Part shown: positions 1 through 44,005 of the stretch, piece after piece | Layout of the letters: the number at the start of each line of letters is the position of its first letter | Position numbering within the stretch: the first letter of the stretch is position 1 | Sequence record: OZ035727.1 | From: Vectrevirus T205P4 | Strand: one strand, 5' to 3' | Length of the DNA: 44,005 nt | Made by a program: the position numbers and the translations under genes | The notes under the pieces: generated by a model | The model's database searches: none | Told to the model about the DNA's origin: nothing | Seen by the model: the letters and a program-made list of their open reading frames with translations, nothing else

Positions 1-46
1 TAATAAGTTCAAGATTTGGAGAGAGAAGCGTGAGCGTACACAATAA
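1..46 (+). CDS. Possible 3' end of the holin gene that begins at 43857 (valid only if window end and start are contiguous in the real genome)
   Basis: The 43857 ORF runs off the window end in frame; continuing at base 1 gives ...YNKFKIWREKRERTQ and a stop at 44-46, a basic tail like that of T7 gp17.5. Inference only. Confidence 0.3.
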   Translation, partial: NKFKIWREKRERTQ

Positions 47-329
47 ACATGCAGCTACAGAGGATGAGGTTGGCATTCTGCATGGTGCTATTACCAAAAT
101 CTTCAATAAGAAAGCACAGGCAATACTGGACACTATAGAAGAAGACCCTGATGCAGCATTACATTTAGTGTCTGGTAAGGATATTGGTGCGATGTGTAAG
201 TGGGTTCTTGATAACGGCATTACCGCCACACCTGCTGCACAGCAGGAAGAGTCCAAGTTATCTAAGCGCCTCAAGGCTATCCGAGAGGCATCCAGTGGTA
301 AGATAATTCAATTCACTAAGGAGGATTGA
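30..329 (+). CDS. Terminase small subunit (DNA maturase A-like), 99 aa, GTG start
   Basis: GGAGAGAGAAG RBS before GTG at 30; 4-nt overlap with the large terminase gene; size and position match T7 gp18-type. No motif-level confirmation. Confidence 0.55.
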   Translation: MSVHNKHAATEDEVGILHGAITKIFNKKAQAILDTIEEDPDAALHLVSGKDIGAMCKWVLDNGITATPAAQQEESKLSKRLKAIREASSGKIIQFTKED

Positions 330-2227
330 TGGCTAAGGCAAGAGAATCACAAGCGGAGGCTCTTGCCAGATGGGAGATGCTACAGGAGTTACAGCAGACC
401 TTTCCTTACACAGCGGAAGGTTTGCTTCTCTTTGCAGATACAGTTATTCATAACTTAATTGCAGGCAACCCTCATCTGATTCGTATGCAGGCGGATATCT
501 TGAAGTTCCTATTTTACGGACACAAGTACCGCCTCATCGAAGCGCCTCGTGGTATCGCTAAGACAACATTATCAGCAATCTATACGGTATTCCGTATTAT
601 TCATGAACCGCATAAGCGTATCATGGTTGTGTCCCAAAACGCCAAGCGAGCAGAGGAAATCGCAGGTTGGGTAGTTAAAATCTTCCGTGGCTTAGACTTT
701 CTTGAGTTTATGCTGCCGGATATCTACGCTGGGGACCGTGCATCCGTTAAGGCGTTTGAGATTCATTACACCCTCCGTGGTAGTGATAAGTCTCCTTCTG
801 TATCCTGTTACTCAATCGAAGCAGGTATGCAGGGTGCTCGTGCTGATATTATTCTAGCGGATGACGTAGAGTCGATGCAGAATGCTCGTACGGCAGCGGG
901 CCGTGCCTTGCTTGAGGAACTGACTAAGGAGTTTGAATCTATCAACCAGTTTGGGGATATCATTTACCTTGGTACACCTCAGAACGTAAACTCTATCTAC
1001 AACAACCTACCTGCTCGTGGTTACTCTGTTCGTATCTGGACTGCGCGTTACCCTTCAGTAGAGCAAGAGCAATGTTATGGCGACTTCCTTGCACCTATGA
1101 TTGTTCAAGATATGAAGGACAACCCAGCACTTCGCTCAGGGTACGGGTTGGATGGTAATAGTGGTGCACCTTGTGCCCCTGAAATGTATGATGATGAAGT
1201 CCTGATTGAGAAGGAAATCTCTCAGGGTGCTGCTAAGTTCCAGCTTCAGTTCATGCTTAACACTCGCATGATGGATGCTGACAGATACCCATTACGCCTG
1301 AACAATCTAATCTTCACCTCGTTTGGTACAGAGGAAGTCCCTGTGATGCCTACGTGGAGTAATGATTCCATAAACATCATTGGTGATGCACCTAAGTATG
1401 GTAACAAGCCTACGGATTTCATGTACAGACCTGTAGCTCGCCCATACGAATGGGGTGCTGTCTCCCGCAAGATTATGTATATTGACCCTGCGGGTGGTGG
1501 TAAGAATGGGGACGAGACGGGTGTAGCCATCGTATTCCTGCACGGCACATTCATTTATGTGTATCAGTGCTTTGGTGTACCTGGCGGATACCGAGAATCG
1601 TCCCTGAATCGCATTGTGCAGGCCGCAAAGCAGGCTGGTGTTAAAGAGGTATTCATTGAGAAGAACTTTGGTCATGGCGCGTTTGAGGCGGTAATTAAGC
1701 CGTACTTTGAACGAGAGTGGCCTGTAACTCTGGAAGAGGATTACGCCACCGGACAGAAAGAGTTGCGTATCATTGAGACGCTGGAGCCGCTCATGGCAGC
1801 CCATAGGCTTATCTTCAATGCAGAGATGGTGAAGTCAGACTTTGAGTCGGTACAGCACTATCCGCTTGAACTACGCATGTCCTACAGTCTTTTCAATCAA
1901 ATGTCGAACATAACGATTGAGAAGAACAGCCTCCGGCACGATGACCGCCTAGACGCCCTGTATGGCGCTATACGGCAATTAACTTCTCAGATAGACTATG
2001 ACGAGGTTACACGGATTAATCGCCTCAGAGCGCAGGAGATGCGCGATTACATCCATGCTATGAATACACCTCATCTACGCAGGGCAATGCTATATGGAGA
2101 TTACGGTACTGAGCGAAGAGTGACCAACACTTCCGTAGCGATGCAGCAGCGAGTTTACGGGCAGAACTGCCGAAATAAATCGGCAAGCAGAAATACACTT
2201 TCTGCAAGGATTTCAAGGACTTATTAA
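326..2227 (+). CDS. Terminase large subunit (T7 gp19-like), 633 aa
   Basis: Long ORF with ATPase-type P-loop-like region (EAPRGIAKTT) and the size and position expected of a T7-group large terminase. Confidence 0.92.
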   Translation: MMAKARESQAEALARWEMLQELQQTFPYTAEGLLLFADTVIHNLIAGNPHLIRMQADILKFLFYGHKYRLIEAPRGIAKTTLSAIYTVFRIIHEPHKRIMVVSQNAKRAEEIAGWVVKIFRGLDFLEFMLPDIYAGDRASVKAFEIHYTLRGSDKSPSVSCYSIEAGMQGARADIILADDVESMQNARTAAGRALLEELTKEFESINQFGDIIYLGTPQNVNSIYNNLPARGYSVRIWTARYPSVEQEQCYGDFLAPMIVQDMKDNPALRSGYGLDGNSGAPCAPEMYDDEVLIEKEISQGAAKFQLQFMLNTRMMDADRYPLRLNNLIFTSFGTEEVPVMPTWSNDSINIIGDAPKYGNKPTDFMYRPVARPYEWGAVSRKIMYIDPAGGGKNGDETGVAIVFLHGTFIYVYQCFGVPGGYRESSLNRIVQAAKQAGVKEVFIEKNFGHGAFEAVIKPYFEREWPVTLEEDYATGQKELRIIETLEPLMAAHRLIFNAEMVKSDFESVQHYPLELRMSYSLFNQMSNITIEKNSLRHDDRLDALYGAIRQLTSQIDYDEVTRINRLRAQEMRDYIHAMNTPHLRRAMLYGDYGTERRVTNTSVAMQQRVYGQNCRNKSASRNTLSARISRTY

Positions 2228-2247
2228 TTACTGGACACTATAGAAGG
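2226..2247 (+). promoter_or_regulatory. Phage RNAP promoter P1 (AATTACTGGACACTATAGAAGG)
   Basis: Matches the window-wide 23-nt consensus; sits immediately after the terminase stop. Confidence 0.7.
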
Positions 2248-2379
2248 AAGGCCCAGATAATAAGAGAAATAACAAGGATAATATAGTTAACCTAGGTTAT
2301 ATAGGTTACTATAGTATGGGTGTACTCCTGTACACCCTATTCCTACTTACTATTTACTTATATGTATAAGGAGTATTAG

Positions 2380-2661
2380 ATGGCTAATGATTATAGTGAT
2401 CAACCTTTAACTGGTCGATATGACCGTAAGCAGATTACACCGACCAGTGAGGCATTAATGCTCCCTGTTGTTACAGAGGAGTCTATTACGAAGAAAGCCA
2501 ATGTTATCAATGATGCAACCAAATCTGGTAAACAGAAAGCAGCAATGGTATGTCGTCCTGTAGGTGGCACTCTTGAGATTGCCATTGCTACTGGTAGCAA
2601 AGAGGATGCAGATTGGTTGTCTGTTAAAATGGACAGCGTTGGTCTTATTACACCGGCTTAA
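2380..2661 (+). CDS. Hypothetical protein, 93 aa, paralog A of a tandem pair
   Basis: AAGGAG RBS; shares a motif skeleton (SGKQK-AMV ... IAIA-GS ... W ... TP) with the next ORF. Confidence 0.6.
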   Translation: MANDYSDQPLTGRYDRKQITPTSEALMLPVVTEESITKKANVINDATKSGKQKAAMVCRPVGGTLEIAIATGSKEDADWLSVKMDSVGLITPA

Positions 2662-2678
2662 TAAAAGGAGAAGATAAT

Positions 2679-2966
2679 ATGTCTAAGTATGGCGATGCAG
2701 GTACGACTACTGGTCAGGTTTTTCGTGTAAAAGCAGTACAAACTATTGCAACTGCAATTCCTATGCCTATCGTGGCAGAAGCTGACCTTAAAAAGAAAGA
2801 TCATCCAATTAATATTGAACACCTATCTGGTAAGCAGAAAGGTGCTATGGTGGTTGTAGATAAAGGAGATAGCCTTTATATTGCTATTGCGCGTGGCTCT
2901 GCACCAACTGACAAGTGGGATGCAACTACTATGGAGGTGACACCTGTCACTCCAGAAGGGGATTAA
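2679..2966 (+). CDS. Hypothetical protein, 95 aa, paralog B of a tandem pair
   Basis: AAAGGAGA RBS; paralogous to 2380..2661. Confidence 0.6.
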   Translation: MSKYGDAGTTTGQVFRVKAVQTIATAIPMPIVAEADLKKKDHPINIEHLSGKQKGAMVVVDKGDSLYIAIARGSAPTDKWDATTMEVTPVTPEGD

Positions 2967-2968
2967 TA

Positions 2969-3313
2969 ATGCTTAACAAATACTTCAAGCGTAAAGAGTT
3001 CGCTTGCCGTTGTGGGTGCGGTACATCCACTGTTGATGCTGAATTACTACAGGTAGTCACAGATGTGCGTGAGCACTTTGGTTCTCCTGTAGTTATCACT
3101 TCGGGGCATCGCTGTGCTAAGCACAATGCTAATGTAGGAGGAGCTAAGAACTCCATGCATCTTACTGGTAAGGCTGCTGACATTAAGGTACGAGGTATCT
3201 TACCTTCTGATGTACATAAGTATCTTACTGATAAGTACCAAGGCAAGTATGGTATTGGTAAGTATACCTCCTTTACTCATATTGATGTACGTAACGGGTG
3301 TGCACGATGGTAG
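2969..3313 (+). CDS. Endolysin, zinc peptidase M15-type (L-alanyl-D-glutamate peptidase-like), about 115 aa
   Basis: Motifs SGHRCxxHN ... GGAxNSxH ... AADI ... H-x-D typical of M15 peptidases; ATG at 2969 with AAGGGGA RBS (the track ORF starts further upstream at 2915). Confidence 0.8.
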   Translation: MLNKYFKRKEFACRCGCGTSTVDAELLQVVTDVREHFGSPVVITSGHRCAKHNANVGGAKNSMHLTGKAADIKVRGILPSDVHKYLTDKYQGKYGIGKYTSFTHIDVRNGCARW

Positions 3314-3421
3314 GTTGTGTTGCATGGTGTGAACGCATGGTTGCTAAGGCTTCAGAGGAAGGCAACTATGAAGATTGGCAGAACTACTCAACTTTATTAG
3401 CTCAATGGAAAGGGAGATGCA

Positions 3422-3571
3422 ATGAAAAAGCTGTTCAAATCTAAGAAGGTTGTAGGTGCACTAGTTGCATTGGCAATTGCTCTTGTTTCTGTAGGTCTTG
3501 GTGTAGACCTTGGCTCTGGCACGGAATCCTCTGTGACAGACGTGGTCTGCCAAGTGATCACCTGTGAATAA
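3422..3571 (+). CDS. Small membrane protein, 49 aa (MKKLFKSKKVVGALVALAIALVSVGLGV...); possible holin/antiholin-type lysis protein
   Basis: AAGGGAGA RBS 5 nt before ATG; basic N-terminus followed by one hydrophobic helix; below the ORF-track size cutoff. Confidence 0.45.
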   Translation: MKKLFKSKKVVGALVALAIALVSVGLGVDLGSGTESSVTDVVCQVITCE

Positions 3572-3785
3572 GTTTCTAGAAGTGCTGGCAGGTCTTATTG
3601 GCCTGCTTGCCTCTGCTAAGAAGAAACAAGAAGAGAAGGAGGCACAAAGTGAAGCGAATCAGGTTAGTGACAATCCTGCTGATTGGTTCGCTGACCACTT
3701 CCGGGTGTCAGCAGGCGTTACCAGAGAAAGCAATGGTGAAACCTCTGAGGCCGACGCTGACGGAAGTTTACGAGGTAGACGATAA
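3564..3785 (+). CDS. Putative i-spanin (Rz-like), 73 aa, GTG start
   Basis: N-terminal transmembrane segment (FLEVLAGLIGLLASA) then a charged region; overlaps the lipoprotein ORF in another frame. Short for an i-spanin. Confidence 0.4.
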   Translation: MNKFLEVLAGLIGLLASAKKKQEEKEAQSEANQVSDNPADWFADHFRVSAGVTRESNGETSEADADGSLRGRR

Positions 3786-3858
3786 GGTCTGCTTTAGTAA
3801 GCCTGACGCTACAAAATTAGGTTTGTATATTCTTTCGCTAGAACGCGGATATAATTAA
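3649..3858 (+). CDS. Putative o-spanin (Rz1-like outer-membrane lipoprotein), about 69 aa, GTG start
   Basis: AAGGAGG RBS 6 nt before GTG at 3649; signal peptide with lipobox-like LTTSGC; overlaps the 3564 ORF in the +1 frame, as in T7 18.5/18.7 (T7 Rz1 lipobox ISGC). Confidence 0.55.
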   Translation: MKRIRLVTILLIGSLTTSGCQQALPEKAMVKPLRPTLTEVYEVDDKVCFSKPDATKLGLYILSLERGYN

Positions 3859-3887
3859 TACATAGCTTTATGTATCAGTGTCTTACG

Positions 3888-3910
3888 ATTTACTGGACAC
3901 TATAGAAGAG
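3888..3910 (+). promoter_or_regulatory. Phage RNAP promoter P2 (ATTTACTGGACACTATAGAAGAG) driving the tailspike genes
   Basis: Near-perfect consensus copy 80 nt upstream of the tailspike 1 start. Confidence 0.8.
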
Positions 3911-3989
3911 GTAAGATAGCGCCGTTCTTTTGAGCGGCCTATTACTAGCCAATCTTCATAGGGAGGGTTGGAAAGTAATAGGAGATAGC

Positions 3990-5888
3990 ATGGCTAAATT
4001 AACCAAACCTAATACTGAAGGAATCTTGCATAAAGGACAATCTTTGTATGAGTACCTTGATGCGAGAGTTTTAACATCAAAGCCGTTTGGTGCTGTAGGT
4101 GACGCCACTACTGATGATACGGAGGTTATAGCTGCTTCATTAAACTCTCAGAAAGCTGTCACAATCTCAGACGGTGTATTCTCTAGCTCTGGTATTAATA
4201 GTAATTACTGTAACTTAGACGGTAGAGGTAGTGGGGTGCTAAGTCACCGTTCCAGTGCAGGTAACTACTTAGTATTTAACAATCCACGTACAGGTCGCTT
4301 AAGTAATATTACGGTAGAAAGTAATAAGGCGACTGATACAACTCAGGGACAGCAGGTATCTCTTGCTGGTGGAAGTGATGTTACTGTAAGTGACGTTAAC
4401 TTCTCAAACGTTAAAGGTACTGGTTTCAGTTTAATCGCATACCCTAATGATGCGCCACCTGATGGACTTATGATTAAAGGCATTCGAGGTAGCTATTCAG
4501 GCTATGCTACTAATAAGGCAGCCGGATGCGTACTTGCTGACTCCTCAGTTAACTCCCTCATAGATAACGTCATTGCTAAGAACTACCCTCAGTTCGGAGC
4601 AGTAGAGTTGAAAGGTACAGCCAGTTACAACATAGTCAGTAATGTTATAGGGGCAGATTGCCAGCATGTAACTTACAACGGCACCGAAGGGCCAATAGCT
4701 CCTTCTAATAACCTTATCAAGGGGGTGATGGCTAATAACCCTAAGTATGCAGCGGTTGTTGCAGGCAAAGGAAGTACGAACTTAATCTCAGACGTGCTTG
4801 TAGATTACTCAACTTCTGATGCTAGGCAGGCTCATGGTGTTACCGTAGAAGGGTCTGATAACGTCATAAATAATGTGCTTATGTCAGGATGTGATGGTAC
4901 TAACTCTTTAGGACAAGGGCAGACCGCTACAATTGCACGCTTTATAGGTACAGCTAATAACAACTATGCGTCTGTATTTCCTAGCTACAGTGCTACAGGT
5001 GTTATTACTTTCGAATCCGGCTCTACCCGTAACTTCGTAGAGGTAAAGCACCCTGGCAGGAGAAACGACCTTCTCAGTTCTGCTAGTACTATTGACGGTG
5101 CAGCTACTATTGACGGCACTAATAATAGTAACGTAGTACACGCACCTGCATTAGGGCAGTACATAGGTAGTATGTCAGGTAGGTTCGAATGGCGGATTAA
5201 GTCCATGTCACTCCCTTCAGGCGTTCTTACTTCTGCTGATAAGTACAGAATGCTTGGGGATGGTGCTGTATCATTAGCTGTAGGTGGGGGTACTTCTTCT
5301 CAAGTTCGCCTATTTACTTCTGATGGTACTTCTCGGACAGTGGCCCTCACCAACGGTAACGTGCGTCTTTCTACCAGTAGCACAGGCTATTTGCAGTTAG
5401 GTGCTGATGCAATGACCCCAGATAGTACTGGTACATACGCATTAGGTTCCGCCAGTCGAGCATGGTCTGGAGGTTTTACTCAAGCAGCATTCACTGTTAC
5501 ATCAGATGCTCGGTGTAAAACAGAACCTCTTACTATCTCAGATGCCTTACTGGATGCTTGGTCTGAAGTTGACTTTGTGCAGTTTCAGTATTTGGATCGT
5601 GTTGAGGAGAAGGGTGCAGACTCAGCTAGATGGCACTTTGGCATCATCGCTCAGCGAGCTAAGGAGGCTTTCGAACGCCACGGTATAGATGCACATCGCT
5701 ATGGCTTCTTGTGCTTCGACAGTTGGGATGATGTATACGAGGAAGATGCCAATGGCTCTCGTAAACTGATTACACCAGCAGGTTCCCGCTACGGTATTCG
5801 TTACGAGGAAGTGCTGATATTAGAGGCTGCGTTGATGCGGAGGACTATTAAGCGTATGCAGGAAGCACTAGCTTCCCTGCCTAAGTAA
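3990..5888 (+). CDS. Tailspike protein 1 (632 aa): beta-helix depolymerase with C-terminal intramolecular chaperone domain; K5-lyase/endosialidase-type architecture
   Basis: AGGAGA RBS before ATG at 3990 (MAKLTKPNTEG...); repetitive beta-helix-like middle; C-terminal SDARCK...RWHFGIIAQRAKEAFERHGID...YEEVLILEA resembles the autocleaving chaperone domain of endosialidase/K5 lyase tailspikes. Confidence 0.88.
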   Translation: MAKLTKPNTEGILHKGQSLYEYLDARVLTSKPFGAVGDATTDDTEVIAASLNSQKAVTISDGVFSSSGINSNYCNLDGRGSGVLSHRSSAGNYLVFNNPRTGRLSNITVESNKATDTTQGQQVSLAGGSDVTVSDVNFSNVKGTGFSLIAYPNDAPPDGLMIKGIRGSYSGYATNKAAGCVLADSSVNSLIDNVIAKNYPQFGAVELKGTASYNIVSNVIGADCQHVTYNGTEGPIAPSNNLIKGVMANNPKYAAVVAGKGSTNLISDVLVDYSTSDARQAHGVTVEGSDNVINNVLMSGCDGTNSLGQGQTATIARFIGTANNNYASVFPSYSATGVITFESGSTRNFVEVKHPGRRNDLLSSASTIDGAATIDGTNNSNVVHAPALGQYIGSMSGRFEWRIKSMSLPSGVLTSADKYRMLGDGAVSLAVGGGTSSQVRLFTSDGTSRTVALTNGNVRLSTSSTGYLQLGADAMTPDSTGTYALGSASRAWSGGFTQAAFTVTSDARCKTEPLTISDALLDAWSEVDFVQFQYLDRVEEKGADSARWHFGIIAQRAKEAFERHGIDAHRYGFLCFDSWDDVYEEDANGSRKLITPAGSRYGIRYEEVLILEAALMRRTIKRMQEALASLPK

Positions 5889-5895
5889 GCAACAG

Positions 5896-5918
5896 GCAGT
5901 GCGTAAGCACTGCTTTTC
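5896..5918 (+). terminator. Hairpin plus T-tract between the two tailspike genes
   Basis: GCAGTGC-GTAA-GCACTGC followed by TTTTCACGC. Confidence 0.5.
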
Positions 5919-5973
5919 ACGCAACTTTTCTTAAAGGTTATCATGGTGGTAGCCTTTCAGAAAAGGAGGTTAC

Positions 5974-7632
5974 ATGCTACAACGATTAAGTTCTTCACTA
6001 GTGAAGCACAAGAGCAAGCTAATAGGCGCTACCTATAGGCTGCTTGGTGATAAACTTTTAGAGCTAAATAGTGTATCAGATTTTGGTGCAATACCAAATC
6101 TTGAAACAGATAGTACTAATTCCATTCAAGCTGCAATTGATGCGACCCCGTCTGGTGGTACTCTAGGCTTCTATGGTGGGCCTTATAGATTTGGTACTGT
6201 TACAGTGGATAAACCAATTACACTAGTTGGAGATGCAGATTTGCAGTTTGAGTGCATTCGTATCAAGACAAGTAAGTTTCGTAGTTTCTTGACAGGAACA
6301 CTAACTGCTGCGAGATACGACAGTGCATGTCGTGCATTTCAAATCTTAGCCTATGAAGATGGGCAAGATTATGAGGACATCAAGGTACATGGTGCACGTT
6401 TCGAGGGTTTCTTCTATAACACAGACTTCCGAGGCCGCTCTTACGATGCGTCAGAAAGTGATCCTGCTAACAGAGTGGTTCGGGATACCTCTATTATGGG
6501 CTGTACTTCAGTTCAGCCTAAAGATGGTAAAGACAGAGGGCACTTTCAACACGTAGGTGTAACCAATGCCAAATGCATAGGTAACTCAACGTATGGCGGC
6601 AAGAATGCCACTTCTTATAACTTCATTAATGGTAATGGCTCTTTGGTGGTTATGGGTAACTATGACCATGACAATGAATATGGCTCATTAGAGATTGAGA
6701 ATAACAAGATAAGCTATGGTGTGGTTACTGGTAATATCTTCCATAAACAACTATGGATAGATGATACTAGCAACATTAATGTAATAGGTAACACCTGCAC
6801 AGATAGGATTTACATTACTGCACAATCTAACAACTCTGAGAACGTATCAGTAGTGGGAAACAATGTACCACGCATCTACGTCAGTAAGTTTGGTCAAAGC
6901 CCAACAGGTCGTCACCGTAACTTGACCATACGTGGTAATCATATCACTGGCAAGGATGTTCCTAACTGTATATTCTTAGACGATTCTGTGGATTCCGCTT
7001 CTATTGAGGGTAATGATTGTTATGGTGTATCTGGTGTTAGAGGCATAGCCATTACTCGTCATGCAGATGCTAACCATACAGTGCGTCATAATAACTTACA
7101 TGGCACTAACTTGCTCTTTAGTGGTTCGGGTGGCAAAGTTTATAGTTATGACAACTTTGATGTTGGAGTTGATGAATCACCTGTGACAGACAGAACTGAC
7201 GCAGTGCACATTGACAACCTTCTTCGTGTAAATGATGAGTACCTTGATTTGCCAGGAAAGTACCTATACAAATCTAAGTATACAAGAGACATTACACAAG
7301 GAGGCTCCACCACTATTGAGTTACCTATAACCACAAGTGGTACTTTGGCTTTTCGTGGTATTAGTTTATGGGTTCTTATCCGTAACACTTCTACTGGTAA
7401 CTTGTCTTCTTATCGTGTCGATGGAAGACATGCAGTAAGTGGTTCTTCTGTGACTGTTAGTTTTGGAGAGAAGTATGGGGTATTAGGGGTGAATACTGGT
7501 GATGTTACTATTAGTAATGATGCCTCTACGACTAATCTTATTCGTATCAAGGTAAGCAATGAGCATGTAAGTCAGACAATGCAGGTCACAGTTGTACCAG
7601 AGGTAACAAGCAGATTGGGAACTGAAGAGTAA
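5974..7632 (+). CDS. Tailspike protein 2 (552 aa), right-handed beta-helix (pectate-lyase-like) receptor-binding/depolymerase protein
   Basis: AAGGAGG RBS; repeated VxGN/NxxxG beta-helix rungs (VIGNTCTDRIYIT, VVGNNVPRIYVS, IRGNHITGKD); second spike gene directly after spike 1, as in K1-5/SP6-type phages. Confidence 0.85.
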   Translation: MLQRLSSSLVKHKSKLIGATYRLLGDKLLELNSVSDFGAIPNLETDSTNSIQAAIDATPSGGTLGFYGGPYRFGTVTVDKPITLVGDADLQFECIRIKTSKFRSFLTGTLTAARYDSACRAFQILAYEDGQDYEDIKVHGARFEGFFYNTDFRGRSYDASESDPANRVVRDTSIMGCTSVQPKDGKDRGHFQHVGVTNAKCIGNSTYGGKNATSYNFINGNGSLVVMGNYDHDNEYGSLEIENNKISYGVVTGNIFHKQLWIDDTSNINVIGNTCTDRIYITAQSNNSENVSVVGNNVPRIYVSKFGQSPTGRHRNLTIRGNHITGKDVPNCIFLDDSVDSASIEGNDCYGVSGVRGIAITRHADANHTVRHNNLHGTNLLFSGSGGKVYSYDNFDVGVDESPVTDRTDAVHIDNLLRVNDEYLDLPGKYLYKSKYTRDITQGGSTTIELPITTSGTLAFRGISLWVLIRNTSTGNLSSYRVDGRHAVSGSSVTVSFGEKYGVLGVNTGDVTISNDASTTNLIRIKVSNEHVSQTMQVTVVPEVTSRLGTEE

Positions 7633-7781
7633 TGCCATTAATCAAATCAGTTAAGCAAAGTGCTGTACGTCAGAACACAGAAGAACTCATTCAATCAGGA
7701 CGTGACCCTAAGCAAGCTTATGCGATTGCCAAGGATGTACAACGTCGTGCCTTGAAGAAACCTTCTGCATCTTCTGCGTAA
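7632..7781 (+). CDS. Hypothetical small protein, 49 aa
   Basis: TAATG stop/start overlap with tailspike 2; below track cutoff; no recognisable domain. Confidence 0.4.
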   Translation: MPLIKSVKQSAVRQNTEELIQSGRDPKQAYAIAKDVQRRALKKPSASSA

Positions 7782-7852
7782 GCAGGTTAATATCTTAGTA
7801 TAAACAAGGGCAGACCTAGGTTTGCTCTTAGTGTATTTACAATGGAGGTCTT

Positions 7853-7933
7853 ATGTATATACCTATGGAAGCAATAGTAGGTTGCCTATGCTTGTTGATA
7901 GGTTTCGTTATAGGCTTAATAGCAAAGCCTTAG
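7853..7933 (+). CDS. Hypothetical 26-aa hydrophobic micro-protein (MYIPMEAIVGCLCLLIGFVIGLIAKP)
   Basis: GGAGG RBS 5 nt upstream; a single predicted transmembrane helix; last ORF before the terminal non-coding region. Confidence 0.3.
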   Translation: MYIPMEAIVGCLCLLIGFVIGLIAKP

Positions 7934-7987
7934 TCCTGTACAAGGATTAACCAAAGTCAAAATTTTGATATGGTCGTGTGTGAGGTG

Positions 7988-8340
7988 TCTCGCCCTCGCC
8001 CTCGCCGGATTTCCCCCATACGGGTCCGCGCTGCGGTTGGCTTGGGAATTGGGCTGGGCTGGTCCGTCTTCAACCTGCTGCCGCAGGAAGCTCGACGGGT
8101 GGGCGAGGGCTTGCCTTGTACTCGCTTAGTGGTACACAAGGAGAACGCCTAGGAAGCGCTAGGGCACGCCTTAGTATTGGACAAGGTGATTGCCTTAGTT
8201 CAACCGCTTAGGGCTTACACGGGCCGTTTTAGGGCCATTCCTGAGCGTTTGACAGGGTGTGAGGGCGTGGGCTATCTGTTCGTTTCGCTACGCTTCACTC
8301 ACTGCTCCTCACTTCGTTCGTCGCTGCGGTAGCCTGATGT
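7988..8340. other. GC-rich non-coding block, candidate genome terminus / direct terminal repeat
   Basis: Clearly more GC-rich than the rest of the window by eye; begins TCTCGCCCTCGCCCTCGCC and contains TTTCCCCCATACGGG, resembling the T7 left-end motif TTCCCCCATAGGGGG; no credible ORF. Confidence 0.45.
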
Positions 8341-8700
8341 GTACCTTAGGTTATTACTTGATGGATAGCTTAGGTTATAGCTTAGTGGCCTACCTTAGTT
8401 ATAACCTTAGTGCATAGCTTAGTATCAGCTTAGTAGTGTACCTTAGTAAGTCTTAGTGTCTTCTCTTAGTGATTGCACATGCAAGCATGTAAGATGCCAT
8501 TAGGTCGCGGTCGGTAGACCGCTAAAGAAGGAGAATAGTAATAAGATGCAGTAGGAGGAACACCAGAAACCTAGCCAACCTAGCCTATCCTAGCTCTGTA
8601 TCTATTGCTTTTCCTTAGTCTCACACGTTAGACAACCTAGGTTTGTCTTAGTAGTTGCGACATGTATCACATAAATAATCTATCTTAGTGCGATTTAGTG
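8340..8700. repeat. Array of short CTTAGT/CTTAGG motifs (more than 15 copies) in the terminal non-coding region
   Basis: Motif recurs at irregular 10-25 nt spacing (e.g. agcttaggttatagcttagtggcctaccttagttataaccttagtg...); analogous to the CCTAAAG repeats near the T7 left end. Confidence 0.6.
8618..8633. repeat. Degenerate copy of the 16-bp palindrome (GTCTCACACGTTAGAC, 1 mismatch)
   Basis: One substitution relative to the GTCTCACACGTGAGAC family. Confidence 0.4.
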
Positions 8701-8729
8701 TTGACATAGGCAGTTAACAGGTATACATT
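8701..8729 (+). promoter_or_regulatory. Host sigma70-type early promoter (TTGACA-N17-TACATT)
   Basis: Perfect -35 hexamer, 17-bp spacer, 4/6 -10; position equivalent to T7 A1-A3 early promoters. Confidence 0.6.
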
Positions 8730-8881
8730 AGCAATCAGTCGGGAGCGACATTAAATACTCAGGGTGAATGATAGAGAGCGTCCTTAACTATCCGGCCTAG
8801 CTACTGAAGCCGTTAAACAATGTTAGATAGTGGAAGATGGCGCAAGCATAACCTGCCACGATAAACCAAGGTTAGCGCAAT

Positions 8882-8894
8882 GCTCTTTAACAAT
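8882..8894 (+). promoter_or_regulatory. GCTCTTTAACAAT motif, copy 1 (putative RNase III processing site core)
   Basis: Same 13-mer as I recall at the T7 R0.3 RNase III site (ACGCTCTTTAACAATCTGG); lies just upstream of an early gene. Confidence 0.4.
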
Positions 8895-8952
8895 TTGCTT
8901 AGTGTAACCTATGTATGCCGTGGTTAATTACTTATTGAATGAGGAATTAGCT

Positions 8953-9132
8953 ATGACATTAAATAACCGTGAACTATCCGTTCTCTTCACTCTGTTGTGC
9001 TACATGATTCGTAACAACGAATTGCTTACAGATGACGAGTTGGCACTGTATCACCGCTTTCTTAACGAAGGTTGGACCGATACAGTTAATCAATACCGTA
9101 ACATGATAGATGAGTTGAGGGGGGGTAAATAA
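8953..9132 (+). CDS. Hypothetical early protein, about 59 aa
   Basis: GAGGA RBS before ATG at 8953; first gene after the host promoter. Confidence 0.5.
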   Translation: MTLNNRELSVLFTLLCYMIRNNELLTDDELALYHRFLNEGWTDTVNQYRNMIDELRGGK

Positions 9133-9356
9133 TGTATCAACATGAGGTATTCTTTGAATCAGCTAGCGAAGCTATTCGCTTCCGTGATGATATGATGCAA
9201 GCTGGTGTAGGCGTTGATGTGTATCACTATTTGATAGATTACGACACTGAATATCACCGAGTTACCTTAGTATCTGAGTATGACAACCAAGTCATTACTG
9301 AGTATCTAGGCAGTGAAGATTACGATTACGATGAAGTAATCACGACAAATCTCTAA
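9132..9356 (+). CDS. Hypothetical acidic early protein, 74 aa (D/E/Y-rich)
   Basis: GAGGGGGG RBS; stop/start coupled to the previous gene; strongly acidic composition. Confidence 0.55.
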   Translation: MYQHEVFFESASEAIRFRDDMMQAGVGVDVYHYLIDYDTEYHRVTLVSEYDNQVITEYLGSEDYDYDEVITTNL

Positions 9357-9364
9357 ATTAACTG

Positions 9365-9393
9365 TTGACAGCCACGGCATACAAGGTTACATT
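9365..9393 (+). promoter_or_regulatory. Second host sigma70-type early promoter (TTGACA-N17-TACATT)
   Basis: Identical architecture to the promoter at 8701. Confidence 0.6.
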
Positions 9394-9426
9394 AAGCATC
9401 AAGACGGCGACGTCTTTAAACATCCC

Positions 9427-9439
9427 GCTCTTTAACAAT
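9427..9439 (+). promoter_or_regulatory. GCTCTTTAACAAT motif, copy 2 (putative RNase III site), flanked by inverted repeats ATCAAGAC / GTCTTGAT
   Basis: 13-mer identical to copy 1; inverted repeat arms at about 9401-9408 and 9450-9457 could form the long stem. Confidence 0.45.
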
Positions 9440-9485
9440 ACGGTTTGTGTCTTGATAGGCTAACTAACTAACTAAGGTAATTATC

Positions 9486-9596
9486 ATGAAAGGGTTAATT
9501 TGTGTAGAACGTATGGTCAATGGTAAACTTGAAATATTACCACTGGAAAACCAATCTAGCTTCAAAGAGTGGTATGGCTGTTTCTCACTGATTTAA
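9486..9596 (+). CDS. Hypothetical small early protein, 36 aa
   Basis: TAAGGT RBS; small ORF between RNase III-like sites; below track cutoff. Confidence 0.3.
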   Translation: MKGLICVERMVNGKLEILPLENQSSFKEWYGCFSLI

Positions 9597-9638
9597 GGTA
9601 AAGGCTGGCACTAGTCAGCCTATCAAGGCGCAAACCAA

Positions 9639-9651
9639 GCTCTTTAACAAT
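9639..9651 (+). promoter_or_regulatory. GCTCTTTAACAAT motif, copy 3 (putative RNase III site) upstream of ocr
   Basis: Third identical 13-mer (AAGCTCTTTAACAATTTGG). Confidence 0.4.
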
Positions 9652-9745
9652 TTGGATGGTAGCTTCTTAGTCTGGATAGGTTAAACCTAGGGTATTCTTT
9701 TGAGTACCCTATAATGTAACCTAACTAACTAATGAGGATTAAATC

Positions 9746-10075
9746 ATGGAACGCAATGCTAACGCTTACTACAACCTTCTGGCTGCAACTGTTGAAGCAT
9801 TCAACGAGCGTATTCAGTTTGATGAGATTCGCGAAGGTGATGATTACTCTGATGCACTACATGAGGTTGTAGACAGCAATGTTCCAGTTTATTACAGCGA
9901 AATCTTTACAGTGATGGCTGCTGATGGTATTGATGTTGATTTTGAGGATGCTGGTTTGATTCCTGACACGAAGGATGTAACCAAGATTCTACAAGCTCGC
10001 ATCTATGAAGCTCTTTATAATGATGTACCAAATGACAGCGATGTAGTTTGGTGTGAAGGCGAAGAAGAGGAATAA
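9746..10075 (+). CDS. ocr: Ocr-like anti-restriction DNA-mimic protein (T7 gp0.3 homolog), 109 aa
   Basis: [45 protein letters not shown] aligns with T7 Ocr [45 protein letters not shown]; acidic C-terminus; TGAGGA RBS. Confidence 0.88.
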   Translation: [109 protein letters not shown]

Positions 10076-10182
10076 TAAGATGGAAAGGCAATATAACTTC
10101 ATATTTTCAGACGGTGTGACCTTAAAATGTTCCTTGCGATTTGCGCAGATTCGTGAGGAAGTACTAGGAACTACATACAAGC

Positions 10183-10208
10183 TATTTAGATGACACTATA
10201 AGAGAAGA
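10183..10208 (+). promoter_or_regulatory. Variant phage-promoter-like sequence (ATTTAGATGACACTATAAGAGAAG)
   Basis: Matches the consensus upstream half, but the initiating region is ATAAGAG instead of ATAGAAG; may be weak or non-functional. Confidence 0.35.
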
Positions 10209-10269
10209 CTTAACAAGGCGTTGCTACGGTAGCGCCTGATTAAACTTTCACTTACTAGGAGTTGAGATT

Positions 10270-10455
10270 ATGAAAACCTTGATTGGATGCTTCTTGTTGG
10301 CTTCTCTTGCTCTGGCATTTACCGCTAAAGCTGGTTATGACGCTTATAAAGTAGAACAAGCCCAGCAAGACTGGGCCAAAAAGTTCAACTTGTGCAGCAA
10401 GAGCAACACCTACGAGTACTGCAACAAAACACTAAGACACTTATGGAAAGAGTAA
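10270..10455 (+). CDS. Small secreted protein, 61 aa, with signal peptide (MKTLIGCFLLASLALAFTAKA) and Cys pair
   Basis: AGGAG RBS; canonical signal peptide with AxA-like site; mature part about 40 aa. Confidence 0.6.
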   Translation: MKTLIGCFLLASLALAFTAKAGYDAYKVEQAQQDWAKKFNLCSKSNTYEYCNKTLRHLWKE

Positions 10456-10462
10456 CTAGCCT

Positions 10463-10484
10463 ATAGCCCACCTGAGTGGGCTAT
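10463..10484 (+). terminator. Hairpin (ATAGCCCAC-CTGA-GTGGGCTAT) after the secreted-protein gene
   Basis: 9-bp stem with 4-nt loop, followed by GTGATATTTA; weak U-tract. Confidence 0.4.
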
Positions 10485-10519
10485 GTGATATTTACTTACC
10501 ACTATATAAGGTGATTACT

Positions 10520-11404
10520 ATGACTACTGAAAACACCCTCGTGTCTGTCCGTGAAGCTGCAACCGCTGAAATCAAGCAACATTTAGACAATATCGGCACT
10601 TCTTACATCAAAGTAGGGGCTTGTCTGAATGAGTTACGCGGAGACTTTGAAGGTCAAAAAGAGTTTTTAGCCTATGTTGAAGCAGAGTTTGCCATTAAGA
10701 AGGCACAATGTTACAAGCTGATGAGTGTAGCCCGTGTCTTTGAAGGCGATGATCGCTTTAAAGGCGTGGCGATGCGTGTAATGCTGGCGCTTGTTCCTTT
10801 CGCTGATGAAAATATCATCATGGAGAAAGCCGCAGAACTTGCCGCAGCGGGCAAGCTGGACACTAACGCCGTGAACGCCCTGATTGAGCCTAAGAAAGAG
10901 CCAAAGTCTGAGACGGTACAATCCAAGGCTGAGCCTGTAAAACCGCAGGAGAACGCGACTGCGGCCGCAGAATCCCAGGAAACGCAAGCGCCGCAGGAAG
11001 TGCCGCCAGCAAGTGAGTCGGATGACGACAAATCAGCACCGTGGGAAGAGGAAAGCAAGCCGGAAGCGCCAAAGGCCGCGCCACTGGACAACACGGCTAA
11101 CACTGAAAACGCCGCTATGACTGGCCTACTGGCACAAATTAAGGCACTGACTGAGCAATTACAGGCAGCTAACGACCGCATCGCCGCCCTAACCAGTGCA
11201 CGTGAAAGCAAGAAGGCAGCCGCGCCTATGCTTCCCCAATTCAAATCTAAATGTTTCTATGCTCGCTTGGGTTTAAGCGCTGAGGAGGCAACGAAGAAAA
11301 CAGCAGTTAACAAGGCACGCCGCGAACTGGTTAAGCTAGGCTATGGTGAAGGCCATGAAGCATGGGCCTCAATCTCTGAGGCAGTAGAAGAATTAACTAA
11401 GTAA
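10520..11404 (+). CDS. Hypothetical early protein, about 294 aa, with long acidic Pro/Glu/Ala-rich low-complexity linker
   Basis: AAGGTG RBS before ATG at 10520; sits where T7 has the gene 0.7 kinase, immediately upstream of the RNAP gene, but I see no kinase motifs. Confidence 0.7.
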   Translation: MTTENTLVSVREAATAEIKQHLDNIGTSYIKVGACLNELRGDFEGQKEFLAYVEAEFAIKKAQCYKLMSVARVFEGDDRFKGVAMRVMLALVPFADENIIMEKAAELAAAGKLDTNAVNALIEPKKEPKSETVQSKAEPVKPQENATAAAESQETQAPQEVPPASESDDDKSAPWEEESKPEAPKAAPLDNTANTENAAMTGLLAQIKALTEQLQAANDRIAALTSARESKKAAAPMLPQFKSKCFYARLGLSAEEATKKTAVNKARRELVKLGYGEGHEAWASISEAVEELTK

Positions 11405-11467
11405 CCTTATCGGTGGCATCTTCTTAGGTGTCACCTATTAAGGTTTCTTTCACTAGGAGTAAACAAG

Positions 11468-14095
11468 ATGCAAGACTTACACGCTATTCAACTTCAACTT
11501 GAAGAAGAAATGTTTAACGGCGGTATCCGTCGCTTTGAAGCGGACCAACAACGCCAGATTGCATCCGGTAATGAATCAGACACGGCATGGAATCGCCGCT
11601 TATTGTCTGAGTTAATCGCGCCAATGGCTGAAGGCATTCAGGCATACAAGGAAGAGTATGAAGGTAAAAGAGGCCGTGCACCGCGTGCATTGGCTTTCAT
11701 TAACTGCGTTGAAAACGAAGTGGCAGCATATATCACGATGAAAATCGTTATGGACATGCTGAATACAGACGTTACCTTACAAGCCATCGCTATGAATGTA
11801 GCAGACCGCATCGAGGACCAAGTACGTTTTAGCAAGCTGGAAGGTCACGCCGCCAAATACTTTGAGAAAGTTAAGAAGTCACTTAAGGCAAGTAAGACTA
11901 AATCATATCGCCATGCGCACAACGTAGCGGTCGTGGCTGAGAAGTCTGTATCTGACCGTGACGCGGACTTTTCCCGCTGGGAGGCATGGCCCAAAGATAC
12001 CTTGTTGCAAATAGGTATGACACTGCTAGAAATCTTGGAGAATAGCGTATTCTTTAACGGGCAACCTGTTTTCCTCCGCACCTTGCGCACTAATGGCGGC
12101 AAACACGGTGTTTACTACTTACAGACCAGCGAACACGTTGGCGAGTGGATAACTGCATTTAAGGAACATGTAGCGCAGCTTAGTCCTGCCTATGCGCCTT
12201 GCGTCATCCCTCCGCGTCCGTGGGTGTCGCCTTTTAATGGTGGATTCCACACTGAGAAGGTAGCAAGTCGTATCCGTCTTGTTAAAGGCAACCGCGAGCA
12301 CGTACGCAAGCTCACTAAGAAGCAAATGCCAGCCGTTTACAAGGCTGTTAATGCTTTGCAGGCAACTAAATGGCAGGTTAACAAGGAAGTATTGCAGGTT
12401 GTTGAAGATGTAATTCGTCTCGACCTTGGTTATGGTGTGCCTTCCTTTAAGCCGCTTATCGACCGCGAGAACAAGCCAGCTAATCCAGTGCCGTTAGAGT
12501 TCCAGCACCTGCGAGGCCGTGAACTTAAAGAGATGCTAACGCCGGAACAATGGCAAGCCTTCATCAACTGGAAAGGCGAATGTACCAAGCTGTATACCGC
12601 TGAAACTAAGCGCGGCAGCAAGTCGGCGGCAACCGTTCGCATGGTCGGGCAGGCCCGTAAATACAGCCAGTTTGACGCAATATACTTCGTGTATGCACTG
12701 GATAGCCGTTCGCGCGTTTATGCGCAATCTAGCACGCTCTCGCCGCAATCAAACGACCTAGGCAAGGCGTTACTGCGTTTCACCGAAGGGCAGCCTCTAA
12801 ATAGCTCTGAGGCGCTTAAGTGGTTTTTGGTGAACGGGGCGAATAACTGGGGTTGGGATAAGAAAACCTTTAACGTGCGCACCGCTAACGTGCTGGATGG
12901 TGAATTCCAAGACATGTGCCGCGACATTGCAGCCGACCCGCTGACCTTCACTCAATGGGTGAATGCAGATTCACCTTATGGCTTTCTTGCGTGGTGCTTT
13001 GAATACGCGCGTTATCTGGATGCACTGGATGAAGGAACACAAGATAAATTCATGACGCATTTACCAGTACATCAAGATGGTAGTTGTTCTGGTATCCAGC
13101 ACTATAGCGCGATGTTACGCGATGAAGTAGGTGCGAAAGCGGTAAACCTCAAGCCGTCAGACGAGCCGCAAGATATTTATGGGGCCGTTGCGCAAGTAGT
13201 TATCCAGAAAAACTATGCTTACATGAATGCAGATGATGCAGAAACTTTCACATCTGGAAGCGTAACACTTACAGGTGCAGAACTGCGTAGCATGGCTGGC
13301 GCGTGGGATATGATAGGTATCACTCGCGGCTTAACCAAAAAGCCGGTAATGACCTTGCCTTACGGCTCCACCCGCTTAACCTGCCGTGAGTCAGTGATTG
13401 ATTATATCGTTGATTTGGAAGAAAAAGAGGCACAACGAGCTATTGCAGAAGGGCGGACGGCGAATCCTGTTCACCCTTTTGATAATGACCGCAAAGATTA
13501 CCTGACACCGGGCGCAGCTTACAACTATATGACTGCTTTAATTTGGCCTTCTATCTCTGAGGTTGTTAAAGCTCCTATAGTGGCGATGAAAATGATTCGC
13601 CAGCTTGCACGATTCGCAGCTAAAAGAAACGAAGGGCTAGAGTACACCTTACCTACTGGTTTCATCTTGCAACAAAAGATAATGGCTACCGACATGCTAC
13701 GCGTATCCACTTGCTTGATGGGTGAAATCAAGATGAGTCTACAGATTGAGACTGATGTAGTGGATGAAACGGCAATGATGGGCGCTGCCGCTCCTAACTT
13801 TGTTCACGGGCATGATGCTAGTCATCTCATCCTGACTGTATGTGACCTCGTTGACAAGGGCATTACATCTATCGCAGTCATCCATGATTCCTTTGGTACT
13901 CATGCAGGCCGTACAGCAGACCTGCGGGATAGCTTAAGGGCAGAAATGGTGAAGATGTATCAAGGTCGTAATGCTCTGCAAAGCCTGTTAGATGAGCATG
14001 AGGAGCGCTGGTTAGTAGACACCGGAATCCAAGTGCCAGAGCAAGGGGAGTTTGACCTTAACGAGATATTAGTATCTGACTATTGCTTTGCATAA
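11468..14095 (+). CDS. Single-subunit DNA-dependent RNA polymerase, SP6-type, 875 aa
   Basis: N-terminus [32 protein letters not shown]... and C-terminus ...[10 protein letters not shown]...DYCFA match my recollection of SP6 RNAP; conserved catalytic region [18 protein letters not shown]. Confidence 0.97.
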
Positions 14096-14103
14096 TATTG
14101 ATA

Positions 14104-14133
14104 GGCCATTCCTTCGGGAGTGGCCTTTTCTTT
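14104..14133 (+). terminator. Terminator hairpin after the RNAP gene (GGCCATTCC-TTCG-GGAGTGGCC then TTTTCTTT)
   Basis: 9-bp stem with UUCG tetraloop and a U-tract. Confidence 0.7.
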
Positions 14134-14167
14134 ACCTGATACCTGTAACATTTCATTAACATAAACT

Positions 14168-14183
14168 GTCTCACACGTGAGAC
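14168..14183. repeat. 16-bp palindrome GTCTCACACGTGAGAC, copy 1
   Basis: Perfect inverted repeat, 2 nt upstream of promoter P3. Confidence 0.8.
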
Positions 14184-14184
14184 T

Positions 14185-14208
14185 CATTTACCGGACACTA
14201 TAGGAGAA
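14185..14208 (+). promoter_or_regulatory. Phage RNAP promoter P3 (CATTTACCGGACACTATAGGAGAA)
   Basis: Consensus match; first of two tandem promoters between RNAP and primase genes. Confidence 0.7.
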
Positions 14209-14260
14209 ACCATCGGAGATGGGAAAGAGAAGGAAGATAAAGGTAATAAAAGGCTATAAA

Positions 14261-14320
14261 GGAAGTAATAGGTATCAAAGGTTATATAGGTTTACCTAGG
14301 AATACCTATTACCTTCTTCC
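14261..14320. repeat. Purine-rich segment with inverted repeat (GGAAGTAATAGGTAT ... ATACCTATTACCTTCTTCC) in putative replication origin
   Basis: About 11-bp perfect arms separated by 26 nt, embedded in AG-rich / CT-rich flanks that are themselves roughly complementary. Confidence 0.5.
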
Positions 14321-14361
14321 TTCCTCTTATTACTACTTAGAGGAAAGGGCAGACTTAGGTT

Positions 14362-14377
14362 GTCTCACATGTGAGAC
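14362..14377. repeat. 16-bp palindrome GTCTCACATGTGAGAC, copy 2
   Basis: Perfect palindrome, 4 nt upstream of promoter P4. Confidence 0.8.
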
Positions 14378-14381
14378 TTCG

Positions 14382-14405
14382 TATTTACCGGACAGTATAG
14401 ATAAG
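14382..14405 (+). promoter_or_regulatory. Phage RNAP promoter P4 (TATTTACCGGACAGTATAGATAAG)
   Basis: Consensus-like with CAGTATAGAT variant; precedes the gp1.1-like and primase/helicase genes. Confidence 0.6.
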
Positions 14406-14430
14406 ACTAACTCACTTTGGAGATTTAACT

Positions 14431-14559
14431 ATGCGTAACTTTGAGAAGATGACCCGTAAAGCTAATCGTTTTGACATGGAAGAAGGGCAGAAGAAAGGCA
14501 AGAAGCTGAACAAACCTGTCCGCGACCGTGCATCTAAACGCGCTGCGTGGGAGTTCTAA
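14431..14559 (+). CDS. T7 gp1.1-like small basic protein, 42 aa (MRNFEKMTRKANRFDMEEGQKKGKKLNKPVRDRASKRAAWEF)
   Basis: GGAGA RBS; same length and same MRNFEKMT... start as I recall for T7 gp1.1; below track cutoff. Confidence 0.65.
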   Translation: MRNFEKMTRKANRFDMEEGQKKGKKLNKPVRDRASKRAAWEF

Positions 14560-14562
14560 GTT

Positions 14563-16551
14563 ATGGCTATTATTCAGAATGTACCGTGTCCTGCCTGTCA
14601 AAAGAATGGACATGATGTTACCGGCAACCATCTCATGATCTTTGATGATGGTGCTGGCTATTGCAACCGTGGTCACTTCCACGATAACGGAAAGCCATAC
14701 TACCATAAGCCCGAAGGTGGCATCGAGATAACCGAGTTGCCTATTACTGGCAATATCAAATATACACCTTCTCAGTTCAAAGAGATGGAGAAGGAAGGGA
14801 AGATAAGCGACCCTAAGCTACGCGCCATCGCACTTGGTGGTATGCGTATGAAAGACCGTTGGGAGGTTATGAATGAGCAAGAAAGGGCAGACCAAGAAGC
14901 AGAGTGGAAACTTGATGTTGAATGGTTCCTCACGCTTAAGCGTAAGAACCTTGTATCCCGACACATTCGCGGCGACATCGCAGCACTATATGATGTGCGA
15001 GTGGGCCATGATGAAGAAGGAAGAGTCAATCGTCACTACTACCCCCGCTTCGAGAAAGGTGAGCTAGTAGGCGCTAAGTGCCGTACCTTACCTAAAGACT
15101 TTAAGTTTGGTCATTTAGGTAAACTATTTGGTATGCAAGATCTTTTCGGTATGAATACTTTGTCTCACGTGTTAGACAAGGGAAGACGAAAGGATTGCTT
15201 GCTTATCGTAGGCGGCGAACTTGATGCACTAGCAGCCCAGCAGATGCTTCTTGATTCCGCCAAGGGCACTAAGTGGGAAGGACAACCATATCATGTGTGG
15301 TCTGTCAACAAGGGTGAGTCTTGCCTTGAAGAGATAGTGCAGAACCGTGAACATATCGCTCAATTCAAGAAGATTATATGGGGCTTTGATGGGGATGAGG
15401 TTGGGCAGAAGCAGAACCAACAAGCGGCTCGCCTGTTTCCTGGTAAATCCTATATCCTTGAGTATCCTTCTGGGTGTAAAGATGCTAACAAGGCATTGAT
15501 GGCTGGCAAGGCTAAAGAATTTGTGGATGCTTGGTTTAATGCCAAGTCATCTGATGAAGTCTTTGGTAGCCAGATTAAATCTATCGCATCTCAAAGGGAT
15601 AAGCTCAAGGCTGCACGTCCCGAGCAAGGATTGTCATGGCCTTGGCCTAAGCTGAACAAGGTAACGCTAGGTATTCGTAAGAACCAGCTTATCATTGTAG
15701 GTGCAGGGTCTGGTGTAGGTAAGACTGAGTTCCTTCGTGAAGTAGTTAAGCACCTCATTGAAGAACACGGTGAATCTGTAGGCATCATTTCTACAGAAGA
15801 CCCGATGGTCAAGGTGTCCCGTGCTTTTATCGGCAAGTGGATTGATAAGCGTATTGAGTTACCGCCAACCAACGACCCGAAAGAAGATGGATACCGTGAG
15901 GTGTTCGACTACACCGAGGAAGAAGCTAACGCCGCCATTGATTATGTAGCTGATACAGGTAAGCTGTTTGTAGCTGACCTAGAGGGTGACTATTCGATGG
16001 AAAAGGTAGAGCAAACTTGCCTAGAGTTTGAGGCTATGGGCATTTCTAATATCATCATTGATAACTTAACGGGGATTAAATTAGATGAGCGTGCTTTTGG
16101 TGGGAAGGTTGGTGCACTTGATGAATGCGTCAAGCGGATTGGTACTATCAAAGACCGACACCCGGTTACTATATTCCTTGTATCACACCTTACACGTCCT
16201 CCGGCAAACCGTACCCAACACGAAGAAGGTGGCGAAGTTATCCTTTCTGACTTCCGAGGCTCAGGAGCTATCGGATTCTGGGCATCTTACGCCTTGGGGA
16301 TTGAGCGTAATACAAGAGCTGAAACGCTTGACGAAAGGACTACCACGTACATCTCATGTGTCAAAGACCGCGACCAAGGTATCTGGACTGGAACCAAGGT
16401 CATGCTTAAGGGTGACATTCAAACCGGACGTTTAATGGAACCACAAGCCCGTACTAAGTCATTTGATACAGGTGAAGCAAGGCAACAAGAAGTACCAGAT
16501 TTACCGGACACTATAGAAGAGACTAACTTCGATGAAGAAAGTGAGTTCTGA
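14563..16551 (+). CDS. DNA primase/helicase (T7 gp4-like), 662 aa
   Basis: N-terminal Cys4 zinc ribbon (CPACQKNGHD...CNRGH), helicase Walker A GAGSGVGKT, acidic C-terminus ...FDEESEF ending in Phe as in T7 gp4. Confidence 0.93.
   Translation: MAIIQNVPCPACQKNGHDVTGNHLMIFDDGAGYCNRGHFHDNGKPYYHKPEGGIEITELPITGNIKYTPSQFKEMEKEGKISDPKLRAIALGGMRMKDRWEVMNEQERADQEAEWKLDVEWFLTLKRKNLVSRHIRGDIAALYDVRVGHDEEGRVNRHYYPRFEKGELVGAKCRTLPKDFKFGHLGKLFGMQDLFGMNTLSHVLDKGRRKDCLLIVGGELDALAAQQMLLDSAKGTKWEGQPYHVWSVNKGESCLEEIVQNREHIAQFKKIIWGFDGDEVGQKQNQQAARLFPGKSYILEYPSGCKDANKALMAGKAKEFVDAWFNAKSSDEVFGSQIKSIASQRDKLKAARPEQGLSWPWPKLNKVTLGIRKNQLIIVGAGSGVGKTEFLREVVKHLIEEHGESVGIISTEDPMVKVSRAFIGKWIDKRIELPPTNDPKEDGYREVFDYTEEEANAAIDYVADTGKLFVADLEGDYSMEKVEQTCLEFEAMGISNIIIDNLTGIKLDERAFGGKVGALDECVKRIGTIKDRHPVTIFLVSHLTRPPANRTQHEEGGEVILSDFRGSGAIGFWASYALGIERNTRAETLDERTTTYISCVKDRDQGIWTGTKVMLKGDIQTGRLMEPQARTKSFDTGEARQQEVPDLPDTIEETNFDEESEF
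16498..16521 (+). promoter_or_regulatory. Phage RNAP promoter P5 (GATTTACCGGACACTATAGAAGAG), inside the 3' end of the primase/helicase gene
   Basis: Perfect consensus copy about 30 nt before the helicase stop codon. Confidence 0.7.
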
Positions 16552-16572
16552 TTAGTGTATTTATCAGGGCTT

Positions 16573-16588
16573 GTCTCACATGTGAGAC
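16573..16588. repeat. 16-bp palindrome GTCTCACATGTGAGAC, copy 3 (extended GCTTGTCTCACATGTGAGACAGG)
   Basis: Lies 22 nt after the helicase stop; extended flank identical to the copy at 39653. Confidence 0.8.
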
Positions 16589-16627
16589 AGGCTCTTATTA
16601 AGTACATTAAATAACTGGAGATTGATT

Positions 16628-17311
16628 ATGTATAAATTAGTATTGAATGCAGGTGATTATGTTCGTAACATCAATGAAGCCTCACGTCGTTATCATTGCC
16701 GTGGTGTAGTGGCTCGTGTAAGTGAGAACATGTATCATGTAGAGTATGAGGATGGTATTAAGGCTTCTTACCACAAGAAAACAGCACATAAATATCTTGA
16801 AAAGATTGTAGAGATAAACAATCAATGTAAGTGCATACATGATGAGGTTTGCGATAAATGTGCTCGCCAGATGCTTAAGAATTTCCTAGCTCCTCTTTAT
16901 TATGGTGCTGGCCCTCAAACACTAGCAGAGTACATGGCAGAAAAGAAAACCACAATTAAGAAAGAGCGCCGCAATGTAATCACTGGTAAGACTCAAAGTG
17001 AAATGATTAAACTATGTGGCACTGCATTAGGTGTTACGCAGTTTAACACTCGTGCTCTTGGTAAATCCACAGGACAAGCTATGGTGAAAATTGGTGAAGC
17101 TATGATGCATCCAAATGTACCTGTACGAATCATGGATGTTGACCATGCAATCACAGAGCATGGCACACCACGGCGTGTAGCTAATAATCATTTTGCCGAC
17201 ACTATAGAAGGTATTATTCGTAAGCAAGAGTTGAAGGGTCTTCACATCTTAAATGGTGAAGAATTACTGTACCTACCTATCGTTACTGAAGAAACATACG
17301 TGAATATCTAA
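16628..17311 (+). CDS. Hypothetical protein, about 227 aa, with Cys cluster (CKCIHDEVCDKC)
   Basis: GGAGA RBS before ATG at 16628; no recognisable catalytic motif. Confidence 0.65.
   Translation: MYKLVLNAGDYVRNINEASRRYHCRGVVARVSENMYHVEYEDGIKASYHKKTAHKYLEKIVEINNQCKCIHDEVCDKCARQMLKNFLAPLYYGAGPQTLAEYMAEKKTTIKKERRNVITGKTQSEMIKLCGTALGVTQFNTRALGKSTGQAMVKIGEAMMHPNVPVRIMDVDHAITEHGTPRRVANNHFADTIEGIIRKQELKGLHILNGEELLYLPIVTEETYVNI
17189..17212 (+). promoter_or_regulatory. Possible weak phage promoter (CATTTTGCCGACACTATAGAAGGT) internal to the 16628 gene
   Basis: Core GACACTATAGAAGG conserved, upstream half deviates at 3 positions. Confidence 0.35.
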
Positions 17312-17321
17312 GGAGTTAATC

Positions 17322-17540
17322 ATGACTAAGGTATTAATTTATATGCGTGGACCTCATAAATGCTATGCAGTTGTAGCACCAAATGGTGTTAAGCCCTATA
17401 GAACTTCAAAAAGATTGGCATTAGTAGGTGCTAGTAGTAGTGCAAGTTTCCAAATGGAACTTTTTGGTCATTGGACTGAACGGCAATTCCGTGAGGATTT
17501 TAAAGTCATTGGCAGCTTCATGGTGAAATATGCAGAATAA
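17322..17540 (+). CDS. Hypothetical protein, 72 aa
   Basis: AGGAG RBS before ATG. Confidence 0.5.
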   Translation: MTKVLIYMRGPHKCYAVVAPNGVKPYRTSKRLALVGASSSASFQMELFGHWTERQFREDFKVIGSFMVKYAE

Positions 17541-17739
17541 ACATAGTCTTAAAATGTTCGATGGTCATGAAGACCTGCAAGCCAAGATTACTAACCAAGC
17601 CTTCCTGTTCGCACAGGTAACTATGGCTGAAGCAAAGAAGAATAGCCTGACGCGTGAACAGGTTATCAAGGAGGCAACTTGGGAGCCACACCAAGGTAAA
17701 TACATGGGCCAGAAATTAACGGTAACACGCAGTCGATAA
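17530..17739 (+). CDS. Hypothetical protein, 69 aa (start uncertain)
   Basis: Overlaps previous stop; alternative ATG at 17554. Confidence 0.45.
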   Translation: MQNKHSLKMFDGHEDLQAKITNQAFLFAQVTMAEAKKNSLTREQVIKEATWEPHQGKYMGQKLTVTRSR

Positions 17740-17749
17740 GTCAAGGGTT

Positions 17750-17765
17750 GTCTCACACGTGAGAC
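17750..17765. repeat. 16-bp palindrome GTCTCACACGTGAGAC, copy 4
   Basis: Perfect palindrome 11 nt after the 17530 ORF stop. Confidence 0.8.
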
Positions 17766-17796
17766 AGCCTTTCATCATATTGATTGGAGGTGCATT

Positions 17797-17904
17797 ATGC
17801 CACGTGATTATGATTCTGATTGGGATTTCCAAGATTCAATGCAACCTAAACCAGAAAGGAGGGAGGATGAGTTCGAAACAGATCAAATGTATGAGGATTT
17901 TTAC
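17797..17904 (+). CDS. Hypothetical acidic micro-protein, 35 aa (MPRDYDSDWDFQDSMQPKPERREDEFETDQMYEDFY)
   Basis: TTGGAGG RBS 6 nt upstream; overlaps the HNH gene start; could instead be untranslated leader. Confidence 0.3.
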
Positions 17905-18346
17905 TAACTACATCCTCTATTCCGACGGTCGTATCTTTAGTGATAAGAAGAAGAGATACCTAACAGGTACTCTTGATAGCTACGGTTACCGTCAAGTTAA
18001 ACTTAATGGAGACTTATACCTCTTACACAGGTTAGTTGCATTATATTTCATTCCTAATCCCGATAACTTACCTGAAGTTGATCACGTAGATTTTAACCGA
18101 GACAATAATTGTGTATCTAATCTACGGTGGGTTTCCAGAAGAACCAACCTAGAGCATAGCAAGGTAAGACGCTGTACTGCACAGGCTAAGTTTTATAACT
18201 TCGTAGACCCTGACGGTAATATTGTTACAGTGTATGGTCTATCTTCTTTCTGCAAAGAGAATGGACTAAGCCAAGCAGCGATGCACCATGTGTGGTCTGG
18301 TAATAGAAATCATCACAAAGGTTGGACTAAATATGTTGAATGTTGA
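17867..18346 (+). CDS. Free-standing HNH homing endonuclease, about 160 aa
   Basis: GYRQVKL...LHRLVALYFIPNP...VDHVDFNRDNN...NLRWV...N pattern typical of phage HNH endonucleases; AGGAGGGAGG RBS before ATG at 17867. Confidence 0.85.
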   Translation: MSSKQIKCMRIFTNYILYSDGRIFSDKKKRYLTGTLDSYGYRQVKLNGDLYLLHRLVALYFIPNPDNLPEVDHVDFNRDNNCVSNLRWVSRRTNLEHSKVRRCTAQAKFYNFVDPDGNIVTVYGLSSFCKENGLSQAAMHHVWSGNRNHHKGWTKYVEC

Positions 18347-20879
18347 TTGGAAAGAATACGGTAAAAACCGGATCCTAGTTATGGACGCCGAAGCAAAAGG
18401 CTTGCTTGATGCCATACGCTATGGTCATCGTGAAGATGTGCACATCATTTGCTGCATGGATTTACTCACCACTGAGGAGTTCCTATTCTTCGACCCATAT
18501 GAGATGCGTGACCCTGAGGCAAGGGAACGCCTGAAGGAGTGGGAAGGCCATCAAGACGGAACCTTGGTTGATGGTGTTAACTTCCTAAAGCACTGTGAAG
18601 CCATCGTCTCACAGAACTTCCTAGGCTATGACGGGCTTCTCTTTGAGAAAGCCTTCCCTGACATCTGGAAAGGATTTAACTACACCGAGAGGCGCGGCAA
18701 TGGCAGACTACGTGCTGACCTGTGTCCGGTACGCGTCATGGATACGCTGGTCATGAGTCGCCTGTTAAACCCAGATAGACGCCTTCCTCCGCAAGCATAT
18801 GCCAAAGGCATGGGTAACGTCGCCCCTCACTCAATTGAGGCGCACGGCATCCGTATAGGCCGCTATAAACCAGAGAACGAGGACTGGTCTAAACTAACTG
18901 ACCACATGGTTCACCGTGTACGTGAAGACGTGGCAATTGGTCGTGACCTTTTCCTATGGCTTTACAACGGAGAGTGGACGGAGCACAAACGCCGTGGCGT
19001 GAATAAACGTACTGGCCTAGGTATTGAGACAGCCTTCCACATGGAGTCCATTGTGGCGCTGGAGATGAGCCGTCAGGCCGAGCGCGGGTTCCGTCTGGAC
19101 ATCGACAAGGCTTTGGCCCGATGCGAAGAATTGGACGCTAAAATTGACGAGACAGTCGCAGCGTTCCGCCCTCACATGCCTATGCGTATCAAGTCTAAAC
19201 CTTTTAAACCGGAAGAAAAGAATGAAGTATGCCAACGCGCAAATGAGTATGGAGCTAGCAACAATATACCTACTGTCCTTGACCCCTCACACTTTCTTCA
19301 TGCCGAGAGACGAGGAGATCGCAAGACAGTATGGAGTGTCACTACTAAGTCTGGTGATTGGTCGGCTAGTGTCAAGAAAGACTTCCCTCACCTTAGAGGA
19401 AACCGTAATGACACGCCAAGCATCAAGTGGATTGGCGCTTACTCGCCTGTTACTTTCGAAGAGATTCCCTTGGGTAACAGGGATACAGTTAAGCAAGTGC
19501 TCTATGATTATGGATGGAAAGGTGTTGAATTTAACGATACCGAGCAAGCTCATCTCGATGAGCACGGAGTGTTACCCAAACCTTGGAGTGGTAAGATAAA
19601 TGAAAAGTCCCTTACTTTATGGCAAGAAAGAGCCGCACGTGAAGGTAAAACAGTCCCTGATTGGTGCTTGGGTATCGCTGCATGGTACATACTCGTATCC
19701 CGTCGTGGTCAGATACTCAACCGTGGTGACGTTGAAGCCTTCAACGAGAAGGGAACGTGGCCCTCGCAGGCTGGTGTACGAAAGTGTCGCGGCCTTGTAC
19801 CGGTAGCATTCAACAAGGAGCTAGGAATCAATGCGCAGCAATACTACGAGAGGTACGGATATTGGCCTACGTCTGACAAAGATGACGGAGAGTGGCGTGT
19901 TCCAGCTGTTGCTATTAGTATTGGCACTTCTACGTTCCGTATGCGTCATCGTAACGTGGTTAATATTCCTGCCCGTGGCTTGTATCCTTTACGTGATTTA
20001 TTCATAGCAGGGAAAGGCAAGCTAATCCTTGGTTGTGACGGTGCAGGTCTTGAACTGCGTGTCCTGTCTCACTTCATGAATGACCCTGAGTACCAAGAGA
20101 TTGTACTGCACGGTGATATTCATACGCATAACCAGATGAAGGCTGGTCTTCCTAAGCGTGATATGGCGAAGACGTTTATATACGCCTTCCTCTATGGCTC
20201 TGGTATAGCCAACCTTGCAGCAGTATGTGGTGTTACTGAGGAGGAAATGAAGGAAGTTGTGGCAAGATTCGAGATTGAACTGCCGTCTCTTGCACGTCTT
20301 CGTGAGAATGTTATCGCACAAGGTAACAAGTTTGGCTACCTGCAAGCACCTGATGGGCATTGGGGTCGCATCCGCATGTCTGGTGGTGAACTTAAAGAGC
20401 ACACGATGCTTAACGTATTACTCCAGATGACTGGCTCTTTGTGTATGAAATATGCATTAGTAAAGGCATTTGCAGTAATGCGCAAGGAAGGTGTAGCCTT
20501 GGATGCTATGGGAAATCCTTGTGGTGTGGCTAACGTGCATGATGAAATCCAGATGGAAGTTCCTGAAGAGGAGGTCTTGTATCTTAACTACGACCTACCT
20601 TTCACCTTAGATGGGTTCGAAACAGAGAAGGCTGCCGTGAAAGCAGTGTTCGATGCAGAGGAGAAACGTGTTCATGTGGATTCTGAAGGACGTATGTGGT
20701 CTGCTGCAAACCTCGTCAGTGTTGATGCTGATGCTGGTGTATTGCATTGCCAGCGCCGTTATCACCGTGCAGGGCATATCATTGCCGACGCCATGACTTG
20801 GGCTGGTCAGTATCTGAAGATGCGTTGCCCGATGGCAGGAGAATATAAGATTGGCACAAGTTGGAAGGAAACACACTGA
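18333..20879 (+). CDS. DNA polymerase, family A (T7 gp5-like), about 848 aa
   Basis: N-terminal 3'-5' exonuclease motif (VMDAEAKGL), long polymerase domain, size close to SP6-type DNAP; start at ATG 18333 (MLNVDWKEYG). Confidence 0.95.
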   Translation: MLNVDWKEYGKNRILVMDAEAKGLLDAIRYGHREDVHIICCMDLLTTEEFLFFDPYEMRDPEARERLKEWEGHQDGTLVDGVNFLKHCEAIVSQNFLGYDGLLFEKAFPDIWKGFNYTERRGNGRLRADLCPVRVMDTLVMSRLLNPDRRLPPQAYAKGMGNVAPHSIEAHGIRIGRYKPENEDWSKLTDHMVHRVREDVAIGRDLFLWLYNGEWTEHKRRGVNKRTGLGIETAFHMESIVALEMSRQAERGFRLDIDKALARCEELDAKIDETVAAFRPHMPMRIKSKPFKPEEKNEVCQRANEYGASNNIPTVLDPSHFLHAERRGDRKTVWSVTTKSGDWSASVKKDFPHLRGNRNDTPSIKWIGAYSPVTFEEIPLGNRDTVKQVLYDYGWKGVEFNDTEQAHLDEHGVLPKPWSGKINEKSLTLWQERAAREGKTVPDWCLGIAAWYILVSRRGQILNRGDVEAFNEKGTWPSQAGVRKCRGLVPVAFNKELGINAQQYYERYGYWPTSDKDDGEWRVPAVAISIGTSTFRMRHRNVVNIPARGLYPLRDLFIAGKGKLILGCDGAGLELRVLSHFMNDPEYQEIVLHGDIHTHNQMKAGLPKRDMAKTFIYAFLYGSGIANLAAVCGVTEEEMKEVVARFEIELPSLARLRENVIAQGNKFGYLQAPDGHWGRIRMSGGELKEHTMLNVLLQMTGSLCMKYALVKAFAVMRKEGVALDAMGNPCGVANVHDEIQMEVPEEEVLYLNYDLPFTLDGFETEKAAVKAVFDAEEKRVHVDSEGRMWSAANLVSVDADAGVLHCQRRYHRAGHIIADAMTWAGQYLKMRCPMAGEYKIGTSWKETH

Positions 20880-20995
20880 TGGATAGGCTTGACATTGTTT
20901 GCCTGTTCTTCACTTTCTTTCTTACACTCCTTATGCTTGCTTGTTATGGGAGTGTGAGACTAGATGTACCTGATGAAGAAGAGGGTTACGACTAA
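20879..20995 (+). CDS. Small membrane protein, 38 aa, hydrophobic core plus acidic C-terminus (DVPDEEEGYD)
   Basis: TGATG overlap with DNAP stop; below track cutoff. Confidence 0.35.
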   Translation: MDRLDIVCLFFTFFLTLLMLACYGSVRLDVPDEEEGYD

Positions 20996-21093
20996 TGCAA
21001 ACTGCTTTTATTATTCTTGGTATCGTATTATTTATGGTAGTACTCTGGGCCTTCTCTGGCATTGACCCGGATTGTGATGGTAACTACGACTGA
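20995..21093 (+). CDS. Small membrane protein, 32 aa, hydrophobic core plus acidic C-terminus (DPDCDGNYD)
   Basis: TAATG overlap with previous small ORF; same architecture. Confidence 0.35.
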   Translation: MQTAFIILGIVLFMVVLWAFSGIDPDCDGNYD

Positions 21094-21150
21094 GTTATAC
21101 TCAAGGTCACTTACGAGTGGCCTTTATGAATAACTTAACTGGAGAGTATT

Positions 21151-21411
21151 ATGATTAAATCACAGAAGTATTTCTCAACTAAAGATCGTAAGGTAGGTTT
21201 TGAAATCAAAGTTTGGGAAGACGGACACATTACTATTATTTACGAAGGTAAAGGTTCTAATGGTATGATGCTACGTAGATGCCGTACATTCACAAAGAAA
21301 GAATGTATGCATATGTCTGAATGCATGTTTCTTTACATCATTGCTGATGATATTAAAGGTATGAAGCTAATTGTATCTCTACCTTTAATACCTAAATCTT
21401 TGTTAGGTTGA
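21151..21411 (+). CDS. Hypothetical protein, 86 aa
   Basis: GGAGAG RBS. Confidence 0.55.
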   Translation: MIKSQKYFSTKDRKVGFEIKVWEDGHITIIYEGKGSNGMMLRRCRTFTKKECMHMSECMFLYIIADDIKGMKLIVSLPLIPKSLLG

Positions 21412-21433
21412 TTTACTGGACACTATAGAAGGA
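21410..21433 (+). promoter_or_regulatory. Phage RNAP promoter P6 (GATTTACTGGACACTATAGAAGGA)
   Basis: Consensus copy overlapping the stop of the 21151 gene. Confidence 0.8.
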
Positions 21434-21497
21434 AAGCCTAGGTAATCTAGGTTTATAAGGTAGTATGGGTAATTAAGTAAATATAGGAGATATAAAT

Positions 21498-21875
21498 ATG
21501 TCAATGGTAACTACTCTGGTATTTGTAGCTCAATACTTTCGTGGTCTGGCTAATAAGTTCAAATCCAAGGCTATCAAAGCTATTGAGTCTCGCATCGAGG
21601 CAGTACAGGCAGAGCAAGTTAAAGTTGAAGAACATCGTAGTTCTCAAATGATTGACTGTCATAACCGCTACTATGCATCTCGTGATGAACTAAATGCACG
21701 TCAAGTCAAAGAGGTAGAAGATATGCTGGCACGTCACCAGCAAGAGCGTGACAGCCTGAAAGCTGAATTTGAAGAGAACAAGGCATCAATTGCTCTTGTA
21801 AATCAAGCTGCATCTGACAGCCTGAAGAAAGAGATTGTTATGCTGGAAATAGAACTGGACAACTTGACTAAATAA
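21498..21875 (+). CDS. Hypothetical membrane-anchored coiled-coil protein, 125 aa
   Basis: AGGAGA RBS; N-terminal hydrophobic segment then charged heptad-like region. Confidence 0.6.
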   Translation: MSMVTTLVFVAQYFRGLANKFKSKAIKAIESRIEAVQAEQVKVEEHRSSQMIDCHNRYYASRDELNARQVKEVEDMLARHQQERDSLKAEFEENKASIALVNQAASDSLKKEIVMLEIELDNLTK

Positions 21876-21881
21876 GGGGTT

Positions 21882-22181
21882 ATGATGGAAGAAGTGATTC
21901 AAGCTAAACATGTAGGTATCATCTTTCGTGATCTAGAGCAGCGTAAAGTTGCAGGTTACACTCGTCTGGCTAAAGAATACGATACAGCAATCACTACTGT
22001 GGAACAAGCAGATGCCTATCGTGGTCCAGAGTTTACTCAAGGTGAAACTTGTCATCAATTGAGCCTTTCACTTTGTGACACTATGGCTAGTGTAAATGTA
22101 CAAGAGGTTGAAGATGGTGAATGTGTTAGTTATGTCTACCCTCTCGACACTATTGCACGTATTAAGGTAGTTCATAAGTAA
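21882..22181 (+). CDS. Hypothetical protein, 99 aa
   Basis: AAGGGG RBS; tandem ATG ATG. Confidence 0.55.
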   Translation: MMEEVIQAKHVGIIFRDLEQRKVAGYTRLAKEYDTAITTVEQADAYRGPEFTQGETCHQLSLSLCDTMASVNVQEVEDGECVSYVYPLDTIARIKVVHK

Positions 22182-22202
22182 TTACTGGACACTATAGAAC
22201 AA
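22180..22202 (+). promoter_or_regulatory. Phage RNAP promoter P7 (AATTACTGGACACTATAGAACAA)
   Basis: Consensus-like, with AAC in place of AAG after the start site. Confidence 0.7.
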
Positions 22203-22258
22203 TAGGTCGGCTTAGTTCGGCCTATGATTGTGTAGTGTAACAATAGGAGACTAAATAA

Positions 22259-23065
22259 ATGGCACGTGGTGATTTTGATTTTGGTGCTCAGGTTACTAAA
22301 GCTGAAGGTAAAGTATTTAAGAACCCTGAAGTTGGTGATCATGAAGCAGTAATCTCTGGCATCATTCATGTTGGTTCCTTCCAAGATATCTTTAAGAAAG
22401 GTAATACCACTGAAGTTAAGAAGCCAGCAAACTTTGTTCTTGTTAAGATTATCCTGATGGGTGACGACGATAAGAATGAAGATGATTCTCGCATGGAACA
22501 ATGGATGGCTGTGCCTCTGAAGTCTGGTGATAAGGCAACACTGACTAAGTTCCTGAATGCAGTTGACCCTAAAGAGTTGCTGGGTGGCTTCGATGATTTT
22601 ATCGGTGAATGTCTGACTGCAACTATGGTTGGCTCTGGCGACAAGAATGATGATGGTACTTTCAAGTATGTTAACTGGAAAGGCTTTGGCGGTATGCCTG
22701 ATAAGTTGAAGAAGCTTGTACTGGCTCAGGTAGAAGAGGAAGGTCTGTCTATGACAGGTCATATCACCTTCGACAAGCTGACCAAAGAAATCCTTGATGA
22801 CATCCCAGCTAACTTGGTACGTCAATACTTCCTGAACGAGACACCTCGTGGTAAGAACCTGTCTGTTGCTGGCTCTCACGTAGAAGCTATTATCAAAGCT
22901 GCTCGTGAAGAAGACCTTGAATGGAAGAAGGCTAAGAAGAAAGACGAGGAAGATGCTACCCCAGCTAATCGTAAATCTCTGGATACTGGTGAGTCTGTTC
23001 CACAGGAAGTACCTGAAGCAGAAGATACTCCTGCACCGGAGATGGATGAGGACGCGGAATATTAA
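22259..23065 (+). CDS. Hypothetical DNA-metabolism protein, 268 aa, acidic C-terminal tail ending in Tyr; possibly the ssDNA-binding protein (gp2.5 analog)
   Basis: Strong RBS and promoter; acidic tail ...PEMDEDAEY resembles the polymerase-interacting tails of T7 gp2.5/gp4; body does not obviously align to T7 gp2.5, so function is a guess. Confidence 0.7.
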   Translation: MARGDFDFGAQVTKAEGKVFKNPEVGDHEAVISGIIHVGSFQDIFKKGNTTEVKKPANFVLVKIILMGDDDKNEDDSRMEQWMAVPLKSGDKATLTKFLNAVDPKELLGGFDDFIGECLTATMVGSGDKNDDGTFKYVNWKGFGGMPDKLKKLVLAQVEEEGLSMTGHITFDKLTKEILDDIPANLVRQYFLNETPRGKNLSVAGSHVEAIIKAAREEDLEWKKAKKKDEEDATPANRKSLDTGESVPQEVPEAEDTPAPEMDEDAEY

Positions 23066-23074
23066 GGAGAAAGG

Positions 23075-23293
23075 ATGAAAGTACAAATCGTAACCCTGCA
23101 CTGCAAGAAAGGAATTACAACTCTTGGCGGCAACACTTTTCACTCCTTCTCTGAGGGGGGCACATATGCCGACCTGCACTACATCTGGCGCGACGGACAG
23201 CACGTGGTGAACTACAGCGACCCAGCTACGGGGAAACGCCACGGCGTATCGCTTCCGGCGCATGACATTGCTCAGGTGAACACAGTTTTATAA
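23075..23293 (+). CDS. Hypothetical protein, 72 aa
   Basis: AAGGAGA RBS. Confidence 0.5.
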   Translation: MKVQIVTLHCKKGITTLGGNTFHSFSEGGTYADLHYIWRDGQHVVNYSDPATGKRHGVSLPAHDIAQVNTVL

Positions 23294-23294
23294 A

Positions 23295-23310
23295 GTCTCA
23301 CGTGTGAGAC
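23295..23310. repeat. 16-bp palindrome GTCTCACGTGTGAGAC, copy 5 (reverse orientation of the CACG variant)
   Basis: Perfect palindrome 14 nt upstream of promoter P8. Confidence 0.8.
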
Positions 23311-23324
23311 AAATCGGTGTCCGG

Positions 23325-23348
23325 TATTTACTGGACACTATAGAAGAG
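23325..23348 (+). promoter_or_regulatory. Phage RNAP promoter P8 (TATTTACTGGACACTATAGAAGAG)
   Basis: Perfect consensus. Confidence 0.8.
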
Positions 23349-23398
23349 AAGAATTTTAATCGGCGATAATGCCATAACCAACAAAAGGAGAATTTAAT

Positions 23399-23770
23399 AT
23401 GTTCAAGATTGAAACTATCGTAAACCGTGTTGTTAAAGGTGCTGCTCTGGTATCCGTTGAGTCTTTCATTATCGTCGATGAAGCTGATCAACTGGTAGCT
23501 GGTACTAAGGCTTACGATACCCGTGAAGAAGCTCAGGCTAAGATTGACAGCATGGGTAACTTCGCTGCTGGTCTGGAGTTCGCTCGTGCTTGCTTCCCTG
23601 AGCAGGCTGACAAAGCCCAGATCGGTAAGGCTAACATCGTAGCTGAATATCTGGATTGGATTGCTGCTGGTAAACCAGTGAAAGAAGTTAAAGCTGCTGA
23701 AGAAGCTGAAGCTCCGGCAGTAGAAGAAACCAAAGCAGAAGAAGTACTGTCTGCTGAAGAAGAATTTTAA
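23399..23770 (+). CDS. Hypothetical, probably highly expressed protein, 123 aa, Ala/Glu-rich C-terminal tail ending ...SAEEEF
   Basis: Own consensus promoter, AAAAGGAGA RBS, terminator-like hairpin downstream; acidic tail ending in Phe. Confidence 0.7.
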   Translation: MFKIETIVNRVVKGAALVSVESFIIVDEADQLVAGTKAYDTREEAQAKIDSMGNFAAGLEFARACFPEQADKAQIGKANIVAEYLDWIAAGKPVKEVKAAEEAEAPAVEETKAEEVLSAEEEF

Positions 23771-23776
23771 TTGATG

Positions 23777-23808
23777 CCCTGTCTGCCTTAGTGTAGGCAG
23801 GGTCTTTT
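23777..23808 (+). terminator. Hairpin plus U-tract after the 23399 gene
   Basis: CTGCC...GGCAG stem followed by GGTCTTTTG. Confidence 0.45.
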
Positions 23809-23834
23809 GCGTAATAGTTATTGGAGAATGAATT

Positions 23835-24107
23835 ATGCCGACTATTGAATCTCGAATTACAATGGACATTAGCTACAATGCAATCACCAGACAATACATT
23901 GGGGTGGCCTATGATTACAAAACTGGTGAGAAGCTAGTGGAGGTGAGACAATGGGATGACTATTGGTTAAGACAGAACCTCCATGATGCGGTGTCCTCCT
24001 TCTTGAAGGAGTGGCCTACATGCGACCAAACTTCGACTTCGGAGCTACAGTATCGGAAGACAATAATCTCATCCTGTGGCCAACTGAAGGTAATAGAATC
24101 GCTTTAA
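23835..24107 (+). CDS. Hypothetical protein, 90 aa, overlapping the exonuclease gene start by about 88 nt
   Basis: GGAGA RBS before ATG at 23835; the large overlap makes the real extent uncertain. Confidence 0.35.
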   Translation: MPTIESRITMDISYNAITRQYIGVAYDYKTGEKLVEVRQWDDYWLRQNLHDAVSSFLKEWPTCDQTSTSELQYRKTIISSCGQLKVIESL

Positions 24108-25048
24108 TAGATGCTGATATGCTACCCTACATCGTAGCTTATACAATCAGTGACATGACTTATGTGCGAGCCACAACTCGTGTTAAGTCAGGACAAGTCC
24201 CATCAATCAAAGATACACCTGAGTGTAAGCAAGCGTGTGACCGTGTGAACTCCTTGCTTAACTCTTGGGTATACGCAGCAGAGTGCGATGCAGCTAAGTT
24301 ATTCATGACGAAATCAGAAGCTAACTTCCGTGTTCGCCTAGCCTTCACCAAGCCTTATAAGGGTCAACGTAAGACCGAGAAGCCTCCGTTCTTCTATGAA
24401 TTGCGAGAGCATCTCTTAGAGGTTCATGGTGCAATCTTGGCAGATGGAGAAGAGGCTGATGACCTCATGAGCATTGCACAATGGGACAGCCACCGCCGCT
24501 TCCAGCAAGATACAGGTAACGAGTTCCCTATCGGTAGTCCAGAGCATAAAGCATTCTCTGATACTTGCATCGTTTCCTTAGATAAGGATTTGATGATTGT
24601 TCCCGGTTGGCATCTTCAGCCGGGTCAAGAGAAGAAATGGGTAGAGCCTATGGGTTGGCTTGAGTTACGCCGTAAGGCTAATGGTCAGGTTAAAGACCTT
24701 AAAGGTGCTGGCCTCATGTTTCATTATGCACAGATGATTATCGGTGATGATATTGATAACTATGCTGGCATACCTGGACGTGGTGCTAAATACGCCTATG
24801 ATCTTCTCAAAGATTGTAAGACAGAGAAAGAGTTGTACATGGCAGTGCTTGGTGCTTACAAGGCTAAGTTCGGACATGGACAAGTTAAGATTAAGAATTA
24901 CCGAGGTGGTTATCGTATCGGCAAGGCTTTTGACCTGATGCTCGAATGTGGTCGCCTAGCTCACATGGCAAGATTCAAAGGTGATATATGGCGAGCCGAT
25001 AAGAACCCAATCTTGTGGGGAGATGATGCGGAATGGTTAGCAAATTAA
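24020..25048 (+). CDS. 5'-3' exonuclease (T7 gp6-like, FEN/PIN-type), about 342 aa
   Basis: IALIDADMLPY aligns with T7 gp6 ILVMDGDWLVF; further acidic clusters (EEADDLMS, DKDLMIV, GDDIDNYAGIPG); AGGAG RBS before ATG at 24020. Confidence 0.85.
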   Translation: MRPNFDFGATVSEDNNLILWPTEGNRIALIDADMLPYIVAYTISDMTYVRATTRVKSGQVPSIKDTPECKQACDRVNSLLNSWVYAAECDAAKLFMTKSEANFRVRLAFTKPYKGQRKTEKPPFFYELREHLLEVHGAILADGEEADDLMSIAQWDSHRRFQQDTGNEFPIGSPEHKAFSDTCIVSLDKDLMIVPGWHLQPGQEKKWVEPMGWLELRRKANGQVKDLKGAGLMFHYAQMIIGDDIDNYAGIPGRGAKYAYDLLKDCKTEKELYMAVLGAYKAKFGHGQVKIKNYRGGYRIGKAFDLMLECGRLAHMARFKGDIWRADKNPILWGDDAEWLAN

Positions 25049-25443
25049 AATCATCGGAGGTAGCAGCTTATAAGAGGGAATTGCTAGAGAAGCAAGGATG
25101 GAGGTGCCCACTATGTGGCGGCAGTCTCAAGGCTGTTACTCCTATAAACCGTGTACTTGACCATGACCATGAGACAGGATTCTGCCGTGCTGTTGTATGC
25201 CGAGGCTGCAATGGTGCAGAAGGAAAGATTAAGGGTGTTATCTCTGGTTACGGTAAGGCTGGTAACAACCGTTACTTCCAGCTTCAATGGTTAGAGCGAC
25301 TATATGAATACTGGAAGTTACATAGTACGCCTCAGACAGATAAGTTATATCACAAACATCAAACGGAGGCAGAGAAGCGCGAGGCTAAGAACCGTAAGGC
25401 ACGCCTTGCTTATGCAAGAAAGAAGGAGGTTAAAGTTGGGTAA
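25033..25443 (+). CDS. Endonuclease VII-family (HNH-like) nuclease, putative junction resolvase, 136 aa
   Basis: WRCPLCGG...LDHDHETGFCRAVVCRGCNGAEG matches the Cys/His-Asn pattern of the T4 endonuclease VII family. Confidence 0.75.
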   Translation: MVSKLKSSEVAAYKRELLEKQGWRCPLCGGSLKAVTPINRVLDHDHETGFCRAVVCRGCNGAEGKIKGVISGYGKAGNNRYFQLQWLERLYEYWKLHSTPQTDKLYHKHQTEAEKREAKNRKARLAYARKKEVKVG

Positions 25444-26443
25444 GCTTCGCAGCTTGTACAAAGACTCCGAGGTACTTGATGCAATCGAGCAAGCTACCGA
25501 CGAGAAAGGTAATGTTAATTACAATGAGATGGCACGTGTATTATCGTGTCACCCTGTGGGTAAGAAGATTACCCGCCAGTTGGCTCGATACTGGCATGGT
25601 CAATTCAAGAAGACCAAGAAGAATGGTGATTATTACCAGACCCTTCTGCAAGAAGATAAGCGTATCAAAGAAGAGCGTAAGCTCAGGACTCCTGACCGCT
25701 ACGAGGATTTGGCTATTGTACCATTGCCTGACTCGCCTCATCGAAGTGTACTGGTAATCCCTGATACTCATGCACCTTATGAGCATCCAGATACCTTAGA
25801 GTTCCTTGCAGCAGTCGCGGCACGTTACCGTCCAGATACAGTGGTTCACTTAGGAGATGAGGCAGATAAACACGCCCTCTCCTTCCATGACTCTGACCCG
25901 AATCTGGATAGTGCTGGCATGGAGCTAGAGAAGGCTCGTGTCTTCATGCACAAATTGCACAAGATGTTCCCTGTGATGAGACTGTGTCACTCCAACCACG
26001 GCTCTATGCACTTCCGTAAGGCAAGCGCTAAGGGCATTCCTGTGCAATACCTGCGCACCTACCGTGAAGTCTTCTTCCCGCAGGGAGGTGGCGACCAGTG
26101 GGACTGGCAGCATACTCATGTTCTTGAGCTACCTAATGGTGAACAGGTGGCGTTCAAGCATCAACCTGCTGGCTCTGTTCTAGCAGATGCAGCGCATGAG
26201 CGCATGAACCTAGTGTGCGGTCACTTGCATGGTAAGATGTCTGTGGAGTACGCACGTAATACACATGAACAGTATTGGGCTGTGCAGGGTGGCTGCTTAA
26301 TTGATGAGTCATCCCGTGCCTTTGCCTATGGGCGTGAGTCTAAATACAAGCCAGCATTAGGTTGTGTGGTTATTTTGGAAGGTGTGCCTCATATTGTCCC
26401 GATGCAAACCAATAGCGACAACCGTTGGATTGGCAAGATTTAG
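25436..26443 (+). CDS. Calcineurin-like metallophosphoesterase, about 335 aa (TTG start proposed; alternative ATG at 25526)
   Basis: Motifs VIPDTHAPYEH, HLGDE, GHLHG; AAGGAGG RBS 6 nt before TTG at 25436. Confidence 0.7.
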   Translation: MGKLRSLYKDSEVLDAIEQATDEKGNVNYNEMARVLSCHPVGKKITRQLARYWHGQFKKTKKNGDYYQTLLQEDKRIKEERKLRTPDRYEDLAIVPLPDSPHRSVLVIPDTHAPYEHPDTLEFLAAVAARYRPDTVVHLGDEADKHALSFHDSDPNLDSAGMELEKARVFMHKLHKMFPVMRLCHSNHGSMHFRKASAKGIPVQYLRTYREVFFPQGGGDQWDWQHTHVLELPNGEQVAFKHQPAGSVLADAAHERMNLVCGHLHGKMSVEYARNTHEQYWAVQGGCLIDESSRAFAYGRESKYKPALGCVVILEGVPHIVPMQTNSDNRWIGKI

Positions 26444-26461
26444 TTGACACTATAGAACAAA
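26438..26461 (+). promoter_or_regulatory. Phage RNAP promoter P9 (GATTTAGTTGACACTATAGAACAA)
   Basis: Consensus-like, closest to the canonical SP6 form in its upstream half; overlaps the phosphoesterase stop. Confidence 0.65.
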
Positions 26462-26543
26462 GGGCTAGGTAAGACTTTATCGGCTGGCGTATCCAAATGA
26501 TATTGCACTAGCCCTTGATTGTATAGTGAATGGAGGGTTCAAT

Positions 26544-27047
26544 ATGTCACACTATGAATGTAAGAAGTGTCATAAGCGTTATGATTACTGTACTTGTGGT
26601 CAAGAGAAAACATCTTTTAAAGTTGGAGACAAGGTATTTCGTAATGAAAAAGATTCGATTCCTTGGAATCAATACTGCAAAGAAGCTGGTATCGACCCTG
26701 ATAGCCCTGTAACCATAGATGATATTGATGGCATTAACTTGTGCTTTCGTGAGGTGAGGGGTACAGGTTGGGATTCCAAAAAATTCAAACTTGCATCTGA
26801 TAAGTTAGACAACAATATGGTAACTAAGCCTAAGCACTACGAGTTCTTTGATGGCGTAGAGGCAATCACTATCATTGCCCGCAGTATGACCGAGAAGCAA
26901 TTCGCTGGCTATTGCATGGGTAATGCTTTGAAGTACCGTCTACGTGCAGGTAAGAAGTTCAACACTGAAGAAGACCTGAAGAAAGCAGATTACTACAAAG
27001 AGTTATTCCAGAAGCATCGTCACGAATGTATTGATGAGGATATTTGA
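26544..27047 (+). CDS. DUF3310-type phage protein with N-terminal zinc ribbon (T7 gp1.7 nucleotide-kinase-like family), about 167 aa
   Basis: CKKCHK...CTCG zinc ribbon; KPKHYEFFDGVEAI...GNALKYRLRAGKK...EDLKKADYY fits the DUF3310 pattern as I recall it. Confidence 0.55.
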   Translation: MSHYECKKCHKRYDYCTCGQEKTSFKVGDKVFRNEKDSIPWNQYCKEAGIDPDSPVTIDDIDGINLCFREVRGTGWDSKKFKLASDKLDNNMVTKPKHYEFFDGVEAITIIARSMTEKQFAGYCMGNALKYRLRAGKKFNTEEDLKKADYYKELFQKHRHECIDEDI

Positions 27048-27048
27048 T

Positions 27049-27996
27049 ATGAATATCTTTGAGTTCCTAGGTCTTCCAGAAGACCACCGCAATCACCCAT
27101 TCATGCTGGTGAAGCATCGCGGTGAAGTTCCTGAGAAGAAATTAACTTTTCCATGTTATGCACAGGTGAAACGAGATGGTATCTTTTCTGCTGTTGTTGT
27201 TCGCACTGATGGTGTCGTTGGCATTTTTGGTCGCACTGGTAAGAAATTGGCAAACACTGAAGGCCTCGAACAAGCATTTGCTACCTTTCCGGTTGGCATT
27301 TATCTTGGTGAGCTTCAGTCTATGGCCATTGATATCTACCTTGAGGCAATCTCTGGGGTTGTGAACCCCAATCGCACTGAGCCACTTGATTTCATAGGCC
27401 AGCAGATTAAAGACAACCTGTATATCGACTTCTTCGATATGTTAACTATTAAGGCATTCCATGATGGATTCACTGATGTTTCTTATCTCAAACGTTACGA
27501 TGCTTTACATCGCCGCATCGGCGCTCATCTTAGCGGGTACAACGCTATCCTTCCTATTACTCCTTGCCATAATGAGCGAGAAGTTGAAGCGTTTGCGCAA
27601 GAGCAGATAGACGCAGGCCGAGAGGGTGCTGTGTTTAAACTGGACTGTGATTATGAAGCAGGACATAAAGGTTATCGTCAGACTAAAGAAGTCCGTAAGG
27701 TAACTTATGACCTTACTTGTATTGGCTTTGAAGAAGGTAAAGGCAAATACAAAGGTAAGGTAGCTAACCTCATTTTCAAATGGAAAGGAGGCAAGACAAT
27801 CAAAGCTATGTTAGGTAAGGGGTGGGCTCATGCAGATGCAGAACAGATGTTCCACGACATTAAACATGGTGGACGATTGAATGTCATTGGTAAAATCTTT
27901 GAAGTCAAAGGTCTTCAGGATTCAAGCAAGGGCAACATTCGTCTGCCCAAAGCGGGAGAATTAAGACATGACAAAGATGAACCAGATTTCTTTTGA
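27049..27996 (+). CDS. ATP-dependent DNA ligase (T7 gp1.3-like), about 315 aa
   Basis: Adenylation motif AQVKRDG, EGAVFK and LIFKWK motifs. Confidence 0.85.
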   Translation: MNIFEFLGLPEDHRNHPFMLVKHRGEVPEKKLTFPCYAQVKRDGIFSAVVVRTDGVVGIFGRTGKKLANTEGLEQAFATFPVGIYLGELQSMAIDIYLEAISGVVNPNRTEPLDFIGQQIKDNLYIDFFDMLTIKAFHDGFTDVSYLKRYDALHRRIGAHLSGYNAILPITPCHNEREVEAFAQEQIDAGREGAVFKLDCDYEAGHKGYRQTKEVRKVTYDLTCIGFEEGKGKYKGKVANLIFKWKGGKTIKAMLGKGWAHADAEQMFHDIKHGGRLNVIGKIFEVKGLQDSSKGNIRLPKAGELRHDKDEPDFF

Positions 27997-28183
27997 TAGC
28001 ATGAAGGCAACTCGTGCAGTTGAGGTAGCAGAAGCTATCTTTGAAACTTTATCCTGTGGCATGGAAGTGCCATATACTTTACTTGCTGATGCAGAAGAAC
28101 TTGGTCTTTCTGTAGAAGCTATCCAAGAGAAGGTTGACGAATTATATGGTACAGACGAAGAAGAAACCGACGATTTCATTTGA
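27968..28183 (+). CDS. Hypothetical acidic protein, 71 aa (ends ...EEETDDFI)
   Basis: GGGAGA RBS; overlaps ligase 3' end. Confidence 0.45.
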   Translation: MTKMNQISFDSMKATRAVEVAEAIFETLSCGMEVPYTLLADAEELGLSVEAIQEKVDELYGTDEEETDDFI

Positions 28184-28316
28184 AGGAATGGAGATGCTTG
28201 AGATGATTCTCAAGCCTTCTTCTCCGAAGGTGACTAAGACTCATGAAGAGTTAATCGTTGATGAAGTGAAGCGTTACATCATGGATTGTGTCAGAGCACA
28301 ACTGGTGGTTCAATGA
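28146..28316 (+). CDS. Hypothetical small protein (start uncertain, 42-60 aa)
   Basis: ATGA stop/start overlap with the downstream GNAT gene supports translation; start codon not resolved. Confidence 0.3.
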   Translation: MVQTKKKPTISFEGMEMLEMILKPSSPKVTKTHEELIVDEVKRYIMDCVRAQLVVQ

Positions 28317-28774
28317 TACGTCCAGCTTCCTTCCTAGATATTCCTGAGATTATAAACCTTGGGAATAAATATGTGGAAGAGGAAGTCAAGGTAGTGGCCC
28401 ATCACTCAGCCTCATGGAATGCAGAACAAAGTGCACATAACCTTTGTGCATCTCTTAGTAGAGAAGATTTATTCCTATGGGTGGCTGTAGATGAAGGGAA
28501 GATTGTAGGGTTCCTGTGGGCTGGCTATCACGAGTTAGCCCCTTGGACACCTGTAAGGGTTGCCTCTGACATTCTCTTTTACATTATACCAGAGAAGCGA
28601 GGGACACTACTAGGTATGCGTCTTATCAAGGCTCTTAAACAATGGGCTAATGAAAATGAATGCTCTGAGGTTCGCCTGTCTATCGCCTCTGGTATTAATG
28701 AAGAACGTGTCGGACGTATGTATAAGCGACTTGGCTTTGAACCGTTTGGCACTGTGTACAACCTGAAGTTCTAA
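28313..28774 (+). CDS. GNAT-family N-acetyltransferase, about 153 aa
   Basis: KIVGFLWAGYHE followed by IPEKRGTLLGMRLIKAL resembles the GNAT acetyl-CoA binding motif (Q/R-x-x-G-x-G/A). Confidence 0.65.
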   Translation: MIRPASFLDIPEIINLGNKYVEEEVKVVAHHSASWNAEQSAHNLCASLSREDLFLWVAVDEGKIVGFLWAGYHELAPWTPVRVASDILFYIIPEKRGTLLGMRLIKALKQWANENECSEVRLSIASGINEERVGRMYKRLGFEPFGTVYNLKF

Positions 28775-28783
28775 GGAGATAAC

Positions 28784-28993
28784 ATGGGTGTTGTAAAGAA
28801 AGCATTTAAGGCTATCGGTCTTGCTCAAGATGCACCACGTATTGAAGCCAAAGTCCCAGCACAGCAGCTTGAGCGTAAGCCTGAGACTGAAGCTGAAGAT
28901 ATTCAAATTGGTGCAGGTGGTGATGATGCGACTGCATCTGCAAAAGGTAAGCGCGGCCTTGTCCGTCCGGTAGCTTCTAGCTTGAAGGTGTAA
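28784..28993 (+). CDS. Hypothetical small basic protein, 69 aa (possible minor virion protein)
   Basis: AAGGAGA RBS; directly precedes the portal gene. Confidence 0.5.
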   Translation: MGVVKKAFKAIGLAQDAPRIEAKVPAQQLERKPETEAEDIQIGAGGDDATASAKGKRGLVRPVASSLKV

Positions 28994-28994
28994 T

Positions 28995-30545
28995 ATGAAA
29001 CAGAGCACAGATTTGGAGTATGGAGGTAAGCGGTCTAAGATACCTAAGCTATGGGAGAAGTTCTCCACTAAACGTAGCTCTTTCCTTGATAGGGCGAAGC
29101 ATTACTCCAAATTAACCTTGCCCTATCTGATGAATGACAAAGGTGATAACGAGACTTCGCAGAATGGATGGCAAGGTGTAGGTGCTCAGGCAACTAATCA
29201 TCTAGCCAACAAGCTAGCGCAAGTACTATTTCCTGCACAGCGTTCCTTCTTCCGTGTAGACTTAACTGCACAAGGTGAGAAGGTTCTTAATCAGCGTGGC
29301 CTGAAGAAGACAGAGCTAGCTACCATCTTCGCTCAAGTGGAAACACGGGCAATGAAAGAGTTAGAGCAACGTCAATTCCGGCCTGCTGTAGTGGAAGCAT
29401 TCAAGCATCTTATTGTTGCTGGTAGCTGTATGCTATACAAGCCGAGCAAAGGTGCAATCAGTGCTATCCCAATGCATCACTATGTAGTTAACCGTGATAC
29501 CAATGGCGACCTGTTAGACATTATCTTACTGCAAGAGAAAGCCTTACGCACCTTTGACCCAGCTACACGTGCTGTAGTAGAGGTTGGCCTGAAAGGTAAG
29601 AAGTGCAAGGAGGATGACAGCGTTAAGCTGTACACACATGCTAAGTATCTTGGTGATGGATTTTGGGAACTCAAGCAATCTGCTGATGATATCCCTGTGG
29701 GTAAGGTGAGTAAAATCAAATCAGAAAAGCTACCTTTCATCCCATTAACTTGGAAGCGAAGCTATGGTGAGGATTGGGGTCGCCCTCTTGCAGAGGATTA
29801 CTCCGGTGATTTATTCGTTATCCAATTCTTATCTGAAGCGGTTGCCCGTGGTGCTGCGCTGATGGCAGATATCAAGTACCTGATTCGTCCGGGTGCTCAA
29901 ACTGATGTTGACCACTTTGTTAACTCTGGCACTGGTGAGGTTGTCACTGGTGTAGAAGAAGACATCCATATTGTACAGTTAGGTAAGTACGCAGACCTCA
30001 CACCTATTAGCGCGGTTCTAGAGGTATACACTCGCCGTATCGGTGTTGTCTTCATGATGGAGACAATGACACGCCGTGACGCCGAACGTGTTACTGCTGT
30101 AGAAATCCAGCGAGATGCGTTAGAGATTGAGCAGAACATGGGTGGTGTATACTCCCTCTTTGCTACTACTATGCAATCGCCAGTAGCGATGTGGGGTCTG
30201 CTGGAGGCAGGGGAGTCCTTCACTAGTGACTTAGTGGACCCTGTGATTATCACAGGTATTGAAGCTTTAGGACGCATGGCTGAGTTGGATAAACTGGCTA
30301 ACTTTGCTCAGTATATGTCACTGCCATTACAATGGCCTGAGCCTGTCCTAGCTGCTGTGAAATGGCCTGACTATATGGATTGGGTGCGTGGTCAAATCTC
30401 TGCTGAACTGCCGTTCCTTAAATCGGCTGAAGAGATGGCACAAGAACAGGAAGCACAGATGCAAGCACAGCAAGCACAGATGCTTGAAGAAGGTGTGGCT
30501 AAGGCCGTGCCGGGTGTAATTCAACAAGAACTTAAGGAGGCGTAA
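28995..30545 (+). CDS. Head-tail connector (portal) protein, T7 gp8-like, 516 aa
   Basis: Size and position before scaffold and capsid genes; acidic Gln/Ala/Glu-rich C-terminus. Confidence 0.85.
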   Translation: MKQSTDLEYGGKRSKIPKLWEKFSTKRSSFLDRAKHYSKLTLPYLMNDKGDNETSQNGWQGVGAQATNHLANKLAQVLFPAQRSFFRVDLTAQGEKVLNQRGLKKTELATIFAQVETRAMKELEQRQFRPAVVEAFKHLIVAGSCMLYKPSKGAISAIPMHHYVVNRDTNGDLLDIILLQEKALRTFDPATRAVVEVGLKGKKCKEDDSVKLYTHAKYLGDGFWELKQSADDIPVGKVSKIKSEKLPFIPLTWKRSYGEDWGRPLAEDYSGDLFVIQFLSEAVARGAALMADIKYLIRPGAQTDVDHFVNSGTGEVVTGVEEDIHIVQLGKYADLTPISAVLEVYTRRIGVVFMMETMTRRDAERVTAVEIQRDALEIEQNMGGVYSLFATTMQSPVAMWGLLEAGESFTSDLVDPVIITGIEALGRMAELDKLANFAQYMSLPLQWPEPVLAAVKWPDYMDWVRGQISAELPFLKSAEEMAQEQEAQMQAQQAQMLEEGVAKAVPGVIQQELKEA

Positions 30546-31465
30546 TGTCTTTCTCATTTACTGAACCGTCAACCACTCACCCTACTGCTGAAGAGGGTCC
30601 GGTAGAAACCAAGGAGGTAACAACTGATGCTGCTACTACTGATGATCCTGCTGACGCTGGCACTGCTGTACAAGATGACAATGCTGGTGCACAACCTACT
30701 GAAGACACCGGAGGAGAAGCTTCTGGACAGCCTTCAGAAAAAGGAGACAATGGCGGAGAGAATGGTGAACCTAAGCCAGATGATACCGCGACCGACACTG
30801 AGGAAGTGCAATACTTCTTCGGAGAACATGAAGTAACAGTAGACATCCCACAGGATGTAACTGACAGCCTTAAAGAGAAAGGCATTGATGCCAAGCAGGT
30901 TGCCAAGGAACTCTATTCCAAAGGTGGCAAGTTTGAACTGTCAGATGCAACCAAGCAGAAATTGTATGATGCTTTTGGCAAGTTTGCGGTAGATGCTTAC
31001 CTGTCAGGTCTTAAGGCTCAAAATGAAGCCTTCTTCCTGAAAGAAGCCAACGCAGCTAAAGAGTTGGAAGCAGCTAACACCCAACGCTTCTCTGATGTTT
31101 CTAAGGAAATTGGTGGCGAAGAAGGTTGGTCCCGTCTTGAGGAGTGGGCGCTTGAAACGCTATCCGATGACGAACTCACGGCATTCAATGCTGTGATGGA
31201 GTCTGGCAACCAGTACCTCCAGCAGTACGCTGTGCGTGAACTGGAGAGCCGCCGTAAGGCTGCACAGGGTGATGACAAACCAAATCTGATTGAACCCTCT
31301 GCACCTGCTACTGCATCTGAAGATAATGGCCCCCTCTCTCGTGAGCAGTACCTGCGTGAGATGATGACTCTTAGCTCTCGCTTCGGTACAGACAAGAAAG
31401 CTGCTGCTGAGTATCAGGCTAAACTGGATGCTCGCCGTCGTGCTGGTATGGCTCGAGGTCTGTAA
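30545..31465 (+). CDS. Capsid assembly (scaffolding) protein, T7 gp9-like, 306 aa
   Basis: Acidic low-complexity N-terminus and coiled-coil-like C-terminus; between portal and capsid genes. Confidence 0.75.
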   Translation: MSFSFTEPSTTHPTAEEGPVETKEVTTDAATTDDPADAGTAVQDDNAGAQPTEDTGGEASGQPSEKGDNGGENGEPKPDDTATDTEEVQYFFGEHEVTVDIPQDVTDSLKEKGIDAKQVAKELYSKGGKFELSDATKQKLYDAFGKFAVDAYLSGLKAQNEAFFLKEANAAKELEAANTQRFSDVSKEIGGEEGWSRLEEWALETLSDDELTAFNAVMESGNQYLQQYAVRELESRRKAAQGDDKPNLIEPSAPATASEDNGPLSREQYLREMMTLSSRFGTDKKAAAEYQAKLDARRRAGMARGL

Positions 31466-31468
31466 TCA

Positions 31469-31493
31469 GTATTTACTGGACACTATAGAAGGG
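31469..31493 (+). promoter_or_regulatory. Phage RNAP promoter P10 (TATTTACTGGACACTATAGAAGGG) for the capsid gene, with 5' leader hairpin GGGAGA-AATG-TCTCCC
   Basis: Perfect consensus; the transcript would begin with a 6-bp stem-loop. Confidence 0.85.
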
Positions 31494-31541
31494 AGAAATG
31501 TCTCCCTAAAATATCACTTTGATTTATAAGGAGGTTTATTA

Positions 31542-32747
31542 ATGTCTACACCGAATACTCTGACCAACGTTGCAGTCTCCGCTTCCGGTGAGGTAGACAG
31601 CCTGCTCATTGAGAAATTCAATGGTAAGGTGAATGAGCAGTACCTGAAAGGTGAGAACATCATGTCCTACTTCGATGTTCAGACTGTCACTGGTACTAAC
31701 ACGGTAAGCAACAAATACTTGGGTGAAACAGAGTTGCAGGTTCTGGCACCGGGTCAGTCTCCTGCTGCAACCTCTACTCAGGCCGATAAAAACCAGCTGG
31801 TAATTGATGCCACTGTTATCGCTCGTAACACCGTTGCACACCTGCATGATGTACAGGGTGATATTGACAGCCTGAAACCGAAGCTGGCTACCAACCAAGC
31901 TAAGCAGCTTAAGAAGATGGAAGATGAAATGCTGATTCAGCAGATGCTGCTGGGCGGTATTGCTAACACTCAGGCTAAGCGTACTAATCCGCGTGTTAAA
32001 GGCCATGGCTTCTCTGTCAACGTAGAAGTTGCAGAAAGTGAAGCACTGGTCAACCCGCAGTATGTAATGGCGGCTGTAGAGTTTGCTCTGGAGCAGCAGC
32101 TTGAGCAGGAAGTAGACATCTCTGATGTAGCTATCCTGATGCCGTGGCGCTACTTCAACGTACTGCGTGATGCAGACCGTATCGTTGACAAGAGCTACAC
32201 CATTAGCCAGTCTGGTGCAACCATTCAGGGTTTTGTTCTGTCTTCTTACAACTGCCCTGTTATCCCGTCTAACCGCTTCCCTAAATTCTCTGCTGGTCAG
32301 AAACATCACCTGCTGTCAAATGAAGACAACGGTTATCGTTATGACCCGACTGCAGAAATGAATGGCGCTATCGCTGTACTGTTCACTGCTGATGCGTTGC
32401 TGGTTGGTCGTTCTATTGATGTTACTGGCGATATCTTCTATGAGAAGAAAGAGAAGACCTACTACATTGATACTTTCATGTCTGAAGGTGCAATCCCTGA
32501 TCGTTGGGAAGCAGTGTCTGTTGTGACAACTAAGCGTAACTCATCTACTGGTGATGCTGAGGGTACTGATGGAGCACAGCACACTCAAGTTCTTAACCGT
32601 GCACAGCGCAAAGCTGTATACGTCAAGAATGCTGCTCCGGCAGGTGCTGCCGCTGCTGCTAGTCTGTCTGCTGAAGACTTAGTTGCTGCTGTCCGTGCTG
32701 TCATGGCAAATGACATTAAGCCGACTGCAATGAAACCTGCTGAGTAA
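31542..32747 (+). CDS. Major capsid protein, 401 aa
   Basis: Strongest promoter and AAGGAGG RBS; followed by strong terminator; position between scaffold and tail-tube genes. Confidence 0.88.
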   Translation: MSTPNTLTNVAVSASGEVDSLLIEKFNGKVNEQYLKGENIMSYFDVQTVTGTNTVSNKYLGETELQVLAPGQSPAATSTQADKNQLVIDATVIARNTVAHLHDVQGDIDSLKPKLATNQAKQLKKMEDEMLIQQMLLGGIANTQAKRTNPRVKGHGFSVNVEVAESEALVNPQYVMAAVEFALEQQLEQEVDISDVAILMPWRYFNVLRDADRIVDKSYTISQSGATIQGFVLSSYNCPVIPSNRFPKFSAGQKHHLLSNEDNGYRYDPTAEMNGAIAVLFTADALLVGRSIDVTGDIFYEKKEKTYYIDTFMSEGAIPDRWEAVSVVTTKRNSSTGDAEGTDGAQHTQVLNRAQRKAVYVKNAAPAGAAAAASLSAEDLVAAVRAVMANDIKPTAMKPAE

Positions 32748-32754
32748 TACCTAT

Positions 32755-32789
32755 GCCCTATCTACCTTGCGTAGGTAGGGTTCTTTTTG
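32755..32789 (+). terminator. Strong hairpin terminator after the capsid gene (CCCTATCTAC-CTTGC-GTAGGTAGGG then TTCTTTTTG)
   Basis: 10-bp stem with one G-U pair, U-rich tract; analogous to T7 T-phi. Confidence 0.75.
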
Positions 32790-32801
32790 TTAGGAGGATT
32801 C

Positions 32802-33539
32802 ATGCCTGTAATTAAACAAACCAGTAAAGTAGGGCACATGATGGAAGATGTGGCCTTCCAGATTATTGATAGCAAGCTTGAAGCGGTCAACTTGTGTATG
32901 CGAGCTATTGGTCGTGAGGGTGTGGATTCTCTCGACTCAGGCGATCTTGATGCAGAAGATGCAAGTAAGATGATTGATATTGTATCCCAGCGCTTCCAGT
33001 ATAACAAAGGCGGTGGCTGGTGGTTCAATCGTGAACCTAACTGGCAGCTTGCACCAGACACGAACGGTGAGATTAACTTGCCTAATAACTGCCTAGCTGT
33101 ATTGCAGTGCTACGCATTGGGTGAGAAGAAAGTGCCTATGACTATGCGAGCAGGTAAGCTCTACTCTACTTGGAGTCACACCTTTGATATGCGTAAGCAT
33201 GTTAATGCTAATGGTATGATTCGTCTTACCTTACTCACCTTACTACCCTACGAGCATCTACCTACAAGTGTAATGCAGGCTATTGCCTATCAAGCTGCTG
33301 TAGAGTTTATTGTGTCTAAGGATGCAGATCAGACTAAGCTAGCCACTGCGCAGCAGATAGCCACTCAGCTTCTTATGGATGTACAATCTGAGCAAATGTC
33401 ACAGAAGCGATTAAACATGCTGGTACATAACCCCACTCAGCGTCAGTTTGGTATCATGGCTGGTGGCTCTCAGAATGTACCTGCTTACTCTCATTCACCT
33501 TATGAAAGTTGGGCGCTCCGTCCGTGGGAGGATCGTTAA
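32802..33539 (+). CDS. Tail tubular protein A (gp11-like), about 245 aa
   Basis: AGGAGG RBS before ATG at 32802; position before tail tubular protein B. Confidence 0.8.
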   Translation: MPVIKQTSKVGHMMEDVAFQIIDSKLEAVNLCMRAIGREGVDSLDSGDLDAEDASKMIDIVSQRFQYNKGGGWWFNREPNWQLAPDTNGEINLPNNCLAVLQCYALGEKKVPMTMRAGKLYSTWSHTFDMRKHVNANGMIRLTLLTLLPYEHLPTSVMQAIAYQAAVEFIVSKDADQTKLATAQQIATQLLMDVQSEQMSQKRLNMLVHNPTQRQFGIMAGGSQNVPAYSHSPYESWALRPWEDR

Positions 33540-35941
33540 TGGAAGTACAAGGTTCATTAGGTAGACAAATCCAAGGGATTAGCCAGCAGCCTCCAGCGGT
33601 ACGTCTTGATGGTCAATGTACGACTATGGTGAACATGGTCCCTGATGTAGTGAATGGAACTCAATCCCGCATGGGTACAACTCACATTGCTAAGCTCTTG
33701 GATGAAGGTACAGATAATATGGCAACGCACCATTATCGCAGGGGTGAGGGAGATGAAGAGTATTTCTTCACCTTAAAGAAGGGGCAAGTGCCAGAGATAT
33801 TTGATAAGCATGGACGCAAGTGCAATGTCATCTCTCAAGATGCACCTATTGCCTACCTTTCTGAAGTTGTTAACCCTAGGGAAGATGTGCAATTCATGAC
33901 TATAGCTGATGTTACTTTTATGCTTAACCGTAGGAAAGTGGTTAAAGTTAGTAATAGGAAGTCACCTAAAGTTGGAGATAAAGCCATTGTGTTTTGTGCA
34001 TATGGTCAATACGGTACATCTTATTCCATTGTAATTAATGGGGCCAACGCTGCTAGTTTTAAAACACCGGATGGTGGAAGTGCAGACCATGTTGAACAAA
34101 TTCGAACTGAACGTATCACTTCTGAATTGTACTCTAAGTTGCAGCAATGGAGCGGTGTGAGTGACTATGAAATACAAAGAGACGGTACTAGTATATTTAT
34201 CGAGAGACGGGATGGTGCTAGCTTTACAATAACAACCACCGATGGTGCAAAAGGTAAGGACTTAGTGGCTATCAAGAATAAAGTTAGCTCTACTGACCTA
34301 CTCCCTTCTCGTGCTCCTGCTGGTTATAAAGTACAAGTGTGGCCTACTGGCAGCAAACCTGAGTCTCGTTACTGGCTGCAAGCTGAGCCTAAAGAGGGAA
34401 ACCTTGTATCTTGGAAAGAAACAATAGCTGCCGATGTATTACTTGGGTTTGATAAAGGCACAATGCCTTACATTATTGAACGTACAGGTATCATCAACGG
34501 CATAGCTCAATTCAAGATAAGACAAGGTGATTGGGAAGATCGTAAAGTAGGGGATGACTTGACTAACCCTATGCCCTCTTTTATTGATGAGGAAGTACCC
34601 CAGACAATAGGTGGAATGTTCATGGTGCAGAACCGCCTATGCTTTACAGCAGGTGAAGCGGTTATTGCTTCTCGTACATCATACTTCTTCGATTTCTTTC
34701 GTTATACGGTTATCTCTGCATTGGCAACTGACCCATTTGATATTTTCTCAGATGCTAGCGAAGTCTACCAGCTAAAACATGCAGTGACCTTAGATGGCGC
34801 TACCGTGTTGTTCTCTGATAAGTCACAATTCATACTGCCAGGCGATAAGCCTTTAGAGAAGTCAAATGCATTGCTTAAGCCTGTTACAACATTTGAAGTG
34901 AACAATAAAGTGAAGCCAGTAGTAACTGGTGAATCGGTAATGTTTGCCACTAATGATGGTTCTTACTCTGGTGTACGAGAGTTCTATACAGACTCTTATA
35001 GTGACACTAAGAAGGCACAAGCAATCACAAGTCATGTGAATAAACTCATCGAAGGTAACATTACCAACATGGCAGCAAGCACCAATGTCAACAGGTTACT
35101 TGTCACTACCGATAAGTATCGTAACATAATCTACTGCTACGATTGGTTATGGCAAGGAACAGACCGTGTACAATCAGCATGGCATGTATGGAAGTGGCCT
35201 ATAGGTACAAAGGTGCGAGGTATGTTTTATTCTGGTGAATTACTTTACCTGCTCCTTGAGCGAGGGGATGGCGTATATCTGGAGAGGATGGACATGGGTG
35301 ATGCACTAACCTACGGTTTGAATGACCGCATCAGAATGGATAGGCAAGCAGAGTTAGTCTTCAAGTATTTTAAAGCAGAAGATGAATGGGTGTCTGAACC
35401 GCTTCCTTGGACTCCTACTAACCCAGAACTTTTAGATTGCATCTTAATCGAGGGTTGGGATTCATATATTGGTGGCTCTTTCTTATTCAAGTACAACCCT
35501 AGTGACAATACTTTGTCTACAACCTTTGATATGTATGATGACAGTCATGTAAAAGCGAAGGTTATTGTTGGTCAGATTTACCCTCAAGAGTTTGAACCTA
35601 CACCTGTGGTTATCAGAGACAATCAAGACCGTGTATCCTATATTGATGTACCAGTTGTAGGATTGGTTCACCTTAATCTTGACATGTACCCCGATTTCTC
35701 CGTAGAAGTTAAGAATGTGAAGAGTGGTAAAGTACGTAGAGTATTAGCGTCAAACCGTATAGGTGGTGCTCTCAATAATACAGTAGGCTATGTTGAACCG
35801 AGAGAAGGTGTCTTCAGATTTCCACTGAGAGCTAAGAGCACGGATGTTGTTTATCGTATTATTGTAGAGGCACCCCATACATTCCAGCTTCGTGATATTG
35901 AGTGGGAAGGGAGCTACAATCCAACCAAAAGGAGGGTCTAA
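33539..35941 (+). CDS. Tail tubular protein B (gp12-like), about 800 aa
   Basis: N-terminal GISQQP motif as in T7 gp12; TAATG coupling to the upstream gene. Confidence 0.88.
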   Translation: MEVQGSLGRQIQGISQQPPAVRLDGQCTTMVNMVPDVVNGTQSRMGTTHIAKLLDEGTDNMATHHYRRGEGDEEYFFTLKKGQVPEIFDKHGRKCNVISQDAPIAYLSEVVNPREDVQFMTIADVTFMLNRRKVVKVSNRKSPKVGDKAIVFCAYGQYGTSYSIVINGANAASFKTPDGGSADHVEQIRTERITSELYSKLQQWSGVSDYEIQRDGTSIFIERRDGASFTITTTDGAKGKDLVAIKNKVSSTDLLPSRAPAGYKVQVWPTGSKPESRYWLQAEPKEGNLVSWKETIAADVLLGFDKGTMPYIIERTGIINGIAQFKIRQGDWEDRKVGDDLTNPMPSFIDEEVPQTIGGMFMVQNRLCFTAGEAVIASRTSYFFDFFRYTVISALATDPFDIFSDASEVYQLKHAVTLDGATVLFSDKSQFILPGDKPLEKSNALLKPVTTFEVNNKVKPVVTGESVMFATNDGSYSGVREFYTDSYSDTKKAQAITSHVNKLIEGNITNMAASTNVNRLLVTTDKYRNIIYCYDWLWQGTDRVQSAWHVWKWPIGTKVRGMFYSGELLYLLLERGDGVYLERMDMGDALTYGLNDRIRMDRQAELVFKYFKAEDEWVSEPLPWTPTNPELLDCILIEGWDSYIGGSFLFKYNPSDNTLSTTFDMYDDSHVKAKVIVGQIYPQEFEPTPVVIRDNQDRVSYIDVPVVGLVHLNLDMYPDFSVEVKNVKSGKVRRVLASNRIGGALNNTVGYVEPREGVFRFPLRAKSTDVVYRIIVEAPHTFQLRDIEWEGSYNPTKRRV

Positions 35942-36687
35942 TGGCTATAGGTTCAGCCGTTATGGCTGGTATGTCTTCTATTGGTAGTATGTTTGCAGGT
36001 AGCGGTACAGCAGCCGCTGCTGGTGGTACTGCCGCAGCAGCAGGAGGGACAGCCGCCGCAGGTGGCGGAGGTTTGCTTGGCTCCCTTGGTAGTTTCTTAG
36101 GAGGTTCTTCTGCTGGCTTCTCTAATGCAGGACTGCTTAGTGCAGGTATGCAAGGTCTTGGTCTTCTAGGCAATCTTTTTGGTGGAAGTGATGAAGCCAA
36201 AGCTATGAAGAAAGCTCAGGAGGAGCAATGGCGGCAGCAGTTAATTGCTACACAAGAAGCATATAAGACAGTGGCAGATGCAGAACGCTCTGCTGCTAAA
36301 CAGTATCATGCGGATGCAATAAGCAATCAGGCTTCACTGCTACAGCAAAGAGCGCAGGTTGCACTACTTGCAGGTGCAACTGGCACTGGTGGTAACTCTA
36401 TATCTTCTATGCTGAATGACTTAGCAGCAGAGGGCGGGAGGAACCAGAGTACAATTATTGATAACTATGAGAATCAGAAGATTAACTTCACCAATCAGCT
36501 TAAGTCTATCCAGCGAGGTGGACAGATGCAGATGCGTGAGTTTAAGAAGCCTTCTGCCGTGAGCACCTTGGTGCAAGGTATACCGAGTCTGGCATCTGCC
36601 TATGTAACAGGTAGTAAGTCCGGCATGGCTTTAGGTAAAGCTTTAACTGATTCTCGTACATATTCATCTGGAACAAGAGGTATTTAA
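35941..36687 (+). CDS. Internal virion protein (gp14-like, Gly/Ala-rich N-terminus), about 249 aa
   Basis: AGGAGGG RBS; first of three internal-core genes. Confidence 0.7.
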   Translation: MAIGSAVMAGMSSIGSMFAGSGTAAAAGGTAAAAGGTAAAGGGGLLGSLGSFLGGSSAGFSNAGLLSAGMQGLGLLGNLFGGSDEAKAMKKAQEEQWRQQLIATQEAYKTVADAERSAAKQYHADAISNQASLLQQRAQVALLAGATGTGGNSISSMLNDLAAEGGRNQSTIIDNYENQKINFTNQLKSIQRGGQMQMREFKKPSAVSTLVQGIPSLASAYVTGSKSGMALGKALTDSRTYSSGTRGI

Positions 36688-39635
36688 TGGCAATTGAGCG
36701 ACAAGCAGTACAAGGTCTGCCACAAGTGCAGGCCACTTCTCCTAATGTCATGACCTTTGCACCTCAGCGAGTTGGAGGTGTGGAGGCTGGCGTAGCTTCT
36801 ACCTCCGGTAGTCGATTTATCGAAGACCTTATTCGAGCAGCCAGTAGTGTAGCTGATGTAACCACTGGTATCCTTAATCAAAAGATTGAGGAAGATAAGG
36901 TTGTTCAAATGGAACGGGCATATAACGGATTAATGCCTTCTGAGGATGCAACTCGTGGTGGCGCTCGTGCTAACATGCTTGTCAAAGCTCAACTGCTAGC
37001 TAATGATGAAGCAGCACGAATGAAAGACATGGCTACTCGTTTCCAAGGAACGGATGACGAGTGGACACAACTTATGGTTGACTCTCGTAATGAGATGCAG
37101 AATAAGCTGTTCCAGCAATACCCTGAGTTGCAAGGTGACAAAGATACTATGCGTATGGTCACTAATGTCTTCCAAGAACAGCAGCCTCAGATTTGGGCTA
37201 CACGAACCCAGCATAAACTTGACCGTGAACAAGCAGACCGTGAGGATACCTTTGACGGGCGAGTGGCTTCTACTTGGGATTCTAATATTGACCCTGAAGC
37301 CTCTGGCTATGCTTTACAGGAACGAATCCGCGAAGGTCTTACTCAAGGATTACTACCTGAACAGATGCACAAGAAGTTAGTCCAGCGAGCAATTTCACTT
37401 GCACAAGGCGGTGATGTTAGCATGGCTGAAGCCCTGAAGTATGTGAAGGACGATAAGGGTGTTTCTGTTTATGCTAAGAATCCACAGCTTATCACAGCCA
37501 TCACTAGTGGTAATGCAGTTTGGGCTAGGAATAATGTAGCTGATGTAACTCGTATGTCTTTCGAAGTTAAAGAATCCTACCTTGCAGGTGATTTAACTGA
37601 TGAAGAATTGTTGGAACGAGCACAGCACATTAATAATCTGACAGGTAACTCTGTCTTCTCTAATCCAGAGCTAGAGGCACTGATGCGCCAACGGGCTAAG
37701 CAGAATGCAGAGCTAGGTGCAATGCAGGATATGCGACGTGAGCTTTACTCCGACCGCCTGACTGGCTTCCAAGGTAAGACTGATAAAGAGAAGAAGGCTT
37801 ACATTGATGTTATCAAACAAGATAGCCAACTTTATGCAGACCAGCAAATCAAACAACGTGGCTTGGACCCTTACAGTCAAGAGGCTGAAGCTATTCGTGG
37901 TGCAGTGGAAGTGCAGCGCCTACAATTCATGAACTCCAAAGGCTTAGTGGATGATACCTTTGAGTCTCGTATCAAAGCCATGGAATCTATGCTATCGCCT
38001 GAGCACTTTGCCAAGGGCGAACCACAAGAGTTGATGACTATTCGCCAGTTGTGGGAACAGTTGCCAGAAGAGAGCCGAGGTGTCTTTGGTGACACGGTGA
38101 ATGGCTACATGGATAACTACAACACTGCACTACAAATGGGAGAGACACCTTTGCAGGCTGCAAGGTTTGCGCGTGAAGCACAGCAGAAATTCTCTCGTAC
38201 TGAGAAGGAAACCAAGAAGTTCAACTCAGCTATTGGAGAGGCACTGGATGAGGTGTCTGGTGCTGGCTGGTTTGATGGTAAAACCGAAGTGTCAGACTTA
38301 GGTAAAGCTATTGCGGAAGAAGAGTTACGAGCTAAGGCCAATATGTTGTGGTCTAGTGGTATGCGTAACATGGATTCCATCAAGAAGGCTTTAATTACTT
38401 GGGGCAATAAACGCTACACTCAATCAGAGGATGCAAAGACTTCCGGTGGCTATTTCATTAAAGGTGATTACACTTCTGCATCTGATATGCTTATGTCAGT
38501 TGGGAAAGGCGTAAACCCTACCGATGTACCTCTGGCGCTTGGTAGGTATGTAGAAACACAGATGCCAGAATTGAAGAAGGAGCTTCAAGAGTGGGAAACT
38601 AAAGATGATATATACATTGATTACAATGAACAGAAAGGAACTTTTGTGATTCGTGCTGGTGCAGCAGGTCGCCCTCTTTCTGGAGTAATCCCTGTAACCT
38701 CTTTAGATACTACTTCACTACTAGATTCTGCCTATCAGAAGAAAGTAGAGGAACGAGATAAAGGCGAGTATGTTCACCCGTATCGTACAGATATTGGTGC
38801 ACAAGAGCCTATGCCAGCTAAACCAACTGCCAAAGATATTGGTAAATTTGGACTAGCTAACTTCCTCATGTCTTCTGCTTTTGCTTCTGGTGAGAATCTG
38901 CCTTCTAACTTCGAGATTAACTATCGAGGTAATATGCAACAATTCTATGACAAGCTAGCTATGGATGAGAATAAAGATAAAGTTGGCTTTAATAAGGCAA
39001 CTGGAACCTTTACTCCATATAAAGACGCTCACGGTGAGTCTATCGGTTACGGTCATTTCTTAACGGAAGAAGAGAAGCGAAACGGGTATATTAAGATTGG
39101 CGATGAACTAGTTCCCTATCGAGGGTCTATGTCTCAGCTTACAGAGAGCAAGGCTCGCGCCCTTATGGAGCAAGATGCTAAGAAGCATGTGCCTCCTACT
39201 CGTGACTGGAAGATTCCGTTTGACCAGATGCATCCTGCACAGCAACGTGGCTTGATGGATTTAACCTACAATTTAGGTAAAGGTGGAATCCAGAACTCAC
39301 CGCGTGCTCTTGCTGCATTCAAAGCTGGTAAGCTTACGGAGGGTTTTATCGAAATGCTGGGCACTGCATCAAGTGAAGGTAAGCGTATTCCTGGCCTACT
39401 GAAGCGACGCGCTGAGGCATACAATATGGCATCTGCTGGTGGTGTGCCTAAGATTACCGAAGTGGAGACTCGTGAAGATGGCTCCATGTGGGTTAGGTTT
39501 GGTGGACCTATGCCAGCAGGTTCTGTCTCGGCATGGACTCATAAACGTATTGGCGCGGATGGTTGGTATCAGGTTTATGAGGCTGCACCTACCAAGTTAG
39601 CTAAAGGTTCTAAGGTAGGTAAAGTTAAGTTGTAG
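36687..39635 (+). CDS. Internal virion (ejection) protein with C-terminal lysozyme-like peptidoglycan hydrolase domain, 982 aa
   Basis: C-terminal region ESIGYGHFLT ... LMDLTYNLGKGG ... GKRIPGLLKRRAEAY resembles T4/lambda-type lysozyme folds. Confidence 0.8.
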   Translation: MAIERQAVQGLPQVQATSPNVMTFAPQRVGGVEAGVASTSGSRFIEDLIRAASSVADVTTGILNQKIEEDKVVQMERAYNGLMPSEDATRGGARANMLVKAQLLANDEAARMKDMATRFQGTDDEWTQLMVDSRNEMQNKLFQQYPELQGDKDTMRMVTNVFQEQQPQIWATRTQHKLDREQADREDTFDGRVASTWDSNIDPEASGYALQERIREGLTQGLLPEQMHKKLVQRAISLAQGGDVSMAEALKYVKDDKGVSVYAKNPQLITAITSGNAVWARNNVADVTRMSFEVKESYLAGDLTDEELLERAQHINNLTGNSVFSNPELEALMRQRAKQNAELGAMQDMRRELYSDRLTGFQGKTDKEKKAYIDVIKQDSQLYADQQIKQRGLDPYSQEAEAIRGAVEVQRLQFMNSKGLVDDTFESRIKAMESMLSPEHFAKGEPQELMTIRQLWEQLPEESRGVFGDTVNGYMDNYNTALQMGETPLQAARFAREAQQKFSRTEKETKKFNSAIGEALDEVSGAGWFDGKTEVSDLGKAIAEEELRAKANMLWSSGMRNMDSIKKALITWGNKRYTQSEDAKTSGGYFIKGDYTSASDMLMSVGKGVNPTDVPLALGRYVETQMPELKKELQEWETKDDIYIDYNEQKGTFVIRAGAAGRPLSGVIPVTSLDTTSLLDSAYQKKVEERDKGEYVHPYRTDIGAQEPMPAKPTAKDIGKFGLANFLMSSAFASGENLPSNFEINYRGNMQQFYDKLAMDENKDKVGFNKATGTFTPYKDAHGESIGYGHFLTEEEKRNGYIKIGDELVPYRGSMSQLTESKARALMEQDAKKHVPPTRDWKIPFDQMHPAQQRGLMDLTYNLGKGGIQNSPRALAAFKAGKLTEGFIEMLGTASSEGKRIPGLLKRRAEAYNMASAGGVPKITEVETREDGSMWVRFGGPMPAGSVSAWTHKRIGADGWYQVYEAAPTKLAKGSKVGKVKL

Positions 39636-39652
39636 TACCTAACTCAAGGCTT

Positions 39653-39668
39653 GTCTCACATGTGAGAC
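39653..39668. repeat. 16-bp palindrome GTCTCACATGTGAGAC, copy 6 (extended GCTTGTCTCACATGTGAGACAGG)
   Basis: Between the two large internal virion protein genes; same extended form as copy 3. Confidence 0.8.
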
Positions 39669-39699
39669 AGGTCTTTATGATAGGCACTATGGAGGAATT

Positions 39700-42600
39700 A
39701 TGGAACAAGACATTAAGACTAATTGGGCTGGATATGTCCAGTCTACTCCTGAGCCGTTTTCTATTGAGGCGGCTCCGGTATCGGCTCCTACGATACGCCA
39801 GCGTAATGAGTTACAAGAGCAAGTTCTTGAAGCTAAAGCTGACGCTGATATTTTAGGTGCTGTAGGTGCTGCCTTCCAGAATGAGTGGTTGGCATTCGGA
39901 GGCAAGCGGTGGTATGACCGTGCCACTGCTGATTTCACACCTCAACCAGACTTTGAGATACAACCTGAGCAACGTGAAGCACTACGTTTCAAATATGGTA
40001 CGGATATGATGCAGACAATCACTGAGGGTGTTCGTTCTGAGGATGAATTGAACTTCCGTATTCAGAATGCTGATGAAGATCTTGAGCGCAATAAGCGCAT
40101 TGCTCAGGCTGGCTGGGTTGGCTCTGTGGCGACGATTGGCGCTGCTGTGCTTGACCCTGTGGGATGGGTTGCCTCTATTCCAACCGGTGGTGCCGCTAAA
40201 GTTGGACTCGTAGGCCGTGCTGTGCGTGGCGCTATCGCCGCTGGCGTGAGTAATGCCGCTATTGAATCCATATTGGTCCAAGGTGACATGACTCGTGATT
40301 TAGATGACATTATGGTAGCACTAGGTTCCGGTATGGCTATGGGTGGCGTTATTGGCGCTGTAGCGCGTGGTAGGGCCGCTAAGCTCAGTGAGCAAGGTGA
40401 TGACAGGGCTGCGAACGTTGTGCGCAGTGCAGACGCAGGGGACCGCTATGTTCGTGCTGTTGCCGATGACAGTATCGGTGCGATGCGTGTTAAGGGCGCA
40501 GAGGTTCTAACTGAGGGTGCATTCGATATCTCCAGTAAGGGTGAAGACCTACTGAAAACCTTGCAACGAGAAGGTAATGCGATTGATATGACACCTCGCC
40601 GTTGGGCTGGAACTTTGTCTGCCCTCGGTACTGTCGTGCACTCATCTAAAGATGCAAGCATCCGAGGCCTTGGTGCTCGTCTGTTTGAATCCCCACAAGG
40701 TCTAGGTATGCAGAAGGCATCTGCTAGTCTTATGCAGAATACTAACTTAAATCGCCTGAAGTCTGCCGATATGAACCGTTTTAATGATGGATTTGATTTG
40801 TGGCTTAAAGAGAATAATATCAACCCAGTAGCAGGGCATACCAACTCTCATTATGTACAGCAATACAATGAAAAGGTGTGGGAGGCAGTGCGTATTGGCA
40901 TGGATGAGTCTACACCTAAATCTATCCGCATGGCTGCTGAGGGACAACAGGCTATGTACAGAGAGGCGCTGGCTTTACGTCAACGTTCTGGTGAAGCGGG
41001 ATTTGAAAAGGTAAAAGCCGACAACAAATATATGCCTGATATCTTTGATAGTATGAAAGCCAGACGTCAATTCGATATGCACGATAAAGAAGACATCATC
41101 GAACTTTTCTCTCGTGCCTACCAGAATGGCGCTCGTAAGATTCCAAAGGAAGCAGCAGATGAGATTGCACGAGCACAGGTAAATCGCGTTGCTGATGCTA
41201 CCTTAACTGGAAAGCTTAGTTTTGAAAAGGCAATGTCAGGTCAGACTAAGGCAGAGTATGAAGCTATCATGCGTAAGGCAGGCTTCAGTGATGAAGAAAT
41301 TGAAAAGATGATAGAAGCTCTGGATAACAAAGAAACCAGAGATAACATCTCTAACCGAGCTAAAATGAGTTTAGGATTAGATGTTACTCAAGAATACAAT
41401 GGCATTCGTATGCGTGACTTCATGAATACCAACGTGGAAGAGCTAACAGATAACTATATGAAGGAAGCAGCAGGTGGCGCTGCATTGGCTCGCCAAGGCT
41501 TCTCTACCTATCAGGCTGCACTTAATGCAATTGACCTTGTAGAGCGAAATGCACGAAACGCGGCTAAGGATAGCAAGGCTAGTTTGGCATTAGATGAAGA
41601 GATTCGTCAGATGCGAGAAGGTCTTCGCCTGATTATGGGCAAGTCGATTGATGCAGACCCACAAGCTATATCTACTAAGATGATGCGTCGTGGTCGTGAT
41701 ATCACAGGTGTGCTTCGCTTAGGTCAGATGGGCTTCGCACAGCTAGGTGAACTTGCTAACTTCATGGGTGAGTTTGGTATTGCTGCCACCACTATGGCTT
41801 TAGGTAAGCAATTCCGCTTCACCTCTAAGGCGTTGCGTAATGGCGATGGCTTCTTTCGAGATAAGAATTTAGCTGAGGTTGAGCGAATGGTAGGTTACAT
41901 CGGTGAGGATAACTGGCTAACAACTAAGGGTGCGCGTCCAGATGAGTTTGGTGATGTAACCACAGTGCGAGGTATGATGGCCCATTTTGACCAGTCCATG
42001 AACTCTATACGACGTGCTCAGACAAACCTATCCCTCTTCCGCATGGCACAGGGTTCTCTGGAGCGAATGACCAATAGGCAAATAGCTTTGTCTTTCATTG
42101 ACCACCTTGAAGGCAAGAAGATTATTCCTCAGAAGAAACTGGAGGAACTTGGTCTTACTCAGGAGTTCATGACTAACCTACAGAAGCACTATGATGCTAA
42201 CTCTAAAGGTTCTGGCTTGCTTGGCTTTGATACAATGCCTTATGCCATGGGTGAAACTTTAGCTAATGCTATTCGTCGTAAGTCAGGTCTAATTATCCAA
42301 CGTAACTTCATTGGTGATGAAGGTATCTGGATGAACAAAGCACTAGGTAAGACATTTGCACAGCTTAAGTCATTCTCTCTTGTATCTGGTGAGAAGCAAT
42401 TTGGTCGAGGGATTCGCCACGATAAGATTGGTCTAGCTAAGAAGACAGCCTTTGGCTTTGCTTTGGGTTCGATGGTGTATGCAGCGAAAGCCTATGTGAA
42501 CTCTATTGGACGAGAAGACCAAGATGAATATCTGGAAGAGAAGTTATCGCCTAAAGGGTTGGCCTTTGGTGCAATGGGTATGATGAGTACAACTGCTGTA

Positions 42601-42885
42601 TTTAGTCTAGGTGGAGATTTCTTAGGTGGCCTAGGTGTTCTACCTTCTGAGTTAGTACAATCCCGTTATGAGGCTGGCTTTCAGACTAAGGGTTTGATAG
42701 ACCAAATACCACTAGTAGGTGTTGGTCAAGATGCATATCGTTTAGCAGATTCTATAACTAAATATGCAGAGGGTGATACAGAAGGTGTAGATGTGGCACG
42801 TAGGGCTTTACGCTTAGTGCCTCTAACTAATGTAATAGGAATCCAGAACGCATTGCGTTATGGCTTAGATGAACTGGAGGATTGA
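39700..42885 (+). CDS. Large internal virion (ejection/core) protein, 1061 aa
   Basis: GGAGGA RBS; size and position of the largest T7-group core protein. Confidence 0.8.
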   Translation: MEQDIKTNWAGYVQSTPEPFSIEAAPVSAPTIRQRNELQEQVLEAKADADILGAVGAAFQNEWLAFGGKRWYDRATADFTPQPDFEIQPEQREALRFKYGTDMMQTITEGVRSEDELNFRIQNADEDLERNKRIAQAGWVGSVATIGAAVLDPVGWVASIPTGGAAKVGLVGRAVRGAIAAGVSNAAIESILVQGDMTRDLDDIMVALGSGMAMGGVIGAVARGRAAKLSEQGDDRAANVVRSADAGDRYVRAVADDSIGAMRVKGAEVLTEGAFDISSKGEDLLKTLQREGNAIDMTPRRWAGTLSALGTVVHSSKDASIRGLGARLFESPQGLGMQKASASLMQNTNLNRLKSADMNRFNDGFDLWLKENNINPVAGHTNSHYVQQYNEKVWEAVRIGMDESTPKSIRMAAEGQQAMYREALALRQRSGEAGFEKVKADNKYMPDIFDSMKARRQFDMHDKEDIIELFSRAYQNGARKIPKEAADEIARAQVNRVADATLTGKLSFEKAMSGQTKAEYEAIMRKAGFSDEEIEKMIEALDNKETRDNISNRAKMSLGLDVTQEYNGIRMRDFMNTNVEELTDNYMKEAAGGAALARQGFSTYQAALNAIDLVERNARNAAKDSKASLALDEEIRQMREGLRLIMGKSIDADPQAISTKMMRRGRDITGVLRLGQMGFAQLGELANFMGEFGIAATTMALGKQFRFTSKALRNGDGFFRDKNLAEVERMVGYIGEDNWLTTKGARPDEFGDVTTVRGMMAHFDQSMNSIRRAQTNLSLFRMAQGSLERMTNRQIALSFIDHLEGKKIIPQKKLEELGLTQEFMTNLQKHYDANSKGSGLLGFDTMPYAMGETLANAIRRKSGLIIQRNFIGDEGIWMNKALGKTFAQLKSFSLVSGEKQFGRGIRHDKIGLAKKTAFGFALGSMVYAAKAYVNSIGREDQDEYLEEKLSPKGLAFGAMGMMSTTAVFSLGGDFLGGLGVLPSELVQSRYEAGFQTKGLIDQIPLVGVGQDAYRLADSITKYAEGDTEGVDVARRALRLVPLTNVIGIQNALRYGLDELED

Positions 42886-43847
42886 TGAGTTATACTTTCA
42901 CAGAACATATAGCCAACGGTACGCAAGTAACCTATCCCTTTAGATTTGCTGGCAGGGATAAAGGCTATCTTCGTGCCTCAGATGTGATAGTGGAATCTCT
43001 TCAAGGTAACACTTGGATTGAGGTTACATCTGGCTGGCAATTAACTGGTACGCATCAAATCACTTTTGATGTAGCACCTGTTGCAGGTTTGAAGTTCCGT
43101 ATTCGAAGGGAAGTACAAAAGGAATATCCATACGCTGAGTTTGACCGTGGTGTTACCTTGGATATGAAGTCTTTAAATGGCTCTTTCATTCATATACTGG
43201 AGATTACACAGGAGTTACTTGATGGGTTTTATCCAGAAGGATACTTCATTAAACAGAATGTAAGCTGGGGCGGCAATAAGATTACTGATTTGGCTGATGG
43301 CACAAATCCGGGAGATGCAGTAAATAAGGGGCAGCTTGATGCCATCGACAAGAAGCATACAGATTGGAACGCCAAACAGGACATTGAGATTGCTGGCCTT
43401 AAGGCTGGTATGACTTCTGGTATTGCGCACAGAACTGTTCCTTGGTACACGATAGCCCAAGGTGGTGAGATTTCCGTAAAACCACCTTATGAATTTCAAG
43501 ATGCACTAGTTTTCCTTAATGGGGTATTGCAGCACCAAATTGTAGGCGCATACTCTATAAGCAACAACACTATCACTTTCGCAGAGCCGCTTGTGGCTGG
43601 TACAGAGGTGTATGTGTTGATTGGTAGTCGTGTGGCTACATCTGAACCTAATATTCAGTTAGAGTTGAACTTTGACTTAGTAGAAGGCCAACAAGTAGTA
43701 CAGATTGGCTCTGCATTTAAGTACATTGAGGTCTACCTTGATGGATTATTACAACCTAAACTTGCTTATCAGGTAGACGGTGACATTGTTACTTTCTCAG
43801 AGGGAGTGCCAGAATGCCGGATGACTGCTAAGATTATCACAGAATAA
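42885..43847 (+). CDS. Tail fiber adaptor protein (homolog of the T7 gp17 N-terminal tail-attachment domain), about 320 aa
   Basis: N-terminal region parallels the T7 gp17 tail-binding domain in pattern; lacks a receptor-binding domain, consistent with an adaptor that carries the two tailspikes. Confidence 0.85.
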   Translation: MSYTFTEHIANGTQVTYPFRFAGRDKGYLRASDVIVESLQGNTWIEVTSGWQLTGTHQITFDVAPVAGLKFRIRREVQKEYPYAEFDRGVTLDMKSLNGSFIHILEITQELLDGFYPEGYFIKQNVSWGGNKITDLADGTNPGDAVNKGQLDAIDKKHTDWNAKQDIEIAGLKAGMTSGIAHRTVPWYTIAQGGEISVKPPYEFQDALVFLNGVLQHQIVGAYSISNNTITFAEPLVAGTEVYVLIGSRVATSEPNIQLELNFDLVEGQQVVQIGSAFKYIEVYLDGLLQPKLAYQVDGDIVTFSEGVPECRMTAKIITE

Positions 43848-43856
43848 GGAGGTGGG

Positions 43857-44005
43857 ATGATTAACTCCGAACTGGTAGATAGTGGTGTGAAGCTTGCGCC
43901 ACCTGCACTCGTATCAGGTGGGTACTTCCTCGGTATCAGTTGGGATAATTGGGTGTTAATAGCAACATTCATTTATACCGTGTTGCAAATTGGGGACTGG
44001 TTTTA
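43857..44005 (+). CDS. Holin, T7 gp17.5-like (class II), 5' part; ORF runs off the window end
   Basis: AAGGAGG RBS; ...ATFIYTVLQIGDWF aligns with T7 holin ...AAIAYTVVQIGAKV as I recall it. Confidence 0.7.
   Translation, partial: MINSELVDSGVKLAPPALVSGGYFLGISWDNWVLIATFIYTVLQIGDWF

Follow-up and report, generated by a model that had tools for sequence, protein, structure and literature searches.

Promoter-like sites and the polymerase gene in the window

The DNA analysed here, called the window, is a stretch of 44,005 nucleotides comprising a circularly permuted genome of a Vectrevirus (K1E/K1-5 group, Molineuxvirinae), and deposited isolates are ~95% identical to it. It encodes a single-subunit RNA polymerase (RNAP) with an early terminator immediately behind the gene, and it carries 13 sites that resemble the promoters of such enzymes (Table 1). 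All 13 are on the + strand and co-oriented with the genes, as is typical of K1E and K1-5. In 11 of them, the predicted start is intergenic or falls at a gene end or stop codon, 32–229 nt upstream of the next gene.

Table 1. Predicted promoters, polymerase gene and associated elements in the window, with positions of orthologous sites in related phages
Feature	Position	Strand	Context
Promoter-like site CAATACTGGACACTATAGAAGAA	121..143	+	Inside small-terminase gene (30-329); 13th site; identical in K1-5 (35488) and K1E (37182)
Predicted promoter	2226..2248	+	Overlaps large-terminase stop codon, upstream of gp41; orthologues K1-5 37593, K1E 40033, SP6 37773
Predicted promoter, consensus	3888..3910	+	Upstream of first tailspike gene; orthologues K1-5 39265, K1E 41717, SP6 39910
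Predicted variant promoter ATTTAGATGACACTATA-AGAGAA	10184..10206	+	+1 A, +2 G; downstream of ocr-like gene, 1.27 kb upstream of RNAP gene
Single-subunit RNAP gene, 875 aa	11468..14095	+	98% identical to K1-5/K1E RNAPs, 86% to SP6, 36% to T7
Arg68 codon, AT-rich recognition loop	11669..11671	+	Position of T7 R96; Lys in SP6
Specificity loop	13679..13771	+	Identical to K1-5 and K1E
Ser747 codon	13706..13708	+	Aligned with T7 N748; Arg in SP6
Early terminator, hairpin and T-run	14103-14126		Upstream of promoters 14186 and 14383
Palindrome	14168-14183		Precedes promoter 14186
Predicted promoter	14186..14208	+	First of pair after early terminator; orthologues K1-5 6020, K1E 6824, SP6 6118
Predicted promoter, G at -5 (GACAGTATAG)	14383..14405	+	Second of pair, 32 nt upstream of gp8; G at -5 also in K1-5 (6204) and K1E (7008)
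Predicted promoter, consensus	16499..16521	+	Inside 3´ end of primase/helicase ORF 14563-16551, predicted to serve gp10; orthologues, also within helicase gene, K1-5 8320, K1E 9342, SP6 8411
Weak candidate ATTTTGCCGACACTATAGAAGGT	17190..17212	+	Inside gp10 ORF 16622-17311; 4 mismatches in -17 to -1; conserved in K1-5 (9010) and K1E (10190)
Predicted promoter, consensus	21411..21433	+	Upstream of gp15
Predicted promoter	22180..22202	+	Overlaps gp15.5 stop, upstream of gp16
Palindrome	23295-23310		In front of promoter 23326
Predicted promoter, consensus	23326..23348	+	Upstream of gp18
Predicted promoter, GTT at -12 to -10	26438..26460	+	Overlaps gp22 end, upstream of gp23
Predicted promoter, consensus	31471..31493	+	54 nt upstream of major capsid gene

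A sequence-only reading of the same DNA had proposed a family of twelve promoters. We scanned the window with the consensus from that reading, with the core GACACTATAGAAG and with the SP6 consensus, and the three scans combined recover all twelve, on the + strand. In dinucleotide-preserving shuffles, 0.00 matches to the full consensus are expected by chance, and the 13-mer core was found 13 times against 1.26 expected. The coordinates given as 10183, 16498 and 17189 each need shifting up by one base. The count of twelve real sites overlooked the candidate at 121, which deviates from the motif only at -17 to -15. Three near-matches, one on the minus strand inside the RNAP gene (13592-13572; GCCACTATAGGAG) and two on the + strand (22069 and 22138), show mismatches in the core and nothing that fits the upstream part; we did not accept them as promoters.

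The base-count matrix of the twelve sites gives ATTTACTGGACACTATAGAAG(A/G)(A/G), in agreement with the proposed consensus except at +6, where A (six sites) is slightly ahead of G (five). Position -12 is C in nine of the twelve, -11 is T in seven and C in four, and -10 is G in nine; positions -9 to -1 are constant apart from the single G at -5 in site 14383. In nine sites, -17 to -1 departs from the consensus at no more than one position. The 23-bp form ATTTACYGGACACTATAGAAG.. with its invariant -9 to -1 core is that of the K1E/K1-5 type. The GGT found at -12 to -10 in SP6 promoters (ATTTAGGTGACACTATAG) occurs in no window site, which bears out the claimed difference from SP6 (CYG versus GGT) at these positions. 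Site 26438, also singled out beforehand as nearest to the SP6 form, comes closest to the SP6 consensus, with two mismatches; its SP6 orthologue at 17428 has AGT. Other remarks on single sites likewise held, namely a promoter with its start inside the 3´ end of the helicase gene, a weak candidate within another gene and altered initiating bases after ocr.

The polymerase and its relatives

As had been recognized, the RNAP is otherwise SP6-like. The PDB holds no structure of an SP6-type polymerase, and the best solved relative of the window enzyme is T7 RNAP. Protein identity to T7 RNAP is only ~36%, but its R746, G753 and catalytic motifs are conserved. T7 class II/III promoters (PDB 1cez) resemble the window sites in having an AT-rich upstream part, a specificity region and a CACTATAG core with a G start.

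Alignment of the specificity loops, suggested in the sequence-only reading as a check, shows co-variation with respect to SP6. At the position of T7 N748, a residue that contacts -11/-10 in T7, the window has Ser747 and SP6 has Arg, and the SP6-type loop (...MLRVRTCLMGD...) is not found in the window RNAP. In the genomes and loci compared, most triplets are CYG where the loop reads ...RVSTCLMGE... and GGN where it reads ...RVRTCLMGD...; there is no exception among the 19 of 21 genomes/loci with a readable loop. The more distant Molineuxvirinae PM93, K22PH164C1 and Tapenade have their own motifs, with the TATAGAAG start in common. Within this small panel, -11/-10 cannot be predicted from the N748-position residue alone, as Arg occurs with GT, AG and TG, and Ser with YG and CA. 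K1E and SP6 form separate specificity clusters, defined at the positions of T7 N748, R756 and Q758, and are reported not to obey the recognition rules derived from T7 (PMC11880802). The description of -12 to -10 as “specificity-determining” is an extrapolation from T7.

K1-5 and K1E have the same 23-bp sequence, the same number of sites and the same placement as the window, with an orthologue for each window site. They also carry its variants, i.e., the A-start site, the G at -5, the GTT site and the intragenic sites. They differ from the window by single bases at a few sites only; for example, K1-5 has T at -7 in site 8320 and CTA in site 13352, unlike the window orthologues, and window site 10184 has GAT where K1-5 has GCT. 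The SP6 promoters (ATTTAGGTGACACTATAGAAG) are at orthologous genome positions and are identical at -17 to -13 and -9 to +4. The promoter table of KBNP1315 shows an unrelated motif and was discarded as a comparison. The GenBank records of K1-5, K1E, SP6 and ACG-C91 contain CDS features only and no promoter features. K1-5 and K1E were sequenced two decades ago; the primary genome papers are Scholl et al. 2004 (K1-5/SP6) and Stummeyer et al. 2006, and a list of the promoters has reportedly been published.

Site 10184 has TATA-AGAG in place of TATA-GAAG. All 19 Vectrevirus and SP6-like genomes/loci compared have this variant (CACTATAAGA) exactly once, 1.0–1.6 kb ahead of the RNAP gene, and the A-start swap is also seen in two further genera. 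A similar swap is known from T7, where phi2.5 is an A-initiating class II promoter. Both phi2.5 and site 10184, at its predicted start, replace the initiating G by A in an otherwise normal core, but they belong to different phage groups, and the 10184 variant lies upstream of the RNAP gene and is kept across genera. The variant, conserved upstream of the RNAP gene in at least four genera, may serve specifically for feed-forward control of RNAP production.

Interpretation of the promoter family

Judged from their sequence, the sites are almost certainly the cognate promoters of the K1E/K1-5-type (Vectrevirus) single-subunit RNAP encoded in the window. In the mechanism we propose, host RNAP would transcribe the early region, RNAP gene included, and stop at the hairpin and T-run. 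The phage RNAP would then bind each 23-bp site. By analogy to the T7 promoter complex (1cez), the AT-rich loop would read -17 to -13, the specificity loop approximately -12 to -7, and the TATA would melt. Transcription would start from the G of TATA-G-AAG and continue rightward through the genes for DNA metabolism, virion and lysis. Relative to SP6, the change from GGT to CYG would have occurred together with that from Arg to Ser at the position that contacts -11/-10 in T7. That the sites are active is suggested indirectly by published work: in the C3P3 system, expression runs from the K1E promoter with the K1E RNAP (PMC6412113), an SP6-like RNAP transcribed from the promoter TATTTACTGGACACTATAGGAGGA in vitro, and in vitro activity is on record for ATTTACTGGACACTATAG (PMC13029058).

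The sequence-only reading implied that the family was novel, and its differences from SP6, at -12 to -10 as well as in the specificity loop, would suit an unseen SP6 offshoot with a new promoter specificity and its own co-evolved polymerase. We regard this as extremely improbable. Sites and loop are the same as in K1-5, K1E and 75 INPHARED records with an RNAP at least 95% identical to that of the window, and this identity already refutes a new specificity; the exact promoter 21-mer is also present in many IMG/VR Vectrevirus contigs. The sequence-only reading had named as its refutation a consensus already published for a known phage, together with a specificity loop lacking co-variation. The first is the case, both the consensus and the individual sites being those of the long-sequenced K1-5 and K1E, and the implied novelty fails on it; the loop does co-vary with respect to SP6. 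This co-variation is common to the whole K1E/K1-5 genus and already catalogued as a “K1E cluster” distinct from an “SP6 cluster” (PMC11880802). [quoted passage not shown]

A different concern is whether -12 to -10 forms a real barrier. K1E-type RNAPs may also read SP6-type promoters, such that the triplet reflects drift rather than a switch, a view that we take seriously while leaning slightly against it. An SP6-like RNAP with this promoter type used the SP6 promoter about as well as its own consensus, as RNAP No. 2049 (ATTTACTGG-type genome consensus) gave a signal of 3.5% with the SP6 promoter and ~2% with its own consensus, in a single assay with a single enzyme whose sequence is undisclosed (PMC13029058). 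Moreover, three window sites have a non-CYG triplet, including two in which -10 is T as in SP6 (GAT in 10184 and GTT in 26438), and these are kept genus-wide. Against drift stand the clean split of loop residue and triplet across the genomes and loci compared and the retention of CYG in all nine strongest sites.

It is also conceivable, if rather doubtful, that not all 13 sites work and that 17190, 121, 14383 and 10184 are weak, regulatory or simply tolerated sequence. Site 17190 has its four mismatches, and site 121 lacks the ATTTA part and is absent from the orthologous coding sequence of SP6, PM93 and K22PH164C1. Both lie within ORFs, where conservation among close relatives could stem from coding constraint. 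However, 17190 has a counterpart in SP6 (9112) that lies about as far from the end of the gene, in surrounding DNA that can no longer be aligned, and 121 matches the motif at 20 consecutive positions (-14 to +6). The G at -5 of 14383 is the consensus base in related genera, and the 10184 variant, invariant in the 19 genomes, is intergenic in SP6, K22PH164C1 and Tapenade.

For the window, assignment of the sites to the K1E/K1-5-type polymerase provides a correct annotation of transcription signals for one more phage of this group and reconfirms a known co-variation, which matters little. The Ser/Arg and CYG/GGT pair lends itself to the design of orthogonal transcription systems of the SP6 family, where a K1E system is already in use.

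A related cassette in E. coli prophages

The sole surprise of the analysis was a by-product. The hairpin and promoter in front of gp18 recur as a cassette, once per element, in E. coli and Shigella prophages of the SfIV-like lambdoid type. The exact K1E-type cassette, together with SP6-type variants, is found in 632 of 5426 complete E. coli genomes (~12%). Its neighbours are the spanin genes on one side and the HNH/terminase genes on the other, and it is directed towards an ORF of 40 codons, conserved in length and with a perfect ribosome-binding site; iss/bor follows 355 nt downstream of the cassette in two thirds of the copies. The ORF has no match in Pfam, PHROG or PADLOC, and neither the hairpins nor the prophage cassette correspond to an Rfam family. 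Species-representative genomes lack the exact cassette, and the generic ATTTANNNGACACTATAGAAG has 21 matches in 596 Gb, approximately the chance level, none of them enterobacterial. Literature searches for a promoter read by a phage polymerase and situated in a prophage, or ahead of iss/bor, brought up nothing.

A shared HNH module was considered as the origin of the cassette and rejected, because the HNH gene of the prophages is unrelated to that of ACG-C91. The prophage promoters occur in K1E-type (CTG), SP6-type (GGT) and intermediate (CTT, ATG) forms, and compensatory changes preserve the hairpin. At the level of sequence, this diversity speaks for exchange with K1E-/SP6-like phages on repeated occasions, or for tracking of these phages, rather than for a single decaying scar.

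One intriguing, though unlikely, possibility is that the cassette is an infection sensor, fired by the RNAP of an incoming K1E- or SP6-like phage to switch on prophage genes. The outcome of firing could be defence, an abortive-infection trap or another prophage response. If the sensor reading is true, a resident prophage would sense a specific class of virulent phages in a simple way that can be read from its sequence. Infection by the capsule-specific phages used in therapy would, moreover, become connected to iss/bor, which marks serum resistance in extraintestinal and avian pathogenic E. coli, and the prophage cassette could then matter more than the promoters of the window.

Promoter sites and their counterparts in related phages

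Three pattern scans of the window recovered all twelve members of the promoter family proposed in the sequence-only reading, all on the + strand. Its coordinates 10183, 16498 and 17189 were each one base too low, and its total of twelve overlooked a 13th promoter-like site, inside the small-terminase gene, that agrees with the consensus at -14 to +6 and departs from it only at -17 to -15. By shuffling, the 23-mer consensus would be expected 0.00 times and the 13-mer core 1.26 times; the window has 13. Base counts over the twelve sites give ATTTACTGGACACTATAGAAG(A/G)(A/G), with C at -12 in nine, T or C at -11 in eleven and G at -10 in nine, and the block from -9 to -1 is constant but for a single G at -5. 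Of the 13 predicted starts, eleven fall between genes or over a stop codon, with the next gene 32–229 nt downstream. An 86-aa ORF (21151-21411), without a Pfam match, ends exactly where promoter 21411 begins and lies within a ~270-bp insertion (21137-21409) relative to K1-5 and K1E. An antisense near-match to the promoter core (GCCACTATAGGAG; 13572-13592, minus strand) is found inside the polymerase gene and is kept in K1-5 and K1E; position -8 is mismatched and the upstream part does not match, so coding sequence is the probable explanation.

By Megablast, the first 20 kb of the window are 91–95% identical to genomes of Vectrevirus, the K1E/K1-5 group of the Molineuxvirinae (Autographiviridae), with OZ035792 as the top match (94.6% identity, 92% of the query), and the gene order is that of K1-5 (AY370674), K1E (NC_007637) and SP6 (NC_004831). 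The window is a circular permutation of a linear genome, starting in the small-terminase gene; the left and right genome ends (terminal repeat) of K1-5 and K1E both map to ~7988-8274, collapsed to one copy. Immediately before the DNA polymerase gene, the window has an inserted HNH/NUMOD homing-endonuclease ORF (17759-18346), with no counterpart there in the K1-5/K1E alignment. Of the tailspike pair, the first (3999-5888) has ~94% nucleotide identity to the K1-5 K5-lyase gene and carries a Peptidase_S74 chaperone domain; the second (5974-7632) is a pectate-lyase-like spike rather than a K1 endosialidase, 98.7% identical to Vectrevirus T205P5 and 89% to the tail protein of St11Ph5, an unrelated phage of 72 kb, which points to a swap of a host-range module.

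When the core GACACTATAG was used to scan the window, K1-5, K1E and SP6, every window site had a counterpart at the matching map position in K1-5 and K1E, mostly identical base for base. At these map positions SP6 too carries sites, with GGT, GGG or AGT at -12 to -10, and its helicase 3´-end promoter is likewise intragenic (8411 within 6472-8457). The intragenic gp10 site has an SP6 counterpart at 9112, and its persistence where the DNA of both phages no longer aligns argues for a functional site rather than a coding coincidence. The small-terminase site was not found in the orthologous sequence of SP6, PM93 or K22PH164C1.

Coordinates of promoter sites and associated features (promoters by start or span; L labels denote compared sequences)
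Feature	Window	Other sequences	Basis or remark
Twelve promoter sites	2226, 3888, 10184, 14186, 14383, 16499, 17190, 21411, 22180, 23326, 26438, 31471		+ strand; pattern scans
Small-terminase site CAATACTGGACACTATAGAAGAA	121-143	K1-5 35488; K1E 37182	13th, promoter-like, inside gene; core scan
A-start site (altered start, TATA-AGA)	10184-10206	K1-5 2014; K1E 2779; L023:11120; L024 (reverse strand) 33573; L003:2104	core scan (K1-5, K1E)
Site with G at -5		K1-5 6204; K1E 7008	core scan
Intragenic gp10 site		K1-5 9010; K1E 10190	core scan
GTT site	26438	K1-5 17755; K1E 19097	core scan
Palindrome GTCTCACRYGTGAGAC, 16 nt each	8618, 14168, 14362, 15162, 16573, 17750, 23295, 39653
Ser747 codon (T7-N748 position)	13706-13708		eight-way alignment
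Prophage cassette, Molineuxvirinae-type hairpin with an exact K1E-type promoter or an SP6-type or intermediate variant of it		L028:3920-4160 (IMG/VR prophage contig); L132:6220-6640 (E. coli M217 chromosome); L139:517-757 (Shigella phage SfIV)

The polymerase and the promoter triplet

The polymerase gene (11468-14095) encodes 875 aa and shares 98% identity with its K1-5 and K1E counterparts, 86% with that of SP6 and 36% with that of T7. An eight-way alignment with the invariant T7 R746 and G753 as anchors shows that the specificity loop, which the sequence-only reading had proposed to compare with SP6 and K1-5, is identical in K1-5 and K1E and co-varies with the promoters relative to SP6. The SP6 loop core differs solely by Arg instead of Ser at the T7-N748 position, besides conservative E/D, I/V and V/I changes; at the T7-R96 position in the AT-rich loop, the window has Arg and SP6 Lys. 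By analogy with T7 complex structures, the AT-rich loop would read -17 to -13 and the specificity loop -12 to -7; no solved structure of an SP6-type polymerase was found.

Among the window, K1-5, K1E, SP6 and 17 IMG/VR loci, the loop was readable in 19, and these split cleanly: all RVSTCLMGE polymerases go with a CYG majority and all RVRTCLMGD polymerases with a GGN majority. Because the genomes are related, the split counts as a single evolutionary event or a few rather than as 19 independent trials. Motifs of their own are found in more distant Molineuxvirinae: AATTArAGACCACTATAGAAG in Proteus PM93, TAATAGTGGCGAGTATAGAAG in Klebsiella K22PH164C1 and AAtAACCACCCAGTATAGAAG in Erwinia Tapenade. 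With these phages included in the panel, the residue at the N748 position does not by itself predict -11/-10, in agreement with the remark that K1E and SP6 depart from T7-derived rules (PMC11880802).

These promoters are reportedly listed in the K1-5/SP6 genome paper of Scholl et al. from 2004 and in the K1E paper of Stummeyer et al. from 2006. Polymerase–promoter pairs have been mined from phage genomes, with clusters set by the residues at T7 N748/R756/Q758 and ‘K1E’ and ‘SP6’ named as separate clusters (PMC11880802). An expression system has been built from the K1E RNAP and ‘the K1E promoter’, the K1E and K1-5 enzymes being 99% identical and both 85% identical to SP6 (PMC6412113). For an SP6-like metagenomic enzyme (RNAP No. 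2049), TATTTACTGGACACTATAGGAGGA is listed as the working promoter and its activity was measured; the relative signal was 3.5% with the SP6 promoter, compared with ~2% for the enzyme's own ATTTACTGG-type consensus (PMC13029058). Like sites 10184 (GAT) and 26438 (GTT), which keep an SP6-like T at -10 throughout the genus, these signals bear on how strictly the -12 to -10 triplet discriminates. The observation of a family differing from SP6 at -12 to -10 is confirmed and its interpretation correct. It was to be dropped if the consensus equalled a published promoter set of a known phage and the loop did not co-vary; the consensus proved to be that of known phages, whereas the loop does co-vary relative to SP6, which is a known property of the genus.

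The A-start promoter, palindromes and transcription

Site 10184 has the form CACTATAAGA, in which A at +1 and G at +2 replace G and A. This form occurs as a single copy per genome, 1.0–1.6 kb upstream of the polymerase gene, in 19 of 19 Vectrevirus and SP6-like genomes or loci examined. In Klebsiella K22PH164C1 (TGGCGAGTATAAGAT) and Erwinia Tapenade (CACCCACTATAAGAG), the cognate motif shows the same G/A swap in intergenic DNA ahead of the polymerase gene; the swap was looked for in PM93 and not found. The conservation points to a deliberately atypical promoter feeding the gp5-gp6-polymerase block.

Following the T7 paradigm, host polymerase would give rise to phage polymerase, which would then fire the 13 sites. 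The early genes are preceded by two sigma-70-like sites (TTGACA-17-TACATT; 8701 and 9365), and a strong hairpin followed by a T-run (14103-14126) directly follows the polymerase gene. The 16-bp palindrome GTCTCACRYGTGAGAC has 8 copies in the window (0.28 expected), with positional orthologues in K1-5, K1E and ACG-C91; SP6 and K22PH164C1 have the form GTCYAACRYGTTGGAC. Three copies stand directly upstream of promoters (14186, 14383 and 23326) and three others extend to 13–15-bp hairpins ahead of ribosome-binding sites; the palindrome may serve in processing, in RNA stability or in protein binding. Between 14096 and 14430, the terminator hairpin is followed by two palindrome-plus-promoter units 197 nt apart (palindromes 14168 and 14362). 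The stretch that they flank is non-coding and purine-rich, with AAGG repeats and inverted repeats of its own. This layout, kept in K1-5, K1E and SP6, is reminiscent of the T7 phi1.1A/1.1B primary-origin region.

A hairpin-promoter cassette in lambdoid prophages

Exact matching of ATTTACYGGACACTATAGAAG against IMG/VR gave 107 stretches, about half of them not Vectrevirus genomes but prophage-like contigs with one copy each in the constant context GGAGAGGCTTGTCCAACACGTTGGACAAGTTTCCTGTTTG-ATTTACTGGACACTATAGAAG-GACAGAATGCCTTCATCACTCGAATAACATCAATTAAGGAGGTTCAACATG. On E. coli chromosomes, this cassette lies in a gap without annotation in HK97/SfIV-like lambdoid prophages, with HNH-endonuclease/P27-type terminase genes on one side and iss and the lysis cassette on the other; it faces iss, in antisense orientation relative to the late genes. 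With a 241-nt query, 632 of 5426 complete E. coli genomes proved to carry it, nearly always as a single copy, and the stretch is without annotation in most genomes among the matches listed. In one-genome-per-species scans, the cassette was not found beyond E. coli, and promoters of the generic SP6/K1E type appeared at chance frequency only. No family, defence model, RNA family or published description of the cassette was found.

A census anchored on the downstream leader, and so unbiased as to promoter, gave the exact K1E-type promoter in 66 of 104 copies, GACAGTATAGG and ATTTAATGG in nine each, ATTTAGGTGACACTTTAG in eight, ATTTACTTG in seven and CACTACAG in five; ATTTAGGTGACACTTTAG, with the SP6-type triplet, is also found in Shigella phage SfIV. 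The palindrome arms change compensatorily (GTCCAAC/GTTGGAC versus GTCTCAC/GTGAGAC). A 40-codon ORF after a perfect ribosome-binding site has constant length in the 12 commonest haplotypes among those listed (95/106 copies), and iss lies at a fixed 355 nt downstream in 62 of the 91 copies with enough sequence.

The presence, context, distribution and patterned variation of the cassette are direct observations. That an invading polymerase fires it, for some end, is conjecture, and it is at least as likely that the cassette is a recombination scar maintained for other reasons. Its similarity to Vectrevirus DNA is confined to promoter and palindrome, and the closest phage match to hairpin and spacer is a gp17-gp18-type intergenic unit of Klebsiella Molineuxvirinae, equivalent to window 23295-23348.

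In conclusion, the window holds the already known K1E/K1-5-type promoter set in one more isolate, and the set itself is for that reason of low interest. The leads worth following up are the prophage cassette and the A-start site, which may be a conserved feed-forward promoter of the polymerase operon.

Follow-up and report, generated by a model that had tools for sequence, protein, structure and literature searches.

Two tandem late genes of a K1-5-like phage, misnamed as an enzyme, encode candidate capsid-surface accessory subunits

Two adjacent small genes lying between the large terminase and endolysin genes of Vectrevirus T205P4 probably encode capsid-surface accessory subunits that form the anchor part of a pseudo-trimeric module, a reading with the balance of probability slightly in its favour. 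We analysed the whole stretch of 44,005 nucleotides of record OZ035727.1 (hereafter the window) together with related genomes and proteins. Under this reading, the products would be two small (~10 kDa), soluble, late proteins located on the outside of the T7-like capsid as decoration or minor capsid subunits, each of them one copy of a ~90-residue domain that would work in threes to build a (hetero)trimeric base of pseudo-threefold symmetry. One subunit of this base would, in relatives, carry an outward module, be it an Ig domain, a knob of the Sf6 type or a segment of a head fibre, and the window phage and K1-5, with the first two anchor-only subunits, would bear a bare cementing or decoration unit. 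The paralogy, synteny, repeat and fusion architecture, selection and mosaicism described below were read directly from the sequences, and presence in virions comes from the literature on orthologues; from these we infer a capsid rather than a tail site, trimeric assembly, and a stabilising, cementing or adhesive role.

Vectrevirus comprises K1-5-like phages (Autographiviridae, subfamily Molineuxvirinae), and the first 6 kb of the window were 94-99% identical at the nucleotide level to Vectrevirus genomes, K1-5 included. The genes run in the order small terminase, large terminase, the two ORFs, M15 endolysin, small lysis ORFs and two tailspike genes (Table 1). An earlier note made from the sequence alone had placed two ORFs of 93 and 95 aa between terminase and endolysin and had proposed that they are expressed late with strong ribosome-binding sites (RBSs). 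Both statements held, as the ORFs were found at those positions, an SP6-type promoter lies 3 nt past the large terminase stop codon, and a consensus RBS, AAGGAG, precedes each ATG. The promoter sequence ACTGGACACTATAGAAGG has 9 matches in the window versus 0.01 expected by chance. The leader RNA folds with -37.8 kcal/mol (z = -2.0 versus shuffles) and contains, between the phage promoter and gene 1, a perfect 8-bp hairpin at 2317-2336 (GGGUGUAC-UCCU-GUACACCC) that may serve as a site for RNase III or as an mRNA-stability element. The analogous leader of the metagenomic locus L007 contains many CCTATAG-like repeats.

Table 1 Features of the window and the PhiM1 pair used for comparison. Positions refer to the window unless another record is named.
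Feature	Position	Strand	Evidence or remark	Amino-acid identity to K1-5
Small terminase	30-329		PF11123	100%
Large terminase	326-2227		PF22530	99.8%
SP6-type phage RNA polymerase promoter	2230-2247	+	Exact match to ACTGGACACTATAGAAGG
5' untranslated leader	2243-2379	+	Start inferred from SP6 promoter consensus
Divergent cassette versus K1-5	2250-2980	+	54-86% nucleotide identity (50-nt bins) versus 96-100% on both sides
RBS AAGGAG, paralogue 1	2368-2373	+	6 nt before ATG at 2380; read from sequence
Paralogue 1, 93 aa, 9.9 kDa	2380-2661	+	ORF; PHROG 2725 match	67.5%
RBS AAGGAG, paralogue 2	2665-2670	+	8 nt before ATG at 2679; read from sequence
Paralogue 2, 95 aa, 10.1 kDa	2679-2966	+	ORF; PHROG 2725 match	72.6%
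M15 endolysin	2969-3313		Peptidase_M15_3	95.6%
First tailspike	3930-5888		K1-5 counterpart labelled 'K5 lyase' in AY370674	98.6%
Second tailspike, 552 aa	5974-7632		Weak pectate-lyase-like N-terminal match, under Pfam cut-off
GNAT-type N-acetyltransferase ORF	28286-28774		PF00583, E 4e-10; called genuine
Portal gene	28995-30545		Downstream of the GNAT ORF
Major capsid protein	31542-32747
Adaptor-like protein, 321 aa	42882-43847		PF03906
PhiM1_47 (62 aa) and PhiM1_48 (179 aa)	JX290549 (L012) 19734-20472		Directly after large terminase

Both proteins belong to a family that is already catalogued. Paralogue 1 is the orthologue of K1-5/K1E gp41, SP6 gp42 and Kp7 gp45, and paralogue 2 that of K1-5/K1E gp42, SP6 gp43 and Kp7 gp46 (original numbering for K1-5 and K1E; AY288927 numbering for SP6); they are 100% identical to the hypothetical proteins URC25451.1 and URC25452.1, respectively, of Escherichia phage EC120. 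Matches to PHROG 2725 covered residues 1-93 in both (E 8.5e-37 for paralogue 1 and 6.8e-45 for paralogue 2), and the window pair occupies the PHROG 2725 position in Autographiviridae, from large terminase to lysis genes. The earlier note had recognised no domain, which agrees with Pfam, where neither protein had a match at E up to 10, thiolase models included, and with NCBIfam, where neither had a match; in PHROG 2725 the family is filed under a wrong and unsupported enzyme name.

That name, 'acetyl-CoA acetyltransferase', is the product name in PHROG 2725, K1-5, K1E, SP6 and many RefSeq records, and a 2016 genome paper gave the same label as "putative" by BLAST to K1E gp42. We conclude that it is spurious, a propagated annotation error. 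The sole support for taking the pair as acetyl-CoA acetyltransferases (thiolases), as in RefSeq and PHROGs, is the product name passed between records and PHROG 2725, and this reading can be regarded as effectively refuted: at 93-95 aa the proteins are about a quarter of the size of thiolases, which have ~390 aa, they have no Pfam thiolase, NCBIfam or PDB sequence match, and their predicted fold is a small arm-plus-meander domain. The GNAT-type ORF upstream of the portal gene is unrelated to this mislabelled pair; a putative N-acetyltransferase is encoded at the equivalent position in Kp7.

The structure prediction proposed in the earlier note yielded a usable AlphaFold model of paralogue 1, with a mean pLDDT of 80.5 from a 99-sequence alignment (a previous prediction with a shallow alignment, pLDDT 63, was set aside), and a fold that matches nothing solved. 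The model predicts a domain of ~90 residues composed of an extended N-terminal arm, two short helices (4-5 residues) and a three-stranded beta meander. No structural homologue of the model was found, PDB profile searches with two alignments and a Kp7 gp45 query gave no meaningful match, and Foldseek returned weak similarities, under significance, to N-terminal parts of fibre and depolymerase proteins. Among known decoration folds, the predicted fold fits none of gpD beta-tulip, Soc, Hoc/pb10, Dec or alpha-claw. Both proteins are hydrophilic, with a maximal 19-residue Kyte-Doolittle mean of 1.08 and 1.26 versus 2.64 for the neighbouring holin-like ORF, and neither contains a membrane-spanning segment or a signal peptide. 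The lack of a membrane-spanning segment speaks against a role as lysis factor, which had been among the functions suggested for the pair.

Comparison of the two proteins by BLASTP gave 33/83 identities (40%, E = 8e-13 for the single comparison), and the motif skeleton described beforehand (P-V..E, KK, IN, SGKQK-AM, IAIA-GS, W, TP) was visible in both the pairwise and the family alignments. The invariant core of the family in the alignment consists of T11, G12, R16, P30, N45, S50-G51-K52-Q53, A56, A71, W80 and P92. No DNA-level repeat joining the two gene copies was found and dS between them was saturated (~1.6), indicating that the duplication is old. The proposed duplication is thus real in that the two are true paralogues, and is not peculiar to this genome, being an ancient set spread across many Autographiviridae. 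Against their K1-5 orthologues, dN/dS was 0.26 for paralogue 1 and 0.24 for paralogue 2, a sign of purifying selection, indicating that both are functional coding genes. The family profile detected no third copy of the domain elsewhere in the window.

The arrangement of the domain in other phages suggests a rule of three. When 1.8 billion representative proteins were searched with a profile, 229 significant relatives were returned, and repeat architectures were counted among the best 150 of these after re-scanning with a broader profile. About 40 of the best 150 of the 229 relatives were 256-319 aa long and consisted of exactly three tandem domains with almost no linker, and a few three-repeat proteins in the same set carried a C-terminal extension added to the three copies. 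Separate genes follow a similar pattern: three short paralogues lie in tandem in Pectobacterium phage PP1, and SP6 has two paralogues and a truncated third (the 81-aa gp44/"42.3"), Kp7 two short paralogues and a third fused to an Ig domain, and Vectrevirus UTI89UKE3 two short paralogues and a 225-aa third. The window and K1-5 have the first two paralogues only, a reduced two-gene form. Since three paralogues or exactly three tandem copies occur elsewhere, a pseudo-threefold base is suggested. One apparent relative, a 794-aa Big_7 protein with 8 weak stretches (P0312), was spurious and was lost under the broader profile.

The copies at the three positions have kept separate identities. First, second and third copies are each closest to the same-position copies in other genomes; the best cross-genome matches of paralogue 1 were always first-position copies and those of paralogue 2 were second-position copies. 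Likewise, among 13 three-repeat proteins, 34/39 repeat units had the same repeat position as their best match in another protein. Together with the triplet architecture, this position-specific orthology places the duplication far earlier than this genome and indicates that the copies are not redundant.

The locus is also constant in place. In every context recovered (the window, K1-5, SP6, Kp7, PP99, PP1, UTI89UKE3 and the metagenomic loci L007, L013, L015 and L016) it follows the large terminase directly and, where the stretch is long enough to show this, precedes the lysis genes. In L007 a terminase fragment (43% identical to that of the window) and an SP6-like promoter are followed by a three-repeat gene; L013 has the order terminase, domain-plus-extension gene, lysozyme; and L016 has short paralogues, a 438-aa paralogue, a 214-aa gene and an M15 endolysin. 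In L015 (540-2627) a terminase fragment precedes a 283-aa three-domain gene and then a 407-aa three-domain gene with a 130-aa extension, so that this locus holds six domains over two adjacent chains. A search for related loci with the three-repeat protein P0194 as the query found none.

Further indications of a surface location come from the domains to which the family domain is fused. Two relatives (P0265 and P0317, the latter 99.6% identical to Rem54 of Ralstonia phage Reminis) combine the domain with an Sf6 knob (PF16532, E 1.7e-30 and 5e-43), one (P0283) combines it with an I-set Ig domain and matches Hoc-like head-decoration PHROGs, and one (P0334) combines it with a phi29 head-fibre segment (PF11133, 26.5 bits versus a cut-off of 24.6). 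The C-terminal extensions of other single-domain relatives are unknown domains. The Ig domain of Kp7 gp47 matches T5 pb10 (PDB 8zvi, E 6e-17; 5lxk, E 3e-16) in an alignment that begins only past the family domain. A conserved N-terminal part combined with interchangeable outward modules is the signature of a virion-surface anchor.

Known decoration systems offer partial parallels. T5 pb10 and T4 Hoc are monomeric decoration proteins in which a domain that binds the capsid is joined to Ig-like domains for display, and Kp7 gp47 and P0283 share the layout of an N-terminal anchor and a C-terminal Ig domain; in contrast, their anchor domain is unrelated and the window proteins are without any Ig domain. 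Head fibres such as phi29 gp8.5 are trimers whose N-terminal base anchors them on the capsid, and P0334, coded between large terminase and lysozyme, matches the C-terminal part of this head fibre. This match, however, spans ~50 residues and is barely over the cut-off, the segment is absent from the window proteins, and the anchor domains are dissimilar.

The Sf6 knob and the phi29 head fibre are both trimeric modules, and as partners they fit the rule of three. Repeat number and these trimeric fusion partners are the only two grounds on which trimer formation is proposed for the family. A weak point of the trimer model is its imperfect fit to the window, where there are two genes and not three; the two-gene case would need a 2:1 assembly or a different oligomer.

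Sf6-type knobs were also seen outside fusions with the family domain. PP99 (L004) encodes an Sf6-type knob protein of 203 aa (2836-3447; PF16532, E 1.8e-46) before a single short paralogue; with ~30 N-terminal residues it has no detectable copy of the family domain, and it may dock onto the short paralogue instead of carrying an anchor of its own. ORF96 of Dhakavirus C6, a tblastn candidate for a domain-plus-knob fusion, was rejected since it is without the domain. This ORF of Escherichia phage C6 (L010, 4881-5636) consists of a collagen-like G-X-Y repeat and an Sf6-type knob on the strand opposite to the early genes, has the T4 late-promoter motif TATAAATA upstream, and looks like an unannotated late fibre-like protein.

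The tandem arrangement of the window is shared with K1-5 and SP6, whereas the window allele itself is only 67% and 73% identical to the K1-5 pair between flanking genes at 96-100%. Nucleotide identity to K1-5 in 50-nt bins is 98-100% ahead of 2250 and returns to 96-100% from 2981, so the divergent block begins just after the promoter and stops at the endolysin start. Synonymous divergence from K1-5 follows the same outline, with dS of 1.12 and 0.85 for the paralogues versus 0.026 for the large terminase, 0.065 for the first tailspike and 0.35 for the endolysin. A second, milder divergent patch (3181-3480, 78-90% nucleotide identity), set in sequence that is otherwise 96-100% identical, spans the end of the endolysin gene and the small ORFs that follow. 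In the phage collection, where 155-182 records match the two proteins, the alleles of paralogue 1 form separate classes (16 records at >=90% identity, none at 80-90% and 65 at 60-80%). The two genes are not always exchanged together, given that K1E has 61% identity in gene 1 versus 85% in gene 2, and P0102, a metagenomic protein, is a chimera that joins the N-terminal half of gene 1 to the C-terminal half of gene 2. The sharp bounds, the allele classes and the chimera indicate that the cassette, a sharply bounded recombination hotspot, has recombined between near-identical phages while under purifying selection.

Such an exchange pattern is common to surface-exposed and accessory genes. The pair could accordingly be read as non-structural late proteins, such as an assembly chaperone or a lysis-timing or counter-defence factor, with the virion signal of the Kp7 orthologues being carry-over. 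In keeping with this, the genes are small and adjoin the lysis cassette, they form the most divergent, recombination-prone segment of a ~99% identical backbone, as is typical of anti-defence genes too, and no structural homologue was found. We nevertheless consider it quite unlikely, considering that repeated fusions to Ig, knob and head-fibre modules are hard to square with a cytoplasmic role, that both proteins are devoid of membrane-spanning segments and signal peptides, that the family is conserved over many genera with position-specific orthology, and that a dN/dS of ~0.25 reflects purifying selection and not the signature of an arms race.

Direct virion data from a relative, the Klebsiella phage Kp7, also speak against a non-structural role. 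Mass spectrometry of purified Kp7 virions assigned the visible silver-stained bands to gp32, gp45, gp46 and gp47, which the preprint lists as minor capsid proteins, apart from the tail proteins (10.1101/2024.05.19.594906). In GenBank ON148527, gp45 and gp46 are named 'minor capsid protein' and gp47 'minor capsid protein with Ig-domain', and the basis of the capsid label is mass spectrometry and BLAST. The family profile matched gp45, gp46 and gp47 with E-values of 2e-23, 4e-28 and 2e-19; gp45 and gp46 have 88 aa each, and gp47 consists of the family domain and the Ig domain. These are homologous genes at the same locus between large terminase and endolysin, gp45 and gp46 corresponding to the window pair. 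Kp7 differs in having a third paralogue with a pb10/Hoc-like Ig domain, whereas the window has two anchor-only genes, and identity to the window proteins is only ~40-50%. The Kp7 capsid structure (PDB 7y3t) matched only via seven chains, each identical to the major capsid protein of Kp7, and neither Kp7 gp45 nor the family profile had a match among PDB chains; an ordered icosahedral position on the shell is therefore putative. Our literature searches for virion proteomics or cryo-EM of SP6, K1-5, K1E or PP99 returned no mention of these genes apart from the Kp7 preprint.

Presence in the virion would also suit a tail or neck location, in which the pair would form a small oligomeric base or collar by the adaptor and tailspikes, bearing knobs, Ig domains or fibres in relatives. 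The Sf6 knob and the Foldseek similarities to fibre and depolymerase N-termini fit this equally well. We regard it as unlikely all the same, as every structural similarity to tail proteins was under significance, the Kp7 depositors set gp45-gp47 apart from tail proteins, and the Ig partner matches the head decoration proteins pb10 and Hoc, with another partner matching the phi29 head fibre. In addition, the known tail anchor, the T7 gp17-type tail-fibre anchor PF03906, was absent from both proteins in the Pfam scan and sits on a different protein, the adaptor-like one near the end of the window.

A further argument for the capsid over the tail is positional. At the syntenic locus of the Pectobacterium phage PhiM1 (same virus family, different subfamily), immediately behind the large terminase and ahead of the lysis genes, PhiM1_47 and PhiM1_48 are sequence-identical to PDB 8vb0 chains H and J, alpha-claw (gp44) and alpha-paw (gp43), which have been located by cryo-EM as capsid decoration proteins (PDB 8vb0; PMC11440229). 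Both are still 'hypothetical' in GenBank JX290549. They too are two paralogues with a common anchor, one being anchor-only and the other anchor plus outward fibre. In contrast, alpha-claw and alpha-paw are helical and not homologous to the window proteins, whose predicted domain of arm, short helices and beta meander occurs in threes. The helix-turn-helix dimerization motif of PhiM1/HRP29 alpha-claw was not seen in our model, and the family profile had no match to 8vb0, which was in the searched library. The same locus coding for the same kind of pair thus supports a capsid over a tail site, by analogy only. Among the functions named in the earlier note, a minor virion or decoration protein is the one favoured by the Kp7 virions, the Ig, knob and head-fibre fusions and the PhiM1 locus.

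The pair is not new as an object, since both proteins are in the databases, a PHROG exists for them and their orthologues have already been called minor capsid proteins. What we did not find in the searchable literature is the rule of three repeats or three paralogues, the variety of display domains to which the family is fused, the sharpness of the mosaic bounds and an explicit rejection of the enzyme name. K1-5, K1E and SP6-like phages are therapy candidates and model systems in which two abundant late genes are misnamed as an enzyme, and with the name corrected a false "metabolic gene" disappears from many phage records. Should the proteins be capsid-surface subunits, they would represent a decoration fold without a solved structure and would offer phage display or capsid engineering a natural site that looks non-essential, and the cassette exchange would suggest diversifying pressure on the head surface alongside the receptor-binding proteins. 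No major paradigm is altered.

A more far-reaching reading is that the domain constitutes a new capsid-anchor fold forming an obligate pseudo-threefold unit, with the third position serving as a socket for Ig, knob or fibre modules, and that shuffling of the cassette between near-identical phages means that capsid surface chemistry, beyond the tailspikes, is rapidly exchanged in SP6/K1-5-like phages. We offer this tentatively, as a possibility towards which we would not yet lean.

Two further observations concern the surroundings of the cassette. The genomes of several close relatives (EC120, LI10P3, AAPEc6 and VEc3) aligned to positions 1-6000 of the window in two pieces, with ~430 extra bases holding an HNH homing endonuclease gene that the window is without. 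The second tailspike of the window is shorter than the tail spike gene annotated in K1-5 (gp47, 2436 nt); if it differs from the K1-5 spike, K5 specificity would here be paired with a different second specificity.

Follow-up and report, generated by a model that had tools for sequence, protein, structure and literature searches.

The presence of two tailspike genes in tandem in the genome of the coliphage Vectrevirus T205P4 raises the question of which polysaccharides its spikes recognize and how two different spikes are accommodated on one tail. The window considered here, that is, the whole stretch of DNA analysed (44,005 nucleotides, record OZ035727.1), is a complete, circularly permuted Vectrevirus genome from a relative of phage K1-5, with a backbone identity of 95-96%. 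The spike genes lie close to the right genome end, past the lysis genes, and the order endolysin, holin, spanin, spike 1 and spike 2 is that of K1-5. The locus is the host-recognition module of a K1-5-like coliphage, composed of a K5 lyase, a second spike and a separate adaptor. The first-pass annotation had proposed an adaptor arrangement of the K1-5/K5/SP6 type, and this was borne out by an adaptor 99% identical to K1-5 gp37 and by the tandem spikes. Such an arrangement of an adaptor and two spikes is well known (it is the textbook case of K1-5 and SP6), and what is new is the pairing of the spikes. Taken as a whole, we consider it likely that this K1-5-like module combines the K5 lyase KflA, a second polysaccharide-degrading spike, for which K7 is the most likely target, and the adaptor, with an exchangeable cassette as one of its parts. 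The features on which the analysis is based are the following:

3890..3908, plus strand: SP6/K1-5-type phage RNA-polymerase promoter, TTACTGGACACTATAGAAG, upstream of spike 1
3990..5888, plus strand: spike 1, K5 lyase KflA, 632 aa (KflA identity, PDB 2x3h, PF13884, phrog_14895)
5502-5507, plus strand: predicted cleavage site of spike 1, between Ser505 and Asp506
5505-5885, plus strand: C-terminal chaperone domain of spike 1, aa 506-632
5889..5973, plus strand: intergenic region of 85 nt with two hairpins and the ribosome-binding site of spike 2; 5' flank of the second-spike slot
5974..7632, plus strand: spike 2, 552 aa, candidate K7-capsule depolymerase
7632..7781, plus strand: 49-aa open reading frame, homologue of K1-5 gp48 and SP6 gp51 (phrog_2423); 3' flank of the second-spike slot
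7806..7829, plus strand: terminator-like hairpin closing the spike operon (consensus scan)
42885..43847, plus strand: adaptor, gp37 homologue, 320 aa, with a T7-type tail-attachment domain (K1-5 gp37 identity, PF03906, PDB 7y22_e)

Twelve sites of the SP6/K1-5 promoter type were found in the window, all of them on the plus strand, against a chance expectation of 0.02, and the one preceding spike 1 is the counterpart of the promoter annotated before the K5 lyase gene in Y10025.2. The intergenic region between the two spike genes is strongly structured (-35.1 kcal/mol, z=-6.2), and the first of its hairpins, GGCAGTGC-GTAA-GCACTGCTTTT, is terminator-like. Its copies in K1-5 and K5 are almost identical, despite the unlike genes that follow it in those phages.

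Spike 1 is made up of an N-terminal docking peptide for the first slot (MAKLTK...), a beta-helix lyase body, a triple-beta-helix stalk and a C-terminal chaperone domain, and it is identical to KflA of phage K5A (CAA71133) at 625 of 632 positions, the seven substitutions being located at positions 8, 36, 90, 310, 378, 452 and 629. The two proteins have the same length and the same maturation site at Ser505, and functionally nothing of note distinguishes them; phrog_14895 covers spike 1 over its full length. The earlier proposal of a K5-lyase-type enzyme is thus upheld by a KflA identity of 99%. It had also been proposed that the protein ends in a domain resembling an autocleaving chaperone, with an SDARCK motif like the cleavage site, and the profile search agrees with this, PF13884 (Peptidase_S74) matching residues 505-565 (E=1.5e-14, 54.4 bits, with a cut-off of 22) in such a way that Ser505, in the local sequence FTVTS/DARCK, occupies profile position 1. 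The structure of the K5 lyase, PDB 2x3h, aligns with residues 1-505 (1073 bits), its last residue being Ser505, and solved chaperone domains matching the C-terminus include 3gud (E=1.4e-22), 3gw6 and 4uw8. The near-identical ORF46 product of K1-5 has been described as a protein of 67 kDa with a mature form of 52 kDa (PMC5380687, Table 1). As judged from these similarities, spike 1 corresponds to KflA, the K5 lyase, and has a predicted autocleaving chaperone domain at its C-terminus: this domain would assist folding as an intramolecular chaperone and would later cut itself off after Ser505, and the mature spike would break the K5 (heparosan) capsule by beta-elimination. A 652-aa, TTG-initiated reading frame present in the ORF listing was discarded, and the start of spike 1 was set at the ATG at 3990.

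The first-pass annotation had located the tail-attachment domain outside both spikes, in a gene of its own. Indeed, PF03906 matches residues 4-154 of the adaptor (27.2 bits, cut-off 25.2), and a search with this profile rendered no match in spike 1 or in spike 2. The adaptor is identical to K1-5 gp37 (YP_654138) at 316 of 319 positions, and it is homologous over its full length to the tail adaptor protein of Klebsiella phage Kp7 (PDB 7y22_e, E=2e-81). PMC5380687, citing Leiman et al. (2007), attributes the docking of spikes on the adaptor to short N-terminal peptides. Three unrelated spikes of the first slot share the start MAKLT(K/R), and four different proteins of the second slot share the start M(L/I)QRL. 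The Kp7 fibre (7y5s) starts with TRLTSSLVRWKSKL..., a head motif that it has in common with spike 2; host genus and spike bodies differ. These common starts suggest that here, too, the adaptor, sitting on the tail by means of its T7-type N-terminal domain, would present two docking sites into which two different trimeric tailspikes would plug through short slot-specific peptides, the putative tags being MAKLTK... in the first spike and MLQRLSSSLVKxKSK... in the second. In fused T7-type spikes, in contrast, the PF03906 tail domain and the spike are part of one polypeptide; this is the case for 9vvr, which contains a K5-lyase body, and for P0020 and P0032, which contain a body about 50% identical to that of spike 2 (P0020 with an additional YadA-like stalk).

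The second spike is, as had been proposed, a distinct 552-aa protein, and its assignment to the right-handed parallel beta-helix fold is sustained by the fold evidence. It consists of a docking head for the second slot (aa 1-31, nt 5974-6066), the beta-helix body (aa 32-397), a linker predicted with low confidence (aa 398-431) and a beta-sandwich (aa 432-552). The gene is under strong purifying selection (dN/dS 0.03-0.12), also in lineages that combine it with one or another of three different first spikes. Across relatives at 46-50% identity, E240/E242 and D263/D264 are invariant and lie about one helix rung apart, forming, together with Y236, a conserved stripe. The first-pass annotation had suggested comparing both spikes with characterised depolymerases; this comparison matched spike 1 to K5A KflA, whereas for spike 2 no characterised relative was found. 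Searches of solved structures with spike 2, either as a single sequence or as a 26-sequence profile, rendered only a generic N-terminal cap motif and pointed to no enzyme class, and PF12708 scored 23 bits, under its cut-off of 27. A BLASTN search of the spike 2 body against 5,426 complete E. coli genomes rendered only patches of 160-260 nt at 67-74% identity in prophage tailspikes, so that the serotypes of lysogens cannot be used for inferring the specificity of spike 2. In INPHARED, T205_P5 (OZ035792.1) is the only record with spike 2 as it is found here.

The specificity of the second spike can be approached through host range. The isolation host of T205_P4 is strain T205 (O2:H14, capsule K7), and in the plaque-assay matrix the phage lysed 5 of 6 K7 strains, 15 of 19 K5 strains and 3 of 376 other strains, K types being inferred from genomes and not serological (bioRxiv 10.1101/2023.11.22.567924, supplements). 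The enrichment is significant for both capsule types (Fisher, p=5e-9 for K7 and p=6e-21 for K5), bearing in mind that the K7 sample comprises six strains and that two of those lysed reached only score 1, where the lawn clears at the highest titre, possibly with no productive infection. The K7 strain without lysis was ECOR-57, and four K5-typed strains were also not lysed, which implies that capsule type is insufficient for infection. T205_P5 behaved in the same way (4/6 K7, 14/19 K5 and 0/376 others). The K5 lyase is also present, at 96-98% DNA identity, in PDP21_P6 and DIJ06_P1, which lack spike 2; both lyse K5 strains, with K7 results of 0/6 and 1/6, the latter with score 1 (same source). 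Because sister phages with the K5 lyase and another second spike spare K7 strains, we regard spike 2 as a candidate depolymerase of the K7 capsule, on the basis of a correlation drawn from comparing whole phages on six K7 strains; its catalytic activity would most likely be directed at K7. Should the ManNAcA of the K7 repeat be 3-linked and not 4-linked, spike 2 would be expected to act as a hydrolase. The dual specificity proposed for the locus is supported in that K5 and K7 strains are lysed and almost nothing else is; of the options proposed for the second target, the K7 capsule is more likely than an O-antigen. With spikes directed at K5 and probably at K7, the virion would be able to remove the capsules of K5 and K7 strains of E. 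coli and to infect both. A literature search for a gene assigned to the E. coli K7 capsule found none; in the Picard collection, ST73 O2:H1 urinary isolates are among the carriers of K7 (bioRxiv 10.1101/2023.11.22.567924, supplements).

It could be, however, that spike 2 recognizes an O-antigen such as O2 or O5, as spikes of the SP6/P22 type do, and that the link to K7 is a by-product of the O2 antigen prevailing among K7 strains. Of the six K7 strains, four have the O2 antigen, and the only off-target lysis by T205_P4 took place on O2:K1 or O1:K1 strains (IAI51, NILS54 and AL505). In addition, phage St11Ph5, with the same spike body, has an O5ab strain as isolation host, and P22-type prophage tailspikes are related to spike 2 at 46% identity. 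Nevertheless, among 23 O2 strains outside the K5 and K7 types only 2 were lysed, both with score 1, and the K7 strains IAI33 (O1) and ROAR291 (O10) were lysed, albeit weakly. UP11 mutants resistant to St11Ph5 have an unaltered LPS ladder (PMC6393563), and several O serogroups are represented among the prophages with relatives of the phiv142-3 type (PMC10408124). We hence regard recognition of an O-antigen as rather unlikely.

A further alternative, to which we assign a small probability, is that spike 2 serves only as a structural or binding partner with no function of its own, comparable to the truncated partner gene of K1E, and that K7 tropism results from some other difference between the T205 phages and their relatives, such as counter-defence genes or another adsorption step. 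It would be in agreement with catalytic residues that could not be assigned, with the sub-threshold match to PF12708 and with host ranges that compare whole phages instead of isogenic constructs. Against it, the gene is full length and under strong purifying selection, also beside three different first spikes, and the conserved stripe is acidic/polar in nature. Moreover, the relatives ERR3857031 and ERR3857069 keep spike 2 intact next to a frameshifted K5 lyase gene, which suggests that these phages depend on spike 2, and in the Guelin collection it is chiefly in their tail spike and fibre genes that phages of one genus vary (bioRxiv 10.1101/2023.11.22.567924). As for the K5 lyase alone lysing both K5 and K7 strains through a relaxed substrate specificity, we find this very improbable. 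K5 and K7 are both acidic group-2 capsules, which speaks in its favour, as no computed result does, but the 96-98% identical lyases of PDP21_P6 and DIJ06_P1 lyse K5 strains and hardly any K7 strain. A K7-directed spike 2 is accordingly the reading that we prefer.

With respect to the origin of spike 2, a close counterpart among known systems is gp66 of the Gamaleyavirus St11Ph5, an N4-like phage with a branched adhesin that belongs to a different family from T205P4. The beta-helix bodies are 95% identical and the C-terminal domains 79%, but the St11Ph5 protein has, ahead of the body, a fused N-terminal anchor of about 400 aa by which it attaches to a virion of the N4 type and which also bears a second spike, whereas here the body follows a docking head of 31 aa. 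At the DNA level the two genomes are about 90% identical from ca. nt 6066 to 7835, a stretch that comprises the spike 2 body and the 49-aa gene and has the terminator-like hairpin at its 3' end, where homology stops. The 49-aa reading frame, whose start overlaps the spike 2 stop codon (TAATG), follows in St11Ph5 with the same overlap. In SP6-like phages it belongs to the genome backbone (dN/dS 0.13-0.19), and it is missing from the corresponding gap in G7C; it was found in 115 phage records and, among the 60 listed, all were SP6-like phages of about 38-47 kb except the 72-kb St11Ph5/ShWW44. From these alignments it looks like the spike 2 body and the 49-aa gene moved as a cassette between SP6-like and N4-like phage families. 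The spike 2 body would be the exchangeable part, limited upstream by the intergenic region and the head peptide and downstream by the 49-aa gene, and with that gene attached it would have entered the N4-like St11Ph5, the latter being the direction of transfer that we infer.

The module follows the same principle as that of K1-5 (gp46, gp47 and gp37), in which two spikes on one adaptor provide two capsule specificities. The two phages are of the same genus (95% in the backbone) and share the promoter, the intergenic region, the 49-aa gene and the adaptor (99%), and the spike 1 gene differs from that of gp46 by 38 of 1899 nt. They diverge in the second slot, where K1-5 gp47 is an 811-aa K1 endosialidase and T205P4 has an unrelated 552-aa beta-helix protein, only the first ca. 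35 residues being common, so that the second specificity is K1 in one phage and apparently K7 in the other. Phage K5 has yet another gene in this slot, an ORF annotated as "hypothetical protein".

Capsule-specific spikes determine which pathogenic E. coli a phage kills. Depolymerases in purified form are under study as anti-virulence agents, and the enzymes acting on the K5 and K1 capsules are well characterised. We put at about even the chances of the joint proposition that with spike 2 a depolymerase of the E. coli K7 (K56) capsule is defined by sequence for the first time and that its body shuttles between SP6-like and N4-like phages together with the 49-aa gene. If this is true, the "particularly phage-resistant" uropathogenic host of St11Ph5 would bear a K7-type capsule, and this capsule instead of its O5 antigen would be the receptor. 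With the 552-aa gene tied to K7, there would be a further tool for typing, for the design of phage cocktails and for engineered spike swaps, for which the limits of the cassette, the head peptide and the 49-aa gene, would provide concrete junctions. Moreover, the locus appears to document gene exchange between two phage families that have no common virion architecture.

A dual tailspike locus with a separately encoded adaptor had been proposed at 3990-7632, and both spike genes as well as the distant adaptor gene were indeed found:

3990-5888, + strand: spike 1, K5 lyase KflA, 632 aa, ATG start with a good ribosome-binding site just upstream
5974-7632, + strand: spike 2, 552 aa, beta-helix in an AlphaFold2 model
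7632-7781, + strand: 49-aa ORF overlapping the spike 2 stop codon (TAATG), homologue of K1-5 gp48 and SP6 gp51
42885-43847, + strand: adaptor, 320 aa, gp37 homologue with a T7 tail-fibre N-terminal domain

The window spans the whole genome, in circularly permuted form, of a K1-5-like podophage (Autographiviridae, Molineuxvirinae, Vectrevirus). K1-5 and relatives are 95-96% identical to it across a 24.5-kb stretch, and it contains 12 SP6/K1-5-type promoters, all on the + strand (0.02 expected by chance). The spike locus lies 3' of the terminase and lysis genes, as in K1-5, and is separated from the early genes by a non-coding region (7780-8920) that holds 18 of the 33 CTTAGT motifs of the window and a block (7960-8340) with 58% GC, against 45% overall. 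The terminal repeat and the physical ends of the genome probably lie in this region, confirming the permuted state of the assembly.

Spike 1 is identical to KflA of coliphage K5A at 625 of 632 residues, and its gene differs from K1-5 gp46 at 38 of 1,899 nucleotides. The solved K5 lyase (PDB 2x3h) covers residues 1-505 of spike 1, and its last residue, Ser505, is also the start of the match to the Pfam endosialidase-type chaperone PF13884 (54.4 bits, cut-off 22); further matches were to the solved chaperone domains of phi29 gp12, endosialidase NF and T5 pb1. The putative cleavage motif, FTVTS/DARCK (slash at the cut), lies at nt 5490-5519, and the 67 kDa K1-5 enzyme has been described to have a 52-kDa mature form (PMC5380687). 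Taken together, these data indicate that the first-pass annotation was right in judging spike 1 compatible with a K5-lyase-type enzyme and in describing a C-terminal chaperone domain with an SDARCK motif. A 652-aa version starting at a TTG at 3930, given by an ORF tool, was rejected in view of the ribosome-binding site of the ATG at 3990. In two Vectrevirus contigs (Logan ERR3857031 and ERR3857069, 1016-2915), a single G inserted at nt 236 of the K5 lyase gene truncates the protein at codon 80, next to an intact spike 2; this may be an assembly error or reflect a lineage for which spike 2 suffices.

The adaptor is identical to K1-5 gp37 at 316 of 319 residues and matches over its full length the solved 'tail adaptor protein' of Klebsiella phage Kp7 (7y22, E=2e-81). 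The T7 tail-fibre N-terminal domain occupies its residues 4-154 and was absent from both spikes in a profile search, so that tail attachment is encoded apart from the spikes, as had been suggested, in a textbook K1-5/SP6-type arrangement. In contrast, a K5-lyase body in 9vvr, and a spike-2-like body in P0020 and P0032, are fused to the T7 domain, showing what the split arrangement replaces. The first ca. 35 residues of spike 2, MLQRLSSSLVKHKSKLIGATYRLLGDKLLELNSVSDFGA, are alike in the K1-5 endosialidase, the second spike of LL11 and the second-slot ORF of K5, the bodies of which are otherwise unrelated, and the Kp7 fibre 7y5s has a similar start. In the first slot, the start MAKLT(K/R) is common to three unrelated spikes, namely the K5 lyase and two alternatives found in relatives beside the same spike 2:

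L006, 1492-2916: 474-aa spike starting MAKLTR, with a 5-bladed beta-propeller receptor-binding domain (PF21311)
L013, 1164-2915: 583-aa beta-helix spike starting MAKLTR

Judging from these shared starts, the spikes would dock on the adaptor through slot-specific N-terminal peptides, which fits the published statement that spikes of these phages bind the adaptor via short conserved N-terminal peptides (PMC5380687).

Sequence searches with spike 2 detected no solved or characterised relative past the N-terminal cap motif, and its Pfam match scores under threshold. An AlphaFold2 model (26 homologues, mean pLDDT 84) predicts, after an N-terminal helix, a right-handed beta-helix (residues ca. 32-397) that a low-confidence linker joins to a C-terminal beta-sandwich, consistent with its earlier description as a distinct beta-helix protein. 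Strong purifying selection acts on the gene, with a dN/dS of 0.03-0.08 between its Vectrevirus copies, and the residues invariant across relatives of 46-50% identity include Y236, E240, E242, D263 and D264.

Strain T205 (B2, O2:H14; ABC capsule, type K7) was the isolation host of two Vectrevirus 'K15' phages, T205_P4 and T205_P5 (Gaborieau et al., bioRxiv 10.1101/2023.11.22.567924, supplements). The window is nearly identical to T205_P5. The host ranges of both phages in those supplements were tallied over 401 scored strains, with genome-inferred K types.

Strains lysed by phages with and without spike 2 (six K7 strains; a score of 1 may not represent productive infection)
T205_P4 (K5 lyase, spike 2): K7, 5/6; K5, 15/19; other, 3/376 (all K1, scores 1-2)
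T205_P5 (K5 lyase, spike 2): K7, 4/6; K5, 14/19; other, 0/376
PDP21_P6 (K5 lyase, without spike 2): K7, 0/6; K5, 15/19
DIJ06_P1 (K5 lyase, without spike 2): K7, 1/6 (score 1); K5 strains lysed

Lysis by T205_P4 was associated with K7 (p=5e-9) and K5 (p=6e-21; Fisher tests against other strains), its scores on the K7 strains being 3 (T205), 5 (IAI72), 2 (IAI54), 1 (IAI33 and ROAR291) and 0 (ECOR-57). Only 2 of 23 O2 strains without K5 or K7 were lysed, each at score 1. The dual polysaccharide specificity foreseen for the locus thus has a correlate in host range, and the simplest reading of this correlation is that K5 tropism comes from KflA and K7 tropism from spike 2, for which K7 specificity is probable. 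The K5-typed strains T147, IAI68, IAI78 and NILS19 resist both T205 phages, T147 being also the isolation host of other Vectreviruses (bioRxiv 10.1101/2023.11.22.567924); either imperfect genomic K typing, an unexpressed capsule or post-adsorption barriers could be responsible.

In INPHARED, spike 2 was found in a single Vectrevirus, T205P5, and the next best match was the C-terminal part of gp66 of the N4-like Gamaleyavirus St11Ph5. The DNA common to St11Ph5 extends from ca. nt 6066 (codon ca. 31, SVSDFGA) to ca. nt 7835, taking in the 49-aa ORF and a terminator-like hairpin. Over window 6067-7629, identity between the two proteins is 95% in the beta-helix (dN/dS 0.07) but only 79% in the C-terminal beta-sandwich (dN/dS 0.23), an uneven divergence suggesting that pressure on the distal domain is relaxed or diversifying. 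Homologues of the 49-aa ORF occur in 115 phage records, covering SP6-like phages of Escherichia, Salmonella, Klebsiella, Proteus and Vibrio as well as St11Ph5 and its twin ShWW44; among the 60 records listed, all but these two are SP6-like genomes of ca. 38-47 kb. Where St11Ph5 has this ORF, the type Gamaleyavirus G7C has just 47 nt. The inferred direction of cassette transfer is from an SP6-like phage to St11Ph5, which agrees with what has been described of tailspike exchange in general (PMC10408124). UP11, the host of St11Ph5, yielded resistant mutants whose LPS profile had not changed, a finding the authors considered puzzling (PMC6393563); a K7-type capsular receptor on UP11, as predicted here, would explain it.

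The second-spike slot has the features of a module. The 85-nt intergenic region preceding it (5889-5973), with two hairpins (z=-6.2), and the ribosome-binding site are nearly invariant in the window, K1-5 and K5, but the downstream genes differ. On its 3' side, the 49-aa ORF, with counterparts at 7608-7757 in the St11Ph5 locus and 8488-8637 in the K1-5 locus, evolves under purifying selection (dN/dS 0.13-0.19) and may act as a spike-assembly factor or merely serve as a recombination homology arm. An HNH/NUMOD4 homing-endonuclease gene lies directly 3' of this ORF in some relatives (L010, 4835-5299; LL11, 5175-5636), and none was found in the window after 7781; such an endonuclease could promote exchange of the adjacent cassette. 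In public Vectrevirus assemblies spike 2 is partnered by each of the three first-slot alleles, indicating that the two slots reassort independently.

The adaptor system is therefore that of K1-5/SP6, and spike 1 is an enzyme already characterised in detail, including its structure; what is new is this pairing of spikes, the probable K7 specificity of a previously unannotated gene, and the borders of a cassette held in common with an N4-like phage.

Follow-up and report, generated by a model that had tools for sequence, protein, structure and literature searches.

The terminal region of Vectrevirus T205P4: predicted genome ends, a direct repeat present in one copy and an array of co-oriented hexamers

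Gene content around the non-coding kilobase

The window, that is the whole stretch of 44,005 nucleotides analysed here (Vectrevirus T205P4, record OZ035727.1), contains about 1 kb of apparently non-coding DNA between two very small genes (Table 1). The final gene of the genome lies on the left side. It corresponds to gp49 of SP6, whose record has a 25-aa gene 49 in this position, and is preceded by a hairpin that separates it from a 49-aa right-end gene and has equivalents in K1E, K1-5 and SP6. The right limit is set by the first gene, which shares the start ATGACATTAAATAACCG with gene 1 of K1-5. The genes flanking 7934-8952 gave the same PHROG matches as those of SP6 and K1-5, and the neighbouring ones were assigned by PHROG to very small products without known function and to one resembling Ocr. 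That no credible ORF lies between 7934 and 8950, as the original prediction had claimed, was borne out by the searches: ORFs 7970-8152 (+), 7957-8139 (-), 8177-8332 (+), 8259-8417 (+) and 7965-8129 (+) were without PHROG match, and the first four also without match to any Pfam family. Coding potential in 7934-8952 was rejected given these results and the lack of conservation of the start codons. For example, the ATG at 7970 is ATA in the relatives, and the array described below differs among relatives by indels whose lengths are not divisible by 3. Rfam models, run on 7500-9500 at permissive settings, gave a chance snoRNA match alone (E = 0.6).

Table 1 Features of the terminal region and terminase genes (positions in the window; a slash marks a cut)
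Feature	Position	Strand	Remarks
Terminase small subunit, 99 aa	30-329		PF11123, 59.7 bits (cut-off 27.5); phrog_891
Terminase large subunit	326-2227		Large-terminase PHROG matches
Right-end hairpin AAGGGCAGAC-CTAG-GTTTGCTCTT with T-rich tail, terminator-like	7806..7829	+	CCTAGG at tip
Last gene of genome, 26-aa hydrophobic peptide	7853..7933	+	phrog_37692, E = 1.2e-14
Right-end unique segment, 37 bp, predicted to abut the repeat in the concatemer	7951..7987	+	Kept in all relatives
Predicted direct terminal repeat, 287 bp, single copy	7988..8274	+	Alignment to K1E, mutPK1A2, K1-5, SP6
CTCGCC x3 at extreme left terminus	7989..8006	+	Tandem Repeats Finder, period 6, 3.0 copies, 100%
T7-like end motif TTTCCCCCATACGGG	8010..8024	+	TCCCCATAGGG core conserved across T7 supergroup, similar end offset
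Inner hexamer set, right half of repeat, 7 copies	8125..8233	+
Right boundary of repeat GGGCTA/TCTGTTCG	8269..8282	+	T7-like
Core array, 10 co-oriented CTTAGG or CTTAGT hexamers, 12-bp lattice	8345..8470	+
Conserved block with two helices	8473..8530	+
CCTAGC(C) x3 at 9-bp spacing	8568..8594	+	Tandem Repeats Finder, period 9
First early host-RNA-polymerase promoter, TTGACA-17-TACATT	8701..8729	+	Relatives: CTTAGTgaaaCTTAGTgTTGACA
Presumed rrn-type boxA TGCTCTTTAACAA in early leader	8881..8893	+	CTTAGT 8898 directly after
First gene, 59 aa, gp1 counterpart	8953..9132	+	phrog_9275, E = 3e-40

A megablast search with 7800-9000 retrieved 103 phage records, all of them from the SP6 group and coming from E. 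coli, Salmonella, Klebsiella, Citrobacter and Raoultella. Both ends of the window (1-700 and 43306-44005) were 99-100% identical to Vectrevirus records, and 1-700 was also 99.4% identical to K1-5. By sequence, the source phage is a Vectrevirus (Molineuxvirinae) similar to K1E and K1-5 and belonging to the SP6 branch of the T7 supergroup, a membership judged on the window ends and the PHROGs of the flanking genes. The genome has the single-subunit-RNAP promoters throughout and the genes on one strand that are typical of the T7 supergroup (Autographiviridae). There were ten SP6 promoter matches on the + strand (and one on the - strand), eight of the ten ending in GACACTATAG and six reading ATTTACYGGACACTATAG, with 0.05 expected, and the GC skew is positive over the whole window. 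Both terminase genes classify as T7-type, gp18-like for the small subunit and gp19-like for the large one.

The last 700 bases of the window correspond to EEc2 35420-36119 and the first 700 to EEc2 36120-36819. They are thus contiguous in EEc2, with the joining point inside the holin/terminase region, which indicates that the window is a single circularly permuted genome unit opened at the holin/terminase genes, in agreement with the original proposal of one unit opened in the late region.

Terminal repeat and predicted genome ends

The segment 7988-8274 has a GC content of 0.606 (0.452 in the window), confirming the GC-rich block described before, and aligns with the direct terminal repeats of related phages, being 92.0% identical to the 288-bp repeat of K1E and 93.8% to the 286-bp repeat of mutPK1A2. 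The repeats deduced from the record ends of the relatives measured 288 (K1E), 286 (mutPK1A2), 234 and 174 bp, the four records including also K1-5 and SP6, and all of them had the common boundaries TC(TC)GCC... and ...GGGCTA/TCTGTT. On the left side, the deposited ends of K1E, mutPK1A2, K1-5 and SP6 fall within 0-2 nt of position 7988. The records of K1E, fTuEco01 and KAW1A4500 start exactly there (base 189 of the query) and that of mutPK1A2 one base further (base 190, window 7989), and several of these four match the query at both record ends. On the right side the boundary GGGCTA/TCTGTT, identical in K1E, mutPK1A2, K1-5 and SP6, is located at 8274/8275. The predicted physical ends are therefore 7988 (left) and 8274 or 8273 (right), the right cut being ambiguous by 1 nt between record sets (CTA/TCT vs CT/ATCT). 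The repeat is annotated in the records of mutPK1A2, Mt1B1_P10, P3a, UAB_Phi78 and Era103, and the UAB_Phi78 record sets it about 15 nt further left than SP6. For UAB_Phi78, a relative of SP6, there is an experimental map of the repeat, obtained with Bal31 digestion and with run-off sequencing (PMC4837284).

Some of the motifs at these boundaries recur across the T7 supergroup. The left end TCTCGCCCTCGCCCTCGCC starts at 7988 and is found once in the window; for the CTCGCC copies (7989-8006), SP6 has the variant CTCGGC and the Klebsiella phages CGCCCGT. The TTCCCCCATA core of the end motif TTTCCCCCATACGGG starts 24 nt from the predicted end, the same offset as TTCCCCCATAGGGGG in T7, so that the T7-like motif of the original prediction stood. 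The TCCCCATAGGG core was found in T7 (nt 24-38), K1E, K1-5, SP6 and Era103 (nt 26-37). At the right boundary the core CTATCTGTT is common to T7 and T3 (CCCT/ATCTGTT), and Era103 has the variant GGCT/ATCTATCC. Left of the repeat, the 37-bp right-end segment, CCAAAGTCAAAATTTTGAT(A/G)TAGGCGTGTGTCAGCTC, was found in K1-5, SP6, mutPK1A2 and Klebsiella and Citrobacter phages, and as the variant TAAAAATTTTGA in K1E. It includes the perfect palindrome TCAAAATTTTGA at 7957-7968, which ends 19 bp short of the left-end cut site. The 10 bp directly left of the cut are GTGTGAGGTG here vs GTGTCAGCTC in nearly all relatives examined, and the last bases before the cut also vary in UAB_Phi78, Kpp-61 and KpnP_HY. 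The right-boundary CTATCTGTT motif had been absent from the original prediction, as had two features described below, the hexamers located within the repeat and the conserved block of hairpins that follows the array on its right.

The order of elements in K1E (AM084415), mutPK1A2 (MG004687), K1-5 (AY370674) and SP6 (AY370673) is the same as here. They share the left end TCTCGCCCTCGCC..., the right boundary GGGCTA/TCTGTT, the right-end palindrome block, the CTTAGT array at nearly the same spacing, the hairpin block, the promoter and the boxA leader, and in none of the four records is the array annotated. Overall, the identity of the region to any deposited record was only about 83-92%. T7 and T3 also have short exact terminal repeats (160 or 231 bp) with a TCTC left end, a motif of the TTCCCCCATAGGG type about 24 nt in and CTATCTGTT at the right boundary.

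By homology, we consider it very probable that the genome ends lie here and at these coordinates, as the original prediction had placed them, and the non-coding kilobase is, on this comparison, the concatemer-junction or terminal region where the linear phage genome begins and ends. An alternative would be that the ends are elsewhere, or that the genome is circularly permuted and the region just an ordinary intergenic homologue of the ends of other phages, considering that the window alone carries no direct evidence of ends and that some deposited relatives are labelled circular (P3a, KpnP_HY). This is scarcely credible when the boundaries agree base for base with those of four linear genomes deposited independently, as well as T7, T3 and Era103, the terminase is of the T7 type, and even the so-called circular records have the repeat annotated or show this same junction.

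None of the 25-mers of the terminal repeat (every fifth start sampled) recurs elsewhere in the window, and there is no overlap between its two ends, which supports the direct repeat having been collapsed as originally proposed. The single copy would be explained by the assembly having collapsed both copies, and assemblers routinely circularise or delete terminal repeats of this sort (PMC3350473; PMC10438801). With one collapsed 287-bp direct repeat, the virion DNA should be about 44,292 bp, and would run from 7988 rightwards, through the permuted window, to 8274, with the repeat at both ends. In general, the earlier structural interpretation of the region is supported. A Vectrevirus terminal region with a collapsed repeat, in which the hexamers may act as a platform for a maturation protein, is probably the best explanation of the whole.

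The hexamer array and the conserved block

The hexamers CTTAGT and CTTAGG (CTTAGK) appear 18 times on the + strand of 7934-8903 and never on the - strand. From their rate elsewhere only 0.56 would be expected, a 32-fold enrichment (Poisson P = 3e-21), and the array was the top score of Tandem Repeats Finder in the window, with periods 12, 24 and 48. The array noticed in the original prediction is therefore real, but its density had been overstated, with more than 15 copies claimed in about 360 bp and 11 counted in 8284-8644. The 18 copies include 4 inside the terminal repeat and 4 scattered ones (8614, 8647, 8684 and 8898). The core array begins 71 bp past the repeat boundary, after a variable C/T-rich spacer whose length differs among relatives, and its hexamers start at 8345, 8369, 8381, 8394, 8406, 8418, 8429, 8442, 8452 and 8465, with a mean spacing of 12.0 bp once the first interval is passed. 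K1E, K1-5 and CrRp3 have the array at the same place with near-identical spacing (24, 11-12, 13, 12, 12, 11, 13, 10, 13), and in 13 relatives belonging to Vectrevirus, Zindervirus and Ulipvirus it was found at the same position with 6-10 copies each. The inner set within the repeat consists of CTTAGT at 8125, CCTAGG at 8148, GCTAGG at 8158, CTTAGT at 8170 and 8194, CTTAGG at 8207 and TTTAGG at 8228, separated by 23, 10, 12, 24, 13 and 21 bp (about 11.5-12 bp or the double), and is also present in K1E, mutPK1A2, K1-5, P3a and CrRp3. Three more copies are located left of the repeat (7794, 7827 and 7929). A common 11.75-bp lattice for inner and outer hexamers (resultant 0.87) was discounted, because some such period always aligns two separated arrays and the intervening spacer varies. 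In a scan of IMG/VR, three CTTAGT at 11-13-bp spacing were found at no fewer than 120 loci, of which 9 also had the SP6-group hairpin block, and the short pattern alone is therefore not diagnostic.

The conservation of the hexamer columns was 0.91 vs 0.65 for the spacer columns (Mann-Whitney P = 6e-13) and 29/60 of the former were invariant vs 6/66 of the latter (Fisher P = 9e-7), a contrast somewhat inflated by the alignment itself being anchored by the hexamers. An array that is simply a functionless micro-repeat, born by slippage and tolerated in non-coding DNA, would fit the variation from 6 to 10 copies among relatives, with whole units gained or lost (ACG-C91, Kenya-K11, Kpp-61), and the drift of the motif by lineage, CTTATG in Klebsiella phages and Era103 and CCTAAAG in T7. 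Such an origin is nevertheless very improbable, as conservation over three genera is much higher in the hexamers than in the spacers, the orientation is strict (21 to 0), the array keeps its place with respect to the repeat in phages from T7 to SP6, and slippage would copy whole 12-bp units with their spacers, yet the spacers differ.

Directly right of the core array there is a conserved block with two putative helices. Helix 1 is the palindrome ACATGCaaGCATGT (8477-8490), which shows compensatory changes in relatives, and helix 2 is GCGGTCggtaGACCGC (8507-8522), invariant in 14 phages. The block also contains TAAGATGC, with a second copy about 55 bp downstream at about 8545. Helix 1 is of the K1-5 haplotype and the terminal repeat of the K1E type, suggesting a mosaic. 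The scan of 8473-8530 for sigma-70 promoters gave no match, and TTGCAC/TAAGAT, considered by hand as one, was rejected by its 11-nt spacer. Further right, the three CCTAGC(C) copies recur in SP6 as well as in the E. coli, Raoultella and Citrobacter relatives; UAB_Phi78 has two, and Kenya-K11 and the Klebsiella phages have none. The first early promoter follows, with CTTAGT (8684) and TTTAGT (8693) directly upstream of its -35 element, and then the leader with TGCTCTTTAACAA (8881-8893), which we take to be a boxA of the E. coli rrn antiterminator type. Hexamers are also present in hairpins at other intergenic sites, and together with those beside the early promoter they suggest that the motif may serve in more than one way.

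Alternatively, the hexamers would bind a regulator or host factor that acts on the DNA entering first (for example on the early promoters or leading-end entry) and would have no part in packaging. Every relative has copies just upstream of the -35 of its first early promoter (CTTAGT-N4-CTTAGTgTTGACA), with one more within the promoter spacer in K1-5, and in the window a copy follows boxA at 8898. Furthermore, the array lies within the first few hundred bp to enter if the left end leads as in T7, where CTTAAAG overlaps the -35 element of A1. The core array is, however, 230-350 bp upstream of the promoter with a conserved block in between, seven copies lie within the repeat and a few at the right genome end, where there is no early promoter, and no candidate regulator was identified. 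We regard this alternative as unlikely.

T7 and T3 have, directly after the left repeat, an array of co-oriented CCTAAAG with spacing mostly of 13 (T7) or 12-13 (T3), and a few more copies within the repeat as well as on the left side of the right-hand one, as for the hexamers here. Host promoters and a boxA sequence come next, also as here. The number of copies, the spacing and the extra copies are thus those of a T7-type short-repeat array, and the motif is not the same, CCTAAAG vs CTTAGT or CTTAGG, so that the kind of layout is shared and the sequence family is not. Since the T7 motif reads CTTTAGG on the other strand, the orientation would be inverted if the motifs are related. The gap between repeat and array is about 70 bp here vs about 14 bp in T7. 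On its position and layout, the CTTAGT array appears as the SP6-group counterpart of the T7 CCTAAAG array. The T7 arrays were reportedly named SRL and SRR by Dunn and Studier (1983), and we know of no function assigned to them since 1983. A search of the literature on CTTAGT, CCTAAAG and SRL/SRR, with the SP6 and K1-5/SP6 genome papers outside its scope, gave nothing relevant. The terminal layout had been seen already in T7 and relatives, so that the finding is correct but largely ordinary.

Another difference is that the T7/T3 junction is flanked by the phage promoters phiOL and phiOR. No SP6-type equivalent with up to 3 mismatches was found in 7934-8950, the nearest being at 3888 and 10184. 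This bears on the possibility that the array works like iterons in replication or recombination, as a secondary origin or by promoting the formation or resolution of concatemers. Short repeats of one orientation at regular distances are typical of origins, a secondary origin of T7 lies near phiOL in the corresponding region, and here an invariant GC hairpin and a covarying palindrome adjoin the array. Phage promoters prime T7-type origins, whereas none is present in this region; the six-base repeats are far shorter than classical iterons and there is no adjacent initiator gene. An iteron-type origin would be expected to have such a gene next to it, or else a promoter for priming accompanied by an AT-rich unwinding element, and we hold this reading to be decidedly improbable.

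A possible platform for the terminase

Maturation cleavage in T3 and T7 is sequence-specific and gp18 is a DNA-binding small terminase (PMC3185743), and the packaging of T7 phagemids requires a pac site together with the terminal repeat (PMC13236587). By analogy with T7, replicated genomes would join via the repeat into concatemers with one repeat per junction, and the T7-type terminase would cut at N/TCTC (7987/7988) and CTA/TCTG (8274/8275), the repeat being duplicated meanwhile. The co-oriented hexamers bracket the right repeat boundary, seven inside and ten just beyond it, and could offer a maturation protein, most likely the small terminase of 99 aa, a platform of several binding sites with a defined direction. 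Such a platform would either label the junction as the place to cut or tell a motor coming from the right to terminate. A role of the array as a signal in packaging, processing or replication, as first suggested, is reasonable and fits its strong conservation. We propose it tentatively as a candidate oriented protein-binding platform for the terminase at the concatemer junction, a possibility to which we give somewhat less than even chances.

A stronger version, which we find rather doubtful, is that the hexamer arrays bracketing the right boundary would be the long-missing recognition element of T7-type terminases, an oriented landing or stop platform. The platform for the 99-aa small subunit would set both the place of the two staggered cuts and the time of termination, the T7 short-repeat arrays would be the same device with a different motif, and the adjacent covarying palindrome and invariant hairpin would serve the duplication of the repeat. 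Several points weigh against a platform in either form. In T7 and T3, the sequences essential for packaging were reportedly mapped by deletions to the right-end side of the junction, with no role for the left-side array, and this, if correct, argues against an essential role of the array in initiation. A spacing of 12 bp does not make whole helical turns and fits poorly with DNA simply wrapped around a ring. Protein binding to the hexamers was reported for no phage in the literature found, and the search for a solved structure of a small-terminase relative gave none.

Several short repeats flank the cut site of other terminases, namely the R-sites of cosB and cosQ in lambda and the pac hexamers in P1, and cosQ is a termination signal read by the translocating motor. 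An array of strict orientation, which the motor would meet immediately ahead of the final cut, would be suited to give a similar signal, but lambda and P1 have terminases of different families and the likeness is only of layout. Another analogy is provided by the centromere-like arrays of ParR-parC and of the omega protein with its heptads, short direct repeats bound cooperatively by small dimeric proteins. As here, about ten co-oriented short repeats lie roughly one helical turn apart; partition would not be expected of a lytic phage, and no protein of the ribbon-helix-helix type was identified here.

The true start (window 7988), the end and the length (about 44,292 bp) predicted for this genome are needed for its deposition and comparison and for rebooting or engineering the phage. 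According to a 2026 review, knowledge of how T3/T7-like phages form their ends lags behind that of the cos and headful systems, and this includes how the junction is recognized and the repeat duplicated (PMC13595956). The footprint over three genera described here, with invariant hexamers among drifting spacers, two conserved boundary motifs, and one invariant and one covarying hairpin, names the exact bases to be mutated, and refines a known picture more than it provides a new one.

Terminal repeat and probable physical ends of the genome

The interval 7934-8952 contains the very probable terminal repeat of a phage of the T7 supergroup, with an array of short repeats next to it. Equivalent architecture is already contained in the published genomes of K1E, K1-5 and SP6, and there is nothing in it to surprise a specialist. 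By megablast the region 7800-9000 matched 103 phage records, all of them SP6-group podoviruses (mostly of the genus Vectrevirus) with hosts in Escherichia, Salmonella, Klebsiella, Citrobacter and Raoultella. Ten matches to the SP6 promoter are spread over the + strand of the genome (0.05 expected by chance), six of them in the form ATTTACYGGACACTATAG, and the terminase genes are of T7 type (PF11123 small subunit at 30-329, large subunit at 326-2227). The last 700 and the first 700 bases of the window adjoin in phage EEc2 (35420-36119 and 36120-36819), within a stretch spanning the holin and small-terminase genes, so that the window is a single, circularly permuted genome unit whose opening lies in the late region, as the original prediction had proposed. 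The predicted absence of a credible ORF was also borne out. Only mechanical ORFs of 31-60 aa were found in 7934-8952; none of five tested had a PHROG match, none of four of these had a Pfam match, and their start codons vary among relatives.

The block at 7988-8274 is indeed GC-rich (0.606 versus 0.452 for the window). The linear records of K1E, fTuEco01 and KAW1A4500 begin at megablast query base 189 (window 7988) and that of mutPK1A2 at base 190. Taking as repeat the longest prefix equal to the suffix, both ends of K1E (AM084415), mutPK1A2 (MG004687), K1-5 (AY370674), SP6 (AY370673) and T7 gave repeats of 288, 286, 234, 174 and 160 bp, respectively. The repeats of the four SP6-group phages begin with (TC)TCGCCCTCGCC or TCTCTCGGCC and end in ...GGGCGTGGGCTA, followed by TCTGTTC. 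Both boundaries were found in the window, delimiting a putative repeat of 287 bp whose coordinates, 7988-8274, are shown by homology and which shares 92.0% identity with the repeat of K1E and 93.8% with that of mutPK1A2. This homology to the deposited ends of relatives supports the location predicted for the physical ends, and it is extremely unlikely that they lie elsewhere. No 25-mer sampled from 7988-8274 had a second occurrence in the window and the two window ends do not overlap, indicating that the repeat is present once, collapsed to a single copy as had been suspected. Repeats of this kind are routinely merged or dropped by assemblers (PMC3350473; PMC10438801). The packaged genome should be ~44,005 + 287 = 44,292 bp.

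The left ends deposited for relatives are 0-2 nt apart. At the right boundary, SP6-group records read CTA|TCT versus CT|ATCT in T7, T3 and Era103, a discrepancy of 1 nt that could come from a non-templated A in run-off data. Bal31 digestion and run-off sequencing were used to map the repeat of UAB_Phi78, a relative of SP6 (PMC4837284). Within positions 1-190 of NC_020414.2, its annotated repeat (1-180) sits ~15 nt to the left at the start and ~10 nt at the end when compared with SP6-type boundaries, which are also found in its sequence (TCTCTCGGCC at 16 and GGGCTA|TCTGTT at 190); either its ends are truly different or the run-off mapping was imprecise.

Both motifs quoted in the original prediction are present (at 7988 and 8010-8024), and the resemblance to T7 was checked directly on the T7 and T3 sequences. 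The T7 genome opens with TCTC and carries TTCCCCCATAGGGGG at nt 24-38; in the window, TTCCCCCATACGGG lies 24-37 nt from the inferred end. A second shared motif, previously overlooked, lies at the right boundary, where the T7 and T3 repeats end in ...GTGTCCCT|ATCTGTT and that of the window in ...GTGGGCTA|TCTGTT. Era103, a more distant member of the Molineuxvirinae, has kept both T7-like motifs. To the left of the repeat, a 37-bp block common to all the SP6-group relatives examined includes a perfect 12-bp palindrome, TCAAAATTTTGA (7957-7968), found in nearly all of them and replaced by TAAAAATTTTGA in K1E. The palindrome stops 19 bp short of the inferred cut site at the left end, and T7 has an A/T-rich block at a matching distance. 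The palindrome is a candidate component of the signal for junction recognition or repeat duplication. The 10 bp abutting the repeat on the left (7978-7987) are GTGTGAGGTG in the window, GTGTCAGCTC in nearly all relatives examined and GTGTCAGC in SP6. This difference is local, right at the cut site, in a block that is otherwise conserved; the last bases before the repeat are also variable in UAB_Phi78, Kpp-61 and KpnP_HY.

Coordinates of genes and sequence elements in and around the terminal region
Feature	Position	Strand	Remarks
Tail protein gene	5974-7632		Right-end gene; phage protein family match
49-aa protein gene	7632-7781		Right-end gene; phage protein family match
26-aa hydrophobic peptide gene	7853-7933		Last right-end gene; phage protein family match
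Inner set, 7 looser sites (CTTAGT/CCTAGG/GCTAGG/TTTAGG)	8125-8233		Right half of repeat
Core array, 10 hexamers	8345, 8369, 8381, 8394, 8406, 8418, 8429, 8442, 8452, 8465	+	
Three CCTAGC repeats	8568-8594		
First sigma-70 promoter	8701-8729		Hexamer copies abut its -35 element
Perfect boxA-like TGCTCTTTAACAA copies	8881-8893, 9426-9438, 9638-9650	+	Early leaders
59-aa gene	start 8953		First left-end gene; phrog_9275
74-aa gene			Next after the 59-aa gene of the left end
Ocr-like gene	9746-10075		Follows the 74-aa gene

Hexamer array and its conservation

The + strand of 7934-8903 has 18 copies of CTTAGT/CTTAGG and the - strand none, with 0.56 copies expected from the density of the motif elsewhere in the window (P = 3e-21). 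The enrichment noticed earlier is real, but the figure of more than 15 copies in ~360 bp was overstated, as there are 11 there; of the others, four are inside the GC-rich block and three further right. The core array is the top-scoring repeat of the window in Tandem Repeats Finder (periods 12, 24 and 48), its first interval being 24 bp and the following ones 12.0 bp on average. Spacings in the inner set are mostly near 12 bp or double. Since this set lies within the repeat and the core array beyond it, the right repeat boundary is bracketed by both.

We have compared the corresponding region from 13 relatives belonging to three genera (Vectrevirus, Zindervirus and Ulipvirus). All 13 have 6-10 co-oriented hexamers at the equivalent place, and the spacing series of K1E, K1-5 and CrRp3 are nearly equal to that of the window. 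In a MAFFT alignment the mean majority fraction was 0.91 for hexamer columns versus 0.65 for spacer columns (Mann-Whitney P = 6e-13), and 29 of 60 hexamer columns were invariant versus 6 of 66 spacer columns (Fisher P = 9e-7), a contrast somewhat inflated by the alignment being partly hexamer-anchored, although the pattern is still visible by eye. Slippage alone would duplicate the spacers too, yet these differ, and selection therefore acts on the hexamers themselves; neutral slippage, contradicted by this conservation footprint, is very improbable as the origin of the array. Indels in the array among relatives take out complete units or an odd number of bases, again excluding coding. Outside the terminal region the hexamer recurs as a hairpin-loop sequence, with lone CTTAGK/CCTAGG at hairpin tips in other intergenic regions (7806-7829, ~14340-14375, ~22195-22230 and 23777-23805), some of these hairpins being terminator-like.

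T7 carries CCTAAAG-type heptamers at 175, 188, 213, 226, 239 ... 355, mostly 13 bp apart and starting 15 bp past its 160-bp repeat, with three more copies within the repeat and a few to the left of its right-hand copy, and the T3 array is similar. These are the short-repeat arrays reportedly named SRL and SRR in the 1983 T7 sequence paper. The window array is their SP6-group counterpart: layout, orientation rule and spacing are alike but the motif differs. The reverse complement of the T7 motif is CTTTAGG, near CTTAGG, which would imply a flipped orientation if they are related, although with only six bases the similarity may be due to chance. Era103 (180-620) has no CTTAGT array but several looser CCTTATGG copies in the equivalent place, as well as GGCTAGGCTA repeats, after a repeat of 277 bp, and in Klebsiella phages the two leftmost units are CTTATG, indicating that the motif drifts between lineages and genera while the layout persists. 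The array was not annotated in the GenBank records inspected, nor was a description of it found by a full-text literature search, whose reach stopped short of the SP6 and K1-5 genome papers.

Elements to the right of the array

Directly right of the array there is a strongly conserved block (8473-8530) for which no promoter or Rfam match could account. It contains a palindrome, helix 1 (8477-8490), that is ACATGCaaGCATGT in the window, K1-5, P3a and ACG-C91 and ATAGCTaaAGCTAT in K1E and most other relatives. Four of its six pairs are changed on both sides with pairing retained (98% of cells paired versus 23-37% with the partners slid). The change is one haplotype switch and so one event, but four compensatory pairs within one event are unlikely to have arisen by chance. 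The window repeat, 200 bp to the left, is of the K1E/mutPK1A2 type (92-94% identity versus 64% to K1-5) and helix 1 is of the K1-5 haplotype, which suggests recombination within the terminal region. Helix 2 (8507-8522), the GC hairpin GCGGTCggtaGACCGC, is invariant in 14 of 14 phages of three genera, and TAAGATGC is present twice in or near the block with ~55 bp between copies. Further right, TGCTCTTTAACAA, which we take to be the rrn-type boxA, lies in two of its three copies shortly downstream of sigma-70 promoters (at 8701 and 9365). The identical 13-mer is found near nt 812 in T7. These copies suggest host-type antitermination of early transcription.

Possible role in end formation

From the established biology of the T7 group, genomes would concatenate through the repeat, the terminase would cut the junction sequence-specifically (PMC3185743, PMC3350473) and the repeat would be duplicated, leaving a copy at both ends of the virion DNA. 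Packaging of T7 phagemids requires a pac site and the terminal repeat (PMC13236587). The leading reading, held at somewhat less than even odds, is that the co-oriented, phased hexamers flanking the right boundary are a multi-site protein-binding platform for end processing, most likely for the small terminase. Packaging of T7 DNA starts from the right end; the motor would then come upon the array shortly before the final cut, as might be expected of a termination signal like lambda cosQ. Against such a platform, 12 bp is a non-integral number of helical turns, the hexamer motif is also found at the early promoter, and deletion mapping in T7 and T3 reportedly assigned the essential signals to the opposite side of the junction. 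It is unlikely that the hexamers act in early transcription or DNA entry, and still less likely that the array is an origin or recombination element, the region having no phage promoter. End formation in T3/T7-like phages is reported to be known in less detail than that of cos or headful systems (PMC13595956). The footprint conserved across genera provides precise mutation targets.

Follow-up and report, generated by a model that had tools for sequence, protein, structure and literature searches.

Host-type promoters, boxA elements and long-range helices in the early region of a K1-5-like phage: a probable mini-rRNA-operon layout

The window analysed here, the whole 44,005-nucleotide stretch of Vectrevirus T205P4 DNA in record OZ035727.1, is a circularly permuted genome of the K1-5/K1E group in the T7 supergroup, and its early region is 92-98% identical to those of K1-5, K1E and other members of Vectrevirus. 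All features described below lie on the + strand. Two promoter elements 664 bp apart, P1 (8701-8729) and P2 (9365-9393), are found close to the left end of the genome, about 0.65 and 1.3 kb from it (in the linear records, P2 of K1-5 is at nt 1193 and P1 of K1E at nt 715), with ocr and the phage RNA polymerase gene downstream of both. They sit in a 5.4-kb stretch devoid of consensus phage promoters, and a scan of the whole window found none of these between 3895 and 14193. The genes nearby are small: gp1 (8953-9132) and gp2 (9132-9356) match PHROG families 9275 and 6403, both function-unassigned, a 36-aa ORF (9486-9596) matches no PHROG family and is unannotated in K1-5, and the first sizeable early gene that P1 and P2 would serve is ocr (9746-10075), encoding an anti-restriction DNA mimic like that of T7 gene 0.3. 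GenBank records of K1-5, K1E and SP6 annotate only coding sequences in the early region, leaving out promoters, boxA elements and stems, and an Rfam scan of 7600-11600 (E<=1) returned a single chance miRNA match and nothing else.

P1 consists of a -35 TTGACA (8701-8706), a 17-bp spacer and a -10 TACATT (8724-8729), and P2 has the same composition, with its hexamers at 9365-9370 and 9388-9393. This identical TTGACA-N17-TACATT architecture, pointed out in an earlier sequence-only reading, is borne out: the pattern occurs twice in the 44,005 bp, both strands counted, and never in 100 dinucleotide-preserving shuffles. When the whole window was scanned for at least 10 of 12 matching hexamer positions and a -10 whose second base is A and sixth base T, the + strand yielded P1, P2 and a site at 2232 that overlaps a phage-polymerase promoter. 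Scored as sigma-70 promoters, P1 and P2 each match at 10 of 12 positions, the -35 being perfect and the spacer 17 bp long, and they align base for base, in the same register, with the annotated T7 promoters A1, A2 and A3. The annotated starts of the latter all lie 8 nt past the -10, and because the register is shared, transcription is predicted to start at A8737 and A9401. The earlier description of the two elements as host promoters accords with their position in the genome, the T7 A1-A3 register, the boxA elements downstream and the conservation of P2; they are very probably early promoters for the host polymerase (E. coli sigma-70) of a K1-5/K1E-like T7-family phage and would be functional counterparts of T7 A1-A3. 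The promoters as such are ordinary, being orthologues of the early promoters of K1-5, K1E and SP6.

Downstream of the promoters the window carries three copies of GCTCTTTAACAAT: boxA1 (8882-8894), which fits the gamma-proteobacterial boxA consensus GYTCTTTAANA (PMC5725501), boxA2 (9427-9439), a perfect rrn-type boxA, and boxA3 (9639-9651), the last one upstream of ocr. These are the only perfect matches to the consensus, all on the + strand and none on the - strand, against a chance expectation of about 0.4. boxA1 lies 153 nt past the P1 -10 and boxA2 34 nt past the P2 -10, so that both the consensus on the transcribed strand and the placement behind a host-polymerase promoter are those of rrn-type boxA elements. 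The predicted P2 transcript opens with a small hairpin, AAGACGgcgaCGTCTT (9401-9416 in the fold), 10 nt upstream of boxA2, in the hairpin-then-boxA order of the rrn leader; it is missing from some relatives, which carry short variants. The motif CTCTTTAACAAT had been entertained as a conserved part of T7-type RNase III sites and was rejected: the five T7 sites share ..GGCCUUUA/UGAUU, and the CTCTTTAACAAT motif is boxA.

Immediately past boxA1 and boxA2 begin the 5' arms of two long-range helices, each starting within 1-2 nt of the element. Helix A joins 8896-8925 (inverted repeats I11 and I15) to 9370-9398, the latter arm comprising the last base of the P2 -35, the whole P2 spacer, the -10 and 5 nt beyond, and ending 2 nt upstream of A9401; gp1 and gp2 lie in its loop. 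Helix B joins 9442-9461 (inverted repeat I1; a 20-bp core, with weaker pairing up to 9474) to 9617-9636, which ends 2 nt upstream of boxA3, and its loop holds the 36-aa ORF. The duplex of helix A, 29 bp with one bulge, has a calculated energy of -48.1 kcal/mol compared with about -26 for shuffled targets, and that of helix B reaches -40.7 kcal/mol. Single-sequence folds of the P1 and P2 leaders are no better than those of shuffles, as expected since the pairing is long-range. For the sequence past boxA3, the search for a long-range partner in the window and its relatives gave background energies only (-26.1 kcal/mol). The 29-bp inverted repeat that has the P2 spacer and -10 as one strand and 8896-8925 as its partner had been overlooked in the sequence-only reading, as had the copy of GCTCTTTAACAAT behind each promoter.

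Both helices are conserved by compensatory change. Among the relatives 96.4% of cells are paired in helix A, with 18 pairs changed on both sides, and 97.2% in helix B, with seven; the relatives are phylogenetically related, and such cell counts overstate the number of independent events. None of 500 shuffles reached any of the five measures for helix A, and slid controls gave 22-41% pairing. For helix B, none of 500 reached the percentage paired, the cell count or the covariation score, whereas 6 and 5 of 500 reached the two pair and type counts, and slid controls gave 25-43%. A few divergent rows are misregistered by MAFFT (L034b, L035a/b, phD2B and PM93 in alignment A1; L007 and MR4_2 in A2), which lowers the pairing counts and does not raise them. 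Non-Watson-Crick cells on the + strand are G.U in 60 cases and A.C in 7, a bias that points to selection on the rightward transcript.

The arrangement recurs well beyond the window. In a survey of 58 loci, each boxA other than the last (46 of 46) is followed by a helix of -35 kcal/mol or lower (mean -43.5), while shuffled targets average -23.4 kcal/mol with a minimum of -30.0; in all 46 cases the 5' arm starts 1-5 nt past the 11-nt boxA core. Pattern scans of IMG/VR recovered the frame of type B in 25 contigs and that of type A in 22, nearly all of them 39-46 kb long, the size of Autographiviridae genomes, or shorter fragments. L068, L082 and L084 (two contigs of 78 and 135 kb and one 4.8-kb fragment) have no partner arm and were set aside as chance matches in coding sequence. 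The helices resemble 16S-type processing stems in forming a duplex of at least about 20 bp around a payload, in their compensatory changes and in placing the 5' arm beside boxA. T7-type RNase III sites they do not resemble: such a site is a local hairpin with the consensus ..CAAGG..GUGGCCUUUA/UGAUU.., and helices A and B are long-range and lack it.

P2 is retained across Vectrevirus, in Zindervirus (SP6) and in Klebsiella phage cp4, Proteus phage PM93 and Lelliottia phage phD2B. Its -10 varies to TACACT in PM93 and GATATT in phD2B, position-2 A and position-6 T being kept, and its TACATT is also constrained by base pairing in helix A; the P2 spacer is almost invariant because it serves both as promoter DNA and as a strand of the RNA helix. 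P1 is allelic. The allele of the window is common to K1E, vB_EcoP_C and LL11, K1-5 carries TACTAT in the corresponding position, and further alleles combine TATTAT with a 16-nt spacer; TTGACA persists across at least four alleles that differ in the spacer. The hexamers and their spacing are conserved independently of other constraints, as seen in a P2 TTGACA that lies outside the helix and a P1 TTGACA that outlasts changes of allele.

That P1 and P2 are copies of one duplicated module, hence their identical hexamers and spacing, is unlikely. The suggestion of a duplicated module in the sequence-only reading stands for the 42 nt past the -10, where the similarity score of 5, against a shuffle mean of -7.6, is reached by 1 of 1000 shuffles, and both transcripts would open with a small hairpin followed by TTAAA; it fails for the spacers, which agree at 6 of 17 positions, and for the upstream flanks, chance-level scores for the two being reached by 237 and 459 of 1000 shuffles. 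Recent duplication is contradicted by the existence of separate P1 and P2 orthologues in many other phages, and matching -10 hexamers are not required, because K1-5 pairs its TACTAT P1 with a P2 identical to that of the window; the same P2 also occurs with the TATTAT allele. The common TTGACA-N17-TACATT form is a matter of a subfamily-wide preference together with the pairing constraints at P2, recent duplication being excluded as its cause, and the sequences would allow at most an old, partial duplication that covered the -10 and the initially transcribed region only. Doubt may also be cast on P2 itself, whose hexamers could owe their preservation to the conservation of the 3' arm of helix A, in which the spacer, the -10 and 5 nt beyond are paired and covary with the 5' arm; this alone would suffice to conserve them. 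Yet TTGACA, of which just the last base is within the helix, is kept unchanged in 21 of the 22 distinct relatives, with a TAnnnT-like hexamer 17-18 bp away; the AT-rich TAAATTAAC upstream of the -35 is conserved as well, the register is that of the mapped T7 promoters, and the one helix-A-like stem that has no promoter, at locus L035a, lacks TTGACA too and nevertheless pairs. We regard a P2 that is not a promoter as very unlikely. The lone TATAAT at 9710-9715, earlier proposed as a minor third start, fares worse still. As a -10 hexamer it is perfect, and the ocr start codon lies 30 nt further on. Its -35 is as poor as had been stated (the hexamers 16-18 bp upstream read CCTAGG, CTAGGG and TAGGGT), with no TG extended -10; but relatives have TAGAAT, TAGAAG, TAGATG or TTAGTG in its place, and the hexamer belongs to the 3' strand of a two-tier local hairpin in the ocr leader (9663-9737; conserved core GGATAGGTT...AACCTAAC at 9674-9725). 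That hairpin folds strongly (z-scores -4.35 and -4.41), its outer stem is invariant and its inner stem has compensatory variants; it occupies the position of the T7 R0.3 RNase III hairpin, with partial sequence likeness when the two are aligned, TATAAT falling opposite the CCCUUUA/UGAU segment of the R0.3 site. Judged by these alignments the TATAAT is not a conserved promoter, and a weak third host promoter for ocr is extremely improbable.

As to the helices, the inverted repeats might act as DNA, marking the ends of mobile or recombining ORF cassettes. The same type-B frame does hold unrelated ORFs in different phages, even in different subfamilies (K30, MR4, PhiM1, Peggy), and related phages differ by whole boxA-to-boxA units. 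Symmetry at the DNA level, however, would not produce the excess of G.U over A.C on the transcribed strand, and the arms are always on the early-transcribed strand, directly past boxA; cassette exchange at repeated boxA and arm sequences is compatible with an RNA function and probably its by-product. A purely DNA-level role thus seems a poor prospect, about as slight as that of a P2 without promoter function. Somewhat less remote, though still rather unlikely, is that the helices are real RNA structures working without RNase III, as stabilisers of mRNA ends, as a block to Rho loading or as insulation between translation units. The lack of the T7 site consensus speaks in favour of this. Against it, E. 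coli RNase III takes duplexes of 20-30 bp, perfect or nearly so, as generic substrates, SP6 has a 30-bp duplex without a bulge, and the layout copies the 16S stem, which is processed by RNase III.

The preferred reading is that sigma-70 promoters, boxA elements and long-range helices are probably combined here in a mini-rRNA-operon layout. The sequence elements, their conservation, the covariation of the helices and the parallel with rrnB are observed, and promoter activity, Nus loading and RNase III cleavage are proposed. Host RNA polymerase would initiate at about A8737 and A9401, and the early boxA in each transcript, by analogy with T7 and the rrn operons, would load NusB/NusE and other Nus factors, making for fast, Rho-resistant transcription of the small ORFs, ocr and the phage RNA polymerase gene. 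Directly past boxA1 or boxA2 would come the 5' arm of a helix of 20-30 bp; the 3' arm would follow after the next block of small ORFs, just before the next boxA. Judging by duplex length and layout, host RNase III would most likely cut these helices and set free two mRNAs, one for gp1-gp2 and one for the 36-aa ORF, whose ends are paired. With 2 nt between the end of helix A and the P2 start, P1 transcripts cut by RNase III would have almost the same 5' end as transcripts from P2. The next boxA may then re-arm the polymerase after each helix, an extrapolation of our own from which the 274-nt spacing in rrnB differs.

Similarity to T7 is evident in strong sigma-70 promoters near the left end, none farther than about 1.3 kb from it, that have TTGACx as their -35 and a spacing of 17-18 bp, in an rrn-type boxA downstream of them (at T7 nt 813, past A3) and in a hairpin between the last boxA and ocr/0.3. 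The T7 boxA is a genetically defined antitermination element according to the passage of PMC3709561 that cites Savalia 2010. In T7 the three promoters are clustered, boxA is single, and the RNase III hairpins are local and share the consensus ..GUGGCCUUUA/UGAUU, whereas in this phage two promoters lie 664 bp from each other, boxA occurs three times, and ORFs are enclosed by two long-range helices, an arm of one of which contains a promoter. The RNase III cleavage coordinates in T7, which we take to be 890, 1468, 3138, 5887 and 6448 (Dunn and Studier 1983), each mark the same point of the motif when placed on the T7 sequence, and this agreement supports them.

A likeness to the rrn operon is evident as well. 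In E. coli rrnB the 5' arm of the 16S stem begins 1 nt past the leader boxA, and the stem has an energy of -59.6 kcal/mol; in the phage, likewise, the boxA core fits the same consensus, an arm of a helix of more than 20 bp lies 1-2 nt past boxA, the partner arm follows the payload and a further boxA lies downstream. The payload is one or two small protein-coding ORFs in loops of 130-830 nt instead of 16S rRNA, and the next boxA follows the 3' arm at 1-29 nt, compared with 274 nt in rrnB. Unlike the rrn operons, the phage embeds a promoter in a 3' arm, and its arm sequences are unrelated to theirs. For 16S rRNA, it has been modelled that boxA, bound by Nus factors and tethered to RNA polymerase, delivers the 5' arm to its partner for RNase III (PMC4807359, PMC8632103). 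The nut sites of lambda share an RNA boxA that recruits NusB/NusE to host RNA polymerase; lambda boxA, however, departs from the rrn consensus and needs boxB and the N protein, and in the window no N-like protein or nut-type boxB is evident, the hairpin-then-boxA order being that of rrn. Among nearer relatives, K1-5 has an orthologous early region in which P2 is identical and the sequence from boxA1 on is 98% identical; K1E, with the same P1 allele, and SP6, with both helix types, also have orthologous early regions. These phages differ in the P1 allele and in the number and content of cassettes.

It is tempting to extend the preferred reading to the early regions of SP6/K1-5-like phages in general, together with single cassettes in other Autographiviridae subfamilies, as a protein-coding imitation of the rRNA operon. 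Each small-ORF cassette would be framed by an rrn-type boxA and a boxA-anchored long-range helix that the Nus-modified polymerase delivers to RNase III, a new boxA, or a promoter embedded in the arm plus boxA, would re-arm transcription after each cut, and the frame would double as a junction where phages trade unrelated early genes. This we advance tentatively, with slightly more doubt than confidence. An SP6-like genome paper gives BPROM promoter counts only, and a full-text search found no literature linking boxA with K1-5 or Autographiviridae or describing an rRNA-operon-like frame, the original K1-5 and SP6 genome papers (Scholl 2004, Dobbins 2004), which may cover parts of this, being outside its reach.

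Such early regions would offer a natural system for testing whether boxA-bound Nus factors hand a 5' arm to a distant partner, argued so far mainly for 16S rRNA, with the advantages of short, non-essential loops and of relatives that already provide many compensatory variants. The frame of boxA, arm, ribosome-binding site, ORF, arm and boxA appears portable, early genes being exchanged among T7-family phages, and the genes exchanged within it are probably anti-host or anti-defence. In these therapeutic phages, promoter engineering would be expected to disturb mRNA processing, and the P2 -35 is the one part that could be changed without touching the helix.

The region around the two promoter-like sites P1 (8701-8729) and P2 (9365-9393) matches, at 92-98% identity, the early regions at the left end of Escherichia phages K1-5 and K1E and of many other Vectrevirus genomes, here classed within Molineuxvirinae, Autographiviridae. 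Since the P2 orthologue begins at nt 1193 of the linear K1-5 record and the P1 orthologue at nt 715 of K1E, the window is a circularly permuted genome with its left end near 8040-8060, which puts about 0.65 kb between that end and P1 and about 1.3 kb between it and P2. Beyond several small ORFs downstream comes ocr (9746-10075); after some more small genes follows the phage RNA polymerase gene (11468-14095). A scan of the window found nine consensus phage promoters (ATTTACTGGACACTATAGAAG) on the + strand and none between 3895 and 14193, so that, as in T7, it must be the host polymerase that initiates expression here. Between the terminal-repeat region and P1, an array of CTTAGT with a period of about 12/24 nt (8342-8470; 12 copies in 8190-8700 against 0.25 expected) is reminiscent of the short repeats beside the T7 terminal repeat.

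The pattern TTGACA-N17-TACATT has exactly these two matches and none in 100 shuffles, which bears out the identity of the two sites noticed in the sequence-only reading. P1 and P2 are the only good + strand promoter-like sites that a consensus scanner returned within 7-12 kb, and across the whole window a single other + strand site, overlapping a phage promoter, reaches 10/12 matches. The case for promoter function is comparative: P1, P2 and the annotated T7 promoters (five sequences) align in one register, and as the T7 A1, A2 and A3 starts each lie 8 nt past the last -10 base, the same spacing predicts starts at A8737 (tacatt agcaatc A) and A9401 (tacatt aagcatc A). Nearly every base of P2 is conserved in Vectrevirus phages of E. 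coli, Citrobacter and Raoultella, in Zindervirus (SP6, Kenya-K31, GRNsp03) and in Klebsiella phage cp4; Proteus phage PM93 and Lelliottia phage phD2B carry altered -10 hexamers (TACACT and GATATT) that both retain A at position 2 and T at position 6. Together, the T7 register, the conservation in relatives and the lack of a nearby phage promoter make it very probable that P1 and P2 are host early promoters, as originally proposed, although this reading is an ordinary one.

The likeness of the two promoters had been attributed to selection for a specific strength or to a duplicated module. Among relatives P1 is always preceded by ...CTTAGTG and always retains TTGACA, and it occurs in several alleles: N17 with TACATT (the type of the window and K1E), a different spacer with TACATT (SP6 and VEc3), N17 with TACTAT (K1-5), and a fourth with N16 and TATTAT. 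Because -10 and spacer differ among these alleles, identical -10 hexamers in P1 and P2 are not a design requirement; even so, TACATT is the commonest -10 in the set (35/97 promoter-like sites). As for a duplicated module, the spacers match at only 6 of 17 positions, and their similarity, like that of the 40 nt upstream, does not exceed that of shuffles, which speaks against a recent duplication. What similarity there is lies in the 42 nt 3' of the -10, where a score as high was reached by 1 of 1000 shuffles and where a short hairpin and then UUAAA open both segments. The duplication proposal thus holds at most in part: an old, partial kinship of the -10 and the initially transcribed segment in this P1 allele fits the sequences.

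The more interesting result, which goes beyond that interpretation of the promoters, concerns their context. The element GCTCTTTAACAAT occurs three times on the + strand, at 8882 (boxA1), 9427 (boxA2) and 9639 (boxA3), with about 0.4 copies expected by chance. It was considered as a T7-type RNase III site and rejected, since a different sequence, ..GGCCUUUA|UGAUU, is common to the five T7 sites; it fits perfectly the gamma-proteobacterial boxA consensus GYTCTTTAANA (PMC5725501). T7 carries one copy of the same element, at nt 813, downstream of A3. In the passage of PMC3709561 that cites Savalia et al. 2010, the T7 boxA is described as a genetically defined antitermination element whose mutations, like A3 down-mutations, make gp2 dispensable. 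Nearly all T7-family loci compared have at least one boxA past the early promoters. The last boxA of K1E (nt 2238, GCTCTTTTAACAAT) has one extra T, which takes it off consensus.

A repeat finder showed 8896-8923 to be complementary to 9372-9398 (93% in one block and 100% in the other, with one bulged base between them), and 9442-9466 to 9612-9636 at 88%. As RNA duplexes, helix A (8896-8925 with 9370-9398) reaches -48.1 kcal/mol and helix B (9442-9461 with 9617-9636) -40.7 kcal/mol, where shuffled targets give about -26. Helix A starts 1-2 nt past boxA1, with gp1 and gp2 in its loop; helix B starts 2 nt past boxA2 and stops 2 nt before boxA3, with a 36-aa ORF in its loop. Over 58 loci, every boxA with another boxA downstream is followed by such a helix (46/46, all at -35 kcal/mol or stronger, with a mean of -43.5; shuffled controls, mean -23.4, minimum -30.0), and 50 of 55 last boxA elements of a locus show background duplex energy. 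Between the end of the 3' arm and the next boxA lie 1-3 nt in 20 of these 46 cases and 12-29 nt in 24, the latter group including the promoter-bearing type.

Both helices covary. In helix A, 96.4% of cells pair across 22 distinct sequences, with both-side changes in 18 of 31 pairs, although the sequences are related and cell counts in both helices overstate independent events; none of 500 shuffles reached any of five measures, and slid registers gave 22-41% pairing. Examples are the U-A to A-U exchange in the SP6 group (GTATGCC/GGCATAC to GTAAGCC/GGCTTAC) and the altered -10 hexamers in PM93 and phD2B, which are compensated in the 5' arm. Across the 20 sequences of helix B the paired share of cells is 97.2%, with both-side changes in 7 pairs; no shuffle of 500 reached its pairing percentage, cell count or covariation score, pair and type counts were reached by 6 and 5 of 500, and slid registers gave 25-43%. 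Given the variety of pair types and the slid controls, chance or phylogeny alone is very unlikely to account for the pairing. In correctly registered rows the non-Watson-Crick cells comprise 60 G.U versus 7 A.C, as expected of selection on the rightward transcript and not of a DNA-level palindrome.

The 3' arm of helix A (9370-9398) comprises the last -35 base of P2, its whole spacer, its -10 and the next five nucleotides, and stops 2 nt short of the predicted start, so that P2 doubles as one strand of the helix. Because TTGACA, which but for its last base lies outside the helix, is kept in 21 of 22 sequences, and because the helix-A-like stem of one locus (L035a) pairs perfectly well without it, P2 is a separate feature superimposed on the arm and not its side effect.

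Taken together, P1 and P2 belong to a layout, resembling that of rRNA operons, that combines boxA elements with covarying long-range helices. In E. coli rrnB, the positive control in the same scan, the 5' arm of the 16S processing stem, an RNase III substrate, begins 1 nt after the leader boxA and pairs (-59.6 kcal/mol) just beyond the 3' end of 16S; the boxA-then-arm layout is the same in the phage, with small ORFs in place of 16S. In the current model, boxA bound by NusB/NusE is tethered to the elongating polymerase via SuhB, NusA and NusG, which brings the 16S-stem arm to its partner (PMC4807359; PMC8632103). No description of such a phage arrangement was found in the searchable literature, which does not extend to the original genome papers, and its novelty is tentative.

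Duplexes of 20-30 bp are generic RNase III substrates and the 30-bp duplex of SP6 has no bulge, hence helices A and B would probably be cut by this enzyme. The main rival explanation is that they work without cleavage, guarding mRNA ends, excluding Rho or insulating translation units. Under RNase III cutting, P1 transcripts cleaved in helix A would acquire a 5' end only a few nucleotides upstream of the P2 start, and the boxA right after each 3' arm could reload the Nus complex once the previous boxA is cut away. Because the P2 start lies just beyond the end of helix A, transcripts from P2 would carry neither arm of that helix and run straight into the small hairpin and then boxA2.

The lone TATAAT at 9710-9715 indeed has no credible -35, as had been noted, and its proposed role as a minor third start is unlikely. 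It lies within a strong local hairpin (9663-9737; fold z = -4.35 and -4.41) between boxA3 and the ocr ribosome-binding site, whose outer stem (GGATAGGTT/AACCTAAC) is invariant among relatives and whose inner stem exists in at least three compensating versions, while the hexamer itself varies (TAGAAT, TAGAAG, TAGATG or TTAGTG). When boxA-to-ATG leaders are aligned, the hairpin falls opposite the T7 R0.3 RNase III hairpin, and TATAAT falls opposite CCCUUUA|UGAU, the R0.3 cleavage region (coordinate as reported by Dunn and Studier 1983). TATAAT is thus more plausibly part of a processing or stabilising hairpin like R0.3 than a promoter, and the alignment suggests a site of this kind conserved upstream of ocr across subfamilies.

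The helix B-like (type-B) frame has a constant order (boxA, 5' arm, ACTAACTAA..AAGGT, ORF, GCTGGCACTAGCCAGC hairpin, 3' arm, boxA) and holds unrelated small proteins in phages of several subfamilies: K1E, LL11 and K30 (gp2.8), SP6 (gp0.2), phD2B, MR4 (two in tandem), PhiM1 and Peggy. Phages of other subfamilies or genera also have complete type-B cassettes, namely K30 (Przondovirus; 668-931), where the K1E gp2.8 cassette is inserted between promoter and ocr, and Pseudomonas phage MR4 (2501-3089), which indicates horizontal movement of whole boxA-to-boxA units; the repeated frame probably also provides homology for early-gene exchange. gp1 and gp2 belong to PHROG families without assigned function, and the 36-aa ORF (9486-9596) has no PHROG family match; it fills the helix B loop, has a good ribosome-binding site (TAAGGTAATTATCATG) and is absent from the K1-5 and VEc3 annotation. 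Directly 5' of the helix B 3' arm, and overlapping it, a small conserved hairpin (GCTGGCACTAGYCAGC, 9602-9621), which recurs in nearly every type-B cassette regardless of subfamily, may act as a 3' stabiliser or an alternative pairing. Further downstream, TAGATGACACTATAAGAGAAG (10187-10207), upstream of gene 5, resembles a degenerate phage promoter, and gene 5 is followed by a 10-bp GC-containing hairpin, TATAGCCCACctgaGTGGGCTATG (10462-10485).

Follow-up and report, generated by a model that had tools for sequence, protein, structure and literature searches.

Three identical 13-mers lie between the small early genes of Vectrevirus T205P4 (OZ035727.1), and the question is what such a repeat is for. 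The window, i.e., the whole stretch of 44,005 nt analyzed here, is a K1-5/K1E-like Vectrevirus sequence of the SP6 group. An earlier note had read the repeat as the conserved core of the RNase III sites known from the early region of T7. We arrive at another assignment, in which the 13-mer is a copy of a host antitermination signal and the stems next to it are the candidate RNase III substrates.

The 13-mer and its setting in the early region

A search of the whole window for GCTCTTTAACAAT gave exactly three exact matches, all on the + strand, and the motif occurred in 0 of 100 dinucleotide-preserving shuffles of the window, which confirms the count and positions claimed earlier. The first copy (boxA1, 8882–8894) is located 5′ of gene 1, the second (boxA2, 9427–9439) between gene 2 and a 36-aa open reading frame (ORF), and the third (boxA3, 9639–9651) between this ORF and an ocr-like gene. 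All three are thus intergenic, and their placement between early ORFs was correctly described. The sole near match beyond these copies, GCTCTTAAACAAT at 28631, violates the boxA consensus.

[quoted passage not shown] Sequence comparison showed that the 13-mer is identical to boxA of the Escherichia coli K-12 rrnB leader, which is found ≈40 nt past rrnB P2. The identity extends over 16 nt for the first copy (8881–8896, TGCTCTTTAACAATTT) and over 15 nt for the third (9639–9653). All three copies fit the gamma-proteobacterial boxA consensus GYTCTTTAANA (PMC5725501), for which the rrn leader form is TGCTCTTTAACAA. The motif is therefore boxA and not an RNase III site, which corrects a plausible mis-annotation.

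Between one and four boxA copies per early region were identified in ≈35 related phages, on the transcribed strand in all of them. Variants with one mismatch differ only at consensus positions 2 or 10, which are both degenerate; in the SP6 variant GATCTTTAACAAT position 2 is an A and so falls outside Y. The sequences that flank the first copy on its 5′ side are unrelated from one phage to another. Many Enterobacterales Autographiviridae thus have this host rRNA antitermination signal conserved in their host-transcribed early region, often in more than one copy. An Rfam scan of positions 8100–11600 with a permissive E-value gave chance-level matches only, with no family reaching its gathering score, and no boxA or RNase III features were seen among the table entries listed for the K1-5, SP6, and T7 records (AY370674, NC_004831, AY288927, NC_001604, and V01146). 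A search of open-access papers found none tying boxA to SP6-like phages; the boxA copies themselves may already have been noted when the SP6 and K1-5 genomes were first described.

The copies are found in what looks like one long unit transcribed by the host polymerase. A sigma70-type promoter-like sequence, P1 (TTGACA-17-TACATT, 8701–8729, + strand), matches 10 of 12 consensus positions and is presumed to start the early transcript, and comparable TTGACA-N17-TACATT sequences are located upstream of the first boxA in relatives. A second, internal TTGACA-17-TACATT sequence, P2, is found at 9365–9393 (+ strand). With P1 and P2 taken as promoters, both being consensus matches only, all three boxA copies lie on the transcribed strand, 3′ of sigma70-like promoters and 5′ of the gene for the phage single-subunit RNA polymerase (11468–14095, + strand; PF00940 and PF14700), the essential product encoded distally on the transcript that the host polymerase makes early. 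No phage-polymerase promoter was found from the left end of the genome to position 10186. The early unit probably ends directly past the polymerase gene, at an intrinsic-terminator-like hairpin with a T run behind it (14103–14126, + strand, z −4.2).

The genes between the boxA copies are small. Gene 1 (8953–9132) and gene 2 (9132–9356) encode small proteins according to the K1-5 annotation and have no Pfam match, and the 36-aa ORF spans 9486–9596. The ocr-like anti-restriction gene (9746–10075; PF08684, E-value 9e-31, also annotated as such in relatives) is the first gene past the last boxA; all four are on the + strand.

The distances from boxA to these genes bear on a reading in which the copies mainly regulate translation or expression of the next gene in a Nus-dependent manner, with antitermination not as the main role. 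In E. coli, suhB has a boxA in its 5′ UTR that represses its translation, and putative boxAs ≤50 nt from start codons occur in many gamma-proteobacteria (PMC5725501). The 47 nt from the end of boxA2 to the 36-aa ORF and the 59 nt from the end of boxA1 to gene 1 would suit such a role. However, boxA3 is 95 nt away from ocr with a large hairpin intervening, and a regulator of this kind needs no rrn-like pairing of leader and trailer stems. T7 genetics also favor antitermination: PMC3709561, citing Savalia 2010, describes the T7 boxA, located 3′ of A1–A3, as an antitermination element whose mutation renders Gp2 dispensable. We consider regulation of the next gene unlikely to be the main role of the copies.

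Long-range stems between successive boxA copies

The inverted repeats said to flank the motif are present, but the strong complementarity does not span a motif; it joins the 3′ side of one copy to the 5′ side of the next. In stem 1, the 5′ arm R1 (8896–8925, + strand) begins 2 nt past boxA1 and is non-coding, because the annotated start of gene 1 is at 8953. It pairs with the 3′ arm L2 (9370–9398, + strand), just before boxA2, in a duplex of 29 bp (−48.1 kcal/mol) that encloses genes 1 and 2. In stem 2, R2 (9442–9461, + strand), beginning 3 nt past boxA2, pairs with L3 (9617–9636, + strand), ending 2 nt before boxA3, in a duplex of 20 bp (−40.7 kcal/mol) around the 36-aa ORF.

Both stems are conserved as pairings. 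For stem 2, 98.1% of the cells in the relatives are paired compared to 25–44% in slid registers, with compensatory changes at five pairs (17 cells), and the paired percentage, the number of compensatory cells, and the covariation score were each reached by 0 of 500 shuffles. Stem 1 is paired in 92.9% of cells, a percentage lowered by the MAFFT alignment of the type B arms, which sets phD2B, PM93, and K22PH one register off, and shows compensatory changes at 11 pairs. Alongside the arm alignment we ran an alignment-free comparison, in which cognate arms outpaired non-cognate arms (−46.4 vs. −28.6 kcal/mol) and the cognate arm was the best match in 6/6 cases; the test was weaker for the type A arms (4/7).

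The same arrangement was found by an unbiased duplex scan of the 42 nt past each non-terminal boxA at 16 loci, other loci being covered by a targeted scan. The best duplex partner was found just before the next boxA in 16/16 loci, with energies from −36 to −53 kcal/mol. Applied to rrnB as a positive control, the scan paired the 42 nt past the leader boxA with a segment just 3′ of 16S (−55.6 kcal/mol). The phage stems thus have the features of an rrn-like leader–trailer helix, with arms around a gene, a 5′ strand just past boxA, and compensatory change, the latter seen across ≈35 phages from several genera. The phage boxA always adjoins covarying stems. G-U pairs far exceed A-C pairs in the arms (24:3, 43:15, and 38:1), which points to + strand RNA and argues against inverted repeats acting as DNA. 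We also considered R1 as a minus-strand copy of the promoter and rejected this, as the −35 position matches at 1/6 by eye. The 3′ arm of stem 1 includes the spacer and −10 of P2, an overlap that is conserved in relatives, and part of the conservation of this arm could therefore stem from promoter function.

The boxA-stem frame houses at least six unrelated small ORFs among the phages, including those in the place of the stem 2 cargo, and the cargo of the T7-like phage K30 is 96% identical to that of K1E. The middle cassette is missing in four relatives (L008, L011, L020, and L022), and in three of these (L008, L020, and L022) the left flank of boxA2 is fused directly to the right flank of boxA3. 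These observations would fit repeats that are chiefly recombination joints, delimiting exchangeable cassettes and kept by the shuffling of early genes rather than by any function at the RNA level. Such joints do not account for a sequence that exactly equals boxA of the host rrn operons, for the invariance at consensus-critical positions across genera, for the strict strand bias, or for the compensatory changes and G-U excess in the arms. Cassette exchange is better viewed as a consequence of the repeats, and recombination as their chief purpose seems quite improbable to us.

Two small local hairpins on the + strand accompany the long-range stems. The first, AAGACG-GCGA-CGTCTT (9401–9416), lies 10 nt upstream of boxA2, in the position that boxB has in rrn leaders, and variants of it are present in relatives. 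The second (9602–9621) is located directly past the stop codon of the 36-aa ORF and shares bases with the beginning of the L3 arm. It competes with stem 2. In the relative L010 the two strands of this hairpin look swapped, as judged by eye.

Relation to the RNase III sites of T7

The T7 genome contains the exact 13-mer at 813–825, past the A3 start but short of the R0.3 hairpin. The T7 string ACGCTCTTTAACAATCTGG cited in the earlier note is real (T7 811–829), but it is found upstream of the R0.3 hairpin and not within it. This closeness, 20–30 nt, would favor the view that RNase III sites homologous to R0.3, R0.5, and R1.1 of T7 have the 13-mer itself as their conserved core, as would the stem next to every copy in the window and a faint likeness between CCTTTATGAT, conserved in T7 sites, and CTCTTTAACAAT. 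The direct comparison did not bear this out. The best matches to the 13-mer in the R0.3, R0.5, R1, R1.1, and R1.3 hairpins have 4–6 mismatches, inside the background distribution of random T7 windows, and the 13-mer is thus not related in sequence to these sites.

Folding gave the same answer. The copies in the window are unpaired in minimum-free-energy folds and neither form nor lie within a stem of ≈20 bp or longer. The only candidate hairpin around the first copy, 8855–8923 with boxA1 in the loop, was rejected, since shuffled sequences fold equally well (z −0.21) and the left arm is unconserved, with at least five unrelated sequences substituting for it in relatives. Conversely, a T7-type hairpin at 10192–10263 is found without any 13-mer. 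An RNase III core also leaves the exact match to the host rrn boxA unexplained, and we regard it as very improbable.

The stems expected of T7-type RNase III sites are instead formed by 8896–8925/9370–9398, by 9442–9461/9617–9636, and by a local hairpin at 9663–9737 (+ strand). The proposal of RNase III sites thus fails for the 13-mer itself and holds in that each copy directly adjoins a conserved covarying stem of the kind that RNase III cuts. Judged from the sequence, the polycistronic early transcript is therefore likely to be processed beside the motifs.

The hairpin at 9663–9737 lies past boxA3 and directly before the ocr ribosome-binding site. An internal loop separates its lower stem from an upper stem of 10 bp (9688–9697 with 9702–9711), and the hairpin folds with z-scores of −4.67 and −5.2. 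Based on a 12-sequence alignment and single-sequence folds, 98.6% of its cells are paired across relatives, with compensatory changes at two pairs (11 cells), and the same architecture was found in eight other phages and in T7. RNAalifold returned no pairs for 21 divergent post-boxA hairpins, which MAFFT had misaligned. The order of promoter(s), 13-mer, internal-loop hairpin with an upper stem of 9–10 bp, and ocr is shared between the window (9639–9745) and T7 (813–924). In position and architecture the hairpin corresponds to T7 R0.3, although the two sequences are unrelated. T7 differs in having one boxA and local hairpins only, compared to the three boxAs and two long-range, cassette-bracketing stems of the window.

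A possible working of the early operon

Taken together, we consider it probable that the 13-mers act as rrn-type boxA on the nascent early transcript of the host polymerase, beside conserved stems that serve as RNase III substrates. Loading of Nus factors at boxA and cutting by RNase III at the adjoining stems are both likely. BoxA would be read as RNA while the early transcript is being made, and would first bind the host NusB–NusE(S10) dimer. Together with NusA, NusG, and SuhB, this dimer would turn the polymerase into an rrn-like antitermination complex with ≈2× elongation speed, fewer pauses, and resistance to Rho, enabling it to reach the phage RNA polymerase gene 2–5 kb downstream. In T7-like phages rapid transcription would also speed the entry of the genome into the cell. 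However, early phage mRNAs undergo translation, so the need for protection against Rho is not obvious.

In a second step the adjoining stems, and not the 13-mer, would be the RNase III substrates. By remaining bound to the polymerase, boxA could retain the 5′ arm at the RNA exit until the 3′ arm emerges and the duplex closes, an idea modeled on a proposal for the 16S leader–trailer helix. Cutting by RNase III would then free the cassette mRNA with paired ends and, as a third step, the same cut would detach boxA from the transcript. Such removal would explain why a new boxA follows each 3′ arm. Three relatives (PhiM1, Entb_48, and K22PH164C1) have a type A stem without a boxA past its 3′ arm; together with the relatives that lack the middle cassette, they indicate that re-arming is not an obligatory step.

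The freed RNA could also serve another purpose: released boxA fragments might act as decoys that titrate NusB, NusE, and SuhB off the host rrn operons and so aid host shut-off. Several copies on abundant early transcripts would suit this, and RNase III cutting of the stems, if real, would free short boxA-bearing fragments, but a single copy is enough in T7 and decoys need no placement immediately 5′ of the stem arms, and we give this idea very little credence.

Since each copy adjoins a conserved stem bracketing early genes, the early operon resembles a miniature rRNA operon in its layout. A wider reading, possible but held only tentatively, is that the SP6/K1-5-like early operon, along with cassettes found also in some T7-like and KP34-like phages, is a deliberate rRNA-operon mimic built of tandem units of boxA and leader–trailer helix. 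Each unit would bracket an interchangeable small-gene cassette, and the polymerase-tethered boxA would drive co-transcriptional closing of every long-range stem. RNase III would excise the cassettes as end-paired mRNAs, and the next boxA would re-arm the polymerase. The conserved non-coding frame could in this way serve as a portable socket in which diverse host-takeover genes are expressed and processed.

If the stems are RNase III leader–trailer helices, these phages would copy the whole logic of the rRNA operon, a fast termination-proof polymerase with looped-out, end-paired processing, for small takeover genes and for access to the phage RNA polymerase gene. They would then be a compact natural mRNA system for testing the boxA-tether (RNA looping) model of how rRNA is processed, and this system should be genetically easier to handle than the rrn operons because the phage is freely mutable. 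The modular swapping of early gene cassettes would also be explained, and the engineering of phages, as well as of synthetic operons whose cistrons must be insulated and processed, would gain design rules.

Other systems use boxA in related ways. The boxA of lambda is a weaker variant (CGCTCTTA) that requires the phage N protein on the downstream boxB. At lambda nutL and nutR, boxA RNA likewise recruits NusB–NusE to the host polymerase on phage early transcripts (PMC10250234). The boxA of the window has the full rrn consensus, with no N-like protein or nut-type boxB identified, and should act with host factors alone. Consensus boxAs outside rrn operons also load Nus factors at suhB (PMC5725501) and upstream of CRISPR arrays in Enterobacteria (PMC7665894). 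Each of these elements occurs as one copy in the chromosome, where it either regulates a single gene or protects an untranslated array, and neither leader–trailer stems nor a tandem cassette layout are described for them.

The closest resemblance is to the E. coli rrn operons with their boxB-boxA-boxC leaders and RNase III leader–trailer helices. Besides the boxA identity over 13–16 nt, both systems have boxA shortly 3′ of a sigma70 promoter, a segment just 3′ of boxA that forms the 5′ strand of a helix with its 3′ strand past the enclosed gene, and another boxA after the helix. The phage system, known from sequence alone, differs in that its cargo is small translated protein genes (36–74 aa) instead of rRNA, that up to three or four units occur in tandem, and that one 3′ arm overlaps an internal promoter. 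The phage arms begin 2–3 nt past boxA, compared to a boxA-boxC gap of 18–19 nt in Enterobacteriaceae (PMC10250234). Small hairpins upstream of boxA2 and boxA3 are found at the rrn boxB position, and a TGTGT-like motif seen by eye in the phage 5′ arms resembles boxC.

Identity of the repeated 13-mer

The 13-mer GCTCTTTAACAAT occurs exactly at 8882-8894 (boxA1), 9427-9439 (boxA2) and 9639-9651 (boxA3), as the earlier note had reported, and all three are on the + strand of the whole window; no exact copy appeared in 100 dinucleotide-preserving shuffles. The sole near match, GCTCTTAAACAAT at 28631, breaks the boxA consensus. The placement between early ORFs could also be confirmed, as 3/3 copies are intergenic. 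BoxA1 lies upstream of gene 1 (8953-9132), boxA2 between gene 2 (9132-9356) and a 36-aa ORF (9486-9596), and boxA3 between this ORF and ocr (9746-10075; Pfam PF08684, E 9e-31). The circularly permuted genome belongs to Vectrevirus, in the SP6 group (Molineuxvirinae), with 92-98% identity to K1-5 and K1E, and position ~8173 corresponds to K1-5 coordinate 1.

The 13-mer is identical to the leader boxA of the Escherichia coli K-12 rrnB operon (517-529 of the sequence compared, ~40 nt past P2 of rrnB). Identity extends to 16 nt for boxA1 (TGCTCTTTAACAATTT) and 15 nt for boxA3, and the rrnB 16S-23S spacer has the variant GCTCTTTAAAAAT. All three copies fit GYTCTTTAANA, the gamma-proteobacterial boxA consensus (PMC5725501).

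The earlier note had read the 13-mer as the core of the T7 early RNase III sites and had placed ACGCTCTTTAACAATCTGG within R0.3. The string is real, but in T7 it is located at 811-829, downstream of the A3 start (750) and ahead of the R0.3 hairpin (fold ~844-912). Comparison of the 13-mer with the five early T7 RNase III hairpins gave 4-6 mismatches at best, no better than random T7 windows, and this part of the proposal was abandoned. For the T7 R-sites we assumed the positions of Dunn and Studier (1983), which agree with the common CTCAAGG...CCTTTATGAT hairpins observed in T7. PMC3709561, citing Savalia et al. (2010), describes the T7 copy as a boxA antitermination element located 3' of the early promoters; when it is mutated, Gp2 is no longer required. 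Judged by its sequence, the 13-mer is boxA, a known element recognised in T7 before.

We compared ~35 related early regions, including K1-5, K1E, SP6, UAB_Phi78, GRNsp03, T7-like K30, IMG/VR contigs and phages of Klebsiella, Raoultella, Lelliottia, Proteus, Enterobacter and Pectobacterium. They carry 1-3 copies each (≤1 mismatch to the 11-mer core), 100% on the transcribed strand. Where a copy deviates by one base, the change is always at position 2 or 10 of the consensus, both of them degenerate; one SP6 copy (GATCTTTAACAAT) has A at position 2, which Y does not allow. In K1E a fourth copy follows the second type A cassette (~2238), degenerate and with one inserted nucleotide (GCTCTTTTAACAAT). 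Upstream of the first copy, sequences from different phages are unrelated. BoxA followed by NTGG was found in at least 120 IMG/VR contigs, many of them T7-sized with the motif 0.7-0.85 kb from one end, and no 16S 5' end was found in the contig stretches examined.

Long-range stems between boxA copies

The strongest complementarity of the region joins the segment 3' of one boxA to the segment 5' of the next, rather than spanning a boxA. Inverted repeats at the motif, as previously noticed, are present, but they pair flanks of successive copies. Stem 1 (type B; 8896-8925 with 9370-9398, 29 bp, one bulge, -48 kcal/mol) encloses genes 1 and 2, and stem 2 (type A; 9442-9461 with 9617-9636, 20 bp, -41 kcal/mol) encloses the 36-aa ORF. 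An unbiased duplex scan of the 42 nt 3' of boxA against the downstream 2 kb was completed for 16 loci; the best partner of a non-terminal boxA lay directly 5' of the next boxA in 16/16 (-36 to -53 kcal/mol).

For the type A stem (13 sequences) 98.1% of the cells are paired, versus 25-44% in slid registers, with compensatory changes at 5 pairs (17 cells). The type B stem (26 sequences) has 92.9% paired, register errors included, and compensatory changes at 11 pairs (30 cells). For each stem, 0/500 shuffles matched the observed paired percentage, compensatory-cell count or covariation score. Cognate type B arms outperform any non-cognate combination in 6/6 phages (-46.4 vs -28.6 kcal/mol), and cognate type A arms are best in 4/7. 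The pairing of the stems is under selection. G-U pairs far exceed A-C pairs (24:3, 43:15 and 38:1), which points to pairing of the + strand RNA, rather than of DNA or the opposite strand.

The 3' arm of stem 1, which runs through 9398, has the internal promoter-like site P2 (9365-9393) built into it, and this overlap is kept in relatives. Transcripts initiated at P2 would thus lack the 3' arm, while read-through transcripts would contain it. Small hairpins (9401-9416 and 9602-9621) lie 10-18 nt 5' of boxA2 and boxA3, at the boxB position of rrn leaders. The second competes with stem 2, four bases being claimed by both. Comparable hairpins immediately precede the first boxA in SP6 and P433.1. 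After the last boxA a local hairpin (9663-9737, z ~ -5) takes the place of a long-range stem. Its lower stem is separated by an internal loop from an upper stem of 10 bp, and it lies directly 5' of the ocr ribosome-binding site. The architecture recurs in 8 other phages with different upper-stem sequences. The order boxA3, hairpin, ocr is that of boxA, R0.3 and gene 0.3 in T7.

In the same scan of rrnB, the 42 nt past the leader boxA pair with 2207-2248 (-55.6 kcal/mol), immediately 3' of the 16S end (2201); this duplex is the leader-trailer helix known to be an RNase III substrate. In the rrn complex, NusB-bound boxA holds the leader strand close to the RNA exit with 16S looped out, elongation speed is doubled, Rho is resisted, and the helix is cut by RNase III (PMC10250234). 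The phage units are laid out in the same way: a promoter is followed, in some cases after a small hairpin at the boxB position, by boxA, 5' arm, cargo, 3' arm and next boxA. A TGTGT-like motif inside the phage 5' arm is a further likeness to rrn.

Each copy thus has the rrn boxA sequence, strand and position, and is abutted by conserved, covarying + strand RNA stems. By analogy with rrn and T7, boxA would bind NusB-NusE, giving the host polymerase a modification like that of the rrn antitermination complex, and RNase III would cleave the stems; the RNase III reading may accordingly hold for the adjoining stems, though not for the 13-mer itself. More loosely, the boxA tether might assist closure of the long-range stems, and re-loading might follow at each subsequent boxA after cleavage. 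Three observations speak against a strict model: in some phages no boxA follows the type A stem, some lack the middle cassette and have its flanks joined at a single boxA, and P2 is overlapped by the 3' arm of stem 1. As far as the searchable literature goes (the 2004 SP6 and K1-5 genome papers fall outside it), tandem boxA with leader-trailer stems around protein-coding cassettes is undescribed.

Exchangeable cassettes

At least six unrelated small ORFs occupy the type A boxA-stem frame in different phages (window 9486-9596 and, in the comparison sequences, L004 711-884, L025 762-947, L026 724-888, L028 785-943 and L036 2544-2738). The K1E gp2.8 cargo is also found in K30, with 96% identity and in the same frame. 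As one frame surrounds unrelated ORFs, and K30 and K1E have a common cargo, the boxA copies and arms delimit exchangeable cassettes, and the non-coding frame acts like a socket in which early genes can be exchanged.

The middle cassette (window 9427-9651) is missing in L008 (2176), L020 (2415), L022 (1473) and L011 (2183). These relatives have a single boxA, flanked on the left as boxA2 is and on the right as boxA3 is, the arrangement that recombinational deletion between boxA copies would leave.

The unrelated 104-kb phage contig IMGVR_UViG_2974547928_000001 has boxA at 401, 576, 1278 and 1366 on its minus strand, ~20-25 nt after each of four strong promoter-like sites. Downstream of the second boxA, the arm forms 20 bp with the spacer and -10 region of the next promoter. 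These units are the same design in different sequence. Three boxA copies were also seen in a 99-kb contig (L051).

The early transcription unit

Two sigma70-like sites (TTGACA-17-TACATT) were identified by consensus match, at 8701-8729 and at P2. The phage RNA polymerase gene (11468-14095) is directly followed by a strong intrinsic-terminator-like hairpin (14103-14126), probably the early terminator. Phage-polymerase promoter-like sites TTACYGGACACTATAG were found on the + strand at 123, 2228, 3890, 14188, 14385, 16501, 17192, 21413, 22182, 23328, 26440 and 31473. The genome scan gave none between the left end (~8173) and 10186, which delimits a host-transcribed early segment. From these sites, the missing phage promoter and the polymerase gene and terminator located 3', it follows that the three boxAs head a ~5.4-kb unit. 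This unit is transcribable by host polymerase only, and must be read through for phage polymerase to be produced.

A weaker terminator-like hairpin with a poor T tract (10462-10485), which host polymerase would need to read through, lies between genes 5 and 6. Upstream of gene 5, a T7-type hairpin (10192-10263, z -3.8) with a GC-rich upper stem of 9 bp and two internal loops is a possible further RNase III site and explains a weak palindromic Rfam match. No boxA is present at this hairpin, a further case in which boxA and the T7-type hairpin are separate. The hairpin begins within a variant phage-polymerase promoter-like site, TTAGATGACACTATAA (10186-10201). Just inside the left end of the genome, tandem arrays of 12/24-nt units with CTTAGT (8339-8447) and ~2.8 copies of AACCTAGCCT (8568-8594) recall the short repeat arrays beside the terminal repeat of T7.
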